Made by a program: the position numbers and the translations under genes | Assembly (NCBI GenBank): GCA_964396955.1 | Contig: CAYNGW010000001.1 | Location: 1-45,085, forward strand | Origin: an uncultured Rikenellaceae bacterium | GTDB taxonomy: Bacteria; Bacteroidota; Bacteroidia; Bacteroidales; VadinHA17 | Reading direction: 5' to 3' | DNA: 45,085 nt | Part shown: positions 1 to 45,085 of the stretch, one piece after another | Numbering within the stretch: the stretch's first letter is position 1 | How the letters are laid out: the number at the start of each line of letters is the position of its first letter | The notes under the pieces: generated by a model | Told to the model about the DNA's origin: nothing | The model's database searches: none | The model's input: only the letters and a program-made list of their open reading frames with translations

Positions 1-1
1 T

Positions 2-757
2 TTTTCAATTTCCTTCATAACATTCTTTTTTCTGAAGGACCAGCATCTGTTTTTTGAATCCATCCTGATGTGGGTTCCGGACAAATACACGGAGAATTTC
101 ACAAGAGCTCTATATTCAATTAAAAAACTGCTGACCAGGTATTTTATCGGAGTTCTTATCCAGTGTACCGGAATCATGATAATGATCGATATTGGAATGA
201 CCATCGCAGGGATTGATTTTCAGCAGGCTCTGGTCATGGGCCTGATCCTGGGAATTCTGAACGTGATCCCGTATGTAGGACCCTGGATAGGTTTATTCAT
301 AGCCATAATAATGGGCGTGGCATCTCATATTGACCAGGATTTTTCAGCTGTGGTTCTTCCGCTCGTTTATTATATGATCCTCGTTGAAGTTATTGTACAT
401 GCAATTGATAATGTTGTTAATCAGCCTCTGATCTTTTCAAACAGCGTAAGAGCTCATCCTCTTGAAATTTTTATCGTGATACTTGCAGCAGGATTTGCAG
501 CAGGTATACCGGGAATGATCCTGGGAATTCCTACTTACACAGTGCTCAGGGTCTTTGCCAGGGAATTCTTTAACAACTTCAAGGCAGTGCAGAAAATTAC
601 CTCAGGGCTTTCGCCTGAGAATATAGCCAAACATCATAGTCCTTTTGATAACATTATTAAAGATAAGAACGAGCCTGACATTGCGGAAAATCCCGAAAAT
701 CCTGAAAAATCGGAAAAACAAAGAAAACATAGCAAACCTGAAGAATCCGAATCATAA
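2..757 (+). CDS. AI-2E family transporter (PerM/UPF0118-like), 5' end cut by the window edge
   Basis: The frame is open from nt 2 with no stop before the first ATG at 68, so the gene starts upstream of the window. It is a polytopic membrane protein with an LNVIPYVGPWIG segment typical of this family. The hydrophilic tail AENPENPEKSEKQRKHSKPEESES is encoded by a 9-nt periodic array. Confidence 0.75.
   Translation, partial: FSISFITFFFLKDQHLFFESILMWVPDKYTENFTRALYSIKKLLTRYFIGVLIQCTGIMIMIDIGMTIAGIDFQQALVMGLILGILNVIPYVGPWIGLFIAIIMGVASHIDQDFSAVVLPLVYYMILVEVIVHAIDNVVNQPLIFSNSVRAHPLEIFIVILAAGFAAGIPGMILGIPTYTVLRVFAREFFNNFKAVQKITSGLSPENIAKHHSPFDNIIKDKNEPDIAENPENPEKSEKQRKHSKPEESES
683..754 (+). repeat. 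degenerate 9-nt tandem array x8 at the 3' end of the AI-2E CDS
   Basis: gcggaaaat / cccgaaaat / cctgaaaaa / tcggaaaaa / caaagaaaa / catagcaaa / cctgaagaa / tccgaatca, then TAA. In frame it encodes AEN PEN PEK SEK QRK HSK PEE SES. Confidence 0.8.
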
Positions 758-805
758 GCGGGTCATTTTAAATAAGATAGCTGGATTACCAAGATTACCT
801 GACTG

Positions 806-1045
806 ATGAGACCTCTCCTTACGTATGCAGCGAAACTATTCCGTTTCTACTACGACGGATTCAGCAATATGTCGTCATGGGGGAAGCGGGTCTGGATCAT
901 TATCATCATTAAACTCTTTATTATTTTCATTATTCTGAAAGTATTCTTTTTCCCTGATATTCTGAAAAGGGAATATGATACCGATGAGCAGAGAAGCGAA
1001 TATGTTCTTGATCAACTTACCAAATCATCTGAAACAAATGATTGA
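806..1045 (+). CDS. small membrane protein upstream of cydA (DUF4492-like)
   Basis: 79-aa ORF with one strongly hydrophobic helix (VWIIIIIKLFIIFIILKVFFF). Its stop (1043-1045) overlaps the cydA ATG at 1038 (ATGATTGA). Size and position match the small proteins that precede cydAB in Bacteroidota. The family name is from memory and was not searched. Confidence 0.6.
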   Translation: MRPLLTYAAKLFRFYYDGFSNMSSWGKRVWIIIIIKLFIIFIILKVFFFPDILKREYDTDEQRSEYVLDQLTKSSETND

Positions 1046-2603
1046 AAATGCAGATATCGCTCTTACAGACTGGTCGAGAGCCCAGTTTGCCCTGACAGCA
1101 ATTTACCACTGGATCTTTGTTCCCCTTACACTGGGATTGTCATTCATTATTGCCATTATGGAGTCCGTTTACGTGCGTACCGGAAATGAGGAATGGAAAA
1201 GACTGACCCGGTTCTGGATGACTCTTTTCGGGATAAACTTTGCAATTGGTGTCGCTACAGGGATAATCCTTGAATTTGAATTTGGCACCAACTGGTCAAA
1301 TTATTCCTGGTTCGTGGGGGATATCTTCGGAGCTCCGCTTGCAATAGAAGGGATACTGGCATTCTTCCTTGAATCTACCTTTATTGCCGTAATGTTTTTC
1401 GGATGGAACAAGGTGGGAAAGAAATTCCACCTGGCCTCCTCCTGGCTGGTAGCCATAGGGGCCAACCTGTCAGCACTATGGATCCTTGTAGCAAACGCCT
1501 GGATGCAAAATCCGGTTGGTATGGTATTTAATCCGGATACTGCCCGCAATGAAATGACGGATTTCCGGGCGGTCCTTTTCAATCCGGTCGCCGTTGATAA
1601 GTTCCTGCATACCATTTCCTCGGGATTCCTGCTCGCTTCCCTGTTTGTTATTGGTGTAAGCTCCTGGTTCCTGTTAAAAAGGAGAGAAGAATGGTTTGCA
1701 ACAAAAAGCGTGGTCATTGCTTCGGTATTCGGACTCTTATCATCACTGATGGTTGCAATCACCGGAGATACGTCAGCAAGGACCCTGTCTGCGGTTCAGC
1801 CGATGAAATTTGCCGCTTTCGAAGCCCTCTACAAGGGAAGGCAAAATGCCGGGCTGGTTGCATTCGGAATTCTGAAAGATTCTGAAAAAGGATCAGATCT
1901 GTTGAAAGCCAGGGATTTTGCATTGCGGATCGAAATACCGGGATTACTGTCAGTAATGACAGGAGGGGACAGAGAAACATTTGTGCCCGGGATCAAAGAC
2001 CTTGTCTACGGACTTTCTGACAGCACTATCCTGGCTGTAGCCGAAAAGATGAAAAGAGGCAGAGTTGCCAGAGATCTTTTAAATGATTACAAGGAAGCTA
2101 AAAAGCAAAATGATCAAATACAGGTAGAAGCAATAAAGAAAACCTTTCAGGATAAAAATTTCATTGACGACTACTTCAGTTATTTCGGGTATGCTTTTCT
2201 TGAAACACCTGAAGATGCGATTCCGAATGTGCCGGTGGCATTTTATGCCTTTCATCTTATGTTCATACTGGGATTCCTTTTTATCCTTATCTGTTGTATC
2301 GCTCTTTACCTTGGGCTGAAAGGGACTATTTCCAAAAACAGATGGTTCCTGTGGATTGCCCTGTTTTCAATCCCGCTGGCATATATTGCCAGTGAATCAG
2401 GATGGATTCTGGCTGAAATGGGACGCCAGCCCTGGATCATACAGGATCTGATGCCGGTTTCGGCGGCAGTCTCACAGCTCAGCGCAGGGGCAGTTATGAC
2501 GACCTTCATCCTTTTTGCACTGCTGTTCACCGCACTGCTTGTAGCCGAAGTTTCAATCATGATCAGGCAGATCAAAACAGGTCCAAAACACCAGGAGGGA
2601 TAA
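1038..2603 (+). CDS. cydA: cytochrome bd ubiquinol oxidase subunit I
   Basis: N-terminus MIENADIALTDWSRAQFALTAIYHWIFVPLTLG, multiple TM helices, a long hydrophilic Q-loop-like segment, and a C-terminal GWILAEMGRQPW motif. I chose the internal ATG at 1038 over the ORF-track start at 975 because 975 would overlap most of the upstream gene's 3' end. Confidence 0.93.
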   Translation: MIENADIALTDWSRAQFALTAIYHWIFVPLTLGLSFIIAIMESVYVRTGNEEWKRLTRFWMTLFGINFAIGVATGIILEFEFGTNWSNYSWFVGDIFGAPLAIEGILAFFLESTFIAVMFFGWNKVGKKFHLASSWLVAIGANLSALWILVANAWMQNPVGMVFNPDTARNEMTDFRAVLFNPVAVDKFLHTISSGFLLASLFVIGVSSWFLLKRREEWFATKSVVIASVFGLLSSLMVAITGDTSARTLSAVQPMKFAAFEALYKGRQNAGLVAFGILKDSEKGSDLLKARDFALRIEIPGLLSVMTGGDRETFVPGIKDLVYGLSDSTILAVAEKMKRGRVARDLLNDYKEAKKQNDQIQVEAIKKTFQDKNFIDDYFSYFGYAFLETPEDAIPNVPVAFYAFHLMFILGFLFILICCIALYLGLKGTISKNRWFLWIALFSIPLAYIASESGWILAEMGRQPWIIQDLMPVSAAVSQLSAGAVMTTFILFALLFTALLVAEVSIMIRQIKTGPKHQEG

Positions 2604-2605
2604 TT

Positions 2606-3736
2606 ATGACAATGATGATATCATATTTTTTTCTGCAATCATACTGGTGGGTGATAATATCCCTCCTCGGAAGCCTGCTGGTGTTTCTGATGTTTGTCCA
2701 GGGAGGTCAGTCAATGATCTTTTCACTGCCTGACACCGATGTCCGTAAAACAATGATAATAAATGCACTGGGAAGAAAATGGGAGTTCACATTTACTACC
2801 CTGGTGACATTTGGCGGTGCATTTTTTGCCGCTTTTCCGCTGTTTTATGCCACAAGCTTCGGAGGAGCATACTGGGTATGGATTGCAATTCTTTTAAGCT
2901 TTATAATCCAGGCAATAGCCTATGAATTCAGATCCAAGCCGGCAAATGTTCTTGGTAAAAAGACTTTTGATATTTTTCTTTTTCTCAACGGGGTACTCGG
3001 ACCTTTTCTCATCGGCACTGCAGTGGGGACCTTTTTTACGGGCTCTCAGTTCAGCCTGAATAGTATGAACAATGTGCAATGGGCCAACGGATGGCATGGG
3101 CTGGAGGCTTTGATCAACGGCAGGAATGTCGCACTCGGACTGGCAGTCCTGTTCCTGACAAGAGTTAATGGTTTGTTATATATAATTAATACTGTGGATG
3201 ACGGGGAACTTGTATGCCGGTCAGTTAAAAAACTGGTAATAAATTCTGTTTCCTTCCTTGTCTTTTTCCTCTTCTTTCTTGTTACACTCCTGGTGGCCAA
3301 TGGATTTGCAGCTGACAGTGAAACGAGCCAGATCGTGATGGAAAAATTCAAGTATCTCCATAATTTCATCCAGATGCCTGTGGTCCTTGTTTTATTCCTG
3401 GCAGGAGTTGTTGCCGTCATTTATGGCATCGGAATCACAATCTTCAGAAGCAGCCGGAAGAGTATATGGTTCAGCGGAGCAGGGACTGTTCTTACAGTTT
3501 TTGCGCTGTTCCTTGTTGCAGGATTCAACGGAACGTCATTTTATCCATCATCTTTCCAGTTGCCAGGCTCCCTTACAATTCATAATGCATCTTCAAGTCA
3601 TTTTACGCTGAGGACCATGATGTATGTTTCATTCATAATTCCATTTGTTATGGCATATATATGGTATGCATGGAAGGCAATCAATAAAAAGAAAATCACT
3701 GAGGAGGAAATGAAAGAAGAAGGGCATATTTATTAA
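2606..3736 (+). CDS. cydB: cytochrome bd ubiquinol oxidase subunit II
   Basis: Starts 2 nt after the cydA stop. 376-aa polytopic membrane protein with the usual CydB length and hydrophobicity pattern (SYWWVIISLLGSLLVFLMFVQGGQ). Confidence 0.9.
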   Translation: MTMMISYFFLQSYWWVIISLLGSLLVFLMFVQGGQSMIFSLPDTDVRKTMIINALGRKWEFTFTTLVTFGGAFFAAFPLFYATSFGGAYWVWIAILLSFIIQAIAYEFRSKPANVLGKKTFDIFLFLNGVLGPFLIGTAVGTFFTGSQFSLNSMNNVQWANGWHGLEALINGRNVALGLAVLFLTRVNGLLYIINTVDDGELVCRSVKKLVINSVSFLVFFLFFLVTLLVANGFAADSETSQIVMEKFKYLHNFIQMPVVLVLFLAGVVAVIYGIGITIFRSSRKSIWFSGAGTVLTVFALFLVAGFNGTSFYPSSFQLPGSLTIHNASSSHFTLRTMMYVSFIIPFVMAYIWYAWKAINKKKITEEEMKEEGHIY

Positions 3737-3737
3737 A

Positions 3738-3810
3738 GGTTACCGGCAACGGGCTTCAGGTTACAGGCCTGAGATATTTGGGACTGCAAGACATTAAGAC
3801 AATCAGACAA
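3738..3810. repeat. heptad array (GGnnnCn x5, 3738-3772) plus octad array (nAAGACAn x3, 3787-3810) between convergent cydB and pssA
   Basis: ggttacc / ggcaacg / ggcttca / ggttaca / ggcctga starts 2 nt after the cydB stop. caagacat / taagacaa / tcagacaa ends 8 nt before the pssA stop. Confidence 0.7.
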
Positions 3811-3817
3811 CACTTTC

Positions 3818-4540
3818 CTACCTGAATAACAGCGAAATAAGAGAGATAATTATATACAATGGTATTATCAGGGTAGCTCCGGCGAGGCCAAAAACTGCCA
3901 GGGCTGCAATCACCAGTATAACAAGGATATACCGTTCTTCATTTCCCCTGAGCTTCAGATGAGCGAATTTCAAAGAGAACATTGGGATGCGGGTAACCAT
4001 AAGCAGGGAAAGTACTGTTGTGAAAATTATTATTGCCACGGTGGATCCCGCAAGACCGGCGATCAAACCGGAATCTGAATAATTCAGGGCAATAACAATC
4101 CCGACAACTGCAAGTGCATTTGCCGGGGTAGGCAGACCTTTAAATGAAGTAGCCTGGGTTTCGTCAGTGTTGAATATTGCGAGCCGCAGGCCGGCACAAA
4201 CAGGCATAATCGCCGGAGAAATGAGAATCATCACCGGAAGAAACCCATCAGCATTGATTATCATCGGAGCTGATAATGAGAGAGATGTGCCCAGAAGCTG
4301 GTAGATCAATATGGCTGGTGCCACACCGAAGCTTACAACGTCAGCAAGAGAATCGAGTTCCTTGCCAATTGGTGAATATGCTTTCAGGAGCCTTGCGGAA
4401 AAACCATCAAGAAAATCGAATATCATTGCTGCCAGGATAAGCCATGAGCCTGTTGCAAGATCTCCGTTCAGGGCATAAATAATAGCAATAAAACCGGCTG
4501 CAAGATTAAGAGAAGTAATGAAATTGGGAATATGCTTCAT
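3818..4540 (-). CDS. pssA: CDP-diacylglycerol--serine O-phosphatidyltransferase (CDP-alcohol phosphatidyltransferase family)
   Basis: Motif DGFSARLLKAYSPIGKELDSLADVVSFG matches D-G-x2-A-R-x8-G-x3-D-x3-D. The start is set at MKHIPNFITSLNLAAG (ATG at 4540). The 51 codons upstream in the ORF track look non-coding. Confidence 0.85.
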   Translation of the reverse strand: MKHIPNFITSLNLAAGFIAIIYALNGDLATGSWLILAAMIFDFLDGFSARLLKAYSPIGKELDSLADVVSFGVAPAILIYQLLGTSLSLSAPMIINADGFLPVMILISPAIMPVCAGLRLAIFNTDETQATSFKGLPTPANALAVVGIVIALNYSDSGLIAGLAGSTVAIIIFTTVLSLLMVTRIPMFSLKFAHLKLRGNEERYILVILVIAALAVFGLAGATLIIPLYIIISLISLLFR

Positions 4541-4627
4541 CTTTAAACAATTGTTCACGGGGAGGGTAAAATTAAGATTAATTTCAGTAATAATGCCATT
4601 TTGGTTAAATTTGGCTCCACGAATAAT

Positions 4628-5086
4628 ATGGCAATGATTGATTTCAACAATATAAAGATCGCAGTTGATTTTGACGGGACTATCGTTGAGCATCAGTACC
4701 CGGAAATAGGCAAGGAAAAACTATTTGCTTTTCAGACTCTCAAGGAGCTTGAAAAAAGAGGGGCCAGGATTATACTCTGGACATTCAGGACCGGCAAGGA
4801 GCTTGAAGATGCTGTAAATTTTTGCAATCAGAACGGAGTTGAATTCTATGCAGTAAACAAGAATTATCCTGAAGAGGTGCAGGATGAAACTGTGAGCCGG
4901 AAAATAGATGCAGACATATATATTGATGATAAGAATATCGGAGGATTCCCCGGATGGAGCGAGGTATGGCAGATGCTTTATCCTTTTGAAATTCAGCAGA
5001 AAGAAGCAGAAAAAAGGATCACCTCAGCAAGAAAGAATATTTTCAAACGTTTATTTGCATGGATAAAGAAAACAGATGAAAAGTGA
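4628..5086 (+). CDS. HAD-superfamily-like small hydrolase (hypothetical)
   Basis: DxDxT-type motif (IAVDFDGTIV) near the N-terminus and a later DD pair (YIDDKN). First ATG in the ORF is at 4628. Function not assignable. Confidence 0.5.
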   Translation: MAMIDFNNIKIAVDFDGTIVEHQYPEIGKEKLFAFQTLKELEKRGARIILWTFRTGKELEDAVNFCNQNGVEFYAVNKNYPEEVQDETVSRKIDADIYIDDKNIGGFPGWSEVWQMLYPFEIQQKEAEKRITSARKNIFKRLFAWIKKTDEK

Positions 5087-5090
5087 TTAT

Positions 5091-6197
5091 ATGAAATACA
5101 TACTTTCCCTTTTTGTGCTGCTCACGGTAACATGGATAATTTCATGTTCCGGCAGACCCGGGAAAGCTACGGAAGGGAAAACAGAACCTGGTCCAATAAC
5201 TGAAGAGGAGACTTTTACTAACCTGATAACAATGACAATCCCGGCTGAAAATTCAGAATTCAAACTTGAAGAGCCGATGAAGGTGGTTCTGGCACAGGAT
5301 AACATGAGAGTTCCACCTGACTCAATACTAATCTTTTTTGACGGAAAAGCTGTGGCTACTCTCGGGCCGGGATTATGGGAATACACAATCCCTTCATCTT
5401 TTACAGCAAGTACCGGAAGAAAATCACTGAAAGTATCAGCATATAAAAAAGGCAAAGCAAGGACAACAATCACACGGTTCATGATTGTCCTCTCAGATAT
5501 TGTCCCTGAGCGGAATGGTTACAGGATAATACATGAATTTCGTCATGACAGGGATGCATTTACCCAGGGGCTTTTTTACGATAATGGCTCGTTGTACGAA
5601 GGAACCGGGCAGGAAACAGGTTCCACCCTGAGGGAGGTGGAACTTGCGACAGGAAAAGTCATTCGCCAGCTGAATCTTGAGCCTCCTCTTTTTGGTGAAG
5701 GGATAACTCTATATAAGGACAGGATATACCAGGTTACATGGAGATCCAAAGTCGGATTTGTTTATGACAAAGCCACCTTCAGCCAGATTAACAGGATCTA
5801 TTACCAGAGCGAGGGCTGGGGTTTGACAACAATTAAAGATCAGATAGTTATGAGCGACGGGACGAATGTTCTGTATTTCTTTGAACCTGAAATGTTTACT
5901 GTAGTTTCCCGGCTTGAGGTATATGACAATGAGAAAAAAGCGGATCAGCTTAACGAGCTGGAATATATCAATGGCGAGATCTGGGCAAACATCTGGATGT
6001 CTGATCTGATCGCAAGGATTGATCCCGTATCAGGCAGGATAATTGCTTACATCGACCTCAGGGGAATACTGAAAGATCCTGATACTGATACAAGCGTAAA
6101 TGTGCTGAACGGTATTGCTTATGATAAAGAGGGGAACAGGATCTTTGTGACCGGCAAAAACTGGCCAAAGCTGTTTGAGATAAAGCTTATTGAATGA
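5091..6197 (+). CDS. glutaminyl-peptide cyclotransferase (beta-propeller type), lipoprotein
   Basis: Signal peptide with lipobox (LLTVTWIISCSG). The C-terminal ~250 aa (YRIIHEFRHDRDAFTQGLFYDNGSLYEGTGQ ... NGIAYD ... FVTGKNWPKLFEI) resemble plant/bacterial glutamine cyclotransferases. There is an extra ~120-aa N-terminal domain. Confidence 0.8.
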   Translation: MKYILSLFVLLTVTWIISCSGRPGKATEGKTEPGPITEEETFTNLITMTIPAENSEFKLEEPMKVVLAQDNMRVPPDSILIFFDGKAVATLGPGLWEYTIPSSFTASTGRKSLKVSAYKKGKARTTITRFMIVLSDIVPERNGYRIIHEFRHDRDAFTQGLFYDNGSLYEGTGQETGSTLREVELATGKVIRQLNLEPPLFGEGITLYKDRIYQVTWRSKVGFVYDKATFSQINRIYYQSEGWGLTTIKDQIVMSDGTNVLYFFEPEMFTVVSRLEVYDNEKKADQLNELEYINGEIWANIWMSDLIARIDPVSGRIIAYIDLRGILKDPDTDTSVNVLNGIAYDKEGNRIFVTGKNWPKLFEIKLIE

Positions 6198-7140
6198 TCC
6201 TTGTGCCGTAAACAACATTTATTGCTGCAGGAATAATGCTGAACTCCGCAGGAGTGTGACCCAGCGATTCTCCGTCAGCTTCCAGATACAGCAAAGATTC
6301 AGATTCAACGCGGAGATTATTGGCACGGTATCCGTCAATTTTCGGGTGGCTGAGGATGGTCCCGTCGTAAAGCAGCTTCAGGCTTTTTATTATTTCAAGC
6401 CTGCCCATCTCCCTGATAACGGTAATATCCAGTAAACCGTCATCCGGAAGAGCGTCGGGAGTTTGCCTCATTCCTCCTCCGCAGTACCTGCCGTTACCCA
6501 CGTTAATCGAAAAAACATTGCTGGTACTCCTCTTCCCGTCAATGATAATATCTGTTTTTATGTTTTTATACGAAAAAAGGCTTGACAGGAGATTATAGAA
6601 ATAGAGCGCCTGGCTGCTTCTTCCTTTGTCTTTCTGCTTGTTTGCCTTTTTTACAACAAGCGATTCGAATCCCAATCCTGCTATATTGATAAAATATCTC
6701 TTATGCTCTTCGCTTCCGGAACGATAGCTGACCACCCCGATATCGTGCAGCATAAGTTTGTTATCCCTGATCACTGTAATGGCTCCTTCGTATACCAGGG
6801 GAATGCCGAACATACGTCCCCAGTCGTTGCCGGTTCCAACGGGGATCATACCTACTGTGATCTCTTTCGGGGGACAGTATTCCTGAGTGAAAATACCGTT
6901 AACCACCTCATTAAGAGTACCATCGCCGCCAACGGAGATAATTTTCCGGAAACCCGTATTAATGGCTTTCCTGGTATACTCAATTGCATGACCTTTATTC
7001 TGGGTGAATTGCGAAAATACCGGGATATTTTCTCTTTCAAAGAGACCGGAAATCCTGTCCCAGTCCCTCTTACCCTTACCGTTACCGGCATTGGGATTAA
7101 CTATGGCATACCACTCTTTCAGTACATTAGTTTCTGGCAT
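6187..7140 (-). CDS. diacylglycerol/lipid kinase family protein (YegS/BmrU-like)
   Basis: AIVNPNAGNGKG near the N-terminus and VGGDGTLNEVVNG, both typical of the DAGK catalytic domain. The 3' end overlaps the convergent cyclotransferase gene by 11 nt. Confidence 0.85.
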   Translation of the reverse strand: MPETNVLKEWYAIVNPNAGNGKGKRDWDRISGLFERENIPVFSQFTQNKGHAIEYTRKAINTGFRKIISVGGDGTLNEVVNGIFTQEYCPPKEITVGMIPVGTGNDWGRMFGIPLVYEGAITVIRDNKLMLHDIGVVSYRSGSEEHKRYFINIAGLGFESLVVKKANKQKDKGRSSQALYFYNLLSSLFSYKNIKTDIIIDGKRSTSNVFSINVGNGRYCGGGMRQTPDALPDDGLLDITVIREMGRLEIIKSLKLLYDGTILSHPKIDGYRANNLRVESESLLYLEADGESLGHTPAEFSIIPAAINVVYGTRIIQ

Positions 7141-7274
7141 ATCTGATCAGGTTTTTAAGTTCTGTAAAGATGTAAATAAAACCGGCAAGAGCATGTTAAT
7201 AAGATGTTGAAAACCACAAAAAAATTGTTTACAATTACGTCTTTCACTTCCGGAGGCTATGGAGCTATAAATAG

Positions 7275-7282
7275 TAAATTTG
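7275..7282 (+). promoter_or_regulatory. Bacteroidota-type -7 promoter box TAAATTTG (TAnnTTTG)
   Basis: Exact match to the TAnnTTTG consensus, 40 nt upstream of the parA ATG. Confidence 0.5.
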
Positions 7283-7321
7283 AAGCTCAAAACAAAACCA
7301 AAAAACATTAAAAGGAATCAG

Positions 7322-8104
7322 ATGGGAAGGATAATAGCGATAGCGAATCAGAAGGGTGGAGTGGGAAAAACGACAACCGCAATAAATCTGGCTGCGAGTC
7401 TTGCAGCTCTTGAAAAGAAGGTACTGATTGTTGATGCTGATCCTCAGGCCAATGCTACTTCAGGTATTGGGGTTGATACCCGGCAGATAAGGAGTACAAT
7501 TTACGATTGTCTTATTGACGGGAAAGAGCCTGGTGAAACAATAATGGGATGCGAGGTGGAGAATCTTTCATTAATACCTTCAAATATTGACCTTGTTGGT
7601 GCTGAAATTGAAATGCTCGACAGGCCGGGAAGGGAAAAAATACTTAAAAGTGTCCTTGAAAAGATCAAAAACAATTACGATTTTGTCCTGATCGATTGTT
7701 CTCCTTCTCTTGGCCTGCTTACCGTTAATTCGCTGACAGCTTCAGATTCAGTTATAATACCGGTTCAGTGCGAGTATTTTGCGCTGGAAGGCCTTGGCAA
7801 ATTGCTTAATACCATAAAGATCATCCAGAATAATCTTAACACCGGGCTTGAGATTGAAGGATTTCTTCTGACAATGTACGATTCCAGGCTCAGGTTGTCA
7901 AACCAGGTGGCTGAAGAAGTGAACAAGCACTTTCAGCAGATGGTCTTTAAAACAATTATCCAGCGGAATGTAAAACTGTCGGAAGCGCCAAGCTTTGGCC
8001 AGCCGGCAATATTATATGATGCTGATTCACGGGGAACGGTAAACTATCTTAATCTTGCCAGGGAGCTGATAGAGAAACAGGAAGCCAGACTGAAAACAGC
8101 CTAG
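7322..8104 (+). CDS. parA: chromosome partitioning ATPase ParA/Soj
   Basis: Deviant Walker A (IAIANQKGGVGKTTTAINL) and VLIVDADPQANAT. The start is set at ATG 7322 because the ORF-track start at 7280 is a TTG. Confidence 0.93.
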   Translation: MGRIIAIANQKGGVGKTTTAINLAASLAALEKKVLIVDADPQANATSGIGVDTRQIRSTIYDCLIDGKEPGETIMGCEVENLSLIPSNIDLVGAEIEMLDRPGREKILKSVLEKIKNNYDFVLIDCSPSLGLLTVNSLTASDSVIIPVQCEYFALEGLGKLLNTIKIIQNNLNTGLEIEGFLLTMYDSRLRLSNQVAEEVNKHFQQMVFKTIIQRNVKLSEAPSFGQPAILYDADSRGTVNYLNLARELIEKQEARLKTA

Positions 8105-8112
8105 AAAAAGCA

Positions 8113-9000
8113 ATGAACATGACAAAGAAAAATGCATTGGGACGTGGTCTCGGCGCCTTGATTGAAGGTGTTGAAAAGGAGATTCTTGAGAAGAAAGTTG
8201 AAGTTAATCAGGATATTTCAGTTGACTCAATCGACAGCAATCCATTTCAGCCAAGAACCAATTTTGATGAACAGTCGCTTGATGAGCTTGCTGCATCAAT
8301 GAAGAAGCTCGGAATAGTACAGCCTCTTACGGTAAGGGATACAGGTGGCGGCAGGTACCAGCTTATTGCAGGTGAAAGACGGCTCAGGGCAGCAAGAAGG
8401 GCAGGACTGACTCACGTGCCGGCATATATAAGAACCGCTGATGATCAGGCAATGCTTGAACTGGCTCTTGTGGAGAATATCCAGCGCGAGGATCTCGATG
8501 CAGTTGAAGTAGCCATAAGCTTTCAGCGGCTTATTGAGGAATGCAAGCTGACACAGGAAGAGCTAAGCGAAAGAGTAGGTAAACAGAGATCAACAGTGAC
8601 CAACTATCTCAGGCTTCTTAAATTGCCTGCAGAAATACAGCTGGGAATCAAAAACAAACAGCTTATGATGGGCCACGCAAGAACCCTGATCAGTATTGAA
8701 GATCCAAAGAAGCAAATCAACATATATTATAAAATTATTGACGGGGAACTGTCAGTAAGACAGGCGGAAGAACTCGTAAGACAGCTTCAGTCTGCGAAAC
8801 TGAAAGATCCTGCCAGGCTCGAAAGAAAACAAAAGCTGAATCAGGATTTTTCAAGGCTATCCGAGCACCTTACCAATATATTTGCTGCTAATGTAAACTT
8901 CAGAATAAACGAACAGGGAAAGGGAAAGATCGTTATTCCATTTGAGAACCCTGAAGAGATGGAACGCATTTTAGGAGTATTTGATCGTCTGAACTCCTGA
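8113..9000 (+). CDS. parB: chromosome partitioning protein ParB/Spo0J
   Basis: ParB box QPLTVRD...YQLIAGERRLRAARRAGL and an HTH (TQEELSERVGKQRSTVTNYLRLLKLP). Starts 8 nt after parA. Confidence 0.93.
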   Translation: MNMTKKNALGRGLGALIEGVEKEILEKKVEVNQDISVDSIDSNPFQPRTNFDEQSLDELAASMKKLGIVQPLTVRDTGGGRYQLIAGERRLRAARRAGLTHVPAYIRTADDQAMLELALVENIQREDLDAVEVAISFQRLIEECKLTQEELSERVGKQRSTVTNYLRLLKLPAEIQLGIKNKQLMMGHARTLISIEDPKKQINIYYKIIDGELSVRQAEELVRQLQSAKLKDPARLERKQKLNQDFSRLSEHLTNIFAANVNFRINEQGKGKIVIPFENPEEMERILGVFDRLNS

Positions 9001-9012
9001 AAATAATTATCT

Positions 9013-9681
9013 TTGTCGCGCCGTTTTATTGGGACCGGAATAATAATCCGGCTGATAATTATTTTGAAGGCGCATCAAAACATAACAATTCTGCTGATTG
9101 TGCTGTTGTTTTGTTTCCAGCAAAATAATACGGCTCAGGATACTTTATCTGAAAAAAAACATCAAAAGCCTGTATTTAAGGCTGACCCTCAGAGAGCTAC
9201 AATGCTTGCATTGACTTTCCCGGGATTCGGACAGGTTTATAACAGGAAATACTGGAAAATACCACTGGTTTATGCTGGTTTCGGAGGACTTGCTTATGCT
9301 ATCGGCTACAATTCCTCACGATATACCACATATATGAAAGCATACCAGGATTATACAGACAATATACCTGAAACTGATTCCTACCTGGAGCTCCTGTACT
9401 TTGCCAATCCTGAAGATTATGATCCTGTCCTTCATCCTGATGTATATGCACATTACAAGGAACAGATGCTCAATGGGATTGATGGCTATAAGAAATACCG
9501 TGATCTTTCGTATATCGGCATTGCAGTGTGGTACCTTGTTACAGTGCTGGATGCAAATGTCGATGCCAGTCTTTTTAATTATGATATAAGCGACAACCTG
9601 GATCTTGAAGTCACGTCAGTGAAGTTGCCTTTGTCAGGTGCAGGTGTTGGCCTGAATGTTAGTATGATAGTGACTTTTTAA
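9013..9681 (+). CDS. DUF5683-like membrane protein
   Basis: The segment ALTFPGFGQVYNRKYWKIPLVYAGFGGLAYAIGYN and its position after parB match this Bacteroidota family (name from memory). Start is uncertain: 9013 is a TTG, and an in-frame TTG at 9064 would give a cleaner signal-like N-terminus (MKAHQNITILLIVLLFCF). Confidence 0.6.
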   Translation: MSRRFIGTGIIIRLIIILKAHQNITILLIVLLFCFQQNNTAQDTLSEKKHQKPVFKADPQRATMLALTFPGFGQVYNRKYWKIPLVYAGFGGLAYAIGYNSSRYTTYMKAYQDYTDNIPETDSYLELLYFANPEDYDPVLHPDVYAHYKEQMLNGIDGYKKYRDLSYIGIAVWYLVTVLDANVDASLFNYDISDNLDLEVTSVKLPLSGAGVGLNVSMIVTF

Positions 9682-9689
9682 ATAAATGA

Positions 9690-11237
9690 ATGATGAGAAT
9701 TAAAGTATTACCGGCAATCCTCTTTCTGCTTATTATCTGTAACAGGGCATTTCCGGCTTCCGACACAATAATCATTAAATCGGATATAAACGCTGAGAAA
9801 ATCTCTGCCGACCTCGACAGCCTGGTAAACTGCTGGTATGTCAGGATGGCTCTGCTGAACAATCCGGAAACCTTTTCTGATGATACGGCAGGAGTTCAAT
9901 ACCCTGATTCAGTGTATGAAAACAGGCTGAGCAAAATTAATTCTATAATCAAGCTTAAATATAACAGCATTATCAGGAACCATATCCATGTTTATACAAT
10001 CAAGCAAAGAGATAAATTCAGCATTGTCCTGGGATTAAAGGATTATTATTTCCCGATGATTGAGGATATTTTTGACTCCTACGGATTGCCGGCAGAGCTG
10101 AAATACATGGCAGTGATAGAATCGGCATTGAATCCAAATGCCGTGTCTCCGGCAGGTGCAACGGGACTGTGGCAGTTTATGTACAGTACGGGAAGGTTTT
10201 ATGGTCTTACAATTAATTCAGTAGTGGATGAACGCAGGGACCCTGTCAAATCTACCCATGCGGCAGCAAAATATATAAAAGACCTGTACAATATTTACAA
10301 TGACTGGATCCTTGTGATCGCAGCATATAATTGCGGTCCGGGTAATGTAAATAAGGCGATCCGCAGATCAGGAAATAAGAAAGACTACTGGGAGATATTT
10401 TACAGGCTTCCGAGGGAAACAAGAGGTTATATCCCTCAGTATGTTGCAGCAACTTATGGCATTAATTACTATGCGGAGCATAATATCAGGCCTTTACCAT
10501 TGAATATTCCGAGTGCAACCGATACAATAATGATAAATAAGGATATTCATCTTGCCCAGATATCGGAAGTGATGAAAATACCGTATGGAGAGCTCCGCGC
10601 ACTGAATCCTCAGTACAGGACAGGCCTTGTTCCGGGCTCATCCAAACCGCTTGCACTGACATTACCCATGAGCCATCTTGGTGATTTTATTGATCTGAAT
10701 GATACCATAAGAAGTTATAAACCTGATGTTTATCTGAATAGTGCTACCAGGATCGCAGATCCTTCAAGATCGACTTATGTACCGGCAGATATCAAAGGGA
10801 AAACCAAACTGTTCTATACTGTTAAAGAGGGCGATAATCTGGGATATATCTCAGAATGGTACCATGTGGGATTATCAGAATTGAGGTACTGGAATAATAT
10901 CTACAGGAATACCATTCGTATAGGACAGAAGCTGGCGATGTATGTTGATCCCTCAAAATCGGAATACTTTTCGAAAGTCAATTCAATGTCATTTGCGGAG
11001 AAGCAGCAAATGAATGGAAAAACTGTTCCAGCCAATACATCGGCTGCCAAAAATTCAATACCAACACAAACCGACGGAGATTATATCACATATACGGTGC
11101 GGTCAGGCGATACAATCTGGGATATTGTGAAACTGTTTGACAATGTTACGACCACCGATGTGCTTACTTTAAATAATATCTCCGATCCTGATAAAATTCA
11201 GGTTGGACAGGTACTTAAAATTAAAAAGAAGAGCTGA
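9690..11237 (+). CDS. lytic murein transglycosylase with two C-terminal LysM domains (MltD-like)
   Basis: SLT catalytic region (VIESALNPNAVSPAGATGLWQFM ... AAYNCGPGNV). Two LysM repeats (YTVKEGDNLGYISEWYHVGLSELRYWNNI and YTVRSGDTIWDIVKLF...LNNISDPDKIQVGQVLKI). N-terminal signal peptide. Confidence 0.85.
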   Translation: MMRIKVLPAILFLLIICNRAFPASDTIIIKSDINAEKISADLDSLVNCWYVRMALLNNPETFSDDTAGVQYPDSVYENRLSKINSIIKLKYNSIIRNHIHVYTIKQRDKFSIVLGLKDYYFPMIEDIFDSYGLPAELKYMAVIESALNPNAVSPAGATGLWQFMYSTGRFYGLTINSVVDERRDPVKSTHAAAKYIKDLYNIYNDWILVIAAYNCGPGNVNKAIRRSGNKKDYWEIFYRLPRETRGYIPQYVAATYGINYYAEHNIRPLPLNIPSATDTIMINKDIHLAQISEVMKIPYGELRALNPQYRTGLVPGSSKPLALTLPMSHLGDFIDLNDTIRSYKPDVYLNSATRIADPSRSTYVPADIKGKTKLFYTVKEGDNLGYISEWYHVGLSELRYWNNIYRNTIRIGQKLAMYVDPSKSEYFSKVNSMSFAEKQQMNGKTVPANTSAAKNSIPTQTDGDYITYTVRSGDTIWDIVKLFDNVTTTDVLTLNNISDPDKIQVGQVLKIKKKS

Positions 11238-11251
11238 TCCCTGACTGATAT

Positions 11252-14206
11252 ATGCGCCCTTTCAGGTCGTTCTTATTACTGTTGATCGTTATGGCCTGTC
11301 TTTCAGGCCTGTTTTATATTTTCCCGCACAGCAAACTATTTCCGTCATTAAATGAGTTTATCCCCGAATCACTCGTAAACAAGCTTACGGGTGTCAATGA
11401 AATGCACCAGGAGGCTGTTCTGGAACAGGTTACCAGCCCTTTTGCAGACGAAACTATTGCAGCAGATTCCATACCTGCAGAACCTCCCGATCCACTAGCC
11501 TCCTTCCTTGATTCACTAAAGAGAGGAAAAGGGCAGGTACGTATGATGTATTATGGCGATTCACAGATTGAGGGTGACCGTATTACATTCTATCTGAGGC
11601 AATTATTAAGAGGAGAAAGGGGAGGCAGCGGTCCGGGATTATTCCTCCCGTCAATGCCGGTAATGTATACCAAATCAATCTGGCTTAAATCATCCTCAGC
11701 CTGGGAAAGATATAATTCCATCTCTTACAGGAATGGCAGTCTGACTCATAACAGGCTCGGACCCTTCATGACCATCTGCAGATATTTGCCCGAAGATGTA
11801 ATTTCCCCTGCCCCGGTAAAGGCATTTGTCAGGATACGGCCTTCAGTTTTTGCCGACAGCGCTGTTGCGGAATTTGAAATACTGCGGCTGTTTTACACCA
11901 ATGCACAGGGGGAGGTCAGAATTACCATTAATGCAGATGATAATCAGGTGTTTACAGGTTCCCTGGAAAACGAAACGGGAGTAAATGAGATAAGAACCAG
12001 CCTGAATGGAGCAGATGACATAATGGTTGAATTTGAAGGAGGAACGAGTCCTGATGTATTTGGCATCAGCATTGAAAGCAAAGCAGGCGTAATTATTGAC
12101 AACATACCCAGGAGAGGCAGTGCCGGACTTGAATTTACACTGGTTGACAGGAGAAATCTGGAGGAGTCATTCAGGATGCTTTCACCCGACCTTATTATTC
12201 TTCACTACGGGTTGAACATTGTAAAGAATGTCAGGGAAGATTATTCATATTACAAGCAAGGTCTGTACAGGCAGCTTACCCTGCTTAAAGAGATTGCTCC
12301 CGGAACCCCGCTGCTGGTGATAGGTGTCACCGACATGGCAGCTGTTGAGGGTGACAGTATAGAATCATACGGGAATATTCCTGCAATAATCAATGCACAG
12401 AGAGAAGCGTCTTATGAAGCAGGAGCTGCTTTCTGGGATCCGTATGAAGCTATGGGAGGCCGCTCTTCAATCATTAAATGGGCGGGGAAAAAACCTCCCC
12501 TGGCCCAGACTGATTATGTACATTTTACCTATCCCGGTGCAGATACACTGTCGCAAATGCTTGCGGATGCTATGTTTAAATTCGGTGTTGAGGATACCCT
12601 GGCTTATGTCGAAGGTGCTGATACAATTTTTGTTCAGGATCAATCACCGGACAGCAAACTGGTTGAGGAAGTGAAAGAGACGAGGCTGGCGAAGTCTCTC
12701 CTCATACAGATATTCAGTTATGATGAGAATAAGCCATTCATTTTCACTGCCCCAGCATTCTGGATTTTCTTTATTATTGTGCTGGCAGGATATTGCCTGG
12801 TATACAAAAAACTGTTCCTCAGGCATTTCTATCTGCTGCTTGTAAGTCTTTTCTTCTATTATAAATCGGGAGGGCTATTCCTTTTCCTTCTGGTATTTGT
12901 CACCATAATTGATTATGCCTGCGGATTGCTGATATTTAATTCTAAGAAAAAGCCGGCAAAGAGGTTGTTTATACTTATCAGCATTTTATCAAACCTGGGT
13001 ATCCTGGCATATTTCAAATATACAGGCTTCCTTGTAGATTCAGTAAACGAGGTACTGGGGACCAGTTTCCAGGTTCATGATTTCCTTGCATCATTTTCAA
13101 ACAACCATCTTGGAACTGCTTTTAACATCAGCAGCATTATCCTGCCGGTAGGTATATCCTTTTTTACTTTCCAGTCGCTCAGTTATACTCTGGATGTTTA
13201 CAGGGGAAAGCTGAAGCCTGTAAGGAATATTGCTGACTTTGGATTTTATGTTTCATTTTTTCCGCAGCTTGTGGCTGGTCCGATTGTGAGGGCTTCCGAA
13301 TTTATCCCCCAGTTATACAGGGAATTCAGCCTGTCAAAAAGAGAATTCAGTCATGCATTGTTCCTCGTTTCAAAAGGGCTCATCAAAAAAATAATTATCT
13401 CCGATTTCATCGCGGTCAATTTTATTGACCGTGTTTTTGATCTCCCTTCGATATATTCCGGTTTTGAGAATCTGATGGCAATATACGGTTATGGACTTCA
13501 GATCTACTGTGATTTTTCGGGTTATACTGACATTGCCATCGGTCTGGCATTGATACTTGGTTTCAGGCTTCCTGTCAATTTCAACTCACCTTATAAAGCT
13601 GCAGGTATTAATGATTTCTGGAAACGGTGGCATATTTCTCTTTCGAGATGGCTGAAGGATTATCTGTATATAACGCTCGGAGGGAACAGAAAAGGAAAGA
13701 TCAGGACCGGTATAAACCTGATGATCACCATGTTGCTTGGTGGCTTATGGCACGGAGCCGCATTAAGGTTCGTTATCTGGGGAGGCCTTCATGGTATAGG
13801 GCTGGTAATAAACAGGATATGGAATTCAATTTTTGGCAGCCGCTTGAAACAGGGTCGTTTCGGAAGAGCAATAGCAGTTTTCATAACGTTCAATTTCGTA
13901 AGCTTTTGCTGGATATTTTTCAGGTCACCGGATATGGACAGTGCAATGCTTATGCTCACTCAGATAGCAGAAAATTTCTCCCCCGGATCATATATGACCG
14001 TTATACCGGCTTATGCCAGTGTTTTTCTATTGATGATCACAGGTTATATTATACATTTCCTGCCGGAGAAAGTAAAGGAATCTTACAGAGGATTATTCAT
14101 AAAGATGCCTCTGATCGCCCAGGTTATTGTAATAATGTTTATTGCGGTCCTGTTGTTGCGGATGAGAACAACAGATATCATGCCCTTTATTTATTTCAGG
14201 TTTTAA
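11252..14206 (+). CDS. fusion protein: N-terminal membrane-anchored SGNH/GDSL-like domain plus C-terminal MBOAT O-acyltransferase (AlgI/DltB/PatA-like)
   Basis: One uninterrupted 984-aa ORF. SGNH blocks: MMYYGDSQIEGD (I), NIPRRGSAG (II), ILHYGLNIV (III), TDYVHFT (V), with about 170 aa inserted between blocks I and II. From about residue 495 there are 10+ TM helices with the MBOAT histidine context FWKRWHISLSRWLKDYLYITLGGNR. Confidence 0.8.
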   Translation: MRPFRSFLLLLIVMACLSGLFYIFPHSKLFPSLNEFIPESLVNKLTGVNEMHQEAVLEQVTSPFADETIAADSIPAEPPDPLASFLDSLKRGKGQVRMMYYGDSQIEGDRITFYLRQLLRGERGGSGPGLFLPSMPVMYTKSIWLKSSSAWERYNSISYRNGSLTHNRLGPFMTICRYLPEDVISPAPVKAFVRIRPSVFADSAVAEFEILRLFYTNAQGEVRITINADDNQVFTGSLENETGVNEIRTSLNGADDIMVEFEGGTSPDVFGISIESKAGVIIDNIPRRGSAGLEFTLVDRRNLEESFRMLSPDLIILHYGLNIVKNVREDYSYYKQGLYRQLTLLKEIAPGTPLLVIGVTDMAAVEGDSIESYGNIPAIINAQREASYEAGAAFWDPYEAMGGRSSIIKWAGKKPPLAQTDYVHFTYPGADTLSQMLADAMFKFGVEDTLAYVEGADTIFVQDQSPDSKLVEEVKETRLAKSLLIQIFSYDENKPFIFTAPAFWIFFIIVLAGYCLVYKKLFLRHFYLLLVSLFFYYKSGGLFLFLLVFVTIIDYACGLLIFNSKKKPAKRLFILISILSNLGILAYFKYTGFLVDSVNEVLGTSFQVHDFLASFSNNHLGTAFNISSIILPVGISFFTFQSLSYTLDVYRGKLKPVRNIADFGFYVSFFPQLVAGPIVRASEFIPQLYREFSLSKREFSHALFLVSKGLIKKIIISDFIAVNFIDRVFDLPSIYSGFENLMAIYGYGLQIYCDFSGYTDIAIGLALILGFRLPVNFNSPYKAAGINDFWKRWHISLSRWLKDYLYITLGGNRKGKIRTGINLMITMLLGGLWHGAALRFVIWGGLHGIGLVINRIWNSIFGSRLKQGRFGRAIAVFITFNFVSFCWIFFRSPDMDSAMLMLTQIAENFSPGSYMTVIPAYASVFLLMITGYIIHFLPEKVKESYRGLFIKMPLIAQVIVIMFIAVLLLRMRTTDIMPFIYFRF

Positions 14207-14241
14207 GACCGGCACTCGGCTACCGGCGATCGGCTTAAGGT
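14207..14241. repeat. heptad array nnnCGGC x4-5, filling the whole spacer between the convergent MBOAT-fusion and hydF genes
   Basis: gaccggc / actcggc / taccggc / gatcggc / ttaaggt. It starts on the nucleotide after the stop at 14206 and ends 2 nt before the hydF stop. Confidence 0.75.
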
Positions 14242-14242
14242 A

Positions 14243-15472
14243 TTACAGATAAGTTTCCCTGTTGTTATTATCTGACACAAACAGTGCAATAGCCCTTTTA
14301 TAAATACCCTGAACATAAGCAATAGCCATCCCATAATTGGTTATCGGAATACCTGCCTTCACCGCAGGCTGGAGCCTGTTATGAAGCTGCCTCCTGGTTA
14401 TCATGCATCCGCCGCACTGGATGACAAGAGCATAATCAGTAATTGGCCGCGGTAGAGTATCCAGGCCGGCGACAATATCAAATTCAATCTTCTTTCCTGT
14501 AAAGTTTGTTATCCATCTCGGTATTTTTGTTCTTCCGATATCATCGCAGGCAATATGATGAGTACATGATTCCAGGATAAGCACCCTGTCGCCGTCATTC
14601 AGTTCAGAAATTTTCGGTGTTCCTTTCAGGTAATTATCAAAATCGCCCTTGAACCTGGCGAGCATTATGCTGAAGCTTGTCAGGGGTATTTCCGGTGGGA
14701 TGGAAGCGTCAGCTTTTACAAAAACCTGAGAATCGGTGATTGCCAGGGCAGGCTTTATCCCTGTTTTTTTAAGGAATGCATCAACTTCCCTTTCCTTCAT
14801 TACTATTGCAACTGCATCATTATCAAGAATATCCCGTATAGCCTGTACCTGTGGGAGAATCAATCTACCAGCCGGAGCTTCAACATCGATGGGTGTGATC
14901 AGGATCACTATATCGCCGTAGTTGATCAGATCTCCAAGGAGCGCCGGGGTTTTATACGAATGTTCCGGAATGGTGATCCTGATAAGATTGATAAGATCTT
15001 CAAAATTACGCTTATCGACAACAGAAAACTCAAAAAGCTCTGCCCCGGTCTTCTTTTTCACCTCTTCCCTGAAACGCTTAGTGGGTTCATTTATATCTGA
15101 TTTATTGTGAATTACAATAAAGGGTATATCCTGTTCATGGAATTTAACGATCAGATTATCTTCAAACTTGCCCCAGGAATTCCCGGTAACAACAAGCAAT
15201 GCCAGATCAATTATATCCAGTGTTCTGATTGTCCTTTCAACTCTTTTATGACCAAGATCTCCGGTATCGTCGATACCACCTGTATCCACAAGAACAACAG
15301 GGCCAAATCCGGTTATTTCAAATGATTTTTTAACAGGATCCGTGGTTGTCCCCGGATGATCTGAGATTATTGCAATATCCTGACCTGCAAGGCAGTTTAT
15401 CAGGCTGCTTTTACCATAATTACGGCGGCCATAAATTCCAATATGTGGTTTTGATTCTCTGCCTTTTGACAT
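14243..15472 (-). CDS. hydF: [FeFe]-hydrogenase maturation GTPase HydF-like
   Basis: G-domain motifs (GRRNYGKSSLINCLAG, DTGGIDD, NKSD). C-terminal cluster-binding pattern ESCTHH ... QCGGCM (CxH...CxxC). The start is set at ATG 15472, because the longer ORF-track start would overlap the upstream gene. Confidence 0.8.
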   Translation of the reverse strand: MSKGRESKPHIGIYGRRNYGKSSLINCLAGQDIAIISDHPGTTTDPVKKSFEITGFGPVVLVDTGGIDDTGDLGHKRVERTIRTLDIIDLALLVVTGNSWGKFEDNLIVKFHEQDIPFIVIHNKSDINEPTKRFREEVKKKTGAELFEFSVVDKRNFEDLINLIRITIPEHSYKTPALLGDLINYGDIVILITPIDVEAPAGRLILPQVQAIRDILDNDAVAIVMKEREVDAFLKKTGIKPALAITDSQVFVKADASIPPEIPLTSFSIMLARFKGDFDNYLKGTPKISELNDGDRVLILESCTHHIACDDIGRTKIPRWITNFTGKKIEFDIVAGLDTLPRPITDYALVIQCGGCMITRRQLHNRLQPAVKAGIPITNYGMAIAYVQGIYKRAIALFVSDNNNRETYL

Positions 15473-15485
15473 AGTCTGAGTCTCG

Positions 15486-16931
15486 TTATTTGATTTCCAG
15501 ATCATCAAGGGAGAAGCCCAGCTTAAGAAGGTTCCCGGGTTGAAGGATGAATTTGAGCTTCCGGTCATCAATAAACTTGAGAATTGAGTTTGCTTCCAGA
15601 ATATCAATCTTCTTATCCTTCATAAGTTTTGCAATTTCAGATGCTTTATGGTAACCTATATGCGGAGTCAGAGCAGTGGTTACGGATGGACTGTGCATTA
15701 ATTCATTATAGCCTGCTGTTTCATTGATTTTCAATCCGGTAATCAGGTTGTCCAGCAGTGTCATGTTGCATGATATCAGCAGGTTAATACTCTCAATCAG
15801 TGAACAGCCAATGGCAGGCAGGTATGCATTTAACTCCAGGGCTCCCTGCCCGCTTAATGAACTGATAAGGACATCGTTGGAATATACTTTATGTACAGCT
15901 GAGATCACAAATTCAGGTATTACCGGATTTATTTTCCCGGGCATTATTGAGCTTCCGACCTGTTTTTCCGGTATTGAAATGGTTTTATGGTATGCAATAT
16001 CTGAAGCGAGCAGCCTGAGGTCGCCCGACATCTTTTCAAGGTTAACTGCATGTGCTTTCAGCGTGGAGTGGATCTCTACCCATTTATCAAGGTTTGATGT
16101 TGCATCTGCAAGGTTTTCACTGTGTGATAGCTGCAGACCTGTGATTGAACGCAGCTCAGGAACTATTTCCATTATAAAGAAACGGGGAATGGCTATTCCG
16201 GTACCGATCGCTCCGCCACCCATGTTTATCAGCTTGATTCTTTCAAAACATTTTGACACTCTCCACCAGTCGCGTGAAAGTGCTTCGTTATATGTGCTGA
16301 ACAGAAGTCCGAATGATGAAGGGACTGCCTCCTGAAGTTGTGTATACCCGGGACGAAGCCTATCCCTGTTTTCTCTTTCATGTCCTTCTATTTTCTGCCT
16401 CAGGTCATTGATCGCATTTTCAAGCAATTGCAAAAGTCTCATTACAGCTATTGTAAGAGCTGTAGGGATAACATCATTTGTTGACTGGTATATATTTGCG
16501 TGTTCGGTTGGATCAATATAAGAGTAATTGCCACACTTATTACCTGTTTTCAGCAGAGCAATGTTCGTAATTATCTCATTGATGTTCATATTGATGCTGG
16601 TTCCTGCGCCGCCCTGAACAGCCGGAATTATAAAATGATCAAAGTGCTTTCCCTCTGCTATTTCATTAGCGGCAGAGATCAACACATCGAATATTTTGTT
16701 ATCAATTCTTTTAAAGGGGAGGTTTTCTACTGATTTCTGACTAACAGCCTCGAAGAATCTTTTACAGGTATTATAACAGGCTAGTTTGGTGATACCCACT
16801 GCCCGGTACCATTCTACCGGGAAAAGTGAATTGTCCGGGAAGTTTTCCTTAGCCCGCAGTGCATGGATCCCGTAAAGCGCATCTTCGGGGATCTGCTTTT
16901 CTCCTAATTTATCTTTTTCAGTGCGGTACAC
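15486..16931 (-). CDS. aspartate ammonia-lyase family protein (class II fumarase/aspartase superfamily)
   Basis: Signature GSSIMPGKINP. QSTNDVIPTA. GYTQLQEAVP has Gln where fumarases have His, which is aspartase-like. 481 aa. Confidence 0.8.
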   Translation of the reverse strand: MYRTEKDKLGEKQIPEDALYGIHALRAKENFPDNSLFPVEWYRAVGITKLACYNTCKRFFEAVSQKSVENLPFKRIDNKIFDVLISAANEIAEGKHFDHFIIPAVQGGAGTSINMNINEIITNIALLKTGNKCGNYSYIDPTEHANIYQSTNDVIPTALTIAVMRLLQLLENAINDLRQKIEGHERENRDRLRPGYTQLQEAVPSSFGLLFSTYNEALSRDWWRVSKCFERIKLINMGGGAIGTGIAIPRFFIMEIVPELRSITGLQLSHSENLADATSNLDKWVEIHSTLKAHAVNLEKMSGDLRLLASDIAYHKTISIPEKQVGSSIMPGKINPVIPEFVISAVHKVYSNDVLISSLSGQGALELNAYLPAIGCSLIESINLLISCNMTLLDNLITGLKINETAGYNELMHSPSVTTALTPHIGYHKASEIAKLMKDKKIDILEANSILKFIDDRKLKFILQPGNLLKLGFSLDDLEIK

Positions 16932-16937
16932 AGAGCA

Positions 16938-18113
16938 TTAAATATTGGAACCGGAGACGGGTCTTGCATAAACAACGACATCTGCCCCGGTAATTTCATC
17001 TTTGCAGAGGATAATCATCCTTTCAAGGACATTCCGGAATTCCCTTATGTTGCCTGTCCATACTATCTTCTGCAACTCCTTTAGAGCATCCGGCCTGATG
17101 GTTTTCTTACTCATTCCGTATTCCTTGCAGATTACTGAATTAAAATGGTCTGCAAGGAGCGGGATATCCTCTTCGCGTTCATTGAGGGTAGGAACATGGA
17201 TAAGAATTACGCTCAGACGGTGATACAAGTCTTCCCTGAATCCGTTCTTTTCTATTTCATGCTTGATATTCTTATTGGTGGCAGTAATAATTCTCACGTT
17301 CACCTGGATGTCCTTATCGGAGCCTACTCTTGTTATCCTGTTCTCCTGGAGGGCCCTGAGTACTTTAGCCTGGGCAGACAGGCTCATATCGCCTATCTCA
17401 TCAAGAAAAAGAGTGCCACCGTTTGCCTGTTCGAATTTGCCGATACGCTGTTTTATAGCTGAGGTAAAAGAACCTTTTTCGTGACCAAATAACTCACTCT
17501 CAATAAGTTCTGATGGAATGGCGGCACAATTGACTTCGACGAATGGTCCCTTTGCCCTGCTGCTTTTCTCGTGTATCTGATGTGCCACCAGCTCTTTCCC
17601 TGTTCCGTTTGCACCGGTGATCAGGATTCTTGCCTCGGTAGAAGCAACCCTGTCAATCATCTCCTTAACCCTCATGATAGACTCAGATTCTCCGACTATC
17701 TCATACATTTTGCTGACCTTATTCTTAAGGACCTGTGTCTGGGTAATAAGGGTTGATTTATCCGTGGCATTACGGATGGTGATCAATAGCCTGTTAAGGT
17801 CGAGAGGTTTTTCAAGAAAGTCGTAAGCTCCCTTCTTTATGGCGTCAACGGCTGTATCAATATTCCCATGGCCTGAGATCATAACAACAGGAGTGACTGT
17901 TGACATATCGGTTATCTTCTGGAGAACTTCGATACCATCCATTTTCTGCATTTTAATATCGCACAGGACAATATCATATGTGTTGGAAGAGAAAAGTTCA
18001 ATTCCAGTCGGGCCGTCTTCAGCAAGATCTACCTCATGCTTCTCGTATTCCAGAACTTCCTTAAGGGTGTTCCGGATAGCTTTTTCATCGTCTATAACTA
18101 AGATTTTTGACAT
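16938..18113 (-). CDS. sigma-54-dependent response regulator (receiver + AAA+ activator) lacking a C-terminal DNA-binding domain
   Basis: Receiver domain (ILVIDDE...VLCDIKMQKMDG...EKP). Walker A GANGTGKE, Walker B LFLDEIG, sigma-54 contact loop ELFGHEKGSFTSA, and WTGNIREFRNVLER. The protein ends about 25 aa after that motif (391 aa), so no Fis-type HTH is present. Confidence 0.88.
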   Translation of the reverse strand: MSKILVIDDEKAIRNTLKEVLEYEKHEVDLAEDGPTGIELFSSNTYDIVLCDIKMQKMDGIEVLQKITDMSTVTPVVMISGHGNIDTAVDAIKKGAYDFLEKPLDLNRLLITIRNATDKSTLITQTQVLKNKVSKMYEIVGESESIMRVKEMIDRVASTEARILITGANGTGKELVAHQIHEKSSRAKGPFVEVNCAAIPSELIESELFGHEKGSFTSAIKQRIGKFEQANGGTLFLDEIGDMSLSAQAKVLRALQENRITRVGSDKDIQVNVRIITATNKNIKHEIEKNGFREDLYHRLSVILIHVPTLNEREEDIPLLADHFNSVICKEYGMSKKTIRPDALKELQKIVWTGNIREFRNVLERMIILCKDEITGADVVVYARPVSGSNI

Positions 18114-18143
18114 ATCTTATAATTGGAAGTTACTTATTTTGTT

Positions 18144-18220
18144 AAGAGGCGACAGGCATCAGGCAACAGGCTACAGGGAATAAACACCTGACGCCTGAAG
18201 CCCGACGCCTGAAGCCTATC
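18144..18220. repeat. two inverted heptad arrays (nnCAGGC x5, a 7-nt spacer, GCCTGnn x5) forming a segmented hairpin
   Basis: aagaggc / gacaggc / atcaggc / aacaggc / tacaggg, spacer aataaac, then acctgac / gcctgaa / gcccgac / gcctgaa / gcctatc. Exactly 11 heptads. The right arm overlaps the stop and last codon of the ABC permease. Confidence 0.85.
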
Positions 18221-19574
18221 CTGAGTATCTCAGCCATTTCCACATTTCTTTGTACGATGTTTTCTTGCCATACATCAGTATCCCGGTTCTGTAGATCTTC
18301 GCCGCCATCCACACACATCCTGCAAATGTTATCACCATGAGGAACATTGAAATTGCTATCTGCCAGTAGGGTACGCCAAAAGGTATCCGAGCCATCATTA
18401 CAATAGGGGAGGTGAAAGGGATTATCGAGAACCATAAGGCAATGGAGCTTTCCGGATTCTGCATGGTTCCCATTGCCACCATGAGAGCGAAGATAATAGG
18501 TATGGCAACAGGCAGCATAAACTGCTGTGTTTCAGTTTCGTTATCTACTGCCGATCCTATCGCCGCAAATATTGAAGCATACAGAAGGTAACCGGTAACA
18601 AAATAGAATATGAATGATAAAATTATCAGGATCCAGTCCTGGTTCATCGCATTATCGAACAATTTTGTAAATTCCGCCATATCAGCGGACATCTCATCTG
18701 TCTGGGTTGCAGTGGCAATTTGCTGTTTTCCATCCATTATGTTCTGGGGCATGGTCTGAGTAATTTCAGTTACCCCCTTATCCTTCAGTACTGTTGCTTT
18801 CACCACCATAACAATTCCTGCAGTAAGAATTATCCAGATAAAGAACTGGGTAAGGCCTACCAGTGCAATGCCAATGATCTTACCCATCATAAGCTGAACA
18901 GGTTTGACCGAGGAGACAATAACCTCGACAACCCTGCTCGTTTTTTCTTCGATAACGCCTCTCATAACCATTGATCCGAACATGAAAACAAGCATGTACA
19001 TAAGGAACCCGCTGATATATGCCAGAGCCATTGCAATGCCTGTGCTGGTTTTTACAGACTGTCCCGAATCGTCGATTTTAATAGTCTGAATTGATACATT
19101 TGTATTGACGTCCTTAAGGATATTATCGAGATCCTTGATATTGTATGCAAGAAGCTTTTGCCTTTCAATTTCCTTTTCGAGCGCGCCGGAAATATGTTCA
19201 AGCAGGGTGAGAGGCGGCTGTTTTTTGGAAATGAGCTGTATCGCATTCGGAGTATTTATTATTTCCGGTGAGATCCACAGAATACCATAATATCCGGCCT
19301 CTTCGAAGTTCGTTTTAAGGTCTTCAACCGATGTGTTTTCCAGGTAGATATAATCAGCATCTTTTGTGTCGGGTATGACATTTTTGAACAGGTCAGAGCC
19401 ATCTTCAATCACAGCGATCTTTTTAAAATCCTTATCTCCATTCAGCATAAGAAGAGTCGGAACAACCATCAGCGAAGCCAGCAGCACGGGTGCAAGTATG
19501 GTCATTATGATAAATGATTTCTTCCTGACCCTGGTCATGTATTCCCTGCTTATTATTACAGATATTTTATTCAT
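18216..19574 (-). CDS. ABC-2 type transporter permease (NatB-like)
   Basis: 452 aa. One N-terminal TM, a ~150-aa extracytoplasmic domain, then 5-6 C-terminal TM helices. Encoded 18 nt downstream of the ABC ATPase. Confidence 0.8.
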   Translation of the reverse strand: MNKISVIISREYMTRVRKKSFIIMTILAPVLLASLMVVPTLLMLNGDKDFKKIAVIEDGSDLFKNVIPDTKDADYIYLENTSVEDLKTNFEEAGYYGILWISPEIINTPNAIQLISKKQPPLTLLEHISGALEKEIERQKLLAYNIKDLDNILKDVNTNVSIQTIKIDDSGQSVKTSTGIAMALAYISGFLMYMLVFMFGSMVMRGVIEEKTSRVVEVIVSSVKPVQLMMGKIIGIALVGLTQFFIWIILTAGIVMVVKATVLKDKGVTEITQTMPQNIMDGKQQIATATQTDEMSADMAEFTKLFDNAMNQDWILIILSFIFYFVTGYLLYASIFAAIGSAVDNETETQQFMLPVAIPIIFALMVAMGTMQNPESSIALWFSIIPFTSPIVMMARIPFGVPYWQIAISMFLMVITFAGCVWMAAKIYRTGILMYGKKTSYKEMWKWLRYSG

Positions 19575-19592
19575 AGTATGGATTTTTCAGGA

Positions 19593-20501
19593 TTAATTAC
19601 GTGATTCAACTACACGGATAAATATTTCATTCATTGACGGAAGAGCAGGGTTGAATGAGATTATCCTGCCTGATTTCATTGCTGTTTTAAGGATATCATT
19701 ATTCGCAATATCCCCGGCAGTTTTTATCCTCATTGTGCTCCTGTTATTTTCAAACTGGTTATTAAGGATCTTAAACTGGCCGTTTCCTTCAAATTTAGCC
19801 TCTCCCTCAAAAACAAGTTCATATTCATTGGCAGCCCATTGCCTGCGGATCTCATCCACGCTTCCCTCAAGGATGGTCTTTGCTTTGTCGATAAGAGTAA
19901 TATTATCACATAATTCCTCAACCGATCCCATATTATGAGTAGAGAAGATTATAGTGGCTCCTCTTTCCCGGAGGAACAGAATTTCATTCTTGATAATATT
20001 GGCATTTACAGGGTCAAATCCCGTGAACGGCTCATCGAAAATGATCAGTTTTGGTTCATGCAGGATAGTGGTCACGAACTGCACTTTCTGCTGCATTCCT
20101 TTTGACAGCTCTTCCACCTTCTTTTCCCACCAGTCAACCATATCAAGTTTTTTGAACCAATATTTCAGTCTTCGTATGGCTTCTGCCTTGGTAAGTCCTT
20201 TTAGCTGGGCAAAATAGATCGCCTGTTCGCCAATTTTCATTTTTTTGTACAAGCCGCGTTCCTCCGGAAGGTAGCCAATGACCAGGACATCCTCCGGAAC
20301 CAGCTTCCGACCGCTCATGTAAAGCTCCCCCGCATCAGGGCCGGTTATCTGGTTAATGATCCTGATCAGCGTTGTTTTACCGGCTCCGTTCGGACCCAGA
20401 AGTCCGTAAATGCATTGTTCAGGCACAGATATGCTGACATTATCCAGTGCCTTGAAACTACCGAACTGTTTGATTATGTTCTTTGCTTCAAATAGTGACA
20501 T
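19593..20501 (-). CDS. ABC transporter ATP-binding protein (NatA-like)
   Basis: Walker A GPNGAGKTT, signature LSKGMQQKV, Walker B LIIFDEP, H-loop STHNM. Confidence 0.92.
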   Translation of the reverse strand: MSLFEAKNIIKQFGSFKALDNVSISVPEQCIYGLLGPNGAGKTTLIRIINQITGPDAGELYMSGRKLVPEDVLVIGYLPEERGLYKKMKIGEQAIYFAQLKGLTKAEAIRRLKYWFKKLDMVDWWEKKVEELSKGMQQKVQFVTTILHEPKLIIFDEPFTGFDPVNANIIKNEILFLRERGATIIFSTHNMGSVEELCDNITLIDKAKTILEGSVDEIRRQWAANEYELVFEGEAKFEGNGQFKILNNQFENNRSTMRIKTAGDIANNDILKTAMKSGRIISFNPALPSMNEIFIRVVESRN

Positions 20502-20530
20502 AGAAAAATGGTTAGTTGTTAAATGAGTGT

Positions 20531-20538
20531 CAAATATA
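20531..20538 (-). promoter_or_regulatory. -7 promoter box TATATTTG (TAnnTTTG) for the ABC transporter genes
   Basis: Exact consensus match on the minus strand, 30 nt upstream of the ATG at 20501. Confidence 0.45.
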
Positions 20539-20561
20539 TGAAAACTATGTTTTTAAAATGT

Positions 20562-20590
20562 ACTCACCCCCATTCTTTTTGGGGGTGAGT
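20562..20590 (-). terminator. perfect 10-bp GC-rich hairpin downstream of dnaJ (putative terminator)
   Basis: ACTCACCCCC / GGGGGTGAGT arms with a 9-nt loop, 12 nt after the dnaJ stop. On the transcribed strand it is followed by ACATTTTAAAAAC, a weak U tract. Confidence 0.5.
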
Positions 20591-20602
20591 GCATGAATTC
20601 TC

Positions 20603-21745
20603 CTATTCAAAATATCCCCTCATCCTTTCGAAAAAACCTTTATCGCTTTTATCGGGTTTTGGGGTGAAGGTACCTGACTCTTTGAATTTTTCTATGATTT
20701 TTGCTTCTTCCCTGGTCAGGATCTTAGGGATCCAGACATTGACATTAACCAGCAGATCTCCTCTTCCATAGCCATTGACCTCAGGGAGTCCTTTTCCTCT
20801 TAAGCGCAGGATCTTTCCGGGCTGGGTTCCTGGTTCAATTTTTATTTTGACATTATTATCTATTGTAGGCACTTCAACATGAGCGCCGAGGACAGCATCA
20901 GGGATACTTATGAACAAATTGTAGATCAGGTCGTTACCTTCCCGTATCAGATCAGGATGGCTCTCCTCGTCAATCACAACCAGCAGGTCGCCGTGAACTC
21001 CTCCCCGTCTTGGAGCATTGCCCTTTCCGGACACCGTCATTTGCATCCCTTTACCAACTCCTGCAGGTATATTGATTTTAATAATATCTTCCTTCTGTAC
21101 TATCCCTTCACCGTAACACGCAGAACATTTTTTAGCAATTGTCTTTCCCTCTCCTCCGCATGCAGGGCATACTGAGGTTGTCTGCATCTGTCCCAGCATG
21201 GTATTTGTAACTCTCGTCACATGTCCGGAGCCGCGGCATGTTGAACATGTTGACAGGCTGTTCGAGTCGGCAGCACCTGTTCCCCCACAAGCAGTACAGG
21301 TACTATACCTTGAGACCCTGATCTTTTTCTCAACACCATTGGCTATTTCGAGAAGTGATAGCTTAACCTTCACCCTGAGGTTGGTTCCCTTATTTACTCT
21401 CCTTCCCCGTCTGCTGCTTCCGAATGTTCCGAATCCGCCAAAAGCATCACCGAAAATATCCCCGAATGATGAGAAGATATCCTCCATGGTCATGCCGCCG
21501 CCGAATCCGTTTCCTCCGCTGCCTAAACCCGCATGACCAAACCGGTCGTACCTGGCTCTTTTCTCATCATTGCTTAAGACCCCGTATGCTTCGGCAGCCT
21601 CTTTAAAACGTTCCTCTGATTTTTTATCGCCTGGATTTTTATCAGGATGGTATTTCAAAGCCTGCTTCCTGTAAGCCTTCTTTATCTCCTCCTTTGTGGC
21701 ATTTTTTGATATTCCGAGTACCTCGTAATAATCTCTTTTTTCCAT
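20603..21745 (-). CDS. dnaJ: molecular chaperone DnaJ
   Basis: J domain ([35 protein letters not shown]), a G/F-rich linker and four CxxCxGxG zinc-finger repeats. Confidence 0.95.
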
Positions 21746-21760
21746 CCGCTTGCATTGTTT

Positions 21761-21789
21761 AATACCGGAGCTCTACCGGAACCGGTATT
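21761..21789 (-). other. intercistronic hairpin between grpE and dnaJ
   Basis: AATACCGG ... CCGGTATT (8-bp arms, 13-nt loop). The loop holds a second TACCGG copy that could pair alternatively. The 3' arm overlaps the grpE stop codon by 1 nt. Confidence 0.4.
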
Positions 21790-22415
21790 TATTCTCCGAC
21801 AACCACCTTTGCATGTCTTATAACCTTATCCAGCAGGTAATATCCTTTTTGCACCACCTCCACTATTTTCCCTTTTTTATCCTCTTCCTGAGTCTGCACT
21901 TTAGCTACAGCATGATGCAGGTCGACATTAAATTCACAATTCAGGGATTCAATTTCCCTGACATCATTTTGTTTAAGGAATTCATTGAGTTTCAGGTAAA
22001 TAAGATCAATCCCCTCTTTCATTGCAGCCTTATCGGTTGCTGTATCAAGATGTGAAAGAGCCCTTTCAAAATCGTCCATGAAAGACAGTATGTTGATAAG
22101 CACATTCTCACTGGCATACTTTGACAATTCCATTTTCTCACGCAGGGTTCTTCTTCTGTAATTATCAAATTCAGCCGACAAACGCAGATATTTATCCTGC
22201 ATTTCTGCCAGTTTTTCCTCAAAAGATTTTTCTTCAGGTACAGGTTTGTCAGAGGCTTGCTGTTCTGCTGCAGTGGTTTCTTTCCCCTGGTCCTCTTCCC
22301 CCGTCACAGGCGAAACAGCTTCCTGTGAAGGGCTATTCTCTTTGTTTTCAGCCGTTTCGCTTTTATCTTTTTGTTTGGTTTCGTGCTGATCAGGTGTTTT
22401 TTTCTTTACCATCAC
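21789..22415 (-). CDS. grpE: nucleotide exchange factor GrpE
   Basis: Acidic, low-complexity N-terminus, then LRLSAEFDNYRRRTLRE and a C-terminal beta domain (VVQKGYYLLDKVIRHAKVVV). Confidence 0.92.
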   Translation of the reverse strand: MMVKKKTPDQHETKQKDKSETAENKENSPSQEAVSPVTGEEDQGKETTAAEQQASDKPVPEEKSFEEKLAEMQDKYLRLSAEFDNYRRRTLREKMELSKYASENVLINILSFMDDFERALSHLDTATDKAAMKEGIDLIYLKLNEFLKQNDVREIESLNCEFNVDLHHAVAKVQTQEEDKKGKIVEVVQKGYYLLDKVIRHAKVVVGE

Positions 22416-22446
22416 ATGTGTTATTTCGGTTTAATATATCCTGATC

Positions 22447-22463
22447 AAGCAAATTGCTTGCCA
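22447..22463 (-). promoter_or_regulatory. sigma-54-type -24/-12 element (TGGCAAG-N4-TTGCT) embedded in a 15-nt palindrome, upstream of grpE
   Basis: The minus strand reads TGGCAAGCAATTTGCTT. This has GG-N10-GC spacing and one mismatch to TGGCACG-N4-TTGCW. It lies about 32 nt upstream of the grpE ATG and overlaps the palindrome CAAGCAA-A-TTGCTTG (22446-22460). Confidence 0.4.
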
Positions 22464-22472
22464 TGAGGCAAT

Positions 22473-22642
22473 AATTGACAAATTGACAGGAGAAAAGGCT
22501 TTACGGTGTTACGGCATTACGGCAGAAATTCAAATCTTTGGTTTTGCCTTAAAGCCCTGACACCCTAACGCCTTTACGCCCTAAAGCCCTAACGCCTTTA
22601 CGCCCTAAAGCCCTAACGCCTTTACGCCCTAAAGCCCTAAAG
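22473..22642. repeat. chain of octad arrays: AATTGACA x2, nnTTACGG x3, CCYTWAMG x12 (including three perfect 24-bp units)
   Basis: aattgaca x2 (22473-22488). ctttacgg / tgttacgg / cattacgg (22499-22522). 12 octads at 22547-22642, with ccctaacgcctttacgccctaaag repeated perfectly at 22563, 22587 and 22611. The last octad contains the murA stop codon. Confidence 0.9.
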
Positions 22643-23941
22643 CCGTTTAATATCCGCTCCCAGTGCATTGAGCCTCAGATCTATATCCTGGTAGCCCCGG
22701 TCTATCTGTTCGATATTATGAATAACGCTTTTTCCTTCAGCGGAGAGGGCAGCAATAAGAAGGGCAACACCTGCCCTGATATCAGGGGATGACATAATAG
22801 TGCCGCGAAGCTTTATTTTTCTGTCGTGGCCTATTACTGCGGCTCTGTGAGGATCGCAAAGAATTATCTGAGCACCCATATCGATAAGCTTGTCAACAAA
22901 AAAAAGGCGGCTTTCAAACATTTTCTGATGGATCAGGACTGCGCCCTTGGCCTGTGTTGCGGTAACAAGGAATACACTTAGCAGATCGGGAGTCAATCCC
23001 GGCCATATTGCATCAGCGATCGTCATTATTGAACCATCAATGAAGGTTTCAATTTCATAATGTTCCTGACGGGGGATACAGATATCATCACCGGATCTTT
23101 CGAGTCTGATGCCGAGCCTCCGGAAAGAATCAGGGATGATGCCGAGGTTTTGGTATGAAACATTTTTGATGGTGATCTCTGATTCCGTCATTGCTGCCAT
23201 ACCTATGAATGAACCGATCTCGATCATATCCGGGAGAATCGTATGTGTACAGCCTTTAAGTTCCTTCACTCCATCAATATAGAGCAGGTTTGATCCGGTA
23301 CCATCTATTTTAGCACCCATTGAAACAAGCATTCTGCAAAGCTGCTGAACATAGGGTTCACAGGCAGCGTTATAAATTGTTGTGCGTCCTTTTGCCAGCA
23401 CGGCAGCCATTATAATATTGGCAGTTCCTGTAACTGATGCCTCGTCAAGGTGTATAAATGTGCCTTCCAGGGCAGATGCTTCAATCTTAAAGAAAGGATC
23501 AGAGAGGTCAAATTCAAATTTTGCTCCAAGCTTCTGAAAGCCAATTAAATGTGTATCAACCCGGCGGCGGCCTATTTTATCTCCGCCCGGTTTCGGGATA
23601 AAAGCTTTTCCAAACCTCGCCAGGAGAGGGCCAACGACCATAATAGATCCCCTGATGCTGTTGCTTTGAGACCTGTACTCATTTGTAAGAAGATAATCAA
23701 GATTGATTTCAGCTGCTGTGAACCTGATTGTGGATTTAGATTCCCTTAAAACCTTTACTCCCAGGCATTCAACCAGCTTGATCAGCCTGTTGACGTCACT
23801 GATGCATGGAATATTGTGAATTGTTATTGTTTCGGAGGTGAGAAGTGTTGCACAGATTACCTGTAAAGCTTCATTTTTAGCACCCTGTGGGAAAATTTCC
23901 CCTTTAAGGGATTTCCCGCCTTGAACAATAAAAGTCCCCAT
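22637..23941 (-). CDS. murA: UDP-N-acetylglucosamine 1-carboxyvinyltransferase
   Basis: Full-length 434 aa. N-terminus FIVQGGKSLKGEIFPQGAKNEALQV, KPGGDKIGRRRVDTH (Asp where many MurA enzymes have the active-site Cys) and C-terminal IDRGYQDIDLRLNALGADI. Confidence 0.95.
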   Translation of the reverse strand: MGTFIVQGGKSLKGEIFPQGAKNEALQVICATLLTSETITIHNIPCISDVNRLIKLVECLGVKVLRESKSTIRFTAAEINLDYLLTNEYRSQSNSIRGSIMVVGPLLARFGKAFIPKPGGDKIGRRRVDTHLIGFQKLGAKFEFDLSDPFFKIEASALEGTFIHLDEASVTGTANIIMAAVLAKGRTTIYNAACEPYVQQLCRMLVSMGAKIDGTGSNLLYIDGVKELKGCTHTILPDMIEIGSFIGMAAMTESEITIKNVSYQNLGIIPDSFRRLGIRLERSGDDICIPRQEHYEIETFIDGSIMTIADAIWPGLTPDLLSVFLVTATQAKGAVLIHQKMFESRLFFVDKLIDMGAQIILCDPHRAAVIGHDRKIKLRGTIMSSPDIRAGVALLIAALSAEGKSVIHNIEQIDRGYQDIDLRLNALGADIKRL

Positions 23942-24585
23942 TAATGACGGATATATCCTTTTTTCCTGTTGAATTGCTTATTCTGTTGTTTGCCATGGGG
24001 TTTCCCCTGGGGTTTTCTTTTTACCTGCGGCATCAGTTCCTTTACCTCCAGGATCTTCACTCCATCAGTCATTTTAAGCTTTCCTCCGGACAGCATTTTC
24101 ATGTCGCCGATTATTACTTCATCGGCAACCTGGCTTCTGTTCCAGGTGATGTACGATTTTTTCATCTGGTTTAAAATGAGCGTGGTAAGATATTCTCTTT
24201 CTTCACCTTCTTTCATTTCACAGGCTGAATCTATCATCAATTCAATGATGCGTCCGTAATGCAGAAATCTTATATCACCCTGCCGGTAAGGGATCTGTTT
24301 TGGCTTTTCAATAAATTTTGTTGGTTCGGGCAGAGGATAAGGAGAATCAATATCCAGCCCAAAATCAGCTATCAGGGCAAGATGATCCCATAATTTATGC
24401 TTGAAATCCCCTTCATCACGCAGATGCGGATTGAGGTTACCCATGATCTGAATGATAGTCCTTGCTGCACGATTTCTTTCCGCTCTGTCTTCAATTGTCT
24501 TAAGATGGTCGACCATCTTCTGTACATTCCTGCCATATTCAGGCAATGCCATTCTCTTCCGCTGGGTATTGTAATCGTAACTCAT
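23941..24585 (-). CDS. DUF4290-like protein, translationally coupled to murA
   Basis: N-terminus YNTQRKRMALPEYGRNVQKMVDHL. The stop overlaps the murA start (TAATG). The gene order matches the conserved Bacteroidota pair (family name from memory). Confidence 0.7.
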   Translation of the reverse strand: MSYDYNTQRKRMALPEYGRNVQKMVDHLKTIEDRAERNRAARTIIQIMGNLNPHLRDEGDFKHKLWDHLALIADFGLDIDSPYPLPEPTKFIEKPKQIPYRQGDIRFLHYGRIIELMIDSACEMKEGEEREYLTTLILNQMKKSYITWNRSQVADEVIIGDMKMLSGGKLKMTDGVKILEVKELMPQVKRKPQGKPHGKQQNKQFNRKKGYIRH

Positions 24586-24643
24586 TTTCCCTTTTTTGCA
24601 AAGCTAATAATTAAAAGCCAATTCGTGTAACTCAAAATTCCCG

Positions 24644-25378
24644 TCAGAGGCCAAGGAACTGTATTGCTACACCTGAAAGGAAAATCATTGTACCGGCGAA
24701 CAGATGGCTGTATTTTTCAACTGGTTTCAGGTTGATCCTGCTTAATCCCAGCTTGAAAGCCATAACCACTGACATCATTGTGGCTATAGTGACAACAGAA
24801 AAAAGCATAGAGACCAGCACAGCCCCCGGTATATTATTTTCTGCAGCCGGATACATCAGGATCGGAATAAGCGGTTCACATGGGCCGAAAACAAAAATCA
24901 GGAATAATACCCAGGGAGTTACATTAACTTTATTGGCATCATGAACATGGGTATGCTCACTTTGATGATAATGTTCATGTGAATGGCTTTCTCCGCCAAG
25001 ATGATAGTGACTATGGCTATGTTTTCTGTTCCTGATGAGGTTCCTGATACTGATTACCATATATACAAGCCCGAAAGCTATAAAGAGCCAAGCGGCAATA
25101 TTCCCTCTGAATGATTCAACATCAACAAGCCTGTTCAGGGATATTCCGACCGCAATCCCGATAAGGCCAAGTATCACAGAGCTTAGAACATGACTGAGCC
25201 CGCAAAGAAATGTTATGAACATGGTTTTTTTAACTGTCCATTTTTTTGCTTCACTGAGAACGATGAACGGCAGATAATGATCAGGCCCCAGAATGGTATG
25301 CACGAATCCGATTGAGACTGCAGTAACTGATAGTAAGGTAATAGAATCGTTCATGTAATCTGGATCAATAATTTGCAA
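24644..25378 (-). CDS. nickel/cobalt transporter-like membrane protein (NicO/RcnA/UreH-like) with a His-rich loop
   Basis: GFVHTILGPDHYLP in TM1 resembles the HxxxxP(G/D)H metal motif. The central loop is HSHSHYHLGGESHSHEHYHQSEHTHVHD. GPCEPLIP lies in a later TM. Substrate not determinable. Confidence 0.55.
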   Translation of the reverse strand: MQIIDPDYMNDSITLLSVTAVSIGFVHTILGPDHYLPFIVLSEAKKWTVKKTMFITFLCGLSHVLSSVILGLIGIAVGISLNRLVDVESFRGNIAAWLFIAFGLVYMVISIRNLIRNRKHSHSHYHLGGESHSHEHYHQSEHTHVHDANKVNVTPWVLFLIFVFGPCEPLIPILMYPAAENNIPGAVLVSMLFSVVTIATMMSVVMAFKLGLSRINLKPVEKYSHLFAGTMIFLSGVAIQFLGL

Positions 25379-25430
25379 TTATATTGATTATATCTGAATA
25401 ATGTGAATAATGAACTGAAAAATATTTAAA

Positions 25431-25478
25431 GGTGCAACGGAGCAATGGTACAACGGTACAAAGGCGCAAAGGTTCTAT
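25431..25478. repeat. octad array GGnnCAAn x5-6
   Basis: ggtgcaac / ggagcaat / ggtacaac / ggtacaaa / ggcgcaaa / ggttctat. It ends 18 nt downstream of the CapA-like stop and lies upstream of the NicO-like gene. Confidence 0.8.
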
Positions 25479-25495
25479 TATCCAGGGTCCTTCTG

Positions 25496-26635
25496 TTAAT
25501 TATTTATCAGCCAGTACCTTCCGTTGAAAATATATTCCTTTACATTCACGTTCTGTTTGTAAAGAAGTGATCTTGAGTCATTTATGAATTTCTTCATTTG
25601 AATATAGTCAGTCCTGGCCGGAAAGAACTCCGGTCTGTTCTCAAATTCCGAGCAGGGCAGGATGAAGAACTTTTTATCATAATCTATGATCGGAGTATAT
25701 ACCCAGGTAAGGTAATATCCGGCACTTGAAACATTTACTGAGCTGCCTGTTTTTACCAGGTCAATCCTTACCATTGATCCTCCATCGGTTTTTGGCTTTC
25801 TCTGGTTCGAAACAAAATTACCCAGAGAATACACGACAACTTTATTATCATAAGATGTATCATTTCTGAACCAGACCATTTTCTGGAGCACATGAGGATG
25901 GGAGCCTATAATAAGATCGGCTCCCCTGGAAAAGAAATAATCTGCGAGTTTCGTCTGGTTGTCTGACGGAATGGTATCATATTCATTACCCCAGTGCAGG
26001 AATAGAACTATGAGATCAGGATTTTTTCGTTTGGCTTTATCAATATCGCTGGTAATCAGGCTCGTATCAAGCATATTGACTCTCAGTGGATCAGGAACCC
26101 TGATGCCGTTAGTGCCATATGTATAATTCAGCAGTGCTATTGAAAATCCTGATTTACTGATCATTAAAGGATGGAGGCTATCTTTTGAAGCCTGGTTCAC
26201 AAAAGTTCCGGTATGAGGTATTCCCAGGCTATCGAGCCTGTTGATTGTACCGGTAATTCCGTCCTTCCCGCGATCAGCAGCATGATTGTTGGCTGTTACC
26301 AGGCAATCAATGCCTGCATTCCGGCTGGCATCAGCCAGGGCAGATGGTGAGCTGAACTGCGGGTATCCCTTGTACGGAGGTCCGGCCAGGGTAACTTCAA
26401 GGTTGGCTATTGCAATATCACTTGCGGAAATTAAGGGTTTGATATATGTGAATACATCATTGTAATCATAAGTGCCTGTTTTCAGGTTCTCAGCCGACCA
26501 TATCTGCGAATCATGGCCCATTATATCACCGATAAAAAGCAGGGAGAGGTTTTCTTCTTCCGGTACTGTTGCCTGGCTGTTCACCGGTACCCGGAGACAG
26601 AGGAAAATCAGACATATCAGCACTATTCTGAACAT
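25496..26635 (-). CDS. CapA family metallophosphoesterase-like protein (PGA_cap)
   Basis: Signal peptide. FIGDIMGHD, NLEVTL, TANNHAADRG, LHWGNEY and GSHPHVLQ follow the CapA/calcineurin-like pattern. Confidence 0.8.
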   Translation of the reverse strand: MFRIVLICLIFLCLRVPVNSQATVPEEENLSLLFIGDIMGHDSQIWSAENLKTGTYDYNDVFTYIKPLISASDIAIANLEVTLAGPPYKGYPQFSSPSALADASRNAGIDCLVTANNHAADRGKDGITGTINRLDSLGIPHTGTFVNQASKDSLHPLMISKSGFSIALLNYTYGTNGIRVPDPLRVNMLDTSLITSDIDKAKRKNPDLIVLFLHWGNEYDTIPSDNQTKLADYFFSRGADLIIGSHPHVLQKMVWFRNDTSYDNKVVVYSLGNFVSNQRKPKTDGGSMVRIDLVKTGSSVNVSSAGYYLTWVYTPIIDYDKKFFILPCSEFENRPEFFPARTDYIQMKKFINDSRSLLYKQNVNVKEYIFNGRYWLINN

Positions 26636-26665
26636 TATATCAAGTTAATACGGATCTTTCAGTCA

Positions 26666-26673
26666 CAAAGATA
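26666..26673 (-). promoter_or_regulatory. -7 promoter box TATCTTTG for the CapA-like gene
   Basis: Exact TAnnTTTG match on the minus strand, 30 nt upstream of the ATG at 26635. Confidence 0.45.
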
Positions 26674-26682
26674 AATTATTTA

Positions 26683-26690
26683 TAACTTTG
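26683..26690 (+). promoter_or_regulatory. -7 promoter box TAACTTTG for kup
   Basis: Exact TAnnTTTG match, 43 nt upstream of the kup ATG at 26734. It sits back to back with the divergent CapA promoter box. Confidence 0.45.
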
Positions 26691-26733
26691 GAACTTTTCT
26701 TTGCGGTTAGTCCGAATTTTTGAAGTGAAAAAC

Positions 26734-28668
26734 ATGGAAAGGACGGATATCAGGCGGCTCTCTCTTGCCGGTACATTAATAACCCTTGGAATAGTATTTG
26801 GTGATCTTGGCACCAGCCCGCTCTATACAATGAGAGCGATCATCACCGGTGGTGCTGAGAACTTGAATGAGCTGCTCATTTACGGAAGTATCTCGTGCAT
26901 TTTATGGACACTCACTATTCTGACCACAATAAAATATATACTCATTGCATTAAGGGCTGATAACAATGGTGAAGGAGGAATTTTTGCACTTATTGCACTG
27001 ATAAAGGATAAATCACAATGGGTTGCAATACTTGCAATGATTGGAGGTGCAGCTCTGATTGCAGACGGAGTGATTACACCAGCGATCTCTGTTACAGCTT
27101 CGGTTGAGGGATTGAAGTTCTATAATCCTGATATTCCGGTAATTCCGATTGTGCTTATAATTCTGGCGGCTCTCTTTATTATTCAGCAATTCGGGATTAA
27201 TATTATCGGCAGTGCCTTCGGACCAGTGATGGTTATATGGTTGTCAATGCTTGCTGTGCTCGGGATTTCACGGTTAATTCAGTATCCCGACATCCTGCGT
27301 GCCATCAGTCCTGTTTATGCATACCATTTTCTTGCCGAATATCCAGGAGGTTTTATTTTACTGGGTGCCGTATTCCTTTGTACGACCGGAGCAGAAGCAC
27401 TCTACGCTGATCTTGGACGTTGTGGCAGGACAAACATCCGTTTTTCCTGGACCTTTGTCAAGACAGCTCTTCTCCTTAATTACTTCGGACAGGGAGCCTG
27501 GCTGATGATGAATATTGAGCAGGACACCTTTGTAAATCCGTTCTTTGAGATGATGCCTCAATGGTTTTTAATCCCCGGGATAATTCTGTCTATAGCAGCC
27601 GCGATCATTGCAAGCCAGGCAATAATAACAGGATCTTTTACACTAATAAGTGAGGCGATGTCTCTTAATTTCTGGCCAAGGATACGAGTCCTGCATCCTA
27701 CTTATGTAAGAGGGCAAGTTTATCTGCCTTTTATAAACTGGTTTCTCTGGATCACATGCAGCCTCACCGTCATCTTCTTCAGGGAATCGTCAAATATGAC
27801 TGCTGCATACGGCTTGTCAATAAACATTGCCGAGATTATGACAACTCTCCTTCTTTCATATTTTCTGATAAAGAAGGGGATTAATCACAGGCTGGTTCTT
27901 GGACTTTTCATGTTATTTCTCACAGTTGAAGGAAGCTTCCTGATTGCCAATCTTGATAAATTCAAATCGGGAGGATGGTTTACACTTTTGATGGCATCGA
28001 TATATTTCCTGGTTATGTTTGGATGGTATTTCGGAAGGAAAATAAAGAACAGGTATATTACATTTGCTGATCTTGGCAATTATCTGAGTATTTTCAAAGA
28101 CCTGAGCAAGGATGAATCAGTTCCGAAGTATGCAACCAATCTTGTCTATGTGATCCGCGCAAACAGGCATGATCAGGTCGAATCAAAAGTTATATATTCC
28201 ATATTTCATAAACAGCCCAAAAGAGCTGATACTTACTGGTTTCTTCATATTGACAGGGTAAATGAGCCGAACAGGTTTAATTACGATGTCACTCATATTA
28301 TACCCGGAACACTGATAAGGATTGATTTCTACATTGGATTCAAAATCTCACTAAAGATAAATCTCTATTTCAAGGAGGTACTTGAGGATCTTGTCAAATC
28401 GGGTGAAATAAATCTTGAAAGCTATTACGATTCGATGAGAAAACATGATATCAGAGGTGATTTCAAATTCATACTGATTGACCGGATAATGTCGCGGGAT
28501 TTTTCACTGTCAACATGGGAAAATTTCATATTGACACTTCATAATATCGTGCGCAGGATTGCTATTCTGGATATCAAAGCGCTTAATCTTGACTCCACCA
28601 ATACAATTGTCGAACAGGTGCCTATTATTATCGACAAACCCCTGGCGAAAAGAATTGAAAGGATTTAA
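26734..28668 (+). CDS. kup: KUP/HAK/KT family potassium transporter
   Basis: N-terminal LGIVFGDLGTSPLYTM, GEGGIFAL and TGAEALYADLG motifs. 12 TM helices plus a ~200-aa cytoplasmic C-terminal domain. The start is set at ATG 26734 because the ORF-track start is a TTG. Confidence 0.93.
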   Translation: MERTDIRRLSLAGTLITLGIVFGDLGTSPLYTMRAIITGGAENLNELLIYGSISCILWTLTILTTIKYILIALRADNNGEGGIFALIALIKDKSQWVAILAMIGGAALIADGVITPAISVTASVEGLKFYNPDIPVIPIVLIILAALFIIQQFGINIIGSAFGPVMVIWLSMLAVLGISRLIQYPDILRAISPVYAYHFLAEYPGGFILLGAVFLCTTGAEALYADLGRCGRTNIRFSWTFVKTALLLNYFGQGAWLMMNIEQDTFVNPFFEMMPQWFLIPGIILSIAAAIIASQAIITGSFTLISEAMSLNFWPRIRVLHPTYVRGQVYLPFINWFLWITCSLTVIFFRESSNMTAAYGLSINIAEIMTTLLLSYFLIKKGINHRLVLGLFMLFLTVEGSFLIANLDKFKSGGWFTLLMASIYFLVMFGWYFGRKIKNRYITFADLGNYLSIFKDLSKDESVPKYATNLVYVIRANRHDQVESKVIYSIFHKQPKRADTYWFLHIDRVNEPNRFNYDVTHIIPGTLIRIDFYIGFKISLKINLYFKEVLEDLVKSGEINLESYYDSMRKHDIRGDFKFILIDRIMSRDFSLSTWENFILTLHNIVRRIAILDIKALNLDSTNTIVEQVPIIIDKPLAKRIERI

Positions 28669-30119
28669 TTTTTGTTACTGCCCTGACTTCTTTTGAGTAT
28701 ATTATATGCACAGAGGTAGCCGCCAAAAATCACCCCTGAAAAACCACCTCCTGTTCTTCCCCATGCAGATGCAAAGTGCAAATTATCAATTGCTTTAAAG
28801 GAATCAAAGACTTTCCTGGATGGAGTTTGTGCAAAACCGTAAACAGCACCGCCCGGATTGAGCGTATAACGTTTTATGGTAGATGGTGTACCTGCTTCAG
28901 AGTACTCAATAACGCTTTTAATACCGGGGATCAGTTTTTCAAGTCTTTCAATGAAGCACGAAACCGCCCGCTCTTTTCTGGCCTTATACTCCTTTCTTTC
29001 CAAAGCTTCCCACTCTTTCAGATAATCAACGCAGCAGACACCACCGACACTTTTTCCTTCGGGAGCAAGACCTGAGTTAATCTGTCCGTAATCAACAAAA
29101 ATAAAGTTACGTTTCGAAAAATCATCATTATTATTTTTGAAGATATCTGCCATTGATTTTACCGAATTATCAAAAACTGCTGTTGAATAATAATTATGTC
29201 CCAGATCTTTAAGGATTTTGCTGAATCCCAGATAAATTGTCAGCAAAGATGCTCCGGGTCTCAGATCACTTGTCTCTCCTTTCAGTTCTGAACCCTTTTC
29301 CGCGGGAAGGAGTTCTGCAACACCGGGAACAGAATTATTTGCTATGATATCATCAGCCATAGCTTCAATAAATGAAGAATCCGGTTCACTTTTCTTCCTG
29401 AAAGATATTCCGGTTGCTTTATTGTCATGGATCATGATCCCGGTAACAATATGATTAAGAAGAACCTCTCCGCCGTGGCTTTTAATATAACCGGCGAGAT
29501 AATCTGACAATTTTTGAGACCCCCCCCGGATATAGCTAGCAGTGCCAGTATAATAACTCGACTGTGCGGCTGAATAATATGCCAGGGAAAGTGAATAGGG
29601 ATTATCATGGAAATAACCGAGATTTCCCAGGAGTATGAGTTTAAGATCATCATTTCTGATAACTGAATCCAGGAACTCTCCGACACTTTTATCCTGTTGT
29701 GGGCTGTCAGCAGATTTCTTTTTTGGATGAAGCATCTGGTCGAAATAGGATTTAATGCCATTGGTTTCATCAGGGAATAATCCTGATAATCTTTCGATTG
29801 CAATCTCAGGTTCATGTGGTACTGTAACGCTGTAACGATCATTAATGAACCTGTAAAACTCAGGTACCCTGATAAATTCGATATTATTAAAAATATCAAG
29901 GTCGGTGAAGATCCTGGTTTTCATGTCACGGGGGGAGGGCCCGTCCATTTCGTGCAATCCGACCTCGAGGATGAAGTCGCCCCGCTTAAATGTAGTTGCA
30001 CAACCTCCGGGCTGGTTATGCTGTTCAATCAAAAGAACCTTTTTCCCTTCCTTTGCAAGCTTGGCTCCTGCGGTTAGTCCGCCCAGACCGGCACCGATAA
30101 TAATTATGTCATATTTCAT
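28665..30119 (-). CDS. NAD(P)/FAD-dependent oxidoreductase, phytoene desaturase (CrtI) family
   Basis: N-terminal dinucleotide fold YDIIIIGAGLGGLTAGAKLAKEGKKVLLIEQHNQPGG. 484 aa. C-terminal ...LHFASAWGRTGGGFSGVIFGG typical of CrtI-like enzymes. The stop codon overlaps the kup stop (TTAA). Confidence 0.8.
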   Translation of the reverse strand: MKYDIIIIGAGLGGLTAGAKLAKEGKKVLLIEQHNQPGGCATTFKRGDFILEVGLHEMDGPSPRDMKTRIFTDLDIFNNIEFIRVPEFYRFINDRYSVTVPHEPEIAIERLSGLFPDETNGIKSYFDQMLHPKKKSADSPQQDKSVGEFLDSVIRNDDLKLILLGNLGYFHDNPYSLSLAYYSAAQSSYYTGTASYIRGGSQKLSDYLAGYIKSHGGEVLLNHIVTGIMIHDNKATGISFRKKSEPDSSFIEAMADDIIANNSVPGVAELLPAEKGSELKGETSDLRPGASLLTIYLGFSKILKDLGHNYYSTAVFDNSVKSMADIFKNNNDDFSKRNFIFVDYGQINSGLAPEGKSVGGVCCVDYLKEWEALERKEYKARKERAVSCFIERLEKLIPGIKSVIEYSEAGTPSTIKRYTLNPGGAVYGFAQTPSRKVFDSFKAIDNLHFASAWGRTGGGFSGVIFGGYLCAYNILKRSQGSNKN

Positions 30120-30133
30120 GGAACAACAGCTTG

Positions 30134-31306
30134 CTAATCCTTTATGTCCGGTATTGGATATCTCTTGAATTCCTTTGTCCTGTCAAACAGGTATCTGTAT
30201 GTGATATAGTTTTTAACAGGCACACTACCAACCGAAATGAATATCTTTCTCATCTTGGGGTTGAAATCCCCAACCCATGAGAACTCAATCTCGGTATAAT
30301 GCGGTTTTTTCCTGAAGACTTCGACCAGGTTAAGAATGAATGCCGATTCAATACCCAGCTTCTGGTATTGCGGAATAACCCCCATCAGCATACCCCTGGC
30401 CCGGGTCATTGTCTTCCTTTTCTTCAGCCAGAGGAATTTCAGCATATTAATGAGATGAAGCTTCCCGTTGAGATGTTTAGCGATCTGGTTGAGATCGGGG
30501 AACATGAGATAAATTGCTATTGGTTTCCCTTCAAAATATGCCAGCCATATAAATTCTTCTTCCAGGATGGGTTTTGCTTTTTTCAAAGTCAATCTGATAT
30601 ATTGAGGTTCCAGGGGTTCAAAATTTGTCTTGAAAGATGCCCAGGCCTCATTGAATACTTCAGCAAAGTCCAGTGTAAGCTTCTTTTCTTCCTTCCAGGT
30701 AAAATGTCTGAATTCATAACCCGGCTTATTAGCCACCCATTCCGCAATCTTAGCGATCCTCTCAGGTAATGGTTTTGTGATATCGAGATGAAAGCCTTCC
30801 ATTTTGTAATATACCTGGAAACCATAGGATTCAAACAGGTTCTGGTAATAGGGATGATTATATGCAATATCAAACGAAGGGTGAGTAAAGCCATTTATCA
30901 GCAATCCCCAGTATTTATCTGTCTCTCCGAAGTTTATGGGTCCGTCCATTGCTTCCATGCCTTTTTCTTTCAGCCATTCTTTAGCAGTATCAAACAGGCG
31001 GAATGCAGCTTCTTTATTGTCAATACATTCAAAGAAACCCATCCCGCCTGTCGACTGGTCGTATGAATCAGCCAGATTAAAATCAACAAAGGCTGCTATC
31101 CTGCCGATAAGCTTATTCCAGTCATCTTTCAGTACCCATCTTTCCACAACCCCATGTTTGTGATAAGGATTTTTCCCTGGATCAAAAACAGTTTTGATGT
31201 CATTATCAAGCGGGCAAACCCAGGTTTTGTCATTCTTATAAATGATCCGGGCTGTGTCAAGAAACATTTTCTCTGTTTTCCGGTCGCTGACTTTTATTAG
31301 ATTCAT
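30134..31306 (-). CDS. conserved hypothetical protein, probable GNAT-fold acyltransferase
   Basis: 390 aa. The C-terminal half has a GNAT motif-A-like stretch (MGVIPQYQKLGIESAF). The N-terminal half may be a second degenerate GNAT lobe. This is a weak assignment by eye. Confidence 0.4.
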   Translation of the reverse strand: MNLIKVSDRKTEKMFLDTARIIYKNDKTWVCPLDNDIKTVFDPGKNPYHKHGVVERWVLKDDWNKLIGRIAAFVDFNLADSYDQSTGGMGFFECIDNKEAAFRLFDTAKEWLKEKGMEAMDGPINFGETDKYWGLLINGFTHPSFDIAYNHPYYQNLFESYGFQVYYKMEGFHLDITKPLPERIAKIAEWVANKPGYEFRHFTWKEEKKLTLDFAEVFNEAWASFKTNFEPLEPQYIRLTLKKAKPILEEEFIWLAYFEGKPIAIYLMFPDLNQIAKHLNGKLHLINMLKFLWLKKRKTMTRARGMLMGVIPQYQKLGIESAFILNLVEVFRKKPHYTEIEFSWVGDFNPKMRKIFISVGSVPVKNYITYRYLFDRTKEFKRYPIPDIKD

Positions 31307-31324
31307 TTGAGGCGGGTCATTGAA

Positions 31325-33097
31325 TTATTTCATGTAGATCTGTTCGATGATTGTCCTGTATTTCTCATGGATGAATTGCCGTTTCAGTTTTAGTGTAGGG
31401 GACAATTCACCTGTTGCAGGTGTCCATTCATCGTGGACCAGCCTGAATCTGGTTATTTTTTCCGGAGGGCTCAGCTTCTTGTTGAGCTTCTCAACTTCTG
31501 AAGAGAAAAAGAACTGAACTTCAGCCTGTTGTATAAGTTCTTCATTATTTGAGAATGGGATTTTATTAGAAGCCTTCCAGTCATCAAAATATTTGAAATT
31601 TGGCGAGATGAGTGCGCTTGCAAATTTTTCATGTTCACCCAAAACCATTATCTGGTCAATAACCGGAGATTCTTTAAATATGTTCTCAATTATCTGGGGT
31701 GCGATGAATTTCCCGTTTGAAAGCTTGAAGATCTCTTTTTTCCTGTCGGTTACCATAAGAAATTTACCCTCCTCAATATGCCCGATATCCCCCGTATGGA
31801 ACCAGCCCTCATTGTCAAAAGCCGACTTTGTGAGTTCAGGATCCTTATAATAGCCTGGCGTGACATTGGGGCCCTTGCAGAGTATCTCTCCGTCTTCGGC
31901 TATTTTCACCTCAACGCCCTCGATTGTAATTCCCACCGAGCCAAGCTTCACCTTTCCTTTTTCGGTTCTGTTAATTGTAATTATTGGCGAAGTCTCGGTT
32001 AGGCCATACATATTAATTATTTTAATGCCAGCTGCCCAGAATATTCTTTCGAGCCTTGACTGAAGGCTGGCACCTCCGCATCCGACAATTCTGACCTTGC
32101 CGCCTAATGCATCGCGCCATTTGCTGAATACCAGCTTATCAGCTATTTTCAGTTTTCTTTCATAAAACCAGCCGTTTTCTCCGAATGGCTGATATTTCAG
32201 TCCGAGATTAACAGCCCAGAAGAAGATCTTATTCTTCATTCCAGTCAGCTTATTGCCTTTTGATATTATGACGCTGTAAAATTTTTCAAGCACTCTGGGA
32301 ACTGCATCAAAACCATCCGCTTTGATCTCTCCGAGATTTGCGGCTATTGTTCCCATATTTTCTGCATAATAAATGCCGGCCCCGCTGTACTGGGTCTGGT
32401 AGTTTCCCAGTCTTCCTCCGACATGGCACAGAGGAAGGATGCTAAGGTATTTATCTTCCGGCTTCAGTTTGAAAACATCTGCGGCTGACAGGAAGTTGCT
32501 TACCATATTTCTGTGGGTAAGCATTACGCCTTTTGCCTTCCCGGTCGTACCTGAGGTATAAATCAGAGAGGCAAAATCATCGGGCTTGATGGAGTTTTTT
32601 ATTGATTTGACTGTCTCTTTATGTTTCTCTCCATTGACCTTACCGGTCTCGATAATCTCTTTCCAGTTTTTCACTCCTTCAATTTCATCAAAGGAATAGA
32701 CCGCAACAGCCTGGCCGGAAGCTTCTATTGCAGGGCTTACAACTTTTAATAATTTCTTGTCGGAAACAAGGATGATCTTTGCCTCGCTGTGGTTGATAAT
32801 GTATTGATAATCAGCAGTACCGAGGGATGTAAAAACAGGGACATGAATAATACCGATCATTGCCATTCCCAGATCAACAAAATTCCATTCGGGCCGGTTA
32901 TTTGTTACGGTAATTATTTTATCACCCTTTTTCAGCCCCAGTTCAAGAAGTCCGTAACTGAAATTATAGGAGTGGTCAATATACTCCCGGGAGCTGTACT
33001 TCACCCATTCACCGTTCTCTTTTGCACACAGGGCATCCTCTTTTTTAAATAGTTGGCAGTACCTGTCAAGCAGATCAAAAGTTCTTTCTACGTTCAT
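31325..33097 (-). CDS. long-chain fatty acid--CoA ligase (AMP-forming adenylating enzyme)
   Basis: AMP-binding motif LIYTSGTTGKAKGVMLTH, YGLTETSP, and GWFHTGDIG...DRKKEIFKLSNGKFIAP. Confidence 0.88.
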   Translation of the reverse strand: MNVERTFDLLDRYCQLFKKEDALCAKENGEWVKYSSREYIDHSYNFSYGLLELGLKKGDKIITVTNNRPEWNFVDLGMAMIGIIHVPVFTSLGTADYQYIINHSEAKIILVSDKKLLKVVSPAIEASGQAVAVYSFDEIEGVKNWKEIIETGKVNGEKHKETVKSIKNSIKPDDFASLIYTSGTTGKAKGVMLTHRNMVSNFLSAADVFKLKPEDKYLSILPLCHVGGRLGNYQTQYSGAGIYYAENMGTIAANLGEIKADGFDAVPRVLEKFYSVIISKGNKLTGMKNKIFFWAVNLGLKYQPFGENGWFYERKLKIADKLVFSKWRDALGGKVRIVGCGGASLQSRLERIFWAAGIKIINMYGLTETSPIITINRTEKGKVKLGSVGITIEGVEVKIAEDGEILCKGPNVTPGYYKDPELTKSAFDNEGWFHTGDIGHIEEGKFLMVTDRKKEIFKLSNGKFIAPQIIENIFKESPVIDQIMVLGEHEKFASALISPNFKYFDDWKASNKIPFSNNEELIQQAEVQFFFSSEVEKLNKKLSPPEKITRFRLVHDEWTPATGELSPTLKLKRQFIHEKYRTIIEQIYMK

Positions 33098-33277
33098 TGT
33101 ATTACGTTTTAATTAATACTGATAAGAAATATACAGCAGGCGTTCCTGACCTGATAATAAATGCAATATAAATGTACTCCACAAAAAAATATTTCTATTA
33201 AGTATAAAGACTTATAATAACCAGACAAACATTCCAGCTTTTGCTTTTACTGTAATTGCACAGGTGTCCGGAAATAT

Positions 33278-33285
33278 TAATTTTG
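33278..33285 (+). promoter_or_regulatory. -7 promoter box TAATTTTG (with a TTG at 33256-33258) for cstA
   Basis: Exact TAnnTTTG match 33 nt upstream of the cstA ATG. A TTG lies 19 nt upstream, as expected for the -33 element. Confidence 0.5.
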
Positions 33286-33318
33286 TCATATTAACAGAAC
33301 CGGAATAAAAGATCATTT

Positions 33319-35121
33319 ATGAATGCAATGCCATTTGTGATTGGGACCATTGTCATTTTTGCATTAGCTTACCGGCTCTACTTCAGCTTTGTTGCTGCAA
33401 AAGTTGCTGTCAGGAATGATCTGGCACAGACACCCGCCTACAGGTTGTACGACGGGCAGAATTATTATCCCATCAGCAAATGGGTGCTGTTCGGACATCA
33501 TTTTGCAGCAATAGCAGGTGCAGGTCCTCTTGTAGGTCCGGTTCTTGCTGCCCAGTTCGGATTTATGCCCGGATTTCTGTGGATGCTTATCGGGGCTGTG
33601 ATGGCTGGAGCCGTTCACGATTTTATTATACTTACGGCATCGGTCCAGCATGACGGGAAATCGCTCGCAGAAATAGCAAAAACCGAGATTAATAAGGTAA
33701 GCGGCATTACGACGACATTTGCGATTCTGCTGATAATAGTAATTGCACTTGCAGGACTGGGTCTTGTTATGGTTAATGCACTTGCAGAAAGCCCGTGGGG
33801 GACGTTCACAATTGCCTCAACGATCCCGATAGCCATAATCATGGGAATATGGATGTTCAAAATACGGAAAGGCAAAACCGTTGAAGCAACGGTCTTTGGT
33901 GTGATAATGCTTATACTGGCTGTTGTTCTTGGCCGTTATGTGCCCGGATCTGAATATGCTTCATGGTTCACCTTCAACCAAAAGACCTTTACAATCCTGA
34001 TCGCAGTGTATGGATTTCTGGCATCAGTTCTCCCGGTATGGCTTCTTCTTTCACCCCGCGACTACCTGAGCTCAATCATGAAGATATCGGTTATCGCACT
34101 TCTTGCCGTAGGACTGATTATTGTCGCACCGGAAATAAAAATGCCGGCATTCACTGAATTCGGAAAAGGAGGAGGACCGATTATCCCGGGCAAGCTGTTC
34201 CCGTACCTGTTCATTACCATAGCCTGCGGTGCAATTTCAGGTTTTCATTCACTTGTCAGTTCGGGAACAACGCCCAAGATGATTATGAAAGAGGCTCATA
34301 TTAAGCCTATTGCAGTGGGTGCAATGCTCACAGAGGGTGCAATAAGCATTATGGCGCTGATAGCAGCAACCAGCCTTCTCCCGCTTGATTATTTCCAGAT
34401 AAATGTGCCTGTTGAAAAGCTGCAGGCAATACTGCCCAGGCTGCATGAGATGGGTTTTACGGAGTCAAACCTTGATCAGCTCTCTGCAAGTGTGGGCGAA
34501 AAAATTGCCGGACGTACAGGAGGCGCAGTATCACTGGGTGTAGGAATGGCATATATCTTCTCCTCGATCCCGGGGATGAAGCACCTGATGTCATACTGGT
34601 ACCATTTTGCCATAATGTTTGAGGCTTTGTTTATTCTTACAACAATTGATGCAGGAACGAGGATCGGAAGGTTTTTACTGCAGGAGGCAATGGGGAAAGT
34701 CTATAAGCCATTCCGCAGAACTGACTGGCTTCCCGGTAACCTGATCGCAAGCGGTCTGATAGTTTTTGCCTGGGCTTATTTTATTTATACGGGAACTGTG
34801 GCAACAATATGGCCGATGTTCGGCGCTGCAAATCAACTGCTTGCAACTATCGCACTGGCAATCGGCACATCATTTATAATCAACCGGGGCCGGGTAAAAT
34901 ATGCGTGGGTTACCATATTACCGATGACATTTGTCGGCATAACAACCATGACAGCAGCGATCCTGAACATAATGAATATCTATATCCCGCAGATAAGCGA
35001 TTCAGCTACTATGGTTCCAGGACTGATAAACCTGATACTGACAGCATGTATTATTGTTTCAGTAATTATAATCTTTATAAATGCTGTTCCCAGGTGGGTG
35101 AAGCCGAAAAACCTGACTTAG
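33319..35121 (+). CDS. cstA: carbon starvation protein A (peptide/pyruvate transporter family)
   Basis: 600 aa with about 16 TM helices. Contains [22 protein letters not shown] and [18 protein letters not shown]. Confidence 0.9.
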
Positions 35122-35140
35122 AAAAATAATATAAATTATT

Positions 35141-35941
35141 ATGAACATGAAGGAATCTCTTATAGTATGTATTGTCCTGATATCGTTTTCAGGAATAATT
35201 AAGAGACAGAACAAAATTCACAATACCCTCAACATTCAGGAAGAAGACAATCCTGTTACATTTTGGTGCAGTTGACTGGTTGTCAGACATATACATAAAA
35301 AGCACAAAAGTCGGATCTCACCAGGGAGGTTATGATCCATCAACCAAATGGGGCGACCTCAGGGCTTCAATGGGTCACCCTGAACCCTTTAACCTTAAAT
35401 ATATCGGTGTTGGAAACGAGCAGTGGGAAGAACTCAGGAAGCTTAGTCCGGCGTTAATCGATGAGCATTATTATATGCTCCCCTGCTGGCTCATGTTGAG
35501 GCATGGCAATGGCGCCCGGACCTTATATGGTTTGATAACCTCCGGGTGGCGGGCACACCGAATTACTATGTTCAGAAATTATTTTCTACTCACAGGGGAA
35601 CGCAGGTAATTCCTGCCTTGAAAGAAGAGAAGCCTCTTACCGGATCTGACAGTCTTTATGCCAGCGCCACAATTGACAAAACTAACAAAAAAGCCTGTAT
35701 CAAGCTGGTTAATACCTCAATATCAGTAAAACCTGTAAGGCTGAACCTTGACGGGCTGTCATTCCTGAAAAACGGAGAAATTGAAACGCTTAAAGCGGAT
35801 AATTTATTCGACTTTAATTCAATTGCAGATCCGAAGCTGATATATCCTTCATCCCGACAGGTTTCTGTGTCTTCAAAAAAGGTTAGTGCCAACATTGAAC
35901 CAAGATCGGTAAATGTGATAGTTCTGAATTATAAAAAATAG
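35141..35941 (+). pseudogene. decayed GH51-like alpha-L-arabinofuranosidase remnant
   Basis: Three pieces in different frames. (1) A signal-peptide ORF at 35141-35275. (2) WGDLRASMGHPEPFNLKYIGVGNEQW ... IDEHYY. (3) WQWRPDLIWFDNLRVAGTPNYYVQKLFSTHRGTQV through to a normal C-terminus. About 800 nt remain, against roughly 2 kb expected, so there are frameshifts plus large internal deletions. Confidence 0.75.
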
Positions 35942-35996
35942 GCAGCATTCTTTCAGACCTTCTCTTTCCCCGAAGCATATTTATCAAAATCTTGGT

Positions 35997-36004
35997 TATC
36001 TTTG
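35997..36004 (+). promoter_or_regulatory. -7 promoter box TATCTTTG for dedA
   Basis: Exact TAnnTTTG match 25 nt upstream of the ATG at 36030. Confidence 0.45.
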
Positions 36005-36029
36005 ACGCCTTAAATGAATTTTTGAAATA

Positions 36030-36677
36030 ATGGAGCTATTTCAGACTCTCCTCGACTGGTACATGGCCAATCTGAACTATTTTACGATTGCGCTTCTCAT
36101 GCTTATCGAGAGTACTTTTCTGCCGTTGCCATCGGAGTTAGTTATGCCATTCGCGGCTTACAAAGCTGCACAGGGCGATTTGAATGTATTCATTGTAATT
36201 CTTTCAGGGACTATCGGAGCTCTTAGTGGTTCACTTATCAATTATACCCTTGCTTATTATCTCGGACGTCCGCTGGTATATAAGTTTGCAGAATCAAGAA
36301 TCGGGAGATTGTTTCTGCTATCAAAGGGAAAAGTAGTTCATGCAGAAGAATATTTCATCAGGAACGGGAAATCTTCAACATTTATCGGTCGATTGGTACC
36401 CGGCGTTCGCCATCTTATTTCAATTCCTGCAGGGCTGGCCAGGATGAAGCTCCGTGATTTCATGCTCTATACTTTCATCGGTGCAGGGATATGGAATATA
36501 ATCCTGGTAATTATAGGATACTTCATTTATGATTTAAAGGACAAGATATTTCCATATCTGGATGATATTCTTTATGTCCTGGGAGCCATCTTCGTTATCT
36601 ATCTTATATTCAAAGCCTGGAAGAACAGGAAGAAGAAAAATGATGATTCTTCCAAAGCGAATACTTCCCGGATATAG
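36030..36677 (+). CDS. dedA: DedA family membrane protein
   Basis: ESTFLPLPSELVMPFAAY and FIGRLVPGVRHLISIPAG motifs. 215 aa. Confidence 0.88.
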   Translation: MELFQTLLDWYMANLNYFTIALLMLIESTFLPLPSELVMPFAAYKAAQGDLNVFIVILSGTIGALSGSLINYTLAYYLGRPLVYKFAESRIGRLFLLSKGKVVHAEEYFIRNGKSSTFIGRLVPGVRHLISIPAGLARMKLRDFMLYTFIGAGIWNIILVIIGYFIYDLKDKIFPYLDDILYVLGAIFVIYLIFKAWKNRKKKNDDSSKANTSRI

Positions 36678-36679
36678 AT

Positions 36680-37067
36680 TTAATTCAGCCAGTTCTCGGC
36701 CATCTGTGGCCATGTTTTAGCGGCAAGATTTACAGGTCTTAAACCATATCCGTGTCCGCCGGATGGCATGACAGGCTGTCTGCGGCATCCATCGGAACAT
36801 AAGTCCTTTTGCTGAAAAGGGTACTGGTACTGGCGCTGAGACTACCTCCGGCGGAAAAGCCCATTATGCCAACTTTTTCAGGATCGATATTCCATTTAGG
36901 AGCTTTTTGTCTGACCACTCTCAAAGCCCGTTGTGCATCCTGAAGCGCGCCTTCTTTTTTTTCAGCTCTCCAGGTGCTTTCCCGGGCCAGAGATAGATGA
37001 GCTCTTTCTTTTGCGACATGCAGCTGATGGAAAGAAGCAGCAGAACGATAATAAGTGTTTGTTTCAT
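36680..37067 (-). pseudogene. decayed alpha/beta-hydrolase (carbohydrate esterase-like) remnant
   Basis: Minus-strand pieces in three frames. (1) A lipoprotein signal MKQTLIIVLLLLSISC followed by LIYLWPGKAPGE. (2) LQDAQRALRVVRQKAPKWNIDPEKVGIMGFSAGG (GxSxG nucleophile elbow). (3) The C-terminus GGHGYGLRPVNLAAKTWPQMAENWLN-stop. About 390 nt remain, against roughly 900 nt expected. Confidence 0.65.
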
Positions 37068-37090
37068 TGTATTCTGATTTGTTTCGATGT

Positions 37091-37113
37091 CTCACCCCCT
37101 CGTCTGGGGTGAG
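37091..37113. repeat. GC-rich hairpin CTCACCCC-N7-GGGGTGAG, same arm sequence as the hairpin at 20562-20590
   Basis: Perfect 8-bp arms with a 7-nt loop. It lies between the stop of the small lipoprotein gene (37124) and the esterase remnant. Confidence 0.55.
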
Positions 37114-37123
37114 GTTTATATAA

Positions 37124-37480
37124 TTATTCAACAATTTCTGCATTATCGAATTTCTGCGACTGGAAATTGACCCTTGAATGCTGCACTCTTCTCACGGTCC
37201 TACCACCGAAAAAGCCCCAGCCACCGCTTCCCAGAAGAAATCCGAGCGCGTACAAACCGCCATTATTATTCTGTGCATACATGGTTATTTCATCATTGAA
37301 TAGCATGCCGACAAAATCAAAAGGAGCAATGAACCCGTGCCACAGACCTCCGAAAAAACCATATGTATGCCCGGTCAGGCACTGATCAACTATTTCATTA
37401 TGAGCACATCCGGAAAGAAAAATGAGAATCATAAAAATAGAAAAGAACAGAAAATATTTCTGATTATAAAAGGTTTTCAT
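37124..37480 (-). CDS. small hypothetical lipoprotein, Gly-rich
   Basis: Signal peptide with lipobox (ILIFLSGCAH) and glycine-zipper-like stretches (GFFGGLWHGF, GFLLGSGGWGFFGG). No family recognised. Confidence 0.5.
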   Translation of the reverse strand: MKTFYNQKYFLFFSIFMILIFLSGCAHNEIVDQCLTGHTYGFFGGLWHGFIAPFDFVGMLFNDEITMYAQNNNGGLYALGFLLGSGGWGFFGGRTVRRVQHSRVNFQSQKFDNAEIVE

Positions 37481-37509
37481 TGTGTAAATATTAGTGATTA
37501 AATCCTGAG

Positions 37510-38046
37510 TTAATATGCAAACAAATCCAGATCGATGGCTTTACCGGAGAATTTCCTTTCATGGTCAAGGAGCCATTTCTTCCTTTTCAATCCCCCGCCA
37601 TAACCAACCAGACTTCCGTCGGATCCGATAACCCTGTGGCATGGGATGATTAAAGCTATCCTGTTTGTGCCGTTTGCTTGGGCAACAGCCCTTATCGCCC
37701 CGGGATTTTTTATTGATTTAGCCTGCTCCAGGTACGATTTTGTAGATCCATAAGGGATTTTCAGCAATTCATTCCAGGCTGCCTTCTGGAATTCAGTGCC
37801 CGGTGTCACAAGAGAAAGTGAAAACTCTTTTCTCTTGCCTTTGAAATACTCCTTCAGCTGCTTTTTAAGCATTCTGAGATGTTTGTTGCTGCCCTCTTTG
37901 ACCGGAGAATTAAAAAGTTTTGTGAGGTTATCATACACAGCTTCTGAGGCAGCTCTTTCCGGGAATTCAAGAAGGCATATGCCGTCCCGTGTAGCGGCGG
38001 CGATCATTTCTCCGAGAGGAGTTTCGATTTTAGTTGTTTTTATCAT
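37510..38046 (-). CDS. ogt: methylated-DNA--protein-cysteine methyltransferase
   Basis: Active-site IPCHRVIGSDGSLVGYGGG, preceded by the WNELLKIPYGSTKSY helix-turn-helix region. Confidence 0.92.
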   Translation of the reverse strand: MIKTTKIETPLGEMIAAATRDGICLLEFPERAASEAVYDNLTKLFNSPVKEGSNKHLRMLKKQLKEYFKGKRKEFSLSLVTPGTEFQKAAWNELLKIPYGSTKSYLEQAKSIKNPGAIRAVAQANGTNRIALIIPCHRVIGSDGSLVGYGGGLKRKKWLLDHERKFSGKAIDLDLFAY

Positions 38047-38065
38047 AAAAAATCTTGCTGTCGTT

Positions 38066-38089
38066 CAATCATGCAATCATGCGATCTAT
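38066..38089. repeat. octad array CAATCATG x2 plus one decayed unit
   Basis: caatcatg / caatcatg / cgatctat. The third unit contains the stop codon of the 38086-38508 gene. Confidence 0.6.
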
Positions 38090-38508
38090 TTTTCAAATCT
38101 CCTGGAAGTCGATTTTATATATCTAATATTCCTGAAACGCATGGCCGACCAGTTTTCATCAATTGAGACCATCCTTATCCCGTGGAAGCCCAGATCATTC
38201 AGGGCACTCCACCCGCAGTCACGTTCAGGCCCTGAGGAATACAATTTAGAGTTCTTTTTGGGATAACAGAACCATAATATGCCATCGGCTGTTAGATTAT
38301 GAAGAGCCATTGGTGCAAAGCGACTGACTTCAGAGACGGACCTGACAAATATGATTATGAACTCATAGGGACAACGCTGATCTATCTCATTATCAGTGAT
38401 TACGCCTATAAGCTCCCTGGAAATTGCCCGGAAAAAGAATTCTTCAGCATTGATAACCGCAATTCTTTTGTAATCCTTGTAATTAAGTTTCCTCAGGAGC
38501 TCTTCCAT
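38086..38508 (-). CDS. conserved hypothetical cytoplasmic protein
   Basis: 140 aa. The pattern WFCYPKKNSKLYSS...RDCGW...GFHGIRMVSIDENWSAMRFR recurs in a small uncharacterised family (possibly DUF3052-like, from memory only). Confidence 0.5.
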   Translation of the reverse strand: MEELLRKLNYKDYKRIAVINAEEFFFRAISRELIGVITDNEIDQRCPYEFIIIFVRSVSEVSRFAPMALHNLTADGILWFCYPKKNSKLYSSGPERDCGWSALNDLGFHGIRMVSIDENWSAMRFRNIRYIKSTSRRFEK

Positions 38509-38568
38509 CTCAGGTTTGAATTATTAGGCTAATTTAAAAAAAAATTGATAAACCGGATAAAAGGTTTT

Positions 38569-38576
38569 ACCTTTGT
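38569..38576 (+). promoter_or_regulatory. -7 promoter box TACCTTTG (with a TTG at 38546-38548) driving the riboswitch-led thiamine operon
   Basis: Exact TAnnTTTG match with a TTG 20 nt upstream. The riboswitch aptamer begins a few nt downstream. Confidence 0.55.
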
Positions 38577-38577
38577 A

Positions 38578-38668
38578 TTCTCGGAAAATGGGGTGCCTCA
38601 AAATTACGGGCTGAGATCAAACCCTTTGTACCTGATCCGGATAATGCCGGCGTAGGAAAAGAAAGTAT
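38578..38668 (+). promoter_or_regulatory. TPP (THI-box) riboswitch
   Basis: Conserved cores GGGGTGCC ... GCTGAGA ... ACCCTTTGTACCTGATCCGGATAATGCCGGCGTAGGAA are in the canonical order and spacing. The genes downstream are thiamine-uptake genes. Confidence 0.88.
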
Positions 38669-38729
38669 AGCCACGTGACCTTTTAAATAAGCAAACCTCA
38701 TTTTCCTGAGACATTAGTTTAATTTGAAA

Positions 38730-41111
38730 ATGATGAAAAGGTTTACGTTATTAATATTCGTATTCGTCGTCACTTTTTCTGATGTGTCAGCGTTTCAGAA
38801 CCAGGGCTCGGTTATCCGTGGCAGAGTCACTGACGTTTCAGGAAATCCTTTTGCAGGGGCGACGGTAGCAATTGAAAATACATCAATTGGAGTTCAAACT
38901 GATTATGATGGCAATTACTCAATTACCGGACTAAGAGACGGAAGTTATACCATCAGGTTTTCCTATATAGGTTATGAGACCATGGTAAAAGAGGTTACGG
39001 TAAAAGAGGATATTGTTGTAAATATAATACTTTCAGAAAAGACTTATATGACAGAAGAAGTTCTGGTAAGCGCCACAAGAGCCGGGGAGCATACGCCATT
39101 GACCTACACCACAGTAAACAAAGAAGACATAAAAAAGAATAATATTGTTCAGGATATTCCATTTATAATGAATTACACTCCTTCCATGGTTGTTTCTTCG
39201 GATGCAGGGACAGGCGTGGGATATACAAGTTTAAACATACGTGGTAGCGATACAAGGAGGATCAATGTGACTATAGATGGTATACCTGTAAATGATGCTG
39301 AGTCGCATGGAGTCTGGTGGGTAGATCTGCCGGATATTGCATCATCTGCCGATAATATTCAGATACAGCGCGGTGTTGGCACTTCAACCAACGGAGCCGG
39401 TGCATTCGGCGCTACAATAAATATACAAACATCAGCATTGAACCGTGAACCTTATGCTGAAATCAACTCGTCATTCGGGTCCTTCAACACATTAAAAAAT
39501 ACTGCAAACTTCGGAACCGGATTAATAGTTAATAAATTTGCTGTTGATGCCCGTTTATCCAAAATATCGTCTGATGGATATATCGACCGGGCTTTCAGCG
39601 ATTTAAAGTCGTTTTATCTATCCGGGACATATTACAGTAATAAAAGCATTTTGAAACTTCTTGTTTTTTCAGGCTCAGAACGTACTTACCAGGCATGGCT
39701 GGGTGTTCCTAAAGATTCTCTTATAAAAAACAGGACTTATAATCCATACAGCTATGAAAATGAAACAGATAATTACTGGCAGGATAATTACCAGCTACAT
39801 TATTCACAAAGGATAAATGATTTCTTACATATTGATGCAGCCCTTCATTATACAAGAGGAAAAGGATATTATGAAAATTTTAAACCGGATTCAAAACTCA
39901 TTTCGTATGGTCTTGATGATAAAATAATTAATAATGATACTGTTACCAGAACAGATATTATAGTCCAGAAATGGCTCGATAATGATTTTTATGGGTTTAC
40001 TTACTCTATTAATTATGAAAAGAACAGGTTCAATCTGTTAATTGGTGGAAGCTGGAATAATTATGACGGGGACCATTTTGGAGATATAATCTGGGCCAGG
40101 ATCGTAACTTTTAACGGCGAGAAGTATCGCTGGTATAACGGGACAGGAGATAAAAAGGATTTGAATTCTTACATGAAAATTAATTATTCACTGGCTGCAG
40201 GTTTAAATCTTTATACAGATTTACAATTGCGTCATATTAATTATGTAATAAAGGGAATTGACGACAATTTAAAGGATATTACTCAGGATCATTTGTATAA
40301 CTTCTTTAATCCTAAGGCCGGGATATTGTACAGTCTCAGTAAACAACAAAAAGTCTATGCTTCGTTTGGGATATCCCAGAGAGAACCTGACAGATCGAAT
40401 TTTACTGATGCCGATCCGGGTAAAACACCAAAACCGGAAAAACTGTATGACCTTGAAACAGGTTATGAATTAAGCTCATCAAAAGTCATGTTAAAAGCGA
40501 ATCTCTACTATATGCATTATAAAGACCAGTTGATCTCCACCGGCGAAATTAACAATGTCGGAGATCCTATATTGACTAATGTATCAAGAAGTTACAGAAT
40601 GGGGATTGAACTTGAATCCAGTTTAAAGATAATACAGAATCTGAACTGGTATGGTAATGTAACTTTCAGCAGAAATATTATTCCGCTTTTTGTTGATTAT
40701 ACAGATAACTGGGATACCTGGAGCCAGGAAAGTGATAATCTTAAAAATAAAACGATATCTTTTTCGCCATCAGTAATTGCATGCTCCATATTTGATTATG
40801 AACCTTTCAATGAGGTCCATCTGAATCTGACTACCAAATATGTCGGGAAACAGTATATTGATAATACCCAGGATGCTGAAAGGATGCTAAATGGATATCT
40901 GGTACAGAACCTTTCATTATCCTATACATTAACGACCAAAACAGTTAAAAAGCTTGTTTTTCAGTTAATGGTGAATAATCTCTTTAATCACAAATATGAA
41001 TCATATGCATGGGTTTATAAATACATAGAGGGTGGTACTCAAAAGATAATGGATGGATATTTCCCACAGGCCGGTATAAATATTATGATAAAAGCAGGTT
41101 TGACTTTCTGA
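38730..41111 (+). CDS. TonB-dependent outer-membrane receptor with N-terminal carboxypeptidase-regulatory-like domain
   Basis: Signal peptide. CarbopepD_reg-like IRGRVTDVSGNPFAGATVAIENTSIGVQTDYDGNYSI. Plug domain (RGSDTRRINVTIDGIPVND). Beta-barrel ending in the aromatic terminus ...AGLTF. The start is set at ATG 38730. Confidence 0.9.
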   Translation: MMKRFTLLIFVFVVTFSDVSAFQNQGSVIRGRVTDVSGNPFAGATVAIENTSIGVQTDYDGNYSITGLRDGSYTIRFSYIGYETMVKEVTVKEDIVVNIILSEKTYMTEEVLVSATRAGEHTPLTYTTVNKEDIKKNNIVQDIPFIMNYTPSMVVSSDAGTGVGYTSLNIRGSDTRRINVTIDGIPVNDAESHGVWWVDLPDIASSADNIQIQRGVGTSTNGAGAFGATINIQTSALNREPYAEINSSFGSFNTLKNTANFGTGLIVNKFAVDARLSKISSDGYIDRAFSDLKSFYLSGTYYSNKSILKLLVFSGSERTYQAWLGVPKDSLIKNRTYNPYSYENETDNYWQDNYQLHYSQRINDFLHIDAALHYTRGKGYYENFKPDSKLISYGLDDKIINNDTVTRTDIIVQKWLDNDFYGFTYSINYEKNRFNLLIGGSWNNYDGDHFGDIIWARIVTFNGEKYRWYNGTGDKKDLNSYMKINYSLAAGLNLYTDLQLRHINYVIKGIDDNLKDITQDHLYNFFNPKAGILYSLSKQQKVYASFGISQREPDRSNFTDADPGKTPKPEKLYDLETGYELSSSKVMLKANLYYMHYKDQLISTGEINNVGDPILTNVSRSYRMGIELESSLKIIQNLNWYGNVTFSRNIIPLFVDYTDNWDTWSQESDNLKNKTISFSPSVIACSIFDYEPFNEVHLNLTTKYVGKQYIDNTQDAERMLNGYLVQNLSLSYTLTTKTVKKLVFQLMVNNLFNHKYESYAWVYKYIEGGTQKIMDGYFPQAGINIMIKAGLTF

Positions 41112-41128
41112 TTCTAAGCATCCGGACT

Positions 41129-41887
41129 ATGTGGTTTTCTAACTGGCTATCAAATAACTATATCGAAGTCTTCGGGGCTGTTACCGGTATTATTTATGTC
41201 ATACTGGAAATAAGGCAGAACATATGGTTATGGCCGGTAGGAATAGCGACTTCGGCAGTTTATATATGGGTGTTCTTTACGAGTAAATTTTATGCTGACA
41301 TGAGTCTGCAGGGGTACTACCTGGTTATAAGTGTACTGGGGTGGTACTGGTGGATAAAGGGCGGAGGGCGGATGGCGGAGGGCGAAGGGCAAGAGGCGCA
41401 GAGCTCAGGGCGCAGGGCTCAGGGCGCAGGGCAGAAGGCAAAGGGCGAAGAGCAGGGGGCGCAGAACGCAGAGCTAATGGCGCAGGGCGAAGAACAACTA
41501 GATGCTGATACAGAGCTCCCCTCCTCGGAGGAGTTGGGGGTGGGTATTGAAAGACCTGGAAAACTTAAAGTAACAAGAATAAGTCTAAAAACTACGCTTA
41601 TTCTCTCGGCTGTATTTTTGGCTCTTCTTGCAGTTATGTATCTGGTGCTTGACAGACTCACGGATTCACCGGTGCCTTTCTGGGATTCGTTTATTACAAC
41701 TCTGTCAATTATAGCCACATGGATGCTTGCCAGGAAGATTTACGAACACTGGTATCTGTGGATCGTTGTTAATGCTGCTTCAGTACTGTTGTTTTATACG
41801 AGAGGGCTTTACCCGACTGTCGTGCTTTACATTATTTATTGTGCCATGTCGTTTGTGGGCCTTAATGAATGGAAACGTACACTCTGA
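41129..41887 (+). CDS. pnuC: PnuC-family transporter (thiamine-type PnuT by context) carrying an in-frame ~60-aa low-complexity insertion
   Basis: Seven TM helices in a 3+1+3 layout. WYWW motif after TM3. Located in a TPP-riboswitch operon next to TPK. The TM3-TM4 loop contains GRMAEGEGQEAQSSGRRAQGAGQKAKGEEQGAQNAELMAQGEEQLDADTELPSSEELGVG. Confidence 0.85.
   Translation: MWFSNWLSNNYIEVFGAVTGIIYVILEIRQNIWLWPVGIATSAVYIWVFFTSKFYADMSLQGYYLVISVLGWYWWIKGGGRMAEGEGQEAQSSGRRAQGAGQKAKGEEQGAQNAELMAQGEEQLDADTELPSSEELGVGIERPGKLKVTRISLKTTLILSAVFLALLAVMYLVLDRLTDSPVPFWDSFITTLSIIATWMLARKIYEHWYLWIVVNAASVLLFYTRGLYPTVVLYIIYCAMSFVGLNEWKRTL
41355..41494 (+). repeat. heptad array x20 (consensus CGCAGGG) inside the PnuC-family CDS
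   Basis: taaaggg cggaggg cggatgg cggaggg cgaaggg caagagg cgcagag ctcaggg cgcaggg ctcaggg cgcaggg cagaagg caaaggg cgaagag caggggg cgcagaa cgcagag ctaatgg cgcaggg cgaagaa. The register is unbroken for 140 nt. It is followed by the palindrome CCCCTCCTCGGAGGAGTTGGGGG (41518-41540). Confidence 0.9.
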
Positions 41888-42011
41888 CAGTTCATGTAAT
41901 GTAATATCTCTGCCGACAGCAAAAGCGATTTTCTTAAGTTCAGACATCAGTCGGTCAAACTCATCAATAGATTTAAAGAAATAATGTAACTTTATTAATC
42001 ACATACTTATT

Positions 42012-42632
42012 ATGTCGTTAAAAACTGTGATTCTGGCAAACGGACAATTTCCGGAGAATGAGATCCCGAGGAATTTTCTTATGAATGCTGAAGTGATTGT
42101 ATGCTGCGATGGAGCAGCTGTGACACTTGTTCAGTATGGACTTGAGCCTTCAGCAATTGTGGGGGATTGTGATTCGATTGATGATGAGATTATTAACAGA
42201 TATGCAGACCGGATATACAAAGACGATGAACAGGAAACTAACGATCTGACCAAAGCAGTAAAATGGTGCTCAGAAAAGGGGTATAAAGATATTGTTATTC
42301 TCGGGGCAACAGGCAAACGGGATGATCATACCCTGGGAAACATATCGCTGCTTGCTGAATATGCACAATTCGTGAACATAAAAATGGTTACTGATACCGG
42401 GATCTTTTATCCTGCTCTTGAAAGCAGCAGATTTGAAACTTCACCTGGTCAGCAGATTTCAATTTTCTCTATAAATCCTGATACCGAAATAATCTCATCG
42501 GGTTTGAAGTACCCACTTAATAAGAGAAAATTAAAAAACTGGTGGGAAGCAACACTGAATGAGGCTGTAGGTAATTCATTTGAATTGAAATTTGACAGGG
42601 GAAAAGTAATTGTATTTATGGAATTTAAGTAA
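42012..42632 (+). CDS. thiamine diphosphokinase (TPK)
   Basis: IVGDCDSIDD, DQETNDLTKAV and ILGATGKRDDHTLGNI motifs. C-terminal thiamine-binding beta domain. 206 aa. Confidence 0.88.
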   Translation: MSLKTVILANGQFPENEIPRNFLMNAEVIVCCDGAAVTLVQYGLEPSAIVGDCDSIDDEIINRYADRIYKDDEQETNDLTKAVKWCSEKGYKDIVILGATGKRDDHTLGNISLLAEYAQFVNIKMVTDTGIFYPALESSRFETSPGQQISIFSINPDTEIISSGLKYPLNKRKLKNWWEATLNEAVGNSFELKFDRGKVIVFMEFK

Positions 42633-42635
42633 AAA

Positions 42636-42733
42636 GTCCTGCAGGTCTTGCCAGTCCTGCCAGTCTTGCATGTCATTTAACCCGAGAGGACCTGCACGAC
42701 CTGCATGACCTGCATGACTTGCATGACAATCTC
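42636..42733. repeat. two nonamer arrays (GTCYTGCMn x4-5 and GACYTGCAY x4-5) filling the spacer between the convergent TPK and LuxR-type genes
   Basis: gtcctgcag / gtcttgcca / gtcctgcca / gtcttgcat / gtcatttaa, then cccgagag, then gacctgcac / gacctgcat / gacctgcat / gacttgcat / gacaatctc. It starts 4 nt after the TPK stop and runs into the LuxR-type stop codon. Confidence 0.85.
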
Positions 42734-43664
42734 ACTGCTTGGTTTCTTCTTTTACCAGGGTTATCAGCTGCACCCTGCTCCTGACATTAGTTTTAATATA
42801 TATCCTGTGAGTATGATCCTTCACAGTCTGCAGGCTGATAAATAGCTTGTCTGCTATCTCTTTATTGCTGAGCCCATTGCAGATCTCCCGCACGATATCC
42901 GTTTCACGTGGCGATACATCAAATTTTCTGCAGAATTCCTCAAATGACAGTTCCTTCCCCGGTTCCGTGGTAAATGCAGACATCAGCGTACCGTAAGTGA
43001 AATAGACCGGGAGAAATGCATTGCCGGTAAAGAATGTCAGGATAAAGAGCAGGGCTATATAAACAGATATTGTATAGAAAAAAAGAGGAATGCATTGTAA
43101 AAGCATTACAGTTAAGATAGCTGTAGCAATTATCCTCCTGTCATACGCGTGAATGAATGACTTTCCCTTCTTTGGAAATATTATCAGGATTGAAGCAAAA
43201 GAGGAATAGATAAAATTCATGCCGATAAAATAGTAACGTATCAGGTCTTCAGGTTCAATTGATTTTTCTTCGGCGACATAATAGCCTAAAGTGATTATTA
43301 TCGCGAAATTGACAAGAAGGAACCAAAGAAAGTGCCAGTTATTATACTTTCTTCCTGAAATTTCTCCTGAGAACCTGATGAGCATAAGCCAGGCAAAAAC
43401 CAGAAAGGGAAATCCAAGAAGAAGGGAGATATTGGTAAAGCGTTCAATCAGGTTTGAATCTATATAGGGAGAGAGAAAAGCTTTAATGATCACCTGACCC
43501 CAGATTCCATAAAATCCGAATGTAAAGATGAAAACCAGGAAATACAGCAGAGATGAGAAAATTTCACTCCTGTACCTGTTCCTCAGCCGTGATGCCAGGA
43601 CCACGCTTCCAGCGGCCAGAGCTACCGATAAGAAAAAAACCAGCCAAACCAGATATTTGAGCAT
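42732..43664 (-). CDS. membrane-embedded LuxR/GerE-type transcription regulator (about 7 TM helices plus a C-terminal HTH)
   Basis: The N-terminal ~230 aa are almost entirely hydrophobic helices. The C-terminus is SPRETDIVREICNGLSNKEIADKLFISLQTVKDHTHRIYIKTNVRSRVQL, a LuxR-type HTH. Confidence 0.75.
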   Translation of the reverse strand: MLKYLVWLVFFLSVALAAGSVVLASRLRNRYRSEIFSSLLYFLVFIFTFGFYGIWGQVIIKAFLSPYIDSNLIERFTNISLLLGFPFLVFAWLMLIRFSGEISGRKYNNWHFLWFLLVNFAIIITLGYYVAEEKSIEPEDLIRYYFIGMNFIYSSFASILIIFPKKGKSFIHAYDRRIIATAILTVMLLQCIPLFFYTISVYIALLFILTFFTGNAFLPVYFTYGTLMSAFTTEPGKELSFEEFCRKFDVSPRETDIVREICNGLSNKEIADKLFISLQTVKDHTHRIYIKTNVRSRVQLITLVKEETKQ

Positions 43665-43687
43665 AATAATATAAAGGTATTCAGATT

Positions 43688-43722
43688 ATTTCGGATTTCG
43701 GATTGTCGATTGCGGATTTTTT
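43688..43722. repeat. heptad array ATTnnGG x5 in the promoter region of the LuxR-type gene
   Basis: atttcgg / atttcgg / attgtcg / attgcgg / atttttt, 24-58 nt upstream of the ATG at 43664 on the minus strand. Confidence 0.7.
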
Positions 43723-43745
43723 ACCTGTTGTCAATCGGCAATTAC

Positions 43746-43774
43746 TACTAAAGTATTGCCATCATACTAAAGTA
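43746..43774. promoter_or_regulatory. direct repeat TACTAAAGTA x2 (19-nt spacing) in the divergent promoter region; candidate operator
   Basis: Identical 10-mers at 43746-43755 and 43765-43774, between the LuxR-type gene and the divergent membrane-protein gene. Confidence 0.3.
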
Positions 43775-43826
43775 GGAAATAAAAAAAACACTACAATAGT
43801 ATGAAGCCCATGGAAAAAACAGGCTT

Positions 43827-43834
43827 TACATTTG
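43827..43834 (+). promoter_or_regulatory. -7 promoter box TACATTTG
   Basis: Exact TAnnTTTG match 42 nt upstream of the ATG at 43877. Confidence 0.45.
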
Positions 43835-43876
43835 TCTCGTATTGTGAACGCAAGTATTAATTAATAATTCTGAAAT

Positions 43877-44623
43877 ATGGAAACAAGTAATGAGTACAAA
43901 TTGAAACCAACATTTGGCAACAGCTTTGGTACAGGATGGAGAGTAATGACAGATAACTTTATCAGACTGCTTCTGATAGTTATTATCCTGGCTATAGTGA
44001 CGGGTCCCTCGACAATAGTGAATTTTAATTTCGATAAAAATGATCTTCACAGGGTGCCATGGGAATGGACAAGAAATATAGACGGTATTATAAACTGGGC
44101 TTCAATAGGCATGATGGCAGCGTTCTTCGGACTTATTGCCCTGCTGTTCACTTTCTTTGTTGTACCTGTATTTGAATACGGGGCTGATATGACCTTTGTT
44201 CAGGCTGTAAGGAAAATCAAACCTGATTTTGAACTGCTTATAAGAGGCTTCTGGCAGAATTACCTTCATATTGTCCTGGCGAATCTGCTGGTGTCGGCAC
44301 TCGTAATACTGGGATGCTTTGCCCTGATCATACCTGGAATAATTATCGGCTGCCGGCTGGTTTTTGTATCATATATAGTGATGGACAAAAGGCTCGATCC
44401 CATTGAAGCTGTTGAATTAAGCTGGAAACTTACAAGGGGGCATGGATGGAGGATCTTCGCAATGGGATTTGTATCATGTTTCATCCTGCTATTCGGGCTA
44501 ATATTTTTTATAGTAGGTATATTCCCTGCAATAATGTGGGTTTCAAGTTCCTTTGCAACTCTTTATCAGTCAGTACTTAACGAAAAGGAAAAACCTGCAG
44601 AGCAACCGGTACTGGCACAATAA
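43877..44623 (+). CDS. hypothetical integral membrane protein
   Basis: 248 aa with 5-6 TM helices. The general look resembles DUF975/YciC-like membrane proteins (AVELSWKLTRGHGWRIF), but the family is not securely recognised. Confidence 0.5.
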   Translation: METSNEYKLKPTFGNSFGTGWRVMTDNFIRLLLIVIILAIVTGPSTIVNFNFDKNDLHRVPWEWTRNIDGIINWASIGMMAAFFGLIALLFTFFVVPVFEYGADMTFVQAVRKIKPDFELLIRGFWQNYLHIVLANLLVSALVILGCFALIIPGIIIGCRLVFVSYIVMDKRLDPIEAVELSWKLTRGHGWRIFAMGFVSCFILLFGLIFFIVGIFPAIMWVSSSFATLYQSVLNEKEKPAEQPVLAQ

Positions 44624-44656
44624 CGGCATTCAGTTTTCTTTCTTAATATGTTTTCT

Positions 44657-44690
44657 CCTGCCGCGGGCTTTGCCCCGGCAGGTTTTTTTT
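44657..44690 (+). terminator. rho-independent terminator
   Basis: CCTGCCGCGGG / CCCCGGCAGG stem (10 bp with one bulge), a 5-nt loop, then T8. It lies 34 nt after the stop at 44623. Confidence 0.8.
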
Positions 44691-44791
44691 ATTTAAATTG
44701 TATAACTTTATAGCCTGGTTGTTCAAAAAGATACATCCGACTTCCCTTTGATTACATACTGAAAAAATAAAGCCATCACAGATTCTGTATT

Positions 44792-44807
44792 TGGCACGCT
44801 GTTTGCA
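44792..44807 (+). promoter_or_regulatory. sigma-54 (RpoN) promoter, perfect -24/-12 consensus
   Basis: TGGCACGCTGTTTGCA matches TGGCACG-N4-TTGCW with no mismatch. It is intergenic, after a terminator, and 52 nt upstream of the ATG at 44860. Confidence 0.7.
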
Positions 44808-44859
44808 AAAAACTGAAAATTCAATACCTTTATAGTTTATTTTATAAATACTTTAAAAC

Positions 44860-45085
44860 ATGAAGACGAGGACAATATTATTAACGATTGTACTGATTTT
44901 TGCTTTACCTGCACTTTCCGATGCTCAGGTAGGTAATCTGCTGAAGAACAAGGTGGGCAAAGCAATTAATGCCGGAGTTAAAGTACTTGATAAAGAGGCG
45001 GACAAGAAAATTGATTCAGCTGCCACCAGGGAAGCTCAGAAGGCATATGATAAAGCAGAGAAGGACAGAGCTGAACAAGAGGCAG
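44860..45085 (+). CDS. secreted Lys/Ala/Glu-rich protein, 3' end cut by the window edge
   Basis: ATG at 44860, signal peptide MKTRTILLTIVLIFALPALSDAQ, then a charged helical-looking sequence. The frame is open to the end of the window. It is absent from the ORF track because no stop is reached. Confidence 0.55.
   Translation, partial: MKTRTILLTIVLIFALPALSDAQVGNLLKNKVGKAINAGVKVLDKEADKKIDSAATREAQKAYDKAEKDRAEQEA

Follow-up and report, generated by a model that had tools for sequence, protein, structure and literature searches.

Tandem arrays of 7–9-nt units at gene ends in a Rikenellaceae bacterium and other Bacteroidota: probable products of replication slippage

A 45-kb stretch of DNA from an uncultured Rikenellaceae bacterium (45,085 nucleotides, analysed whole and called here the window) carries short tandem arrays with periods of 7–9 nt, and we find that the trait is Bacteroidota-wide. 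Replication slippage, acting at the level of DNA, is probably their source: they would be long simple-sequence repeats with heptamer-to-decamer units that gather where constraint is lowest, namely just past stop codons, in the spacers of convergent genes and, in one membrane protein, at a permissive loop. Among the three origins offered in the original prediction, a by-product of slippage at gene ends has the strongest support, from unit-step differences between strains, changes in copy number and a peak of periods at 7–8 nt. The scope is 45 kb of this genome, a single contig on the NCBI record, and the closest relatives are MAGs.

Arrays in the window

Arrays were called with TRF at score cut-offs of 30, at least 35 and at least 40, and the null was taken from 100 dinucleotide shuffles of the window. 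At scores of at least 35 there are 12 arrays of period 7–9 against a shuffle mean of 0.43 (maximum 2), and at scores of at least 40 there are seven against 0.02; the arrays are real and far exceed chance. Single arrays scoring 30–34 individually fall within the chance range. The eleven loci originally predicted are for the most part upheld by TRF and the shuffles, the exceptions being 3738, which is weak, and 683, which is a coding repeat. The loci, with one convergent spacer that lacks an array, are:

686–737, plus strand: 9-nt repeats GAAAATCCC (2.6 copies) then AAAACAAAG (2.6 copies), TRF
3739–3773, unstranded: weak 7-nt periodicity GGnnnCn (5 copies), directly after the cydB stop codon (3734–3736)
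3788–3810, unstranded: 8-nt array AAGACAAT (2.9 copies), low TRF score of 32
14208–14235, unstranded: 7-nt array nnnCGGC (4 copies), TRF score 42, called as period 14 with 2 copies
18147–18217, minus strand: inverted 7-nt pair, nnCAGGC (4.4 copies) at 18147–18177 and GCCTGnn (4.4 copies) at 18187–18217 (read on the plus strand), TRF
22492–22644, minus strand: inverted 8-nt pair, TRF scores 100 and 158
25431–25461, minus strand: single 8-nt array GGnnCAAn (read on the plus strand), 3.9 to about 5 units, TRF score 34
36678–36738, spacer of the convergent DedA/abhydrolase-fragment pair: ordinary small hairpin without an array
38066–38086, minus strand: 8-nt array CAATCATG (2.6 copies), TRF
41358–41489, plus strand: 7-nt array AGGGCGC (18.9 copies), TRF, 3% indels
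42626–42738, unstranded: inverted 9-nt pair, RGTCYTGCM (3.9 copies) at 42635–42669 and GACYTGCAY (4.3 copies) at 42689–42727
43688–43719, unstranded: 7-nt array ATTTCGG (4.6 copies), 14% indels, TRF score 41

The period, described as strictly kept, is not strict at every locus: at 41358 and 43688 TRF finds the indels given above. That every locus has a different core is true in part, but CAGG(G)C heptamers are shared by 18147/18187, 3739 and 41358, and GGnnYWAM octamers are common to 22497/22546 and 25431; between array loci in the window no match exceeds 11–14 nt, and a unit reiterated genome-wide is not evident. The predicted constant core with free positions is weakly borne out, in that variable columns cluster (z −2.85) but multi-allelic columns are not above chance. 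Placement at stop codons agrees with the gene map for most loci, but the 43688 array falls between divergent genes, in their promoter region, and the 41358 array within an ORF; the same map holds six convergent gene pairs rather than five.

At three loci of the window two arrays form an inverted pair and fold into a long hairpin, a feature that the original prediction missed; most window arrays are single and without a significant fold. The hairpin at 18147–18217 overlaps the stop codon of the ABC-2 permease gene (18216–18218), with a sigma54 response-regulator gene downstream, and its RNA fold (dG −48.5 kcal/mol, z −7.5) was equalled by none of 200 shuffles. At murA, an arm of nTAAnGCC (22546–22644, 12.4 copies, with a 24-nt super-repeat of 3.6 copies) overlaps the stop codon (22637–22639) and is paired with an arm of GGCnTTAC (22497–22524, 3.5 copies); the hairpin extends over about 22492–22577, with a fold z of −4.0, or −3.9 for the whole spacer. 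The third hairpin, at 42636–42727, lies between the convergent TPK and LuxR-type genes and folds with z of −4.8 on the plus and −4.4 on the minus strand. Its locus (42626–42738) provides the last codons and the stops of both genes, and alignment with L081 and L082, where these genes share a 14-nt overlap, identifies it as a clean gain of ~113 nt in the window lineage only.

The single arrays between genes are more modest. The periodicity after cydB (3738–3773) is doubtful as an array; it is absent from TRF calls at score 30, matches at lag 7 in 16 of 28 positions by hand, has GGGCTTCAGG in common with the 18187 array (11-nt match to 18194–18204), and gives no significant fold. The 3788 array lies 8 nt from the stop of a convergent CDP-alcohol phosphatidyltransferase gene (3818–4693, minus strand). 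That at 14208 occupies the 36-nt spacer of the convergent genes MBOAT (stop 14206) and hydF (stop 14243), where relatives have ACCGGCT (3 copies, L084) or GTTGCRG (4 copies, L109), and folds no better than shuffles (z −0.6). On the gene-sense strand the 25431 unit is CCGTTGYR, which is kept in the same spacer of L084, L085, L096 and L098; the array is found 35 nt after the PGA_cap stop (25496) and ~53 nt before the DsbD_2 start, and forms no hairpin (z +1.0). The 38066 array (fold z +1.4) abuts the stop of a 140-aa ORF (38086–38508) upstream of ogt; its orthologue in L081 is AATCGTGC at L081 3705–3737, and the matching spacer of L083 holds a different hairpin element. Finally, the 43688 array lies 24 nt upstream of the start of the LuxR-type gene, its fold is not significant (z −1.1 and −0.6), and the equivalent position in L081 (9522–9538) has the related AATCCGC (2.4 copies).

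Two arrays lie in frame within coding sequence. The repeats at 686–737 fall in the C-terminal tail of ORF 68–757, which matches Pfam AI-2E_transport; the repeat (683–737) encodes ENPENPEKSEKQ (translation ...AENPENPEKSEKQRKHSK...) and is ordinary coding low-complexity sequence, of another class than the remaining arrays. The 41358 array lies within the pnuC/pnuT ORF 41129–41887 and, read in all three frames, makes a heptapeptide-like loop (..GRRAQGAGQKAKGEEQGAQ..) that interrupts Pfam NMN_transporter between profile positions 71 and 72, so that the Pfam match is in two stretches. In homologues of 205–281 aa the equivalent loop holds GxG[RH]RAQ repeats that vary in length, and the DNA arrays are also found in the relatives L081, L082 and L083.

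Distribution and turnover of the arrays

Pooling 81 Bacteroidota loci (103 kb of intergenic DNA), we find 19 arrays of period 7, 11 of period 8, 6 of period 9 and 5 of period 10, where ~0.4–0.6 of each are expected, and about none of periods 2–6 and 11–13. Their density per 10 kb is 7.4 in convergent and 4.2 in divergent spacers, 5.3 in the 3' half and 2.6 in the 5' half of co-directional spacers, and 0.40 in coding sequence; intergenic arrays are 10–18 times denser than coding ones, whose periods are mostly multiples of 3. The predicted enrichment at stop codons is found in these pooled spacers, 21 arrays adjoining a stop against 15.0 under random placement in their own spacer (z 2.8). Like arrays are seen in the isolate genomes of Brumimicrobium glaciale, Pedobacter and Bacteroides sp. 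GD17; three 50-kb stretches of E. coli (150 kb) contain zero arrays of period 7–10.

Orthologous spacers retain the period, which is 8 downstream of murA and 7 downstream of the ABC permease gene, whilst the unit sequence drifts. The best autocorrelation period is 8 in 36 of 52 orthologous murA–grpE spacers, with lineage-specific units, and the ABC permease spacers of L001, L089, L102, L103, L126, L159 and L160 likewise show period 7 with a CAGG(G)C core. Arrays are still present in equivalent spacers at GrpE identities as low as 56%. The two murA arms pair better within their own lineage (−41.0 kcal/mol) than with arms of other lineages (−29.0 kcal/mol), and in roughly half the lineages they co-evolve; some lineages have two period-8 arrays at murA that are not complementary. 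Strains 99.6–99.96% identical differ by whole units, with 15.7 versus 12.7 copies of (GTTGCTT)n and 3.4 versus 5.4 of (AACCAGC)n, and the array at 38066 has 2.6 copies in the window against 4.1 in L081. Copy-number changes between sister genomes, one of the checks proposed originally, are found, as is the TPK/LuxR gain. The 24-nt super-repeat at murA is 96% identical, indicating recent multi-unit duplication.

Slippage is supported by the excess over shuffles, the period-7–10 spectrum and the low coding density, by the unit-step polymorphism, orthologous copy change, super-repeat and lineage-specific 113-nt gain, and by the locus-kept period with unit turnover, the non-complementary arm pairs and the lack of period-7–10 arrays in 150 kb of E. 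coli. Polymerase slippage has been proposed as the cause of LSSRs (Mrazek 2007, as cited in PMC4679880 and PMC4692102), and mismatch repair drops for loops of more than 3 nt (PMC4060949). Loops of at least 7 nt would escape this repair yet remain short enough for slipping, which may account for the 7–8-nt peak, and a GC-rich core could seed misaligned pairing, which would leave cores uniform and flanking positions variable. Intramolecular template switching (quasipalindrome correction) may create the inverted pairs by copying an array to the opposite strand, and would keep the arms complementary without selection. Arrays would grow until they reach constrained sequence, an ORF on one side and a promoter on the other, and so come to lie against stop codons. 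As a side effect, the hairpins may pause transcription or shield 3' ends, though the data do not require it.

Several observations count against slippage. Persistence to 56% GrpE identity and the co-evolution of arms are predicted by selection too, stop-adjacency is above random placement within the spacer, variable columns cluster, and the cores CAGGC and CCGTTG recur at unrelated loci, hinting at sequence-specific constraint.

Alternative explanations

It is possible, though we think it unlikely, that selection maintains the arrays, above all the inverted pairs, as cis-elements: U-tract-independent terminators, insulators or 3'-end stabilisers, for example keeping murA read-through away from the sigma54-type grpE promoter or holding convergent genes apart, with slippage as a quick way to lengthen the stem. 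The three pairs fold far beyond shuffles and begin at or a few nt from stop codons, and only one of the window's four strongest 3' hairpins is not built from arrays; inverted pairs also occur in unrelated Bacteroidota (L014, L028, L038, L058), and a period-8 murA hairpin, its arms complementary per lineage, is present in most of the 52 lineages. Canonical terminator-like sites are barely above shuffles in the first 20 kb (22 versus 17.7) and in modest excess in the next 20 kb (30 versus 17.7), and few fall at gene ends; an ordinary terminator-like hairpin with AUUUU follows dnaJ. A role in transcript stability or termination has been proposed for the hairpins of cyanobacterial STRR (PMC2670836). 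A T5 run does follow the 3' arm in L126 and L103, but among 31 orthologous murA hairpins T is not enriched in the following 8 nt (2.65 versus 2.44), at least 5 T being found in only two, and the sense strand folds no more stably than the antisense (27 versus 21, p = 0.52). Furthermore, the majority of arrays are single and unfolded, arms are non-complementary in several lineages, the TPK and LuxR-type genes of relatives manage without a spacer, and like arrays occur in a divergent promoter region and inside pnuC, where an in-frame array across a clade does not fit a terminator. A selected terminator role, as in the terminator-like RNA structure originally suggested, is not supported.

We consider it improbable that the arrays are multimeric platforms for a putative single-strand nucleic-acid-binding protein of loose specificity for a short GC-rich core, such as a cold-shock-domain or RRM protein covering ~7–8 nt per monomer. 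CspB binds heptamer direct repeats with one protein per heptamer (cited in PMC4679880), and the kept period with drifting sequence, the clustered variable positions and the recurrence of CAGG(G)C and CCGTTG/GGCnCAA cores across loci and lineages would suit such a protein. Cores vary so widely between loci and species, however, that no single binding specificity fits; periods span 7 to 10, and the window has no candidate gene.

Very improbable is a mobile or dispersed REP/REPIN- or MITE-like element inserting at gene ends, as the clean TPK/LuxR insertion of two inverted halves and the REP-like placement after stops and between convergent genes might suggest, given that array loci match each other by no more than 11–14 nt, the TPK/LuxR gain has no terminal inverted repeats beyond the arrays and no clear target-site duplication, the window has no RAYT or transposase gene, and what varies between orthologous arrays is the number of whole units, not whether a fixed element is there. 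Chance periodicity or short-read misassembly, to which the single contig, the MAG relatives, the low-scoring loci 3738, 3788 and 683 in or near the chance range and possible errors in the unit number of the two longest arrays (99 and 132 nt) might point, is largely refuted by the 12 arrays against 0.43, by arrays at orthologous positions in independent assemblies and isolate genomes, and by a read length exceeding most arrays.

Relation to known repeats

With intrinsic (Rho-independent) terminators the arrays have in common a strong hairpin just past the stop at three loci, but the stems here are of 25–35 bp with periodic mismatches and no consistent U-tract. REP and REPIN (BIME) elements are imperfect palindromes located past stops and in the spacers of convergent genes, sometimes arranged as inverted doublets, and form one sequence family of many copies mobilised by a RAYT transposase, whereas the window arrays share no sequence and no RAYT gene lies in the window. 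The STRR (short tandemly repeated repetitive) sequences of filamentous cyanobacteria comprise a small set of defined heptamers, present in many copies per genome. Like the arrays here, they are intergenic tandem units of ~7 nt, often hairpin-capable, and they are retained at orthologous intergenic positions (hupS-hupL, nif) with varying sequence (Jackman and Mulligan 1995, as cited in PMC2670836); the present arrays differ in their Bacteroidales host, their periods of 7, 8 and 9 and their locus-specific units.

STRR are not the only comparable system, as had been thought, the heptamers of Mrazek 2007 and of Xanthomonas (PMC4692102) being comparable as well. Among the long SSRs of prokaryotes, heptamers are reported to be the most frequent class (Mrazek 2007, according to PMC4679880 and PMC4692102), and LSSR5-11 (Mrazek, Guo and Shah 2007, as summarised there) resemble our arrays in units of 5–11 bp, length beyond chance and a mainly intergenic location, but are perfect where these are degenerate. 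In the LSSR surveys Bacteroidetes are not singled out (PMC4060949 has the phylum only as a table column), and neither period conservation in orthologous spacers nor stop-codon adjacency is reported. The (GGGANTN)n/GGGAATC heptamers of Xanthomonas (Rehm et al. 2015, PMC4692102) are, as here, heterogeneous, with conserved and variable positions, mostly intergenic and in some cases inverted pairs with potential stem-loops; there, a single G-rich unit that could form G-quadruplexes dominates each genome, whereas here units are many and G-quadruplex potential is not general.

The supposition that no Bacteroidota equivalent had been described is contradicted by TAACTGA repeats, noted in Beggiatoaceae, Cyanobacteria and five Bacteroidetes (MacGregor 2015, PMC4679880). 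These intergenic heptamers can overlap stops, occur in frame within ORFs in their stop-free orientation (compare the pnuC array), accompany 'other heptamer direct repeats' in some Bacteroidetes and are missing from the equivalent spacer of close relatives; they are a single specific unit mostly just 5' of starts, against diverse units with a stop-side bias here. Heptamer repeats of this kind, including hairpins, are thus already known from cyanobacteria, Xanthomonas and Beggiatoaceae, and from a few Bacteroidetes as well (PMC2670836, PMC4692102, PMC4679880), and the arrays are the Bacteroidota version of this known slippage-prone class, and therefore interesting rather than new.

Tandem arrays and inverted pairs in the window

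Tandem Repeats Finder (TRF) was run at periods of 7–9 nt on the window, a complete contig of 45,085 bp in the NCBI record, in which we mapped 39 ORFs and named them by Pfam, and on 100 dinucleotide-preserving shuffles of it. At a score of at least 35 the real sequence holds 12 arrays against a shuffle mean of 0.43 (maximum 2), and at a score of at least 40 it holds 7 against 0.02. Most arrays of the original prediction are thus real, and TRF calls an array at nearly every locus given there. Their positions by period are as follows.

14208, 18147/18187, 41358 and 43688: period 7
22497/22546, 25431, 38066 and 3788: period 8
42635/42689: period 9

Among the weak loci, 3738–3773 has no TRF call and 3788 reaches a score of 32 only. 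The 9-nt repeat at 683–737 is present, but it is in frame and encodes ENPENPEKSEKQ, ordinary coding low complexity. The period, said to be strictly kept, is interrupted at 41358 (3% indels) and 43688 (14% indels). Neither of these positions is a gene end, 43688 being a divergent promoter region and 41358 lying within the pnuC ORF, and we count six convergent gene pairs where five had been given. The claim of a different core at every locus is partly right: the permease–regulator and PGA_cap–DsbD_2 spacers keep theirs across lineages. As to the positions described as freely varying, the adjacency of variable columns is significant, but multi-allelic columns show no excess concentration.

At three loci the arrays form inverted pairs, overlooked in the original prediction, in which two neighbouring arrays are mutually reverse complementary. 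They fold as long hairpins with one mismatch or small internal loop per unit.

18147–18177 and 18187–18217: inverted pair; hairpin 18147–18217, −48.5 kcal/mol, z = −7.5
22497–22524 and 22546–22644: inverted pair; hairpin 22492–22644, −55.9 kcal/mol, z = −4.0
42635–42669 and 42689–42727: inverted pair; hairpin 42636–42727, −41.2/−46.2 kcal/mol on the two strands, z = −4.8/−4.4

None of 200 shuffles folds as well as these hairpins. Of the array loci, these three alone (z = −7.5, −4.0 and −4.8) have the stable, GC-rich hairpin after a stop codon that characterises intrinsic terminators. The single arrays at 3739, 14208, 25431, 38066 and 43688 fold no better than shuffles. Inverted pairs with loops of 10–40 nt are also present in four of the comparison loci (L014, L028, L038 and L058).

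Two stretches of the window contain ORF pairs that look like broken genes.

35280–35941 (+): short overlapping ORFs, fragments of an alpha-L-arabinofuranosidase (ASD1_dom, Alpha-L-AF_C)
36739–37480 (−): alpha/beta-hydrolase (BD-FAE) fragment, then an ORF with no Pfam match

An intact 284-aa BD-FAE gene is found nearby in the relative L083. The longest ORF of a HydF-like GTPase (14243–15607, −) overlaps the upstream aspartase/fumarase-family gene (15486–16931, −) by 122 nt, and the true start is probably further downstream. The 45-kb window, which holds this HydF homologue, contains no hydrogenase gene.

Distribution and placement in Bacteroidota

Different Bacteroidota species contributed 80 further loci, which were pooled with the window to 1.37 Mb, and array density was determined at a TRF score of at least 35 and at least 2.9 copies. 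It is 0.40 arrays per 10 kb in coding DNA, 7.4 in convergent spacers, 5.3 and 2.6 in the 3' and 5' halves, respectively, of co-directional spacers, and 4.2 in divergent spacers. The coding arrays mostly have periods of 6, 9 or 12. In the pooled intergenic DNA (103 kb) 44 arrays are observed against 2.7 expected, with the following spectrum.

Periods of intergenic arrays in the pooled loci (103 kb)
Period 7: 19 observed, 0.45 expected
Period 8: 11 observed, 0.40 expected
Period 9: 6 observed, 0.57 expected
Period 10: 5 observed, 0.42 expected
Periods 2–6 and 11–13: essentially none observed

At least one array of period 7–9 occurs in 32 of the 80 loci, and the density in the window is ~3.5 times their average. 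Isolate genomes carry arrays as well (Brumimicrobium glaciale, L008 4702–4789; Pedobacter; Bacteroides sp. GD17, L038 12622–12700). No array of period 7–10 occurs in three stretches of E. coli K-12 of 50 kb each.

Close to half of the intergenic arrays (21 of 47) are no more than 20 nt from a stop codon. With positions drawn at random over all spacers 7.1 would be expected, and with each array placed at random inside its own spacer 15.0 (z = 2.8). The placement bias originally predicted therefore holds, modestly, and is in part forced, because an array reaching into an ORF end needs units with a stop codon. Start codons show no enrichment (11 arrays against 13.7 expected). On the sense strand G exceeds C in 11 of the 14 arrays near a stop and in 3 of the 11 distal arrays; this was rejected as a sign of function for the same reason, since an array that overlaps the stop must contain TAG, TGA or TAA.

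Turnover between strains and lineages

Exact-sequence look-ups with GrpE, MurA and thiamine pyrophosphokinase (TPK) of the window gave no other contig, and relatives were gathered via PnuC homologues and collection scans. The closest are metagenome-assembled genomes (MAGs) of Bacteroidales and other Bacteroidota; the top MurA identity, 84%, is to L001, which shares the gene order DUF4290–murA–grpE–dnaJ–ABC–ABC–sigma54 regulator.

Between near-identical strains of these relatives (99.6–99.96% identity; the window strain is not among them) arrays differ by whole units. A perfect (GTTGCTT)n array, which begins 3 nt past the stop of a TonB-receptor gene, has 15.7 copies in one strain and 12.7 in another; its folding test gave nothing significant. 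Of all arrays in the data this one is the clearest VNTR, and a 58-aa 23S_rRNA_IVP-family ORF, absent from the window, comes after it.

L167 5636–5745, L168 2531–2619 and L169 1103–1191: perfect (GTTGCTT)n, 12.7–15.7 copies

In L167–L169, too, (AACCAGC)n directly 5' of the pnuC start has 3.4 or 5.4 copies, a two-unit difference. At greater distance, the array on the ogt side counts 2.6 units in the window against 4.1 in the orthologous spacer of L081, and the TonB-receptor/pnuC spacer holds a different heptamer array in each of L081, L082 and L083 and none in the window. L081 and L082 have a 14-nt overlap between the TPK and LuxR-type genes. In the window these genes are separated by a clean insertion of ~113 nt that consists of two inverted 9-nt arrays and changes the last codons and the stops of both genes.

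The murA–grpE spacer was followed through ~52 metagenomic lineages with shared synteny (GrpE identity 56–76%). Autocorrelation is strongest at period 8 in 36 of them, and the fold has z ≤ −2 in ~33. The units are lineage-specific (GGCGCAAA/TTGTGCCG, GGGCTTTA/GCCTTAAC and GAGACTAA/GTCTCTTA), and arms of the same lineage pair at −41.0 kcal/mol against −29.0 for arms taken across lineages. In L114, L118 and L148 the spacer has two period-8 arrays that are mutually non-complementary. Elsewhere, many lineages retain period 7 with a CAGG(G)C core between the permease and regulator genes, and the PGA_cap–DsbD_2 spacer retains an 8-nt CCGTTGYR array.

The promoter side of grpE has features of its own.

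22449–22463 (−): sigma54-type −24/−12 motif TGGCAAGCAATTTGC, 34 nt 5' of grpE
22473–22488: doubled box CTGTCAATTTGTCAAT, preceding that motif
44792–44806 (+): second sigma54-type match TGGCACGCTGTTTGC, near the window end
16938–18113 (−): sigma54-dependent response regulator, 391 aa, with receiver, AAA+ sigma54-interaction and lid domains

The two sigma54-type matches by themselves are not above chance; the grpE motif and its doubled box are both kept in dozens of related lineages, which suggests that grpE–dnaJ may be under sigma54-dependent control. The regulator gave no match to a C-terminal HTH DNA-binding domain and may activate from solution.

The array within pnuC (7-nt unit AGGGCGC) lies in frame in a loop of the protein, where the Pfam match is split between profile positions 71 and 72, and its three frames are read as heptapeptides of the type GxG[RH]RAQ. 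In the window it builds a loop of 44 residues, and in homologues of 205–281 aa the repeat number differs at the same insertion point. Such a loop would not tolerate a terminator element but would tolerate a frame-keeping repeat at the DNA level. The surrounding genes are as follows.

38584–38668 (+): TPP riboswitch, 57.2 bits (gathering score 54.3)
38724–41111 (+): TonB-dependent receptor
41129–41887 (+): PnuC-family transporter
42012–42632 (+): TPK

The riboswitch, which L083 also has, and the three ORFs resemble an operon for thiamine uptake and salvage; 'pnuC' thus probably encodes a thiamine transporter (PnuT-like). A dispersed hairpin element, CCCCTCC-loop-GGAGGGG-N-GGGGTGGG, sometimes with a long loop insert, occurs in intergenic spacers of relatives and gave no Rfam match.

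Window 41516–41544: copy within the pnuC ORF, in frame, encoding a conserved 'LPSxEGLGVG' peptide
L083 5938–6005: copy in the ogt spacer, in place of the 8-nt array
L089 5994–6019, L107 3731–3756 and L115 6796–6822; also L090, L094 and L078: further copies

Origin of the arrays and known repeat classes

The most economical account is that these are long simple-sequence repeats driven by slippage. Arrays would be born, then grow and shrink by whole units; their units would be homogenised, giving concerted evolution; some would be copied in inverted orientation; and they would persist where constraint is low. This account fits the period kept while units drift, the length polymorphism in whole units, the preference of coding arrays for multiples of 3, the array lying in frame in pnuC, the strand symmetry and the non-complementary arms of some lineages.

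Selection retains some room, given the long persistence at particular spacers, the co-variation of the arms, the nearness to stop codons and the recurrence of GC-rich cores, and a selected function of the hairpins is a tentative possibility. As terminators they fare poorly: there is no T enrichment after the hairpin, the array inside pnuC does not fit, and sense and antisense strands fold alike (27 against 21, p = 0.52, in a G–U wobble test for RNA-level selection), and therefore there is no sign of G–U pairs being preferentially kept on the transcript. Unlike intrinsic terminators, the array hairpins have no enrichment of a U-rich tract after the 3' arm; in 31 orthologous murA hairpins the 8-nt tail has on average 2.65 T against 2.44 expected, and at least 5 T in two of the 31. 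In the window the murA hairpin is followed by UUUUCUC, and on the LuxR side the tail reads UUUUUAC; in two relatives the tract is T5. A consensus terminator scan found the array hairpins non-canonical, except for an internal sub-stem at 18190–18209, and an Rfam search had the TPP riboswitch as its sole hit and matched no array.

The 3' side of dnaJ has the sole strong 3' hairpin of the window without tandem units (spacer fold z = −4.7).

~20558–20594 (−): 11-bp GC-rich stem CACTCACCCCC/GGGGGTGAGTA, then AUUUUAAAA; terminator-like, with AUUUU

With this ordinary GC hairpin and AUUUU the organism therefore has a conventional terminator-like hairpin available.

It is doubtful that arrays and array hairpins together are selected, Bacteroidota-wide cis-elements, whether U-tract-independent terminators or insulators, or protein platforms with one unit per monomer. 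If they were, each locus would hold its period across family-level divergence as its sequence turned over by concerted, compensatory change, and slippage would be a built-in tuning of stem length or site number; functional hairpins would represent an unusual, length-tunable terminator design. We consider a protein-binding platform on its own highly improbable.

The arrays, at first an odd local feature, now stand as a trait of non-coding DNA across the phylum Bacteroidota, with a sharply bounded unit length of 7–10 nt and whole-unit changes between strains. They are potential strain-typing markers (VNTRs) and a source of misassembly in MAGs, and they create new C-terminal codons, stop codons and protein loops, here at the ends of TPK, LuxR and murA and in the PnuC loop. 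The murA–grpE series, in which 50-odd lineages share a period, differ in their units and often have co-varying arms, is a natural data set for setting concerted evolution by slippage and template switching against selection on RNA structure.

Several known classes were rejected. Rho rut sites would be C-rich and the stop-adjacent arrays are G-rich; G3 runs, as for G-quadruplexes, occur in some units only. Integron attC sites do not go with housekeeping genes in conserved synteny, nor CRISPR arrays (23–50-nt repeats with unique spacers) with head-to-tail, spacer-less units of 7–9 nt. For REP/REPIN elements, no sequence is common to the loci, and the 39 ORFs in the 45 kb gave no transposase-like Pfam match. 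Enhancer-binding-protein sites for a sigma54 promoter were set aside, as no DNA-binding domain was matched in the activator nearby and arrays also occur at promoter-less loci. Contingency or phase-variable repeats were too, as most arrays follow stop codons and that in pnuC stays in frame across homologues.

In cyanobacteria, STRR heptamers fold into hairpins whose intergenic positions are conserved, with function unknown (PMC2670836). They consist of a few defined heptanucleotide units at many loci of heterocystous or filamentous cyanobacteria, whereas our loci (45 kb) match one another over at most 11–14 nt, with recurrence of loose core families only, and belong to a genome with relatives in Bacteroidales and other Bacteroidota (84% MurA identity). 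The period in the window is that of a heptanucleotide at some loci and 8 or 9 at others. Heterogeneous (GGGANTN)n arrays of Xanthomonas include inverted pairs and are of variable length at orthologous positions (PMC4692102), and in five Bacteroidetes TAACTGA and 'other heptamer direct repeats' have been noted (PMC4679880). With these precedents, the arrays described here belong to a known class.

Among the long simple-sequence repeats of most prokaryotes, heptamers are reported to be the most abundant, and polymerase slippage has been put forward to explain them (Mrazek 2007, as summarised in PMC4679880 and PMC4692102), and mismatch repair is poor for loops of more than 3 nt (PMC4060949). Our arrays correspond closely to LSSR5-11 as those summaries describe them: tandem units of 5–11 bp beyond chance (12 against 0.43 and 44 against 2.7), mostly non-coding, with heptamers commonest and multiples of 3 inside genes, changing length by whole units, as slipped-strand events would have it, in relatives of the window strain. 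New here are the quantified Bacteroidota-wide spectrum of 7–10 nt, the period that each locus conserves as its units turn over in a compensatory way, the bias towards stop codons, and a documented case of an array hairpin born between two genes that used to overlap.

Follow-up and report, generated by a model that had tools for sequence, protein, structure and literature searches.

The window (the whole 45,085-nt stretch of DNA that was analysed) probably carries, at odds that we put at roughly 0.7, a two-gene [FeFe]-hydrogenase maturation cassette. The cassette would consist of an aspartase-like ammonia-lyase and hydF, with the lyase as ammonium donor for the dithiomethylamine (DTMA) ligand; it lies behind a housekeeping string, and hydG and hydE would be located elsewhere in the genome. 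The features of the locus are as follows.

9690..14206, plus strand: convergent flank, an SLT/LysM transglycosylase and a 984-aa MBOAT protein (Pfam)
14243..15472, minus strand: hydF, H-cluster maturation GTPase/scaffold of [FeFe]-hydrogenase, 409 aa, ATG start at 15472
15473..15485, minus strand: spacer between lyase and hydF, 13 nt
15486..16931, minus strand: hyd-associated aspartase-like ammonia-lyase, 481 aa, GTG start
16932..16937, minus strand: spacer between response regulator and lyase, 6 nt
16938..18113, minus strand: sigma-54-dependent response regulator (RR), 391 aa, REC and AAA+ domains (Pfam and NCBIfam)
18216..20501, minus strand: ABC-2 permease and ABC ATPase (Pfam, synteny)

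The open reading frame coordinates bore out the initial annotation of three same-strand genes with gaps of 6 and 13 nt, all on the minus strand; RR, lyase and hydF may form one transcription unit. The genes dnaJ and grpE lie upstream of the ABC genes, the conserved string terminates in the RR, and the transglycosylase and MBOAT genes form the second edge of the cassette site.

In the proposed pathway, the lyase would most likely deaminate aspartate to fumarate and ammonium. The ammonium would then be passed to the glycine-cleavage T- and H-proteins, giving aminomethyl-lipoyl-H-protein. HydF would draw on this intermediate for the CH2-NH-CH2 bridge in the 2Fe subcluster's dithiomethylamine ligand. 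Both gcvH and gcvT are present in the assembly. The two cassette genes are predicted to be co-transcribed and, being located at the 3' end of the series grpE-dnaJ-ABC ATPase-ABC permease-sigma-54 RR, are probably transcribed in part by read-through from that string. By comparison with the congeners, hydG and hydE would be expected at a second locus.

An aspartate ammonia-lyase in a hyd operon was reportedly noted as early as 2012 in Pelobacter carbinolicus and in 2016 in Sulfurospirillum cavolei. A later paper reported the association of aspA with hydF and its part in azadithiolate nitrogen supply, drawing on both 15N experiments and statistics of genome context (Pagnier et al. 2024, JBC 300:107760). 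AspA together with 15N-aspartate delivers the DTMA bridgehead nitrogen in a defined maturation system (PMC11736057), and the AspA route is now within the pathway scheme of the field (PMC12501116). The link to the azadithiolate nitrogen that had been suggested for the window lyase therefore agrees with published work, while the accompanying remark that no role was established for such lyases is out of date (PMC11736057). Where the H-cluster obtains its bridgehead nitrogen had long been in question and was largely settled in 2022-2024; the locus is an added example, from an uncultured member of the Bacteroidales, of the published lyase-hydF pairing and by itself opens no new question.

As in the hyd-operon aspA class of Pagnier et al. 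2024, an aspartase-family gene stands immediately upstream of hydF and the same ammonium-donor role is proposed; the lyase clade of the window also occurs inside hydG-lyase-hydF-hydE clusters in other Bacteroidales and other phyla. In contrast to that class, the window pair is detached from hydG and hydE and placed behind an unrelated sigma-54 regulator. Pagnier et al. and the earlier papers draw no line between hyd-linked lyases and housekeeping AspA; in the present analysis the former make up a clade of their own, in which the Bacteroidota branch has diverged strongly. The published picture is thus sharpened in three respects: the hyd-linked lyase and housekeeping AspA belong to separate clades, the presence of the former goes with the maturases and not with the hydrogenases, and it is an accessory gene that about half of the sampled HydF-bearing Bacteroidales lack. 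The published maturation experiment used the E. coli housekeeping AspA and not a hyd-linked paralog (Pagnier et al. 2024); the three properties make a native hyd-linked lyase worth testing in place of that enzyme.

The putative HydF-like GTPase proved on profile scanning to be an authentic HydF. It matched TIGR03918 over its full length (model positions 6-391 of 392) with 498.5 bits, over the cut-off of 325.55, contains the MMR_HSR1, HydF_dimer and HydF_tetramer domains of Pfam, and aligned full-length to the solved structures 3qq5 and 5lad with E values of about 1e-106. The cluster cysteines (CTH...CGGC) are retained in alignment with both structures, and the GTPase motifs GRRNYGKSS, DTGG and NKSD are present. 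The three-domain architecture, the GTPase motifs and the three cluster cysteines are common to the HydF proteins of Thermotoga neapolitana, T. maritima and Thermosipho melanesiensis (3QQ5, 5LAD, 5KH0), but the window protein has Gln where these have His preceding CGGC. The open reading frame list gave a longer version of HydF, starting from a TTG at 15607 and overlapping the lyase.

The lyase contains the Lyase_1 and FumaraseC_C domains of Pfam and the motifs TQLQ and GSSIMPGKINP. It scored closest to the aspartase models, yet reached none of the cut-offs set for them (PRK12273, 435.7 vs 510; TIGR00839, 371.4 vs 681.2), and its best solved relatives are the aspartases 1j3u (2.2e-86) and 1jsw (3e-81). 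When it was aligned to these structures, AspB residues T101, S140-T141-N142, T187 and, in the SS loop, S318, S319, M321, K324 and N326 were all found to be kept; H188 of AspB is replaced by Gln, the same residue as in E. coli AspA. The aspartase motifs GGAGTS, QSTND, TQ(L/M)Q and GSSIMPGK(I/V)NP are kept in the window protein and clade-wide. The lyase thus has the fold family, the active-site Thr, Ser and Asn residues and the SS loop of the housekeeping enzymes (E. coli, 1JSW; Bacillus sp. YM55-1, 1J3U), and the hyd-linked paralog is predicted to have aspartase activity.

It differs from those enzymes, in addition to scoring below the equivalog cut-offs, in its phylogenetic position. A phylogeny, one of the checks called for by the initial annotation, placed it in a clade of hyd-linked lyases (SH-aLRT support 100%), apart from the clade of E. 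coli and Bacteroidales housekeeping AspA. A search across the assembly found no second aspartase in the genome itself. The Bacteroidota subclade has a long stem (0.99 substitutions per site), a lineage-specific insertion of 14-17 aa after the KxACY segment and 19 clade-specific replacements at residues conserved in other aspartases. Invariant residues are among those replaced, for example GRTQLQD by G(Y/F)TQ(M/L)Q(E/A/Q) and K186 by Arg (E. coli numbering). Because of the stem, the insertion and these replacements, the properties of the Bacteroidota lyases may differ from those of AspA.

The adjacency of lyase and hydF is not confined to this genome; it recurs across Bacteroidales, Marinilabiliales and at least 5 other phyla. 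Among relatives, the lyase directly precedes hydF at 15/30 HydF loci, and hydF was found within the flank of 31 of the 43 Bacteroidota-clade lyase loci that had enough flanking sequence. The gap, with hydF downstream on the same strand, was 120 nt or less in 24/37 related loci. Adjacency was also found in Cloacimonadota, Firestonebacteria, Vulcanibacillus and Desulfotomaculum; the gene order is lyase-hydG-hydF-hydE in Thermodesulfobacterium, and one-cluster hydG-lyase-hydF-hydE arrangements occur in other Bacteroidales (G031 and the Saccharicrinis locus L052). Cultured carriers of a lyase ortholog include Labilibaculum filiforme, Carboxylicivirga linearis and Saccharicrinis. No conserved third gene was found between lyase and hydF in the relatives bearing inserts. 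The inserts were heterogeneous and, judged from N-terminal sequence only, encode AraC/TPR-like, glycosyltransferase-like and other products. Over 38 loci, the more similar the lyase is to that of the window, the more similar HydF tends to be to the window HydF (Spearman 0.83 between the two identities).

Co-occurrence was counted over 250 genomes of Bacteroidales with a completeness of 90% or more; since these genomes are related, the counts are not independent. In this sample, HydF was present in 78/80 lyase-bearing genomes and the lyase in 2/86 genomes lacking HydF; the two genes, as read from coordinates, are directly adjacent in about 44 of the 78 co-occurring genomes of the order. Within the genus, the lyase tracks the maturases and not the hydrogenases: five congeners (G004, G011, G015, G017 and G019) lack HydE, HydF, HydG and the lyase and each retains 4-6 HydA-type genes. 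The lyase is missing from 86/164 HydF-bearing genomes of the same sample, or about half, and from one congener that has HydE, HydF and HydG (G001), and is therefore dispensable. Frame breaks, possibly assembly errors, interrupt the lyase gene in two other congeners (G007 and G018). Anaerobic habitats usually offer ample free ammonium, so it is not obvious why a dedicated ammonium donor would be needed.

The possibility was considered that the lyase has been neofunctionalised for a hyd-specific task such as channelling ammonia to a T-protein/HydF complex, acting on another amino-dicarboxylate or gating the monovalent-cation-dependent GTPase of HydF. The strongly supported separate clade, the very long Bacteroidota stem, the insertion with the 19 replacements and the scores below every curated AspA cut-off would fit such a change, as would the stimulation of the HydF GTPase by NH4+ (cited in PMC11736057). 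In addition, most congeners have no other aspartase, and four of those without maturases (G004, G011, G015 and G017) lack aspartases altogether, so the lyase seems unnecessary for aspartate catabolism in general. However, every known aspartate-binding and catalytic residue of AspB and AspA is conserved, contact with HydF is hypothetical, and simple ammonium supply fully accounts for the adjacency. Neofunctionalisation is therefore considered unlikely. A related proposal, also given a low probability, is that the hyd-linked lyases are not interchangeable with the housekeeping aspartase but are dedicated maturation factors that would either deliver nitrogen to the T-protein/H-protein/HydF step through direct interaction or employ a modified substrate or modified regulation. 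If this were true, especially of the diverged Bacteroidota branch, the lyases would constitute a fourth, accessory Hyd maturase.

The locus had initially been described as holding an "orphan" hydF. The absence of hydA, hydE and hydG from the 45-kb window was confirmed. In the assembly as a whole (300 contigs, 2.23 Mb, 83.9% complete), an M3-type HydA is present, with HydA located on contig C90, but HydE and HydG were not found. This negative result would agree with a true orphan, in which hydE and hydG have been lost and HydF and the lyase serve another function or are decaying, and the same pattern of HydF and lyase alone was seen in two congeners, G003 (10 contigs, 86% complete) and G020. 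On the other hand, the assembly is incomplete and has only 2.2 Mb, whereas congener genomes span 2.2-5.3 Mb and mostly measure 3-5 Mb; congeners have a second locus that carries both hydG and hydE (in G001 at 192-198 kb of contig C1); and in each of the 16 congeners that reach 90% completeness, HydE, HydF and HydG are either present as a full set or all missing, the discordant genomes being without exception less than 87% complete. Moreover, lyase and hydF are both intact and conserved. Genuine loss is thus improbable, and the orphan state is most likely an assembly gap, hydG and hydE being missing because the metagenome-assembled genome is incomplete; both genes probably exist in its unassembled part. 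The literature was also searched for Bacteroidales genomes that have [FeFe]-hydrogenases but no maturases, and nothing relevant was returned.

A metabolic rather than biosynthetic link, with aspartate fermentation or fumarate supply coupled to H2 production, has a precedent in Pelobacter carbinolicus, where an aspartase lies between hydG and hydF and was proposed, in the genome paper, to match the consumption of aspartate to the release of electrons as H2 (PMC3543383); fumarate can serve as an anaerobic electron acceptor (Pagnier et al. 2024). However, the lyase follows the maturases, it is absent from the congeners that are rich in HydA and lack the maturases, and the adjacency is specific to hydF, so that this reading is very unlikely.

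The least probable reading by our estimate, that the RR is functionally tied to the cassette in a three-gene regulatory operon through which hydrogenase maturation would respond to nitrogen or to another signal, is largely refuted by synteny. Such a tie would be in keeping with the 6-nt gap in the window and gaps of 5-12 nt at four other loci (L034, L038, L039 and L055), with the RR-to-lyase adjacency in 24 Bacteroidales/Marinilabiliales loci and with the presence of rpoN in the assembly. Nevertheless, the RR ortholog is a single-copy core gene with 63-90% identity in 36/40 relatives whatever their hyd content, including all five maturase-less congeners and two HydA-less genomes (G033 and G038). 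In the maturase-less congeners the series grpE-dnaJ-ABC-RR stands beside the same convergent genes and the lyase-hydF pair alone is absent; in four of them (G004, G011, G015 and G019) the transglycosylase/MBOAT flank genes are the immediate neighbours of the RR. Genomes of other families (G031, G034 and G036) have the RR on one contig and the lyase-hydF pair on another. The gap between RR and lyase ranged from 5 to 433 nt among 20 relatives, comparison of these spacers revealed no conserved element, and one holds an unrelated inserted gene. A scan of the window for sigma-54 promoters (TGGCAC-N5-TTGCW, at most 2 mismatches) gave 22 matches vs 21.6 expected, a chance level, and no -24/-12 match upstream of lyase or hydF. 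The sigma-54 link of the initial annotation accordingly did not hold: the RR is a backbone gene and a conserved bystander outside the hyd module.

The RR itself also argues against regulation of the cassette, since it has no DNA-binding domain. Response_reg, Sigma54_activat and AAA_lid_14 were identified by Pfam, whereas profile scans gave no match to HTH_8 and, past the AAA lid, the sequence stops at residue 391; of the REC, sigma-54 AAA+ and C-terminal HTH domains that define the NtrC type, the HTH is thus absent. NtrC-family bacterial enhancer-binding proteins without a DNA-binding domain exist, and the RR resembles these FlgR/CtcC-like proteins in combining REC and sigma-54 AAA+ domains with no HTH. 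Its contact loop reads GSFTSA, in contrast to the GAFTGA of NtrC-family proteins.

The lyase-hydF pair of the window is a real feature, an uncultured-Bacteroidales case of the known hyd-associated pairing of an aspartase with hydF. The window, contig C1, belongs to a 300-contig, 2.23-Mb MAG that is 83.9% complete; the closest public loci to the window are in uncultured Bacteroidales MAGs, some labelled Rikenellaceae. ORF coordinates confirmed the three same-strand genes of the initial annotation, separated by 6 nt (regulator to lyase) and 13 nt (lyase to hydF):

18113-16938, minus strand: sigma-54 response regulator (RR), 391 aa
16931-15486, minus strand: aspartase-like lyase, 481 aa, GTG start
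15472-14243, minus strand: GTPase HydF, 409 aa

The GTPase, at first called HydF-like pending a profile search, matched TIGR03918 with 498.5 bits, above the cut-off of 325.55. Both the dimerisation and tetramerisation domains were found, and the protein aligned over its full length with the solved HydF structures 3qq5 and 5lad (E about 1e-106), with the three cluster cysteines retained. The lyase is closest to aspartase models of NCBIfam and Pfam, yet falls under every curated cut-off (435.7 against 510 for PRK12273; 371.4 against 681.2 for TIGR00839). Its aspartase-like character was borne out by its top solved relatives, the aspartases AspB (1j3u, 2.2e-86) and E. coli AspA (1jsw, 3e-81), with fumarases lower. 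Every known aspartate-binding or catalytic residue is retained (AspB T101, S140/T141/N142, T187 and the SS loop GSSIMPGKxNP), and the position of AspB H188 is occupied by Q, as it is in E. coli AspA.

An 89-sequence maximum likelihood tree with FumC as root was built by a quick IQ-TREE search, SH-aLRT being the only measure of branch support. The aspartase group formed three clades: a housekeeping clade containing E. coli AspA and separate paralogs from the Bacteroidales relatives (support 96), a Clostridia clade without hyd neighbours (support 99), and a 64-member clade containing all of the hyd-linked lyases (support 100). Within the last, the Bacteroidota lyases branch off on a stem 0.99 substitutions per site long, have in common an insertion of 14-17 aa behind KxACY, and have replaced 19 positions conserved in other aspartases, for example GRTQLQD by G(Y/F)TQ(M/L)Q(E/A/Q). 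That the hyd-linked lyases are a clade of their own, with a strongly diverged Bacteroidota branch, is a modest new element. The lyase does not cluster with housekeeping AspA, and no second aspartase was found in the organism's own assembly.

The possibility that the adjacency is a one-genome oddity was refuted. The lyase lies directly upstream of hydF in 15 of 30 HydF loci of relatives. A lyase-based query retrieved 80 loci; a same-strand hydF follows the lyase in 37 of them, no more than 120 nt away in 24. Where the downstream flank of a Bacteroidota-clade lyase locus reached 2.5 kb or more, it contained hydF in 31 of 43 cases. Further afield, the pair was seen in Cloacimonadota, Firestonebacteria, Vulcanibacillus and Desulfotomaculum copahuensis. 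Bacteroidales of other families have the lyase inside classical hyd clusters, hydG-lyase-hydF-hydE in genome G031 and Saccharicrinis, and lyase-hydF-hydE with hydG close by in genome G034. The order is lyase-hydG-hydF-hydE in Thermodesulfobacterium and hydA...hydG-lyase in a Kiritimatiellia locus.

Co-occurrence was evaluated in a sample of 250 genomes from the order with a completeness of 90% or more, E <= 1e-120 defining a lyase ortholog. HydF was present in 164 genomes and the lyase in 80; 78 of these 80 carry HydF (all but G060 and G101), and of the 86 genomes without HydF just 2 have the lyase, although the sampled genomes, which span many families, are related and the counts overstate independence. 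By coordinate reading, the genes are directly adjacent in about 44 of the 78 co-occurring genomes and within 6 kb in 5 more. Identities of lyase and HydF to the window proteins co-vary (Spearman 0.83, 38 loci). Furthermore, HydE, HydF, HydG and the lyase are all missing together from G004, G011, G015, G017 and G019, of the same genus, a joint absence despite the two separate loci (hydG/hydE and lyase/hydF) in congeners. Since these genomes keep 4-6 HydA-type genes, the lyase follows the maturases rather than the hydrogenases; this tracking, and the accessory nature of the hyd-linked lyases, is likewise modestly new.

The proposal that the lyase supplies nitrogen to the azadithiolate (DTMA) ligand is right in substance, but it is already in print. 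An aspartase was described between hydG and hydF in Pelobacter carbinolicus (2012; PMC3543383) and inside a hyd cluster of Sulfurospirillum cavolei (2016; PMC4794192). Pagnier et al. 2024 reported that, of the hydF genes that have other hyd genes as neighbours, 79% have an ammonia-lyase gene at most 20 ORFs away, with aspA nearly always immediately near hydF (PMC11736057). In their defined maturation system, 15N entered the DTMA bridgehead from 15N-aspartate with AspA, or likewise from 15N-serine with SdaA, by way of ammonium and then the glycine-cleavage T/H proteins (PMC11736057). The AspA used was that of E. coli rather than a hyd-linked lyase. AspA is also part of the pathway scheme of a 2025 PNAS paper (PMC12501116). 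In the searchable parts of these papers, a separation of hyd-linked lyases from housekeeping AspA was not found. Both gcvH and gcvT are in the window organism's assembly, so the proposed ammonium/T/H-protein route is available.

The "orphan" reading of hydF is not supported. HydE and HydG were not found in the 83.9%-complete MAG, and this is probably explained by its incompleteness. Among the 16 congeners at least 90% complete, HydE, HydF and HydG are all present or all absent in every one, hydE of one of them (G006, C33) being in two pieces with a stop between. The discordant genomes are all less than 87% complete: G000, G003 and G020 have only HydF and the lyase, and G002 and G022 only HydE and HydG. 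True loss of hydE and hydG is the less likely alternative; in its favour, G003 has just 10 contigs. The lyase is broken by frame breaks in G007 (C77) and G018 (C1), and decay and assembly error are the two explanations for these breaks, as for the split hydE. In G001, which has HydE/F/G, the lyase is missing and hydF has an AraC-like gene upstream. Congeners carry hydG and hydE together at one locus (L211, L212), with a small TM1266-like gene behind hydG; this locus is likely the true regulatory setting of the hyd system. Close to the two genes there (G001:C1 188-201 kb; G024:C3) are a Rex-like repressor, another response regulator and a number of HydA-type genes.

A sigma-54 regulatory link is not supported either. 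The RR has receiver, sigma-54 AAA+ and AAA lid domains, and NCBIfam and Pfam scans detected no DNA-binding domain; its contact loop (window 16938-18113, minus) reads GSFTSA, not GAFTGA. Single-copy orthologs (63-90% identity) occur in 36 of 40 relatives and are conserved across the order, including in maturase-less congeners and the HydA-free G033 and G038. In G004, G011, G015 and G019, grpE-dnaJ-ABC ATPase-ABC permease-RR directly abuts the convergent MBOAT and SLT/LysM genes, exactly the window backbone minus the lyase-hydF pair; in G031, G034 and G036, the RR is on another contig than the pair. In relatives, the RR and the lyase are 5 to 433 nt apart; some of these spacers hold palindromic repeats or an inserted gene, and no conserved sequence was found in them. 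Matches to sigma-54-type -24/-12 promoters were at chance level across the window, with none before the lyase or hydF. The RR is thus a backbone gene with the cassette lying behind it. Given the short gap in the window, read-through from the RR into the cassette is plausible there.

Several other elements were noted. The ABC permease-RR spacer (window 18144-18215, minus) is full of short palindromic repeats with CAGGC/GCCTG heptads, and the RR-lyase spacers of loci L036 and L041 contain palindromic repeat arrays, with CACAGAG/CTCTGTG units in relatives. Upstream of grpE (window 22448-22463, minus) there is a sigma-54-like element, TGGCAAGCAATTTGCT. TGGCA-N6-TTTG was found at this position in 19 of 20 related loci examined, preceded in most by a TGTCAA-N2-TGTCAA-like repeat; roughly half of the loci have TTTGT or TTTGA at the -12 GC, which weakens the sigma-54 reading. 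The sole zero-mismatch match in the 45 kb, the perfect sigma-54 consensus TGGCACGCTGTTTGCA, is near the window end (44792-44807, plus).

The only HydA found in the assembly (contig C90, L003, 832-2613) is a 593-aa, M3-type protein with 2Fe-2S, 4Fe-4S, H-domain and small-subunit domains. It and its 87-89% identical congener orthologs have the L1 H-cluster motif TSCSPGW instead of the canonical TSCCPxW, which a paralog type in congeners has. G004 (100% complete, 5 contigs), G011, G015, G017 and G019 have no HydE/F/G or lyase, yet each has 4-6 Fe_hyd_lg_C genes, such as C4:809227-810138 and C4:990140-991012 of G004 (L230, L231). [FeFe]-hydrogenase genes in near-complete bacterial genomes that have no known maturase are reminiscent of the Giardia/Entamoeba puzzle. 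The HydA genes of about 593 aa extracted from G004 (both types), G011 and G015 (one each, TSCSPGW type) are intact, and one of G004 has canonical TSCCPGW, MPCxxKxxE and ExMxCxxGCxxG motifs.

Follow-up and report, generated by a model that had tools for sequence, protein, structure and literature searches.

Hairpins built of heptanucleotide repeats have been known in cyanobacteria for more than 30 years and, to our knowledge, have no accepted origin or function. S23p/PF05635 intervening sequences of 23S rRNA are found in Coxiella burnetii, Leptospira and other bacteria; PF05635 is the 23S-rRNA intervening-sequence protein, S23p, an Avd-like four-helix bundle. The REP/BIME elements of Enterobacteria and the REPINs of Pseudomonas are multicopy extragenic imperfect palindromes, which often lie just after stop codons and within operons, and can stabilise the upstream mRNA.

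[quoted passage not shown] In the tRNA-Leu intron of Nostoc, the P6b stem consists of two classes of 7-nt repeats that are mutually replaced between lineages (PMC4476775). Heptanucleotides are the commonest class of long SSRs (5-11 nt) according to Mrazek 2007, as that work is cited in PMC4679880, and repeats of the heptamer TAACTGA occur in Beggiatoaceae, Cyanobacteria and some Bacteroidetes (PMC4679880). The S23p intervening sequence in the 23S rRNA of Coxiella carries an S23p ORF, a terminal stem that RNase III cleaves, and heptamers of sequence GACAGAT in tandem that vary in number between strains (PMC4990558).

Here we analyse a heptad hairpin at positions 18144-18220 of a 45,085-nt stretch of DNA (the window) from an uncultured Bacteroidales genome. 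It resembles the STRR hairpins in its 7-nt units with a degenerate core, its complementary arrays and its segmented stem-loop and, like the STRR between hupS and hupL, it occupies an intra-operon spacer. The Bacteroidales arrays also share with the STRR and P6b repeats a variable number of units and the replacement of whole repeat classes between relatives. Unlike cyanobacterial STRR, they occur in Bacteroidales, have other unit sequences, coexist in periods of 7, 8 and 9, abut stop codons and are linked to PF05635. With the S23p intervening sequences the element has in common the complementary ends that form a long stem and the tandem heptamers, and the PF05635 cassette of a congener has CAGGC/GCCTG arms. 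In contrast to those sequences, it has no ORF and is located in an mRNA spacer rather than in helix 25 or 45 of 23S rRNA, and its RNase III site is putative.

The family of hairpins to which the element belongs can also be compared with REP/BIME and REPINs, since both comprise multicopy extragenic imperfect palindromes after stop codons and inside operons, and both appear as non-autonomous relatives of a gene-carrying element. However, the arms in the hairpin family are tandem arrays, whose 7-9-nt units have many unrelated cores, and the associated gene is PF05635, not the RAYT transposase. Membership of REP/BIME was rejected for 18144-18220: the conserved GTAG or CGTC head is absent, and the arms are tandem heptads. 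Long SSRs and TAACTGA repeats resemble the arrays described here in the dominance of heptamers, the intergenic enrichment and the sporadic taxonomic distribution (PMC4679880), but most of them are direct arrays, in many cases a short way ahead of a start codon, whereas here we observe inverted pairs on the stop-codon side. A literature search for repeat hairpins in Bacteroidales returned nothing specific. Relative to the known heptad-repeat hairpins, the occurrence in Bacteroidales, the lack of a gene and the location in an mRNA spacer are new.

Structure and gene setting of the hairpin

The hairpin is located between the ABC transporter genes and the regulator gene, all on the minus strand, with the following features:

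16938..18113, minus strand: sigma-54-dependent response regulator gene (receiver and AAA+ domains), immediately downstream of the hairpin
18114..18143, minus strand: A/U-rich unstructured leader from the hairpin to the regulator start codon (from the fold and the sequences of relatives)
18144..18178, minus strand: 3' arm in mRNA sense, CCCTGTA GCCTGTT GCCTGAT GCCTGTC GCCTCTT, of GCCTGnn type
18179..18185, minus strand: loop heptad, GTTTATT in mRNA sense, 7 nt, register maintained
18186..18220, minus strand: 5' arm in mRNA sense, GATAGGC TTCAGGC GTCGGGC TTCAGGC GTCAGGT; the first heptad holds the permease stop codon
18216..18218, minus strand: TAG stop codon of the ABC-2 permease, within the outermost heptad and the basal helix
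18216..19574, minus strand: ABC-2 family permease gene, PF12698
19593-20501, minus strand: ABC ATPase gene, upstream of the permease gene

Read on the plus strand, arm 1 begins at 18144 with the five nnCAGGC heptads AAGAGGC GACAGGC ATCAGGC AACAGGC TACAGGG. The middle heptad AATAAAC forms the 7-nt loop and is followed by arm 2, up to 18220, with the five GCCTGnn heptads ACCTGAC GCCTGAA GCCCGAC GCCTGAA GCCTATC. Both the sequence and TRF confirm the initial annotation of eleven heptads in one unbroken register of 77 nt; TRF reports period 7 on both arms with 4.4 copies per arm. Five of the ten cores are perfect and the other five have one mismatch, and an inverted-repeat search returned arms of 27 nt that are 78% complementary. 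Like STRR and long SSRs, the element thus consists of degenerate 7-nt units in head-to-tail arrangement and in at least three copies.

The sense (minus-strand) RNA has a predicted folding energy of -53.2 kcal/mol (z = -7.9), which none of 200 shuffled sequences equalled. The proposed segmented hairpin does fold beyond shuffled controls, and the view that the pattern is not accidental is supported. The plus strand is predicted to fold with -44.9 kcal/mol (z = -6.5). It had also been stated that the cores pair and the variable dinucleotides never do. That description is valid for the plus strand only, because in the transcribed strand a GU dinucleotide opposite AU pairs and joins a continuous helix of 12 bp. 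Rfam covariance models, run over 17000-23500 with E <= 1, gave no relevant family. The leader at 18114-18143 is partly conserved among close relatives, with TCCAATTWTAAG in loci L001 and L014.

The gene map supports the placement of the hairpin between the ABC genes and the sigma-54 regulator gene on the same strand. The view that it is not a canonical intrinsic terminator is supported as well: there is no U tract 3' of the stem, where the flank reads CUCUUAACAAAAUAAG, and a terminator scan of the locus found no canonical site covering the whole hairpin. A scan for sigma-70 promoters yielded nothing useful, and the 700 nt that precede the regulator gene contain neither Bacteroidetes-type TAnnTTTG motifs nor sigma-54 promoter motifs. 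Full termination at the hairpin is unlikely: the regulator gene has no promoter motif ahead of it, and the permease-regulator spacer is only 16-23 nt long in the sister clade described below. We also rejected a phase-variable contingency SSR; the array runs from the stop codon to a point 30 nt ahead of the following start codon, with no promoter motif nearby.

Short-unit arrays and PF05635 genes

The genome (2.23 Mb in 300 contigs, 42% G+C, ~84% complete) contains at least 184 arrays, counted with TRF as having period 6-11 and at least three copies. Period 7 accounts for 88 of them and period 8 for 57. Non-coding DNA holds 140 of the 184 arrays (76%), compared with ~10% of all DNA being non-coding (p = 1e-101). 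Within same-strand spacers the arrays lie closer to the upstream stop codon than to the downstream start codon in a ratio of 43:23 (p = 0.02), with 22 arrays at most 6 nt from the stop and 6 arrays at most 6 nt from the start, and in convergent spacers 14 of 21 arrays abut a stop codon. Divergent spacers, of which there are 224, contain 24 arrays. The depletion from divergent spacers that terminators would be expected to show is not seen. The units have 7-9 nt, a constant GC-rich core and 2-3 free positions; their sequences are very diverse, with many singletons. The arrays are abundant in the genus, concentrated in spacers where they abut stop codons, and turn over quickly between species. 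Occurrence at many loci, intergenic enrichment, and variable copy number and unit class are features of STRR and long SSRs, too.

Seventeen pairs of adjacent arrays are mutually complementary (TRF), and all 17 fold as segmented hairpins, with periods of 7, 8 or 9 and one weak case of 10. Two CAGGC-type hairpins, C5:22284 and C20:18141, were missed by the TRF pair screen; they fold in the same way and raise the number of inverted pairs to at least 19. Some inverted arrays sit in divergent spacers. For the eight hairpins between same-strand genes, the sense strand is the more stable one in four and the less stable one in four. The genome also includes single-arm arrays, arrays in divergent spacers and arrays within genes. 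A constant core with a variable linker, which the initial annotation had taken as a mark of selection for the hairpin, is a general property of the at least 184 arrays, these included, and does not support that view.

Further repeats of this kind are visible in the window, among them two of the 17 complementary pairs, the octad and the nonamer hairpin that follow. Downstream of an EPSP-synthase-family gene, an octad hairpin at 22497-22644 has 4 GGCnTTAC units facing 12 GCCyTAAn units; it contains a perfect 3 x 24-bp tandem, and its sense strand (-60.2 kcal/mol) folds better than the other strand (-43.7). Between two convergent genes at 42635-42727, a nonamer hairpin is formed by four GTCyTGCnn units facing four nnGACyTGC units, and its unit family recurs at C176:3608-3691 and C277:942-1018. 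Octad arrays of GGTACAAC/GGTGCAAC are found at 25431-25461 and at 14 other loci of this genome (G000). A dispersed REP-like repeat of ~42 nt, CCCCTCCTTGCGnnAGCAGGGAGGGGGAnnAAGGGGGTGGGT, is present at 41518-41545 and at 14 other sites of the genome, for example C19:1010-1051 and C44:5306-5346. Only 1 of 15 copies of the 42-nt CCCCTCC...GGGGGTGGGT element lies near an array in this genome; a link between the two was rejected, and we regard the element and the arrays as unrelated here.

Two PF05635 genes lie side by side on contig C143, each between complementary inverted arrays (the cassettes are the loci L098 and L099):

C143:3758-4072, minus strand: PF05635 gene 1, in a cassette at 3581-4188 with arms (CCAGATT)x16.7 and (AACCTGG/AACATGG)x10.4
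C143:4791-5105, plus strand: PF05635 gene 2, in a cassette at 4640-5180 with arms of GGTGCAAC octads and GTTGNACC octads

A further octad hairpin is located at 1700-1775 of the same contig. Arrays of both arm families occur elsewhere in the genome without a gene, in a C139 hairpin, on C54 and at 15 loci of the GGTGCAAC family, including 25431-25461 of the window; the octad arrays at these loci have the unit family of the second cassette's arms. The solved structure nearest to the PF05635 protein is 2GSC (Xanthomonas XCC0516), and the family shares homology with Avd, a protein of diversity-generating retroelements (PMC10053308).

The association of the gene with arrays extends beyond this genome. 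A PF05635 gene is present in 37 of 41 genomes of the genus, in up to 19 copies. Complementary arrays of period 7-9 (TRF) bracket 20 of 31 copies from the genus, and 29 of the 31 have at least one flanking array; for copies from 20 other genera the corresponding figures are 11 of 20 and 20 of 20. At a density of ~82 arrays per Mb, arrays within 350 nt on both sides are expected by chance for only ~1 in 1000 random genes. Four PF05635-rich genomes contain 62-112 arrays per Mb, and four PF05635-free genomes and one PF05635-poor genome contain 0-50 per Mb, most of which are low-complexity AT-rich arrays or period-6 repeats in coding sequence, in a comparison of 80-kb samples from a small set of nine non-independent genomes. 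Such arrays form two complementary arms around small PF05635 genes, including one nnCAGGC/GCCTGnn case. In this case, from a congener (G002:C350), the gene at 843-1196 is located between six or seven nnCAGGC units and ~22 TCGCCTG units. The left arm, AAGGC GA CAGGC AA CAGGC TA CAGGT AA CGGGC GA TAGGC, is of the same type as in 18144-18220, which has the complementary terminal arms, long stem and tandem heptamers of the cassettes.

Three consecutive CAGGC heptads were found in 22 of the 41 genomes of the genus, where a single genome can reach 61 pattern hits, and are absent from the other 19. Elsewhere in the order only 4 of ~148 genera have the pattern, each with 1-2 hits, and controls with the pattern reversed gave almost none. 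Variants of the CAGGC hairpin are seen at L157 (G185:C119) and L148 (G176:C6), one with a second small palindrome, TCCCGATAGCTATCGGGA, in the right arm and the other with everted arms, the GCCTG arm coming first.

The permease-regulator spacer in relatives

We compared 97 permease loci, 92 from genomes and 5 from metagenome contigs, the relatives being uncultured Bacteroidales MAGs from sediments, fens and soils. The regulator gene follows the permease gene in 84 of the 92 loci. A tree of the permease and regulator proteins separates these into a sister clade of 33 loci and a genus clade of 51 loci. Spacers in the sister clade are 16-23 nt long, counting stop and start codons, and have the appearance of an operon junction. 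Those of the genus clade range from 9 to 201 nt and differ widely in content. Inverted CAGGC/GCCTG arrays are present at L001, L002, L006/L038, L020, L029, L031, L036, L093, L095 and L097, and CAGGC arrays with one arm at L008, L076 and L096. Other genus-clade spacers contain arrays of GACAAAA, GCTCAGG, GGGCGAGA, GGGACGAA, GGTACGA or CCGGTTA, and the remaining ones have the CCCCTCC...GGGGTGGG element or nothing. The ~42-nt repeat CCCCTCCTTGCGnnAGCAGGGAGGGGGAnnAAGGGGGTGGGT fills the spacer in L015, L018, L019, L022, L027, L028, L030 and L076.

Structural conservation at the site is limited. The closest relative, L015 (87% amino-acid identity), has A-rich heptads and no hairpin (z = -0.1). Among 43 orthologous spacers, 7 fold unusually well at z < -3 and 9 at z < -2, and a conserved hairpin of any sequence was rejected on these counts. 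The initial annotation had looked to covariation and to an inverted arrangement in orthologous spacers. The latter was found, with inverted CAGGC arrays in at least 10 species, whereas no compensatory changes between the arms of orthologous hairpins were seen, and most spacers lack an unusual fold. At L014 the left arm is now of CCGG type and the right arm still of GCCTG type, which destroys the pairing. A permutation test of unit order for compensated arms, which left out five sequences, gave fractions of 0.01-0.78 and no consistent signal. The architecture of 5+5 units recurs at L001, L020, L093, L095 and L097, and may point to a constraint that acts on the hairpin.

Of 11 orthologous hairpins, 9 fold more stably on the antisense strand. 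The right arm often has GCCCG opposite CAGGC on the left (L002, L006, L014, L029, L031, L036, L093, L095 and L097), giving A.C mismatches in the mRNA and G.U pairs in the antisense strand. The asymmetry may reflect mutational bias or a role of the other strand. Sense-strand stability as a sign of mRNA-level selection (G.U versus A.C) was rejected, with 4:4 genome-wide and 2:9 against sense in the orthologs; given these ratios, the better sense fold of 18144-18220 is not meaningful. The uncompensated core change at L014, the better antisense folds and the lack of unusual folds in most genus spacers likewise speak against the constant core and variable linker as products of selection for the hairpin. 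Altogether, the comparison argues against a conserved, selected mRNA structure at the site, and a dispensable effect is compatible with the data.

More distant relatives show that gene order at the permease-regulator junction is not fixed across the order. An outgroup (G029) has a tight junction of ~6 nt. In two other families (L218 in G028 and L225 in G025), a gene of ~320 aa lies between permease and regulator, and no more than a few nt separate the stop codon of this gene from the regulator start. In another family of the order, L220 (G027:C570) has (TGTTTGT)x16 immediately after the permease stop codon, followed by an 11-nt repeat; this array settled at the equivalent position independently. 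A short spacer is likely to be ancestral, yet this is not proven, because the outgroup families differ in gene order.

Origin and effect of the hairpin

We hypothesize, with a probability of roughly 55%, that 18144-18220 is a gene-less, stem-only member of the family of inverted 7-9-nt arrays tied to PF05635 cassettes, which evolves by slippage of units and is probably an RNase III site. The hairpin resembles a selfish repeat without a gene more than a dedicated regulator, because it is one copy of a fast-changing array family that flanks four-helix-bundle genes elsewhere. Its arms suggest that it either derives from a PF05635 cassette or shares the process by which cassettes are generated. 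We infer descent from a cassette only from the shared arm type, because there is no PF05635 gene or remnant at 18144-18220, where the loop is 7 nt, there are no PF05635 matches at the 97 permease-regulator loci, and only 1 of 26 distinct CAGGC-array loci of the genus has the gene. The reverse direction could also apply, with PF05635 genes settling in pre-existing hairpins. A search of the hairpin family for target duplications and identical copies as signatures of mobility found none; set against MITEs, the inverted arms are present, no target duplication was identified, and the copies have the unit type in common but not the sequence.

In the proposed course of events, an array pair came to occupy a probably very short intra-operon spacer between permease and regulator, and the arms would then have altered through slippage of whole units. 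Mismatch repair (MutS) does not correct loops that reach 7 nt or more. Intact GC-rich cores would most likely be the ones that are re-copied, which would keep the core constant and let the linkers drift. The arrays may have extended to the stop codon because that side is unconstrained, and the A/U-rich leader before the start codon must presumably stay open. In the polycistronic transcript, an imperfect stem of ~25 bp would start in the stop codon, and its processing by RNase III would split the ABC message from the regulator message, or else the 3' end of the ABC message would be protected. By analogy with S23p intervening sequences, in which RNase III cleaves the repeat-bearing stems, the hairpin would most probably lead to processing of the ABC message by RNase III or shield its 3' end, rather than terminate transcription. 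A gene for RNase III (rnc) is present at C62:3316-3966; the 2x2 internal loops could block cleavage. The effect would be dispensable, because most congeners have no hairpin at the site.

Slippage might also have produced the hairpin without any relation to PF05635 cassettes, as a neutral heptanucleotide repeat of the STRR or long-SSR type. Arrays would then grow from local short seeds, perhaps a CAGG...CCTG mini-palindrome, the inverted copy would result from template switching, and PF05635 genes would merely accumulate arrays. The great diversity of units with its many singletons, the presence of arrays in every spacer type and within genes, and arms that are often unequal and change independently, as at L014, are in agreement with this idea, as is the rank of heptanucleotides as the commonest class of long SSRs in bacteria (Mrazek 2007, as cited in PMC4679880). 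Several sister-clade spacers read TAAACAGGnnCTGACATG; the CAGG/CCTG mini-palindrome is present in part of the sister clade only and the outgroups differ in gene order, so that growth in situ from an ancestral mini-palindrome is suggestive only. What slippage of this kind leaves unexplained is the position of PF05635 genes exactly between complementary arrays (20/31 and 11/20), the recurrence of arm families at many loci, and the abundance of CAGGC arrays in some congeners while 19 of 41 have none. We consider this explanation possible but unlikely.

A selected intercistronic regulator, adjusting how strongly the ABC transporter is expressed relative to the regulator-aspartase-HydF genes, would act by transcription attenuation, by stalling of the terminating ribosome, or by stabilisation of the upstream message as with E. 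coli REP/BIME. Its appeal lies in the very stable fold that begins in the stop codon, in the inverted CAGGC array at the site in at least 10 species, often with 5+5 units, in the A/U-rich leader that is free ahead of the start codon, and in a unit order that is near the best of the permuted orders in L001 and L020. These points are outweighed in our view, and we think a regulator quite improbable: unusually good folding is confined to 7-9 of 43 orthologous spacers and is not seen in the closest relative, antisense folds are the stronger ones in 9 of the 11 hairpins from orthologous loci and in half of the eight genome-wide, complementarity is lost at L014 with no compensatory changes seen, inverted arrays occur in divergent spacers too, and a U tract is absent. 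The symmetry of the structure on both strands, with no preference for the sense strand, would suit an element acting as DNA, whose phased cores are binding sites for a protein (for example a pentameric PF05635 protein) or whose cruciform affects replication, recombination or supercoiling. Arrays occur regardless of the direction of transcription, and DGR Avd, a relative of PF05635, is a nucleic-acid-binding partner of reverse transcriptase. However, core sequences vary so widely between arrays that no single binding specificity can account for them, a period of 7 bp does not fit the helical repeat of DNA, and binding to the cores is putative; we give such an element very little credence.

The hairpin at 18144-18220 is thus a real, non-random structure and not a bespoke regulator. 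More tentatively, and with rather more doubt than belief, we speculate that PF05635 genes with inverted 7-9-nt arms are widespread mobile or self-propagating cassettes. Bacterial heptanucleotide repeats (STRR and long SSRs), including this hairpin, might then be gene-less derivatives that act, when transcribed, as RNase III sites splitting operon messages, as the gene-carrying forms fragment 23S rRNA.

These observations also caution annotators against reading every very stable hairpin at the end of a gene in such genomes as a terminator or riboregulator. The heptad-hairpin architecture now has an example in an uncultured Bacteroidales genus, and a single locus compared over ~100 relatives allows us to trace how it is gained, replaced and lost. 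In this genus and in 20 other genera, the arrays are tied to one family of small genes, PF05635; the members of this family that sit in rRNA are excised by RNase III. Through this tie, both the origin of the hairpins (cassette-derived or not) and their effect (processing of operon transcripts or not) become testable.

What the first reader, a model, noticed from the sequence alone, without database searches (positions are those of the whole stretch)
41355..41545. An intergenic-style heptad array plus palindrome inserted in frame into a cytoplasmic loop of the PnuC-family thiamine transporter
Twenty consecutive heptads (consensus CGCAGGG, 140 nt, register never broken) are followed by a GC palindrome (CCCCTCCTCGGAGGAGTTGGGGG). 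Both lie between TM3 (ending WYWWIKGG) and TM4 of an otherwise complete 7-TM PnuC-type protein.

Seven is not a multiple of three, so the DNA repeat appears at the protein level as 21-nt / 7-aa repeats: AEGEGQE AQSSGRR AQGAGQK AKGEEQG AQNAELM AQGEEQL. The array is almost free of T, so it has few opportunities for stop codons in the forward frames. That may be why the insertion is tolerated.

The flanking parts alone amount to roughly 190 aa with all seven helices. About 60 aa therefore look like a recent expansion of the same element class that is otherwise found at gene ends. The result is either a functional linker born from a repeat element or a transporter on its way to decay.
Basis: partly seen in the sequence, partly recalled or inferred. 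Interest (0 to 1): 0.72.

Follow-up and report, generated by a model that had tools for sequence, protein, structure and literature searches.

The report
Heptad DNA repeat encoding transporter loop
A 7-base DNA repeat plus a small GC-rich palindrome is translated in frame as a floppy cytoplasmic loop of a working thiamine transporter; the same repeat sits at the same spot in dozens of related uncultured Bacteroidales, where it grows and shrinks in steps of three units and occasionally breaks the gene.

Summary
Window 41362-41501 holds 20 in-register heptads (C at position 1 in 20/20; lag-7 identity 0.65 vs 0.34 in shuffles, z=8). A GC palindrome with a TTGGGGGTGGGT tail follows at 41518-41545. 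Both lie inside an intact 252-aa PnuC-family ORF in a TPP-riboswitch / TonB-receptor / pnuT / thiamine-pyrophosphokinase operon.

They encode residues ~80-152, an unstructured linker between TM3 and TM4 that Pfam and PDB 4QTN lack.

The "recent, lineage-private insertion or decaying gene" reading is not supported.
- About 70 species-level Bacteroidales MAGs have a variable loop (14-122 aa) at this codon, and 41 of 70 carry the same AGGGCNC heptad (peptide RAQG[ATS]G[HRL]).
- 75 of 78 complete genes are intact, and the TM core has dN/dS ~0.04-0.2.

The pattern is set at the DNA level. Close relatives differ by 21- or 42-nt indels. Two independent alleles with a unit count that is not a multiple of three are frameshifted.

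Related genomes carry 7- and 8-nt arrays and the same palindrome family in intergenic DNA, so "intergenic-style" is fair.

Best reading: a long-lived, slippage-driven coding microsatellite tolerated as a disordered linker. Phase variation or G-quadruplex function remain unproven minority readings.

The parts
38584..38668 (+). TPP riboswitch heading the operon
   Evidence: Rfam RF00059, 57.2 bits against a gathering score of 54.3
38724..41111 (+). TonB-dependent outer-membrane receptor gene, upstream of pnuT
   Evidence: Pfam Plug, TonB_dep_Rec_b-barrel and CarboxypepD_reg
41129..41887 (+). pnuT ORF, 252 aa (PnuC/NMN_transporter family), intact
   Evidence: ORF list; PF04973 at E=2.6e-54 in two stretches; PDB 4QTN aligns to residues 11-91 and 153-250
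41339..41353 (+). GWYWW codons at the cytoplasmic end of TM3. This is the conserved 5' anchor, and the repeat starts right after it in all orthologues.
   Evidence: Invariant columns G71 W72 Y73 W74 W75; motif positions
41366..41584 (+). Codons for residues 80-152, the unstructured TM3-TM4 linker (about 55 aa longer than in PnuC 4QTN)
   Evidence: AF2 gives coil with pLDDT <50 over 79-103 and 119-149; gap in the 4QTN alignment
41362..41501 (+). Degenerate heptanucleotide repeat, 20 units, consensus CGCAGGG (= AGGGCGC), G-rich on the sense strand
41408..41431 (+). Most regular core (CTCAGGGCGCAGGG x2). It is the only canonical G3N1-7 x4 quadruplex motif on either strand of the 45-kb window.
41518..41545 (+). 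Partial copy of a dispersed GC-rich palindromic element: C-arm, G-arm, then a TTGGGGGTGGGT tail. It is translated as PSSEELGVG.
   Evidence: Hairpin of -18.4 kcal/mol; family members in related genomes; conserved as LPSLEGLGVG in relatives
41585..41887 (+). TM4-TM7 coding part
42012..42632 (+). Thiamine pyrophosphokinase gene (metabolic trapping partner)
   Evidence: Pfam TPK_catalytic and Thi_PPkinase_C

Best explanation
The segment is a long-lived coding microsatellite. A heptanucleotide simple-sequence repeat (unit AGGGCNC) and a fragment of a dispersed GC-rich palindromic element are read through in frame. Together they form a roughly 70-residue, hydrophilic, disordered cytoplasmic linker between TM3 and TM4 of a functional, riboswitch-controlled PnuT thiamine transporter.

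The tract is inherited at the same codon across a large clade of uncultured Bacteroidales. It is kept recognisable by continuing replication slippage in a lineage whose genomes generate 7- and 8-nt arrays everywhere.

Seven is coprime to three, so all three forward frames of a perfect array give the same RAQGAGR-type peptide and none has a stop. Only changes of 3n units keep TM4-7 in frame, and selection on the transporter filters the alleles accordingly.

**Shown:**
- the repeat and its position in the protein
- its orthology across the clade
- the DNA-level nature of the pattern
- indels in 21/42-nt steps
- out-of-frame alleles at unit counts that are not multiples of three
- purifying selection on the TM core

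**Inferred:**
- slippage as the mechanism
- disorder and cytoplasmic location of the loop
- absence of a specific function for the loop peptide
For: 1. **The repeat is real and sits in an intact PnuC-family ORF** within a TPP-riboswitch / TonB-receptor / pnuT / TPK operon.
2. **It is an insertion relative to the family.** The Pfam profile is split at position 71/72. 4QTN has about 15 residues where this protein has about 70. AF2 shows coil over 80-152.
3. **It is orthologous, not private.** The GWYWW-to-TDSPVP distance ranges from 141 to 465 nt in 72 loci. Loops run from 14 to 122 aa, and 41 of 70 carry at least 3 AGGGCNC units, always on the sense strand and starting right after WYWW-x-K/R-G.
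4. **The pattern is set at the DNA level.**
   - Heptad position 6 is variable (1.55-1.64 bits) whatever its codon phase.
   - Positions 2-4 are conserved even at third codon positions.
   - Lag 21 is no stronger than lag 7.
5. **Slippage in frame-preserving steps.**
   - Window against its closest DNA relative L082: one 42-nt and one 21-nt indel, otherwise 86% identity, against 80-90% in the flanks.
   - Proteins at least 93% identical outside the loop differ mostly by 7 or 14 aa.
   - In one sub-lineage the whole loop is exactly 6, 15 or 30 heptads.
6. **Out-of-frame alleles exist.**
   - L080 has 14 units and is frameshifted.
   - L081/L088 has 5.7 GGGCACA units against 4.7 in L002, with identical flanks, giving a 98-aa truncated ORF.
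7. **The gene is functional.** 75 of 78 complete loci are intact. Flank dN/dS is 0.04-0.2, and 0.13 for window-L082.
8. **Lineage habit.** TRF on 867 kb shows that periods 7 and 8 and their multiples dominate. Arrays lie mostly in the ~11% non-coding DNA, and coding arrays of at least 3 copies are essentially confined to this loop.
Against: - Persistence of a recognisable, often perfect tract at one codon across lineages with saturated synonymous divergence is longer than a neutral microsatellite life-cycle would lead one to expect.
- In several close pairs the loop's synonymous divergence is lower than that of the flanks. This could mean selection on the nucleotide sequence, but repeat units misalign easily, so the measure is soft.
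- 33 of 74 orthologous loops hold a canonical G4 motif, against 13 motifs in 786 kb of flanks.
- The structure model has low confidence (pLDDT 59.6). Disorder and topology are therefore inferred from secondary structure, the 4QTN alignment and the positive-inside rule, not demonstrated.
- No data on expression or transport are available.
Confidence: 0.7

Rival explanations
1. Contingency locus. The heptad tract is a selected phase-variation switch. Gain or loss of one or two units shifts the frame after TM3 and turns the thiamine transporter off, or splits it. A further slip turns it back on.
For: - The unit length is not a multiple of 3 and the tract lies inside the ORF.
- Many species have 4-5 perfect units at the 5' end of the loop (L002, L009, L012, L020, L037).
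- There are two independent out-of-frame alleles that differ from in-frame relatives by whole units.
- Split or truncated ORFs are called on long contigs (P0181+P0183 on one 1.29-Mb contig, P0182).
Against: - The window's own tract is degenerate (70% matches; the longest perfect repeat is 2 x 14 nt), so its slippage rate should be low.
- About 96% of species representatives are in frame.
- The L081 and L088 alleles come from the same assembly, beside a scaffold gap.
- L073 and some of the split cases may be long-read indel errors.
- Rare broken alleles are what any mutational hotspot would produce without being selected as a switch.
Confidence: 0.12
2. Nucleic-acid function. The G-rich sense strand (G3N4 repeats) forms a G-quadruplex or another structure in the mRNA or the non-template DNA. 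This pauses ribosomes or RNA polymerase after TM1-3, tuning co-translational insertion or operon polarity. Selection therefore acts on the DNA motif rather than the peptide.
For: - The only canonical G4 motif in the 45-kb window is at 41408-41431.
- 33 of 74 orthologous loops carry one, against 13 motifs in 786 kb of flanks.
- Heptad conservation is independent of codon phase, and loop dS is low.
- The typical run of 4-5 perfect units echoes the four-unit preference reported for G4-forming GGGNATC heptamers in Xanthomonas and Nostoc (PMC4692102).
Against: - More than half of the loops lack a G4 motif.
- Some lineages use GG-only units (AGGCGAC in L001 and L009), octads or no repeat at all.
- With quadruplex energies enabled, the predicted minimum-energy fold does not use the three-layer G4, and the tract folds no better than shuffles (z -1.6).
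- Slippage-driven homogenisation explains the same statistics.
Confidence: 0.1
3. One reading: a recent insertion or expansion of an intergenic repeat element into this genome's pnuT, leaving a gene that may be decaying.
For: - Intergenic composites with the same heptad unit, the same palindrome type and further arrays exist (L086 5000-5190, L098 2600-3000, L080 8336-8398).
- A search with the repeat peptide returns 195 short, domain-less ORFs, which are spurious calls over intergenic arrays.
Against: - The tract is orthologous across the clade and aligns heptad by heptad with the nearest relative, at flank-like divergence.
- The ORF is intact and the TM core has omega ~0.13.
- An ancient origin from intergenic-type DNA, or birth in situ from K-G-A-G codons, cannot be told apart.
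Confidence: 0.05
4. Assembly or sequencing artefact in a repetitive GC-rich stretch.
For: Repeats are prone to misassembly, and some related long-read MAGs show frameshifts (L073).
Against: The same architecture appears in more than 100 independent protein clusters and about 80 genomes from many projects and sequencing platforms. The window's tract is 140 nt of imperfect units, in frame, and alignable to L082.
Confidence: 0.02

Closest known systems
Long simple-sequence repeats of 5-11 nt, with heptanucleotides the commonest class (Mrazek et al. 2007, as summarised in PMC4679880 and PMC4692102), and cyanobacterial STRR heptamers
   Same: Both are tandem 7-nt units found at many loci per genome, mostly intergenic. 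Copy number changes by slippage, and inverted pairs form hairpins.
   Different: - The host here is uncultured Bacteroidales, and the unit sequences differ.
- This copy lies inside a conserved ORF and has persisted there across a clade. Repeats with units that are not multiples of 3 are reported to be depleted in coding DNA.
G-rich GGGNATC heptamer repeats of Xanthomonas and Nostoc (Rehm et al. 2015, PMC4692102)
   Same: Both are G3-containing heptamers that satisfy the quadruplex motif. Runs of about four units are common, and the G-rich strand is the sense strand near genes.
   Different: [quoted passage not shown] This one is translated. Quadruplex formation has not been tested here.
SSR contingency loci (phase-variable genes of Haemophilus and Neisseria; Lin & Kussell 2012, PMC3315296)
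   Same: A repeat with a unit that is not a multiple of 3 lies inside an ORF, so unit gain or loss shifts the frame. Both in-frame and out-of-frame alleles are seen among relatives.
   Different: - The tract is largely degenerate.
- It sits in mid-gene, in a housekeeping vitamin transporter of free-living anaerobes.
- In-frame 3n-unit variation dominates.
- Switching has not been shown.
REP/BIME-like dispersed palindromic elements
   Same: Both are short GC-rich imperfect palindromes, dispersed and usually found after gene ends in related genomes.
   Different: Here a partial copy is translated inside a protein loop. No second copy occurs in the 45-kb window, and no named family was matched (Rfam negative).
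PnuC/PnuT vitamin transporters (PDB 4QTN; PnuT of Shewanella woodyi, PMC5749112)
   Same: - Pfam family.
- 7-TM plan, with TM1-3 and TM5-7 bundles joined by TM4.
- Operon with a kinase for metabolic trapping.
- A Trp-rich end of TM3, near the proposed cytoplasmic gate.
   Different: It carries about 55 extra repeat-encoded residues between TM3 and TM4.

Membership tests
PnuC/PnuT transporter family (Pfam PF04973) | Match to the NMN_transporter profile above the curated threshold | tested here: met
   184.2 bits against a cutoff of 27.3, E=2.6e-54, in two stretches
PnuC/PnuT transporter family (Pfam PF04973) | Seven TM helices arranged as TM1-3 / TM4 / TM5-7 | tested here: met
   AF2 secondary structure gives 3 + 4 helices (low-confidence model). 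4QTN aligns on both sides of the loop.
PnuC/PnuT transporter family (Pfam PF04973) | Thiamine-specific context (TPP riboswitch, thiamine kinase) | tested here: met
   RF00059 at 38584-38668; TPK gene at 42012-42632. The same gene order is seen in L082.
PnuC/PnuT transporter family (Pfam PF04973) | Thiamine transport activity | not testable with these tools
   Needs an uptake or complementation assay.
Heptanucleotide simple-sequence repeat (LSSR class) | Head-to-tail copies with a 7-nt period beyond chance | tested here: met
   TRF reports 18.9 copies; lag-7 z=8.2
Heptanucleotide simple-sequence repeat (LSSR class) | Unit-number polymorphism among close relatives | tested here: met
   21- and 42-nt indels; steps of 7 and 14 aa; 6, 14, 15 and 30 units
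Heptanucleotide simple-sequence repeat (LSSR class) | Many such arrays per genome, mainly intergenic | tested here: met
   Five further arrays in the window. Periods 7 and 8 dominate in 867 kb of related loci.
Cyanobacterial STRR1-3 | Unit sequences CCCCAGT, TTGGTCA or CAACAGT (recalled from the literature, not re-read here) | tested here: not met
   The unit is AGGGCNC. It resembles STRR only in kind.
SSR contingency (phase-variable) locus | Long uninterrupted perfect tract | tested here: not met
   In the window the longest perfect repeat is 2 x 14 nt, with 70% matches overall. The feature is met in some relatives, which have 4-6 perfect units.
SSR contingency (phase-variable) locus | Unit change shifts the reading frame of the gene | tested here: met
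   7 nt per unit. L080 (14 units) and L081 (+1 unit) are frameshifted.
SSR contingency (phase-variable) locus | ON and OFF alleles coexisting and reversible within populations | tested here: inconclusive
   There are two out-of-frame alleles among about 80 genomes. The metagenome scan gave only 13 loci and no independent replicate.
G-quadruplex-forming repeat | At least four G3 tracts with loops of 1-7 nt | tested here: met
   41408-41431 is the only such motif in the window. 33 of 74 orthologous loops carry one.
G-quadruplex-forming repeat | Quadruplex actually forms and affects expression | not testable with these tools
   The ViennaRNA minimum-energy fold with gquad enabled does not select the three-layer G4. 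Biophysical measurement is needed.
Dispersed palindromic (REP-like) element | GC-rich imperfect palindrome able to form a hairpin | tested here: met
   -18.4 kcal/mol, but z is only -1.5
Dispersed palindromic (REP-like) element | Multiple dispersed copies in the same genome | tested here: inconclusive
   No second copy occurs in the 45-kb window. Many intergenic copies of the same design occur in related genomes.

The most novel reading that the evidence does not exclude
The heptad tract is not merely tolerated but maintained by selection as a device embedded in a coding loop. It could be a contingency switch that turns off, or splits, a vitamin B1 transporter in free-living anaerobic Bacteroidales. 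Alternatively it could be a sense-strand G-quadruplex or pause site placed exactly between the first three-helix bundle and TM4. The evidence does not exclude this: the tract persists at one codon across a clade, its conservation is at the DNA level, G4 motifs are enriched, and whole-unit out-of-frame alleles exist.
Probability: 0.15. Interest if true: 0.75.

Novelty: new variant of a known kind. Interest (0 to 1): 0.5.

Why it matters
Repeats whose unit is not a multiple of three are expected to be purged from coding DNA. Here one has persisted at the same codon of an essential-vitamin transporter across a broad, uncultured Bacteroidales clade. It is visibly filtered to three-unit steps.

This gives three things:
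- a clean natural example of how non-coding-type repeats become protein linkers
- a marker of how permissive the TM3-TM4 junction of the PnuC fold is, with loops of 14 to 122 residues and even apparently split genes
- a pointer to an undescribed abundance of 7-, 8- and 9-nt arrays and hairpin-forming array pairs in these genomes

If the tract turned out to be a selected switch or a G-quadruplex element, it would link simple-sequence repeats to vitamin acquisition in environmental bacteria.

Tried and rejected
- **Partner arm for the pnuT tract.** I looked for a C-rich partner array that would make the tract one arm of a hairpin or of a long-range pairing. There is none within 36000-45085, and the tract alone folds no better than shuffles. 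C-rich arrays about 3 kb upstream in other species first looked like operon-leader partners. They turned out to lie downstream of an unrelated minus-strand gene.
- **Rfam.** Nothing was found in or near the loop at gathering or at E<=1, apart from a chance snoRNA hit.
- **Exact palindrome search.** The 27-nt palindrome has no exact match in the 82 loci held at the time. Only the design is shared, not the sequence.
- **G4 in the predicted fold.** It was not selected, and the energy is not unusual.
- **AF2.** The model is too weak (pLDDT 59.6) to justify a fold search. Only its secondary structure was used.
- **Metagenome scan for heptad-number alleles.** It returned 13 loci. The out-of-frame allele it found (L088) is the same assembly as L081, so it is not an independent replicate.
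- **dN/dS in the loop.** The numbers are reported but treated as soft, because repeat units misalign.
- **In-situ birth from native K-G-A-G codons.** The shortest loops (L062, L053) do not use heptad-like codons, so this stays undecided.
Full report
**The observation**

Window 41362-41501 consists of 20 heptads in unbroken register. Position 1 is C in 20 of 20 units, and the consensus is CGCAGGG (equivalently AGGGCGC). TRF reports 41358-41489 as period 7, 18.9 copies, 70% matches.

Lag-7 identity is 0.647, against 0.340 +/- 0.038 in 5000 shuffles (z=8.2). Lags 14, 21 and 28 are no higher, so the true unit is 7 nt. This is the strongest lag-7 signal anywhere in the 45-kb window.

The stretch has 6 T in 141 nt and 65-69% GC, against 42% for the window. 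Three of the six frames are stop-free. The palindrome CCCCTCCTCGGAGGAG, followed by TTGGGGGTGGGT, lies at 41518-41545.

**Where it sits**

- ORF 41129-41887(+) is uninterrupted, 252 aa. It matches Pfam PF04973 (NMN_transporter) at E=2.6e-54, with the match split into two stretches at profile position 71/72.
- The solved PnuC structure 4QTN aligns to residues 11-91 and 153-250. It has about 15 residues where this protein has about 70.
- An AlphaFold model built on 41 homologues is of low confidence (pLDDT 59.6). Its secondary structure gives helices 11-28, 32-51 and 57-79, then coil 80-152 with pLDDT below 50, then helices 153-177, 184-203, 205-224 and 228-251.
- The gene lies between a TonB-dependent receptor gene and a thiamine pyrophosphokinase gene, behind a TPP riboswitch at 38584-38668. 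This is the arrangement described for Bacteroides thiamine uptake (papers listed).
- The cytoplasmic side for the loop is inferred from three things: the K/R distribution; the 7-TM N-out plan; and the position of the Trp-rich end of TM3, near the proposed cytoplasmic gate of PnuT (PMC5749112).

**It is neither private nor recent**

- A protein search returned 3407 relatives. The best 120 are 51-100% identical (51-80% once the window's own protein is set aside) and 205-281 aa long. All the length variation falls in this loop.
- A scan of one genome per species gave 80 loci from Bacteroidales MAGs.
- The distance from the GWYWW codons to the TDSPVP codons ranges from 141 to 465 nt. Loops run from 14 to 122 aa.
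- In 41 of 70 uninterrupted genes the loop contains at least three AGGGCNC heptads. They start directly after W-Y-W-W-x-K/R-G and are always G-rich on the sense strand.

Translation explains the peptides exactly. (AGGGCNC)3 reads R-A-Q-G-[A/T/S]-G-[H/R/L], with the one variable heptad position falling in codon position 3, 1 and 2 in turn.

Other loops, or other parts of the same loops, are built from:
- 8-nt units: GACGAAGA gives GLRDEETK, and GARGGGGA gives EWEKGREGEGE
- a 6-nt unit: GAGAGT gives SESE
- copies of a GC palindrome: LPSLEGLGVG or SPFEGGQGDV

**The pattern is a DNA pattern**

Across 343 heptads, position 6 has 1.55-1.64 bits of entropy whichever codon position it occupies. Positions 2-4 stay conserved even when they are third codon positions. 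The heptads were selected by similarity to the consensus, so only the comparison between codon phases is informative.

The TM core evolves under strong purifying selection, with dN/dS 0.04-0.2 and 0.13 for the window against L082. Loops show dN several-fold higher, and in several close pairs dS lower, than the flanks. That is what slippage-driven homogenisation would give. The loop figures are soft, because repeat units can misalign.

**How it changes**

- **Window against its closest DNA relative (L082).** The tract aligns heptad by heptad at 86% identity, against 80% and 90% in the flanks. There are just two gaps, of 42 and 21 nt.
- **Proteins at least 93% identical outside the loop.** The loop lengths differ most often by 7 or 14 aa. 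Some pairs have entirely different loops.
- **One sub-lineage.** The whole stretch between the WYWW codons and the next conserved anchor is an exact multiple of 7 nt. The three intact genes have 6, 15 and 30 units. L080 has 14 units and is frameshifted.
- **A second out-of-frame allele.** L081 (also found as L088) has one more GGGCACA unit than L002, with identical flanks. This gives a 98-aa truncated ORF. It lies next to a scaffold gap, and both records come from one assembly.
- **Overall.** 75 of 78 complete species-level genes are intact. L003 has a nonsense codon in an octad array, and L073 has several frameshifts that may be long-read errors. Split ORFs (TM1-3 and TM4-7) are also called on long contigs.

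**Is it "intergenic-style"?**

Yes in kind.
- TRF over 867 kb of these loci finds periods 7 and 8 and their multiples far above all others. Arrays are concentrated in the ~11% of DNA that is non-coding. Coding arrays of at least three copies are essentially confined to the pnuT loop.
- The AGGGCNC unit itself is mostly specific to this loop (22 of 24 runs of three or more units in the 867 kb held). It also occurs intergenically in L080 and L086, and spectacularly in L098, where 18 units sit in a 400-nt composite of at least five different arrays.
- A search with the repeat peptide returned 195 short, domain-less ORFs. These are spurious gene calls over such arrays.
- The palindrome belongs to a dispersed design: C-arm, loop, G-arm, then TTGGGG(G/T)G(A/G)GG. 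It is common after gene ends in related genomes. L086 shows heptads, this palindrome and an octad array together in an intergenic spacer.

It differs in architecture. The window's gene-end arrays are inverted pairs that fold into long hairpins with periodic internal loops (z -7.8, -4.5 and -5.8). The pnuT tract is single-armed and unstructured (z -1.6).

**Interpretation**

The best-supported reading is a long-lived coding microsatellite plus a palindrome fragment, tolerated as a disordered cytoplasmic linker at a structurally permissive junction of the PnuC fold. The lineage's strong tendency to 7- and 8-nt slippage keeps it alive. Selection on the transporter filters it to three-unit steps.

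The purine-rich orientation gives Gly/Ala/Arg/Gln/Glu-rich peptide and no stops. The opposite strand would give a Pro/Cys/Leu-rich sequence.

Two minority readings remain open.
- **A selected ON/OFF switch.** Whole-unit out-of-frame alleles exist. However, the window's tract is degenerate, and about 96% of genes are in frame.
- **A sense-strand G-quadruplex or pause element.** The only canonical G4 motif of the window is at 41408-41431, and 33 of 74 loops have one against 13 in 786 kb of flanks. However, many loops lack it, and the predicted folds do not use it.

**Relation to known things**

Heptanucleotide repeats are the commonest long SSR class in bacteria. Examples have been described in cyanobacteria, Xanthomonas and Beggiatoaceae, and a few in Bacteroidetes. 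Units that are not multiples of three are reported to be depleted in ORFs (PMC4679880 and PMC4692102; PMC3315296, listed).

In the four literature searches I ran I found no description of either:
- a heptad SSR conserved in frame within a transporter loop across a clade, or
- the abundance of 7-9-nt arrays in these Bacteroidales.

I therefore rate it a new variant of a known kind, of moderate interest.

Noticed in passing
window 18140-18222, 22495-22640, 42630-42732: Gene-end hairpins whose two arms are inverted tandem arrays of 7-, 8- and 9-nt units. The arms pair mainly at a short GC clamp in each unit, leaving periodic internal loops (RNA fold z -7.8, -4.5, -5.8). The orthologous spot after the LuxR-type gene has 9-nt units here, 8-nt units in L078 993-1030 and 7-nt units in L023 3814-3847. 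The position is conserved, but the unit and the period are not.
   Followed up: partly
window 43688-43719: [quoted passage not shown] Arrays with the same unit sit at the orthologous place in L073 8273-8303 (there with an inverted partner) and in L078 1985-2016. It may be a regulatory or promoter-proximal repeat.
   Followed up: partly
window 38066-38086; L069 2538-2794; L036 2494-2568; L042 2822-2878: The spacer downstream of the 140-aa minus-strand ORF 38086-38508 holds only CAATCATG x2.6 in the window. The same spacer in other species holds very different arrays, up to CGTCTCTC x32 in L069. In L036 it holds the reverse complement of the pnuT heptad.
   Followed up: partly
L001 5942-6000, L011 1629-1690, L036 5953-5991: (AACCAGT)n arrays abut the pnuT start codon in three species but not in the window. 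This recalls the TAACTGA repeats immediately upstream of start codons described in Beggiatoaceae, cyanobacteria and a few Bacteroidetes (PMC4679880).
   Followed up: no
L098 2600-3000 (also L099): A roughly 400-nt intergenic composite of at least five different short-period arrays includes (GGGCRCA)x18, 9-nt GTCTTGCAA units and CGCTAAA/CCCTAAA heptads. The protein called over it is on record in at least 24 contigs.
   Followed up: partly
L012 432, 942, 1452, 1962: Four copies of the palindromic element CCCCTCCCTCTTGGGGGAGGGGTTGGGGAGAGG lie at exactly 510-nt spacing, implying a larger tandem repeat that carries it.
   Followed up: no
L003 ~6290; P0181+P0183 on one 1.29-Mb contig: pnuT is apparently split within the loop into a TM1-3 ORF and a TM4-7 ORF. 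L003 has an in-frame stop followed by a Met. Whether the two halves still assemble is unknown.
   Followed up: partly
window 25431-25461: A single-armed 8-nt array (GGTACAAC-type, 3.9 copies) lies between two minus-strand genes. It has no hairpin (z -0.2).
   Followed up: partly
L043 (labelled Christensenellales): A contig binned as Christensenellales carries a typical Bacteroidales pnuT with a 15-heptad loop closely related to L004 and L080. This is probably a binning error.
   Followed up: no

Follow-up and report, generated by a model that had tools for sequence, protein, structure and literature searches.

Does a sequence that reads as a perfect sigma-54 promoter, lying just ahead of a gene that runs off the end of its contig, drive that gene, and would it do so alone? 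The question arises at the right-hand end of a contig from an uncultured Bacteroidales metagenome-assembled genome (MAG), here called G000, which we analyzed along its whole length of 45,085 nt and refer to as the window. The original prediction, made from the sequence letters, had placed the promoter at 44792–44807 on the forward strand, upstream of a truncated gene for a secreted protein.

Match, geometry and genomic rank of the sigma-54 element

The element, TGGCACGCTGTTTGCA, agrees with the pattern TGGCACG-N4-TTGCW at 12 of 12 specified positions, as claimed, and within TGGCAC-N5-TTGCW its GG and GC dinucleotides are spaced 10 nt apart. The window has no other exact match to TGGCACG-N4-TTGCW, and the same single match is all that the 2,231,089-base assembly contains. 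The chance expectation of 0.005 offered with the prediction was fair: recomputed from a G+C content of 42%, it comes to ~0.007 per window, and the same base composition leads one to expect ~0.33 exact matches per genome. A lone exact match per genome is by itself unremarkable and not compelling.

The geometry described earlier was borne out as well. Between the end of the upstream ORF (44623) and the ATG of the target gene (44860) lies a spacer of 236 nt, 52 nt of which separate the motif from the ATG; the motif is intergenic, lies on the same strand as the target gene and stands 3' of a terminator. Counting 12 nt onward from the -12 C, sigma-54-dependent transcription would be predicted to start at ~44818. 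A scan of the genome with a position-specific matrix, trained on five G000 sites (those of dnaK, grpE, lon, thioredoxin and a small heat-shock protein, sHSP) and with the target excluded, gave the element 20.2 bits, rank 5 among ~4.5 million positions. This made it the top intergenic match outside the training set, and it outscored two of the five training sites themselves. The features of the locus and the related sites are collected in Table 1.

Table 1. Coordinates of the target locus and of related sigma-54-type sites in G000 (positions without a contig name refer to the window)
Feature	Location	Strand	Basis or remark
Response-regulator-type sigma-54 activator, REC + AAA+, GSFTSA loop	16938..18113	-	Pfam
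grpE sigma-54-type site TGGCAAGCAATTTGCT	22448-22463	-	
Upstream gene, 248-aa membrane protein, weakly DUF975-like	43877..44623	+	ORF; Pfam
Intrinsic terminator of upstream gene	44657..44690	+	Hairpin 44657-44682, then U8 44683-44690
Distal TAACTTTA box, surviving sigma-A -7 box of deleted gene X	44703..44710	+	G056 alignment
Scar of deleted gene X	44715..44770	+	Comparison with G056 and G085
Sigma-54 -24/-12 element TGGCACGCTGTTTGCA	44792-44807	+	GG 44793-44794, GC 44805-44806; matrix rank, half-site conservation
TTTG, -33 box of overlapping Bacteroidota sigma-A promoter	44802..44805	+	19 nt from -7 box
TACCTTTA, sigma-A -7 box (consensus TAnnTTTG)	44825..44832	+	35 nt 5' of ATG
Target gene, first 75 codons: signal peptide and start of Lys/Ala/Glu-rich disordered linker	44860..45085	+	
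dnaK sigma-54-type site TGGCATAAGGATTGCA	C159:4102		
lon sigma-54-type site TGGCACAAAGATTGCA	C82:5699		
Thioredoxin sigma-54-type site TGGCATAATGGTTGCT	C201:2162		
Small heat-shock gene sigma-54-type site TGGAACAGAACTTGCC	C228:259		

The target gene encodes an exported protein, probably of the DUF4412 family

The gene downstream of the motif had been described as coding for an uncharacterised Lys/Ala/Glu-rich secreted protein that continues beyond the window. The export signal and the linker are both present, with a signal peptide of ~22 aa (MKTRTILLTIVLIFALPALSDA, followed by Q) at the start of the ORF. The ORF indeed runs off contig C1, which the window covers from end to end. Full-length orthologues end in a DUF4412, LolA-like domain. 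The rest of the target gene was not found in the G000 assembly, and two scans of metagenome contigs for exact patterns from the promoter region returned no match. Relatives of the gene come from MAGs of uncultured Bacteroidales from fens and soils. Orthologues were recovered from 93 of 120 genomes of the genus and, where full-length, measure ~305–340 aa. The 339-aa protein of genome G056 begins with a sequence that shares 89% identity with the 75 residues available from the window.

The orthologues share a layout in which the signal peptide is followed by a ~90-residue disordered stretch rich in Lys, Ala, Glu and Gln and then by a beta domain of ~215 residues. The G056 orthologue matches DUF4412 (PF14371) with 28.0 bits against a cut-off of 21.6, with only part of the profile aligned; the family was matched by 4 of 13 aligned orthologues, one of the unmatched proteins being P0001, and the residues encoded in the window end before the domain begins. 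A structural model of the G009 orthologue has pLDDT values of mostly ~80–95 over residues 110–327, with two loop dips. Foldseek searches with this model returned VioE, EPDR1 and MucB at E values of ~1e-4 to 1e-3 and modest target-normalised TM scores of 0.31–0.53, and the modelled fold is an open beta-barrel or half-barrel of the LolA/VioE/ependymin/RseB kind. On this modelled similarity, the target is an exported, probably periplasmic protein of a ligand- or lipid-binding type.

The point at which the gene is cut recurs elsewhere. Contig C397 of the independent assembly of a sister species and closest relative (G085) ends at ~codon 75 of the same gene, like the window at 45085. The shared break falls in a low-complexity region (AEQEAAQAKEADQGEQGEQ in G056), and it probably lies there for that reason, as a break caused by repeats or microdiversity.

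A sigma-A promoter overlaps the sigma-54 motif

The reading of the spacer as containing a sigma-54 motif stood, but an overlapping sigma-A promoter had been overlooked. In Bacteroidota, sigma-A promoters reportedly consist of a TTTG at -33 and a TAnnTTTG at -7. The -7 consensus is restated in a study of Flavobacterium psychrophilum (PMC9723704). The target promoter resembles this type in its arrangement TTTG-N19-TACCTTTA and in the distance of 35 nt between the -7 box and the ATG, and departs from it in the last letter of that box, an A instead of the consensus G. With respect to the ATG its two boxes lie at -58 and -35, which are the modal places in G000. Between -40 and -21 of G000 start codons, TAnnTTTG is ~11-fold and TAnnTTTA ~4-fold enriched, and the composite TTTG-N19-21-TAnnTTT[GA] is most frequent between -60 and -51 from ATGs, the gene calls behind these statistics being crude longest-ORF calls. 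The -33 TTTG doubles as half to most of the sigma-54 -12 element, and the two promoters share positions 44802–44806. A sigma-A start would be predicted at ~44838 ± 3.

We compared this arrangement across 79 non-redundant orthologous upstream regions, bearing in mind that the orthologues are kin and that counts across them are not independent. A TAAyTTTA box occurs at about -33 ± 3 from the start codon in nearly all of them, and many, as read by eye, carry TTTG or TTG 19–24 nt 5' of this -7 box; among those that also bear the sigma-54 motif, the spacing from the -33 to the -7 box is 19–22 nt. With a -7 box kept by almost all orthologues, the target gene is unlikely to depend on sigma-54 alone. 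No TAnnTTTG-type box was seen at the corresponding place in dnaK promoters of the genus (sequences from 30 genomes), and the box therefore belongs to the target gene and not to sigma-54 promoters generally. On the same observation we rejected the notion that sigma-54 promoters in general carry TAACTTTA downstream.

The long spacer records the deletion of a gene

The terminator noted in the original prediction is a strong one: its hairpin folds at -21.4 kcal/mol (z = -4.5), and none of 200 shuffled sequences folded as well. A simple pattern scanner for sigma-70 promoters and terminators overlooked it owing to a one-base bulge in the hairpin; the same scanner is uninformative for Bacteroidota promoters. 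The gene that the terminator closes encodes a membrane protein scoring 26.5 bits against the Pfam family DUF975, under the cut-off, and is a syntenic neighbour of the target in many relatives (among them G009, G022, G106 and G061).

Alignment with relatives explains the remaining DNA. In G056 and G085, a gene that we call X, coding for a 342-aa CarbopepD_reg_2 protein, stands between the membrane-protein gene and the target; it is intact in G056 (L016, 367–1395), where its product matches PF13715 with 55 bits. The window is almost identical to G056 over 44600–44713, a segment that spans the terminator and the gene X -7 box, and G056 carries the same TAACTTTA-type box directly 5' of the gene X ATG. 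Beyond that segment G000 retains a scar, in which the ATG of gene X has become CTG (44715–44717) and a few 5' codons are joined to the last ~10 codons (..LPFDYILKK), with the stop at 44768–44770. No orthologue of gene X was found elsewhere in G000. The spacer is thus long because gene X was deleted and not because an enhancer sits there, and its length says nothing about an enhancer. The relic TAACTTTA promoter of gene X, judging from its preserved box, may still fire toward the target gene and so provide read-in transcription.

RpoN, its activators and the sigma-54 regulon of the genome

The expectation that the organism has an RpoN regulon was confirmed: G000 contains rpoN (C6:19031–20458, 475 aa, PF04552 at 177 bits), three sigma-54 activators and recognisable sites before chaperone genes. 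The activators, which match PF00158 with 225–240 bits and have a loop of the GAFTGA type, are encoded on C1 (loop motif GSFTSA), C22 (GAFTDA) and C160 (GSFTGA). The first is the activator in the window already mentioned in the original prediction. Its Pfam domains are REC, Sigma54_activat and AAA_lid; HTH_8 is missing, and with it a DNA-binding domain. By its domain composition it may be a candidate activator of the target promoter, one that needs no enhancer site. Matches with E ≤ 1e-60 were found in all 120 other genus genomes searched, and most of the best matches listed are full-length and 81–96% identical, a conservation that is unusually strong for a regulator. This ubiquity meant that linking the motif to the activator by co-occurrence yielded no signal across those 120 genomes. 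The C22 activator is NtrC-like. The third (C160:1587–2828, forward strand) is receiver-less and of a PspF-like build, with its AAA+ domain starting at residue 13, a long acidic linker and an HTH_8 domain, and is a candidate for the chaperone promoters. The window also encodes, at 42732–43664 on the reverse strand, a 310-aa protein whose N-terminal part crosses the membrane several times and is fused to a LuxR/GerE HTH domain (58.7 bits), and which by these features is a membrane-anchored one-component regulator.

A relaxed pattern, TGGYAY-N5-TTGCW, has 13 matches in G000, six of them intergenic against an intergenic share of ~11% of the DNA; all three intergenic matches with a callable downstream gene point toward that gene. 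The dnaK site is present in all 30 genus genomes inspected, with variable flanks. Within it (G000 C159:4102–4117 and L102–L131), a 16-nt sequence, TGGCATAATCATTGC followed by A or T, is invariant in most of the 30, the nominal spacer included, and in 7–8 of them the -12 C is replaced (TTGAT, TTGTT, GTGTA). An invariant spacer (AATCA) is unusual for sigma-54 sites and may reflect a second protein that reads the sequence.

The heat-shock sites share a further trait, in that words of the TGTCAT or TGTCAA type lie 16–35 nt upstream of them (C228 ~160–258; window 22464–22500, reverse strand; C159 ~4080–4101; C201 ~2178–2260). They include a palindrome, TGTCATATTGACA, with two further copies at the sHSP gene, TTTTGTCATAAAATT at dnaK and TGTCAATTTGTCAATT at grpE, and may form an activator or accessory site. 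TGTCAT-type words are not clearly present at the target, and a search for 8-mers that recur in the 160-nt stretches preceding the target and six other sigma-54-like sites returned only AT-rich words.

The -24 half of the element is patchily conserved

Within the comparison set, 11 of the 79 promoters carry TGG-N9-TG at -67 to -71, and the other 68 lack it. The -12 dinucleotide of the 11 is GC in six (G000, the sister species G085 with TGGCTCGCTGTTTGC, G009, G002, G047 and G059), GT in four (G056, G065, G089 and one more MAG) and GA in one (G093). The sister species retains TGGCTCGCTGTTTGCA. TGGYAY can be read in 10 of the 11, and yet the spacers and flanks have fully diverged, the spacers reading GCTGT, ACGTC, GCTCT, GGCTT or GCAAT.

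We considered whether generic sigma-A promoters might favour TGGYAY 5' of their -33 box, and rejected this: none of 57 such promoters in G000 has it at the same offset. All occurrences of the -24 half fall within one 41-member clade of the protein tree, for which base composition predicts ~0.4 occurrences of TGG alone and ~0.03 of TGGYAY. The low expectation and the count of zero among generic promoters argue that the -24 half is selected and not a product of chance. Selection on it is, however, weak or lineage-specific, since the half is scattered within the clade, requires at least seven changes on the tree and differs between sister pairs: G009 reads TGGTAT where G052 has TGATAT, and G002 has TTGC where G065 has TTGT. 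In another clade of DUF4412 orthologues (L074, L075, L085 and L094), cTTTTGAACC-N13-ATATTTG takes the place of the sigma-54 half and may be the site of a different alternative sigma factor or of a regulator.

A dual promoter weighed against its alternatives

The original prediction of a sigma-54 promoter gains from rpoN, the activators, the regulon, the matrix score and the 11 motif-bearing orthologues, and has to give way on one point, the gene being unlikely to rely on sigma-54 alone. The reading that we favour, as a better than even bet, is that in G000 the sigma-54 element works side by side with the sigma-A promoter. Sigma-A polymerase would recognise the TTTG at 44802–44805 and TACCTTTA at 44825–44832 and start near 44838, giving basal expression as in every relative. 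Sigma-54 polymerase would bind the GG at 44793–44794 and the GC at 44805–44806 as a closed complex, which one of the three AAA+ activators would remodel to start near 44818; a candidate for this step is the response regulator without a DNA-binding domain encoded at 16938–18113, which would require no enhancer. The sigma-54 start would couple the target to a protein-quality and envelope stress regulon comprising dnaK, grpE-dnaJ, lon, the small HSP and thioredoxin genes. Both polymerases would compete for the shared TTTG, and one may speculate that an unactivated sigma-54 complex could dampen the sigma-A promoter.

One argument against a dual promoter is that the sigma-A promoter by itself accounts for the TTTG, which supplies half of the -12 element. 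Taken to its end, this leads to a housekeeping-only reading, in which TTTG-N19-TACCTTTA is the sole promoter, perhaps with read-in from the gene X relic, and the TGGCACG half is either a remnant without function or lies next to the -33 box by chance. The near-universal -7 box at its modal distance from the ATG fits this reading, as do the patchiness of the sigma-54 half and its decay between sister species, the failure of the enhancer search upstream of the target to turn up an activator site, and the ~0.33 exact matches that composition alone would supply per genome. It accounts poorly for TGGYAY standing at the sigma-54 offset in 10 orthologues against none of the 57 generic sigma-A promoters, and for the excess over the clade-wide expectation (~0.4 for TGG, ~0.03 for TGGYAY, in 41 members). 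Nor does it explain why the half-site was retained while the flanks diverged wholly, or why the G000 copy is a full consensus that outscores two bona fide heat-shock sites of its own genome. We regard it as unlikely, if still credible. The physical overlap of the two promoters, with 44802–44806 in common, also admits a case in which sigma-54 holoenzyme binds and is rarely or never activated, its closed complex on the -33 box mainly dampening basal transcription. Closed complexes of sigma-54 are stable and transcriptionally silent unless activated, which speaks for such occlusion, as does the lack of a detected enhancer-like site upstream of the target. Against it, every genus genome searched encodes an activator without a DNA-binding domain that could act on any closed complex, and the same motif drives chaperone genes that have no sigma-A box; we hold this outcome to be improbable.

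Sigma-54 might, finally, not be the protein involved: TTGGYAY-N4-TTTGC could be the operator of another factor, a repressor or activator overlapping the -33 box. The dnaK promoters of the genus lend this some colour through their invariant AATCA "spacer", unusual for sigma-54 and compatible with a second protein, and through the 7–8 of 30 in which the -12 C is replaced. At the target orthologues, however, the spacer varies freely, the letters that are kept coincide exactly with the -24/-12 class, GG and GC lying 10 nt apart, and the element is neither a palindrome nor a direct repeat beyond what sigma-54 sites themselves contain. Moreover, the motif class is tied to mapped transcription starts in F. 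psychrophilum, where mutagenesis confirmed it at one operon (PMC9723704). We hold an unrelated operator, too, to be improbable. Returning to the dual promoter, a bolder form of it, which we put forward as rather doubtful, is a "flickering" one. A universal activator without a DNA-binding domain would open any sigma-54 closed complex, so that a few point changes beside a -33 box could add an envelope protein to the stress regulon or remove it, repeatedly among related species; where sigma-54 stays unactivated it would block the housekeeping promoter and make a switch of a constitutive gene.

Comparison with known sigma-54 systems

In F. psychrophilum, start-site mapping placed a -24/-12 motif, SM4, before groES-groEL, lon, dnaK, grpE-dnaJ, htpG, clpB and skp (Guerin et al. 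2021, ISME Commun 1:33, PMC9723704), and it also precedes genes for exported proteins and lipoproteins of unknown function. G000 is alike in belonging to the same phylum, in the motif and in having three PF00158 activators, and its motif likewise stands before dnaK, grpE and lon, as well as before the sHSP and thioredoxin genes. The two cases differ in that the F. psychrophilum promoters rest on mapped starts, one of them validated by mutagenesis, whereas the G000 promoter is predicted from sequence, and in that a sigma-A promoter overlaps the G000 motif, which only a minority of orthologues retain. A purely computational survey of sigma-54 regulons across phyla reports that predicted sigma-54 promoters in Bacteroidota are enriched before the genes for GroEL, GroES, IbpA, GrpE, DnaJ, DnaK, HSP90, ClpB and Lon (PLoS One 2025, PMC12316311); DUF4412 or LolA-like exported proteins are not mentioned in the part consulted. 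Francke et al. 2011 (PMC3162934) do not cover heat-shock genes of Bacteroidota.

Measured against this background, the motif is real, well placed and probably functional, and is one more example of a published kind of Bacteroidota promoter. The current picture is left unchanged: that sigma-54 controls chaperone and exported-protein genes in Bacteroidota has already been published, with start-site maps (PMC9723704). If the element is functional, the regulon through which sigma-54 serves protein quality and envelope stress in Bacteroidota would gain an exported DUF4412 (LolA-like) protein. This would be a first clue to the function of a widespread but uncharacterised domain, with a possible envelope role under stress. 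The overlap with sigma-A, together with a -24 half that close relatives have lost repeatedly, illustrates how a gene can enter and leave a sigma-54 regulon.

Activators of sigma-54 without a DNA-binding domain occur elsewhere, as FlgR in Helicobacter and CtcC in Chlamydia. By analogy, the activator in the window, which likewise combines REC and AAA+ and has no HTH, could act from solution with no enhancer. It differs in being found in all genus genomes searched, whether or not the motif precedes their DUF4412 gene, and its link to the target promoter is putative.

Overlapping sigma-54 and sigma-70 promoters are said to serve the glmY and glmZ genes of Enterobacteria. That system is similar in that one gene has a sigma-54 and a housekeeping promoter on shared DNA, allowing basal plus signal-dependent expression. 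At glmY, GlrR is said to bind upstream sites, whereas none are evident at the target. The two glmY promoters reportedly overlap perfectly and use one start; at the target the overlap is between the -12 element and the -33 box, and the two starts would be expected ~20 nt apart.
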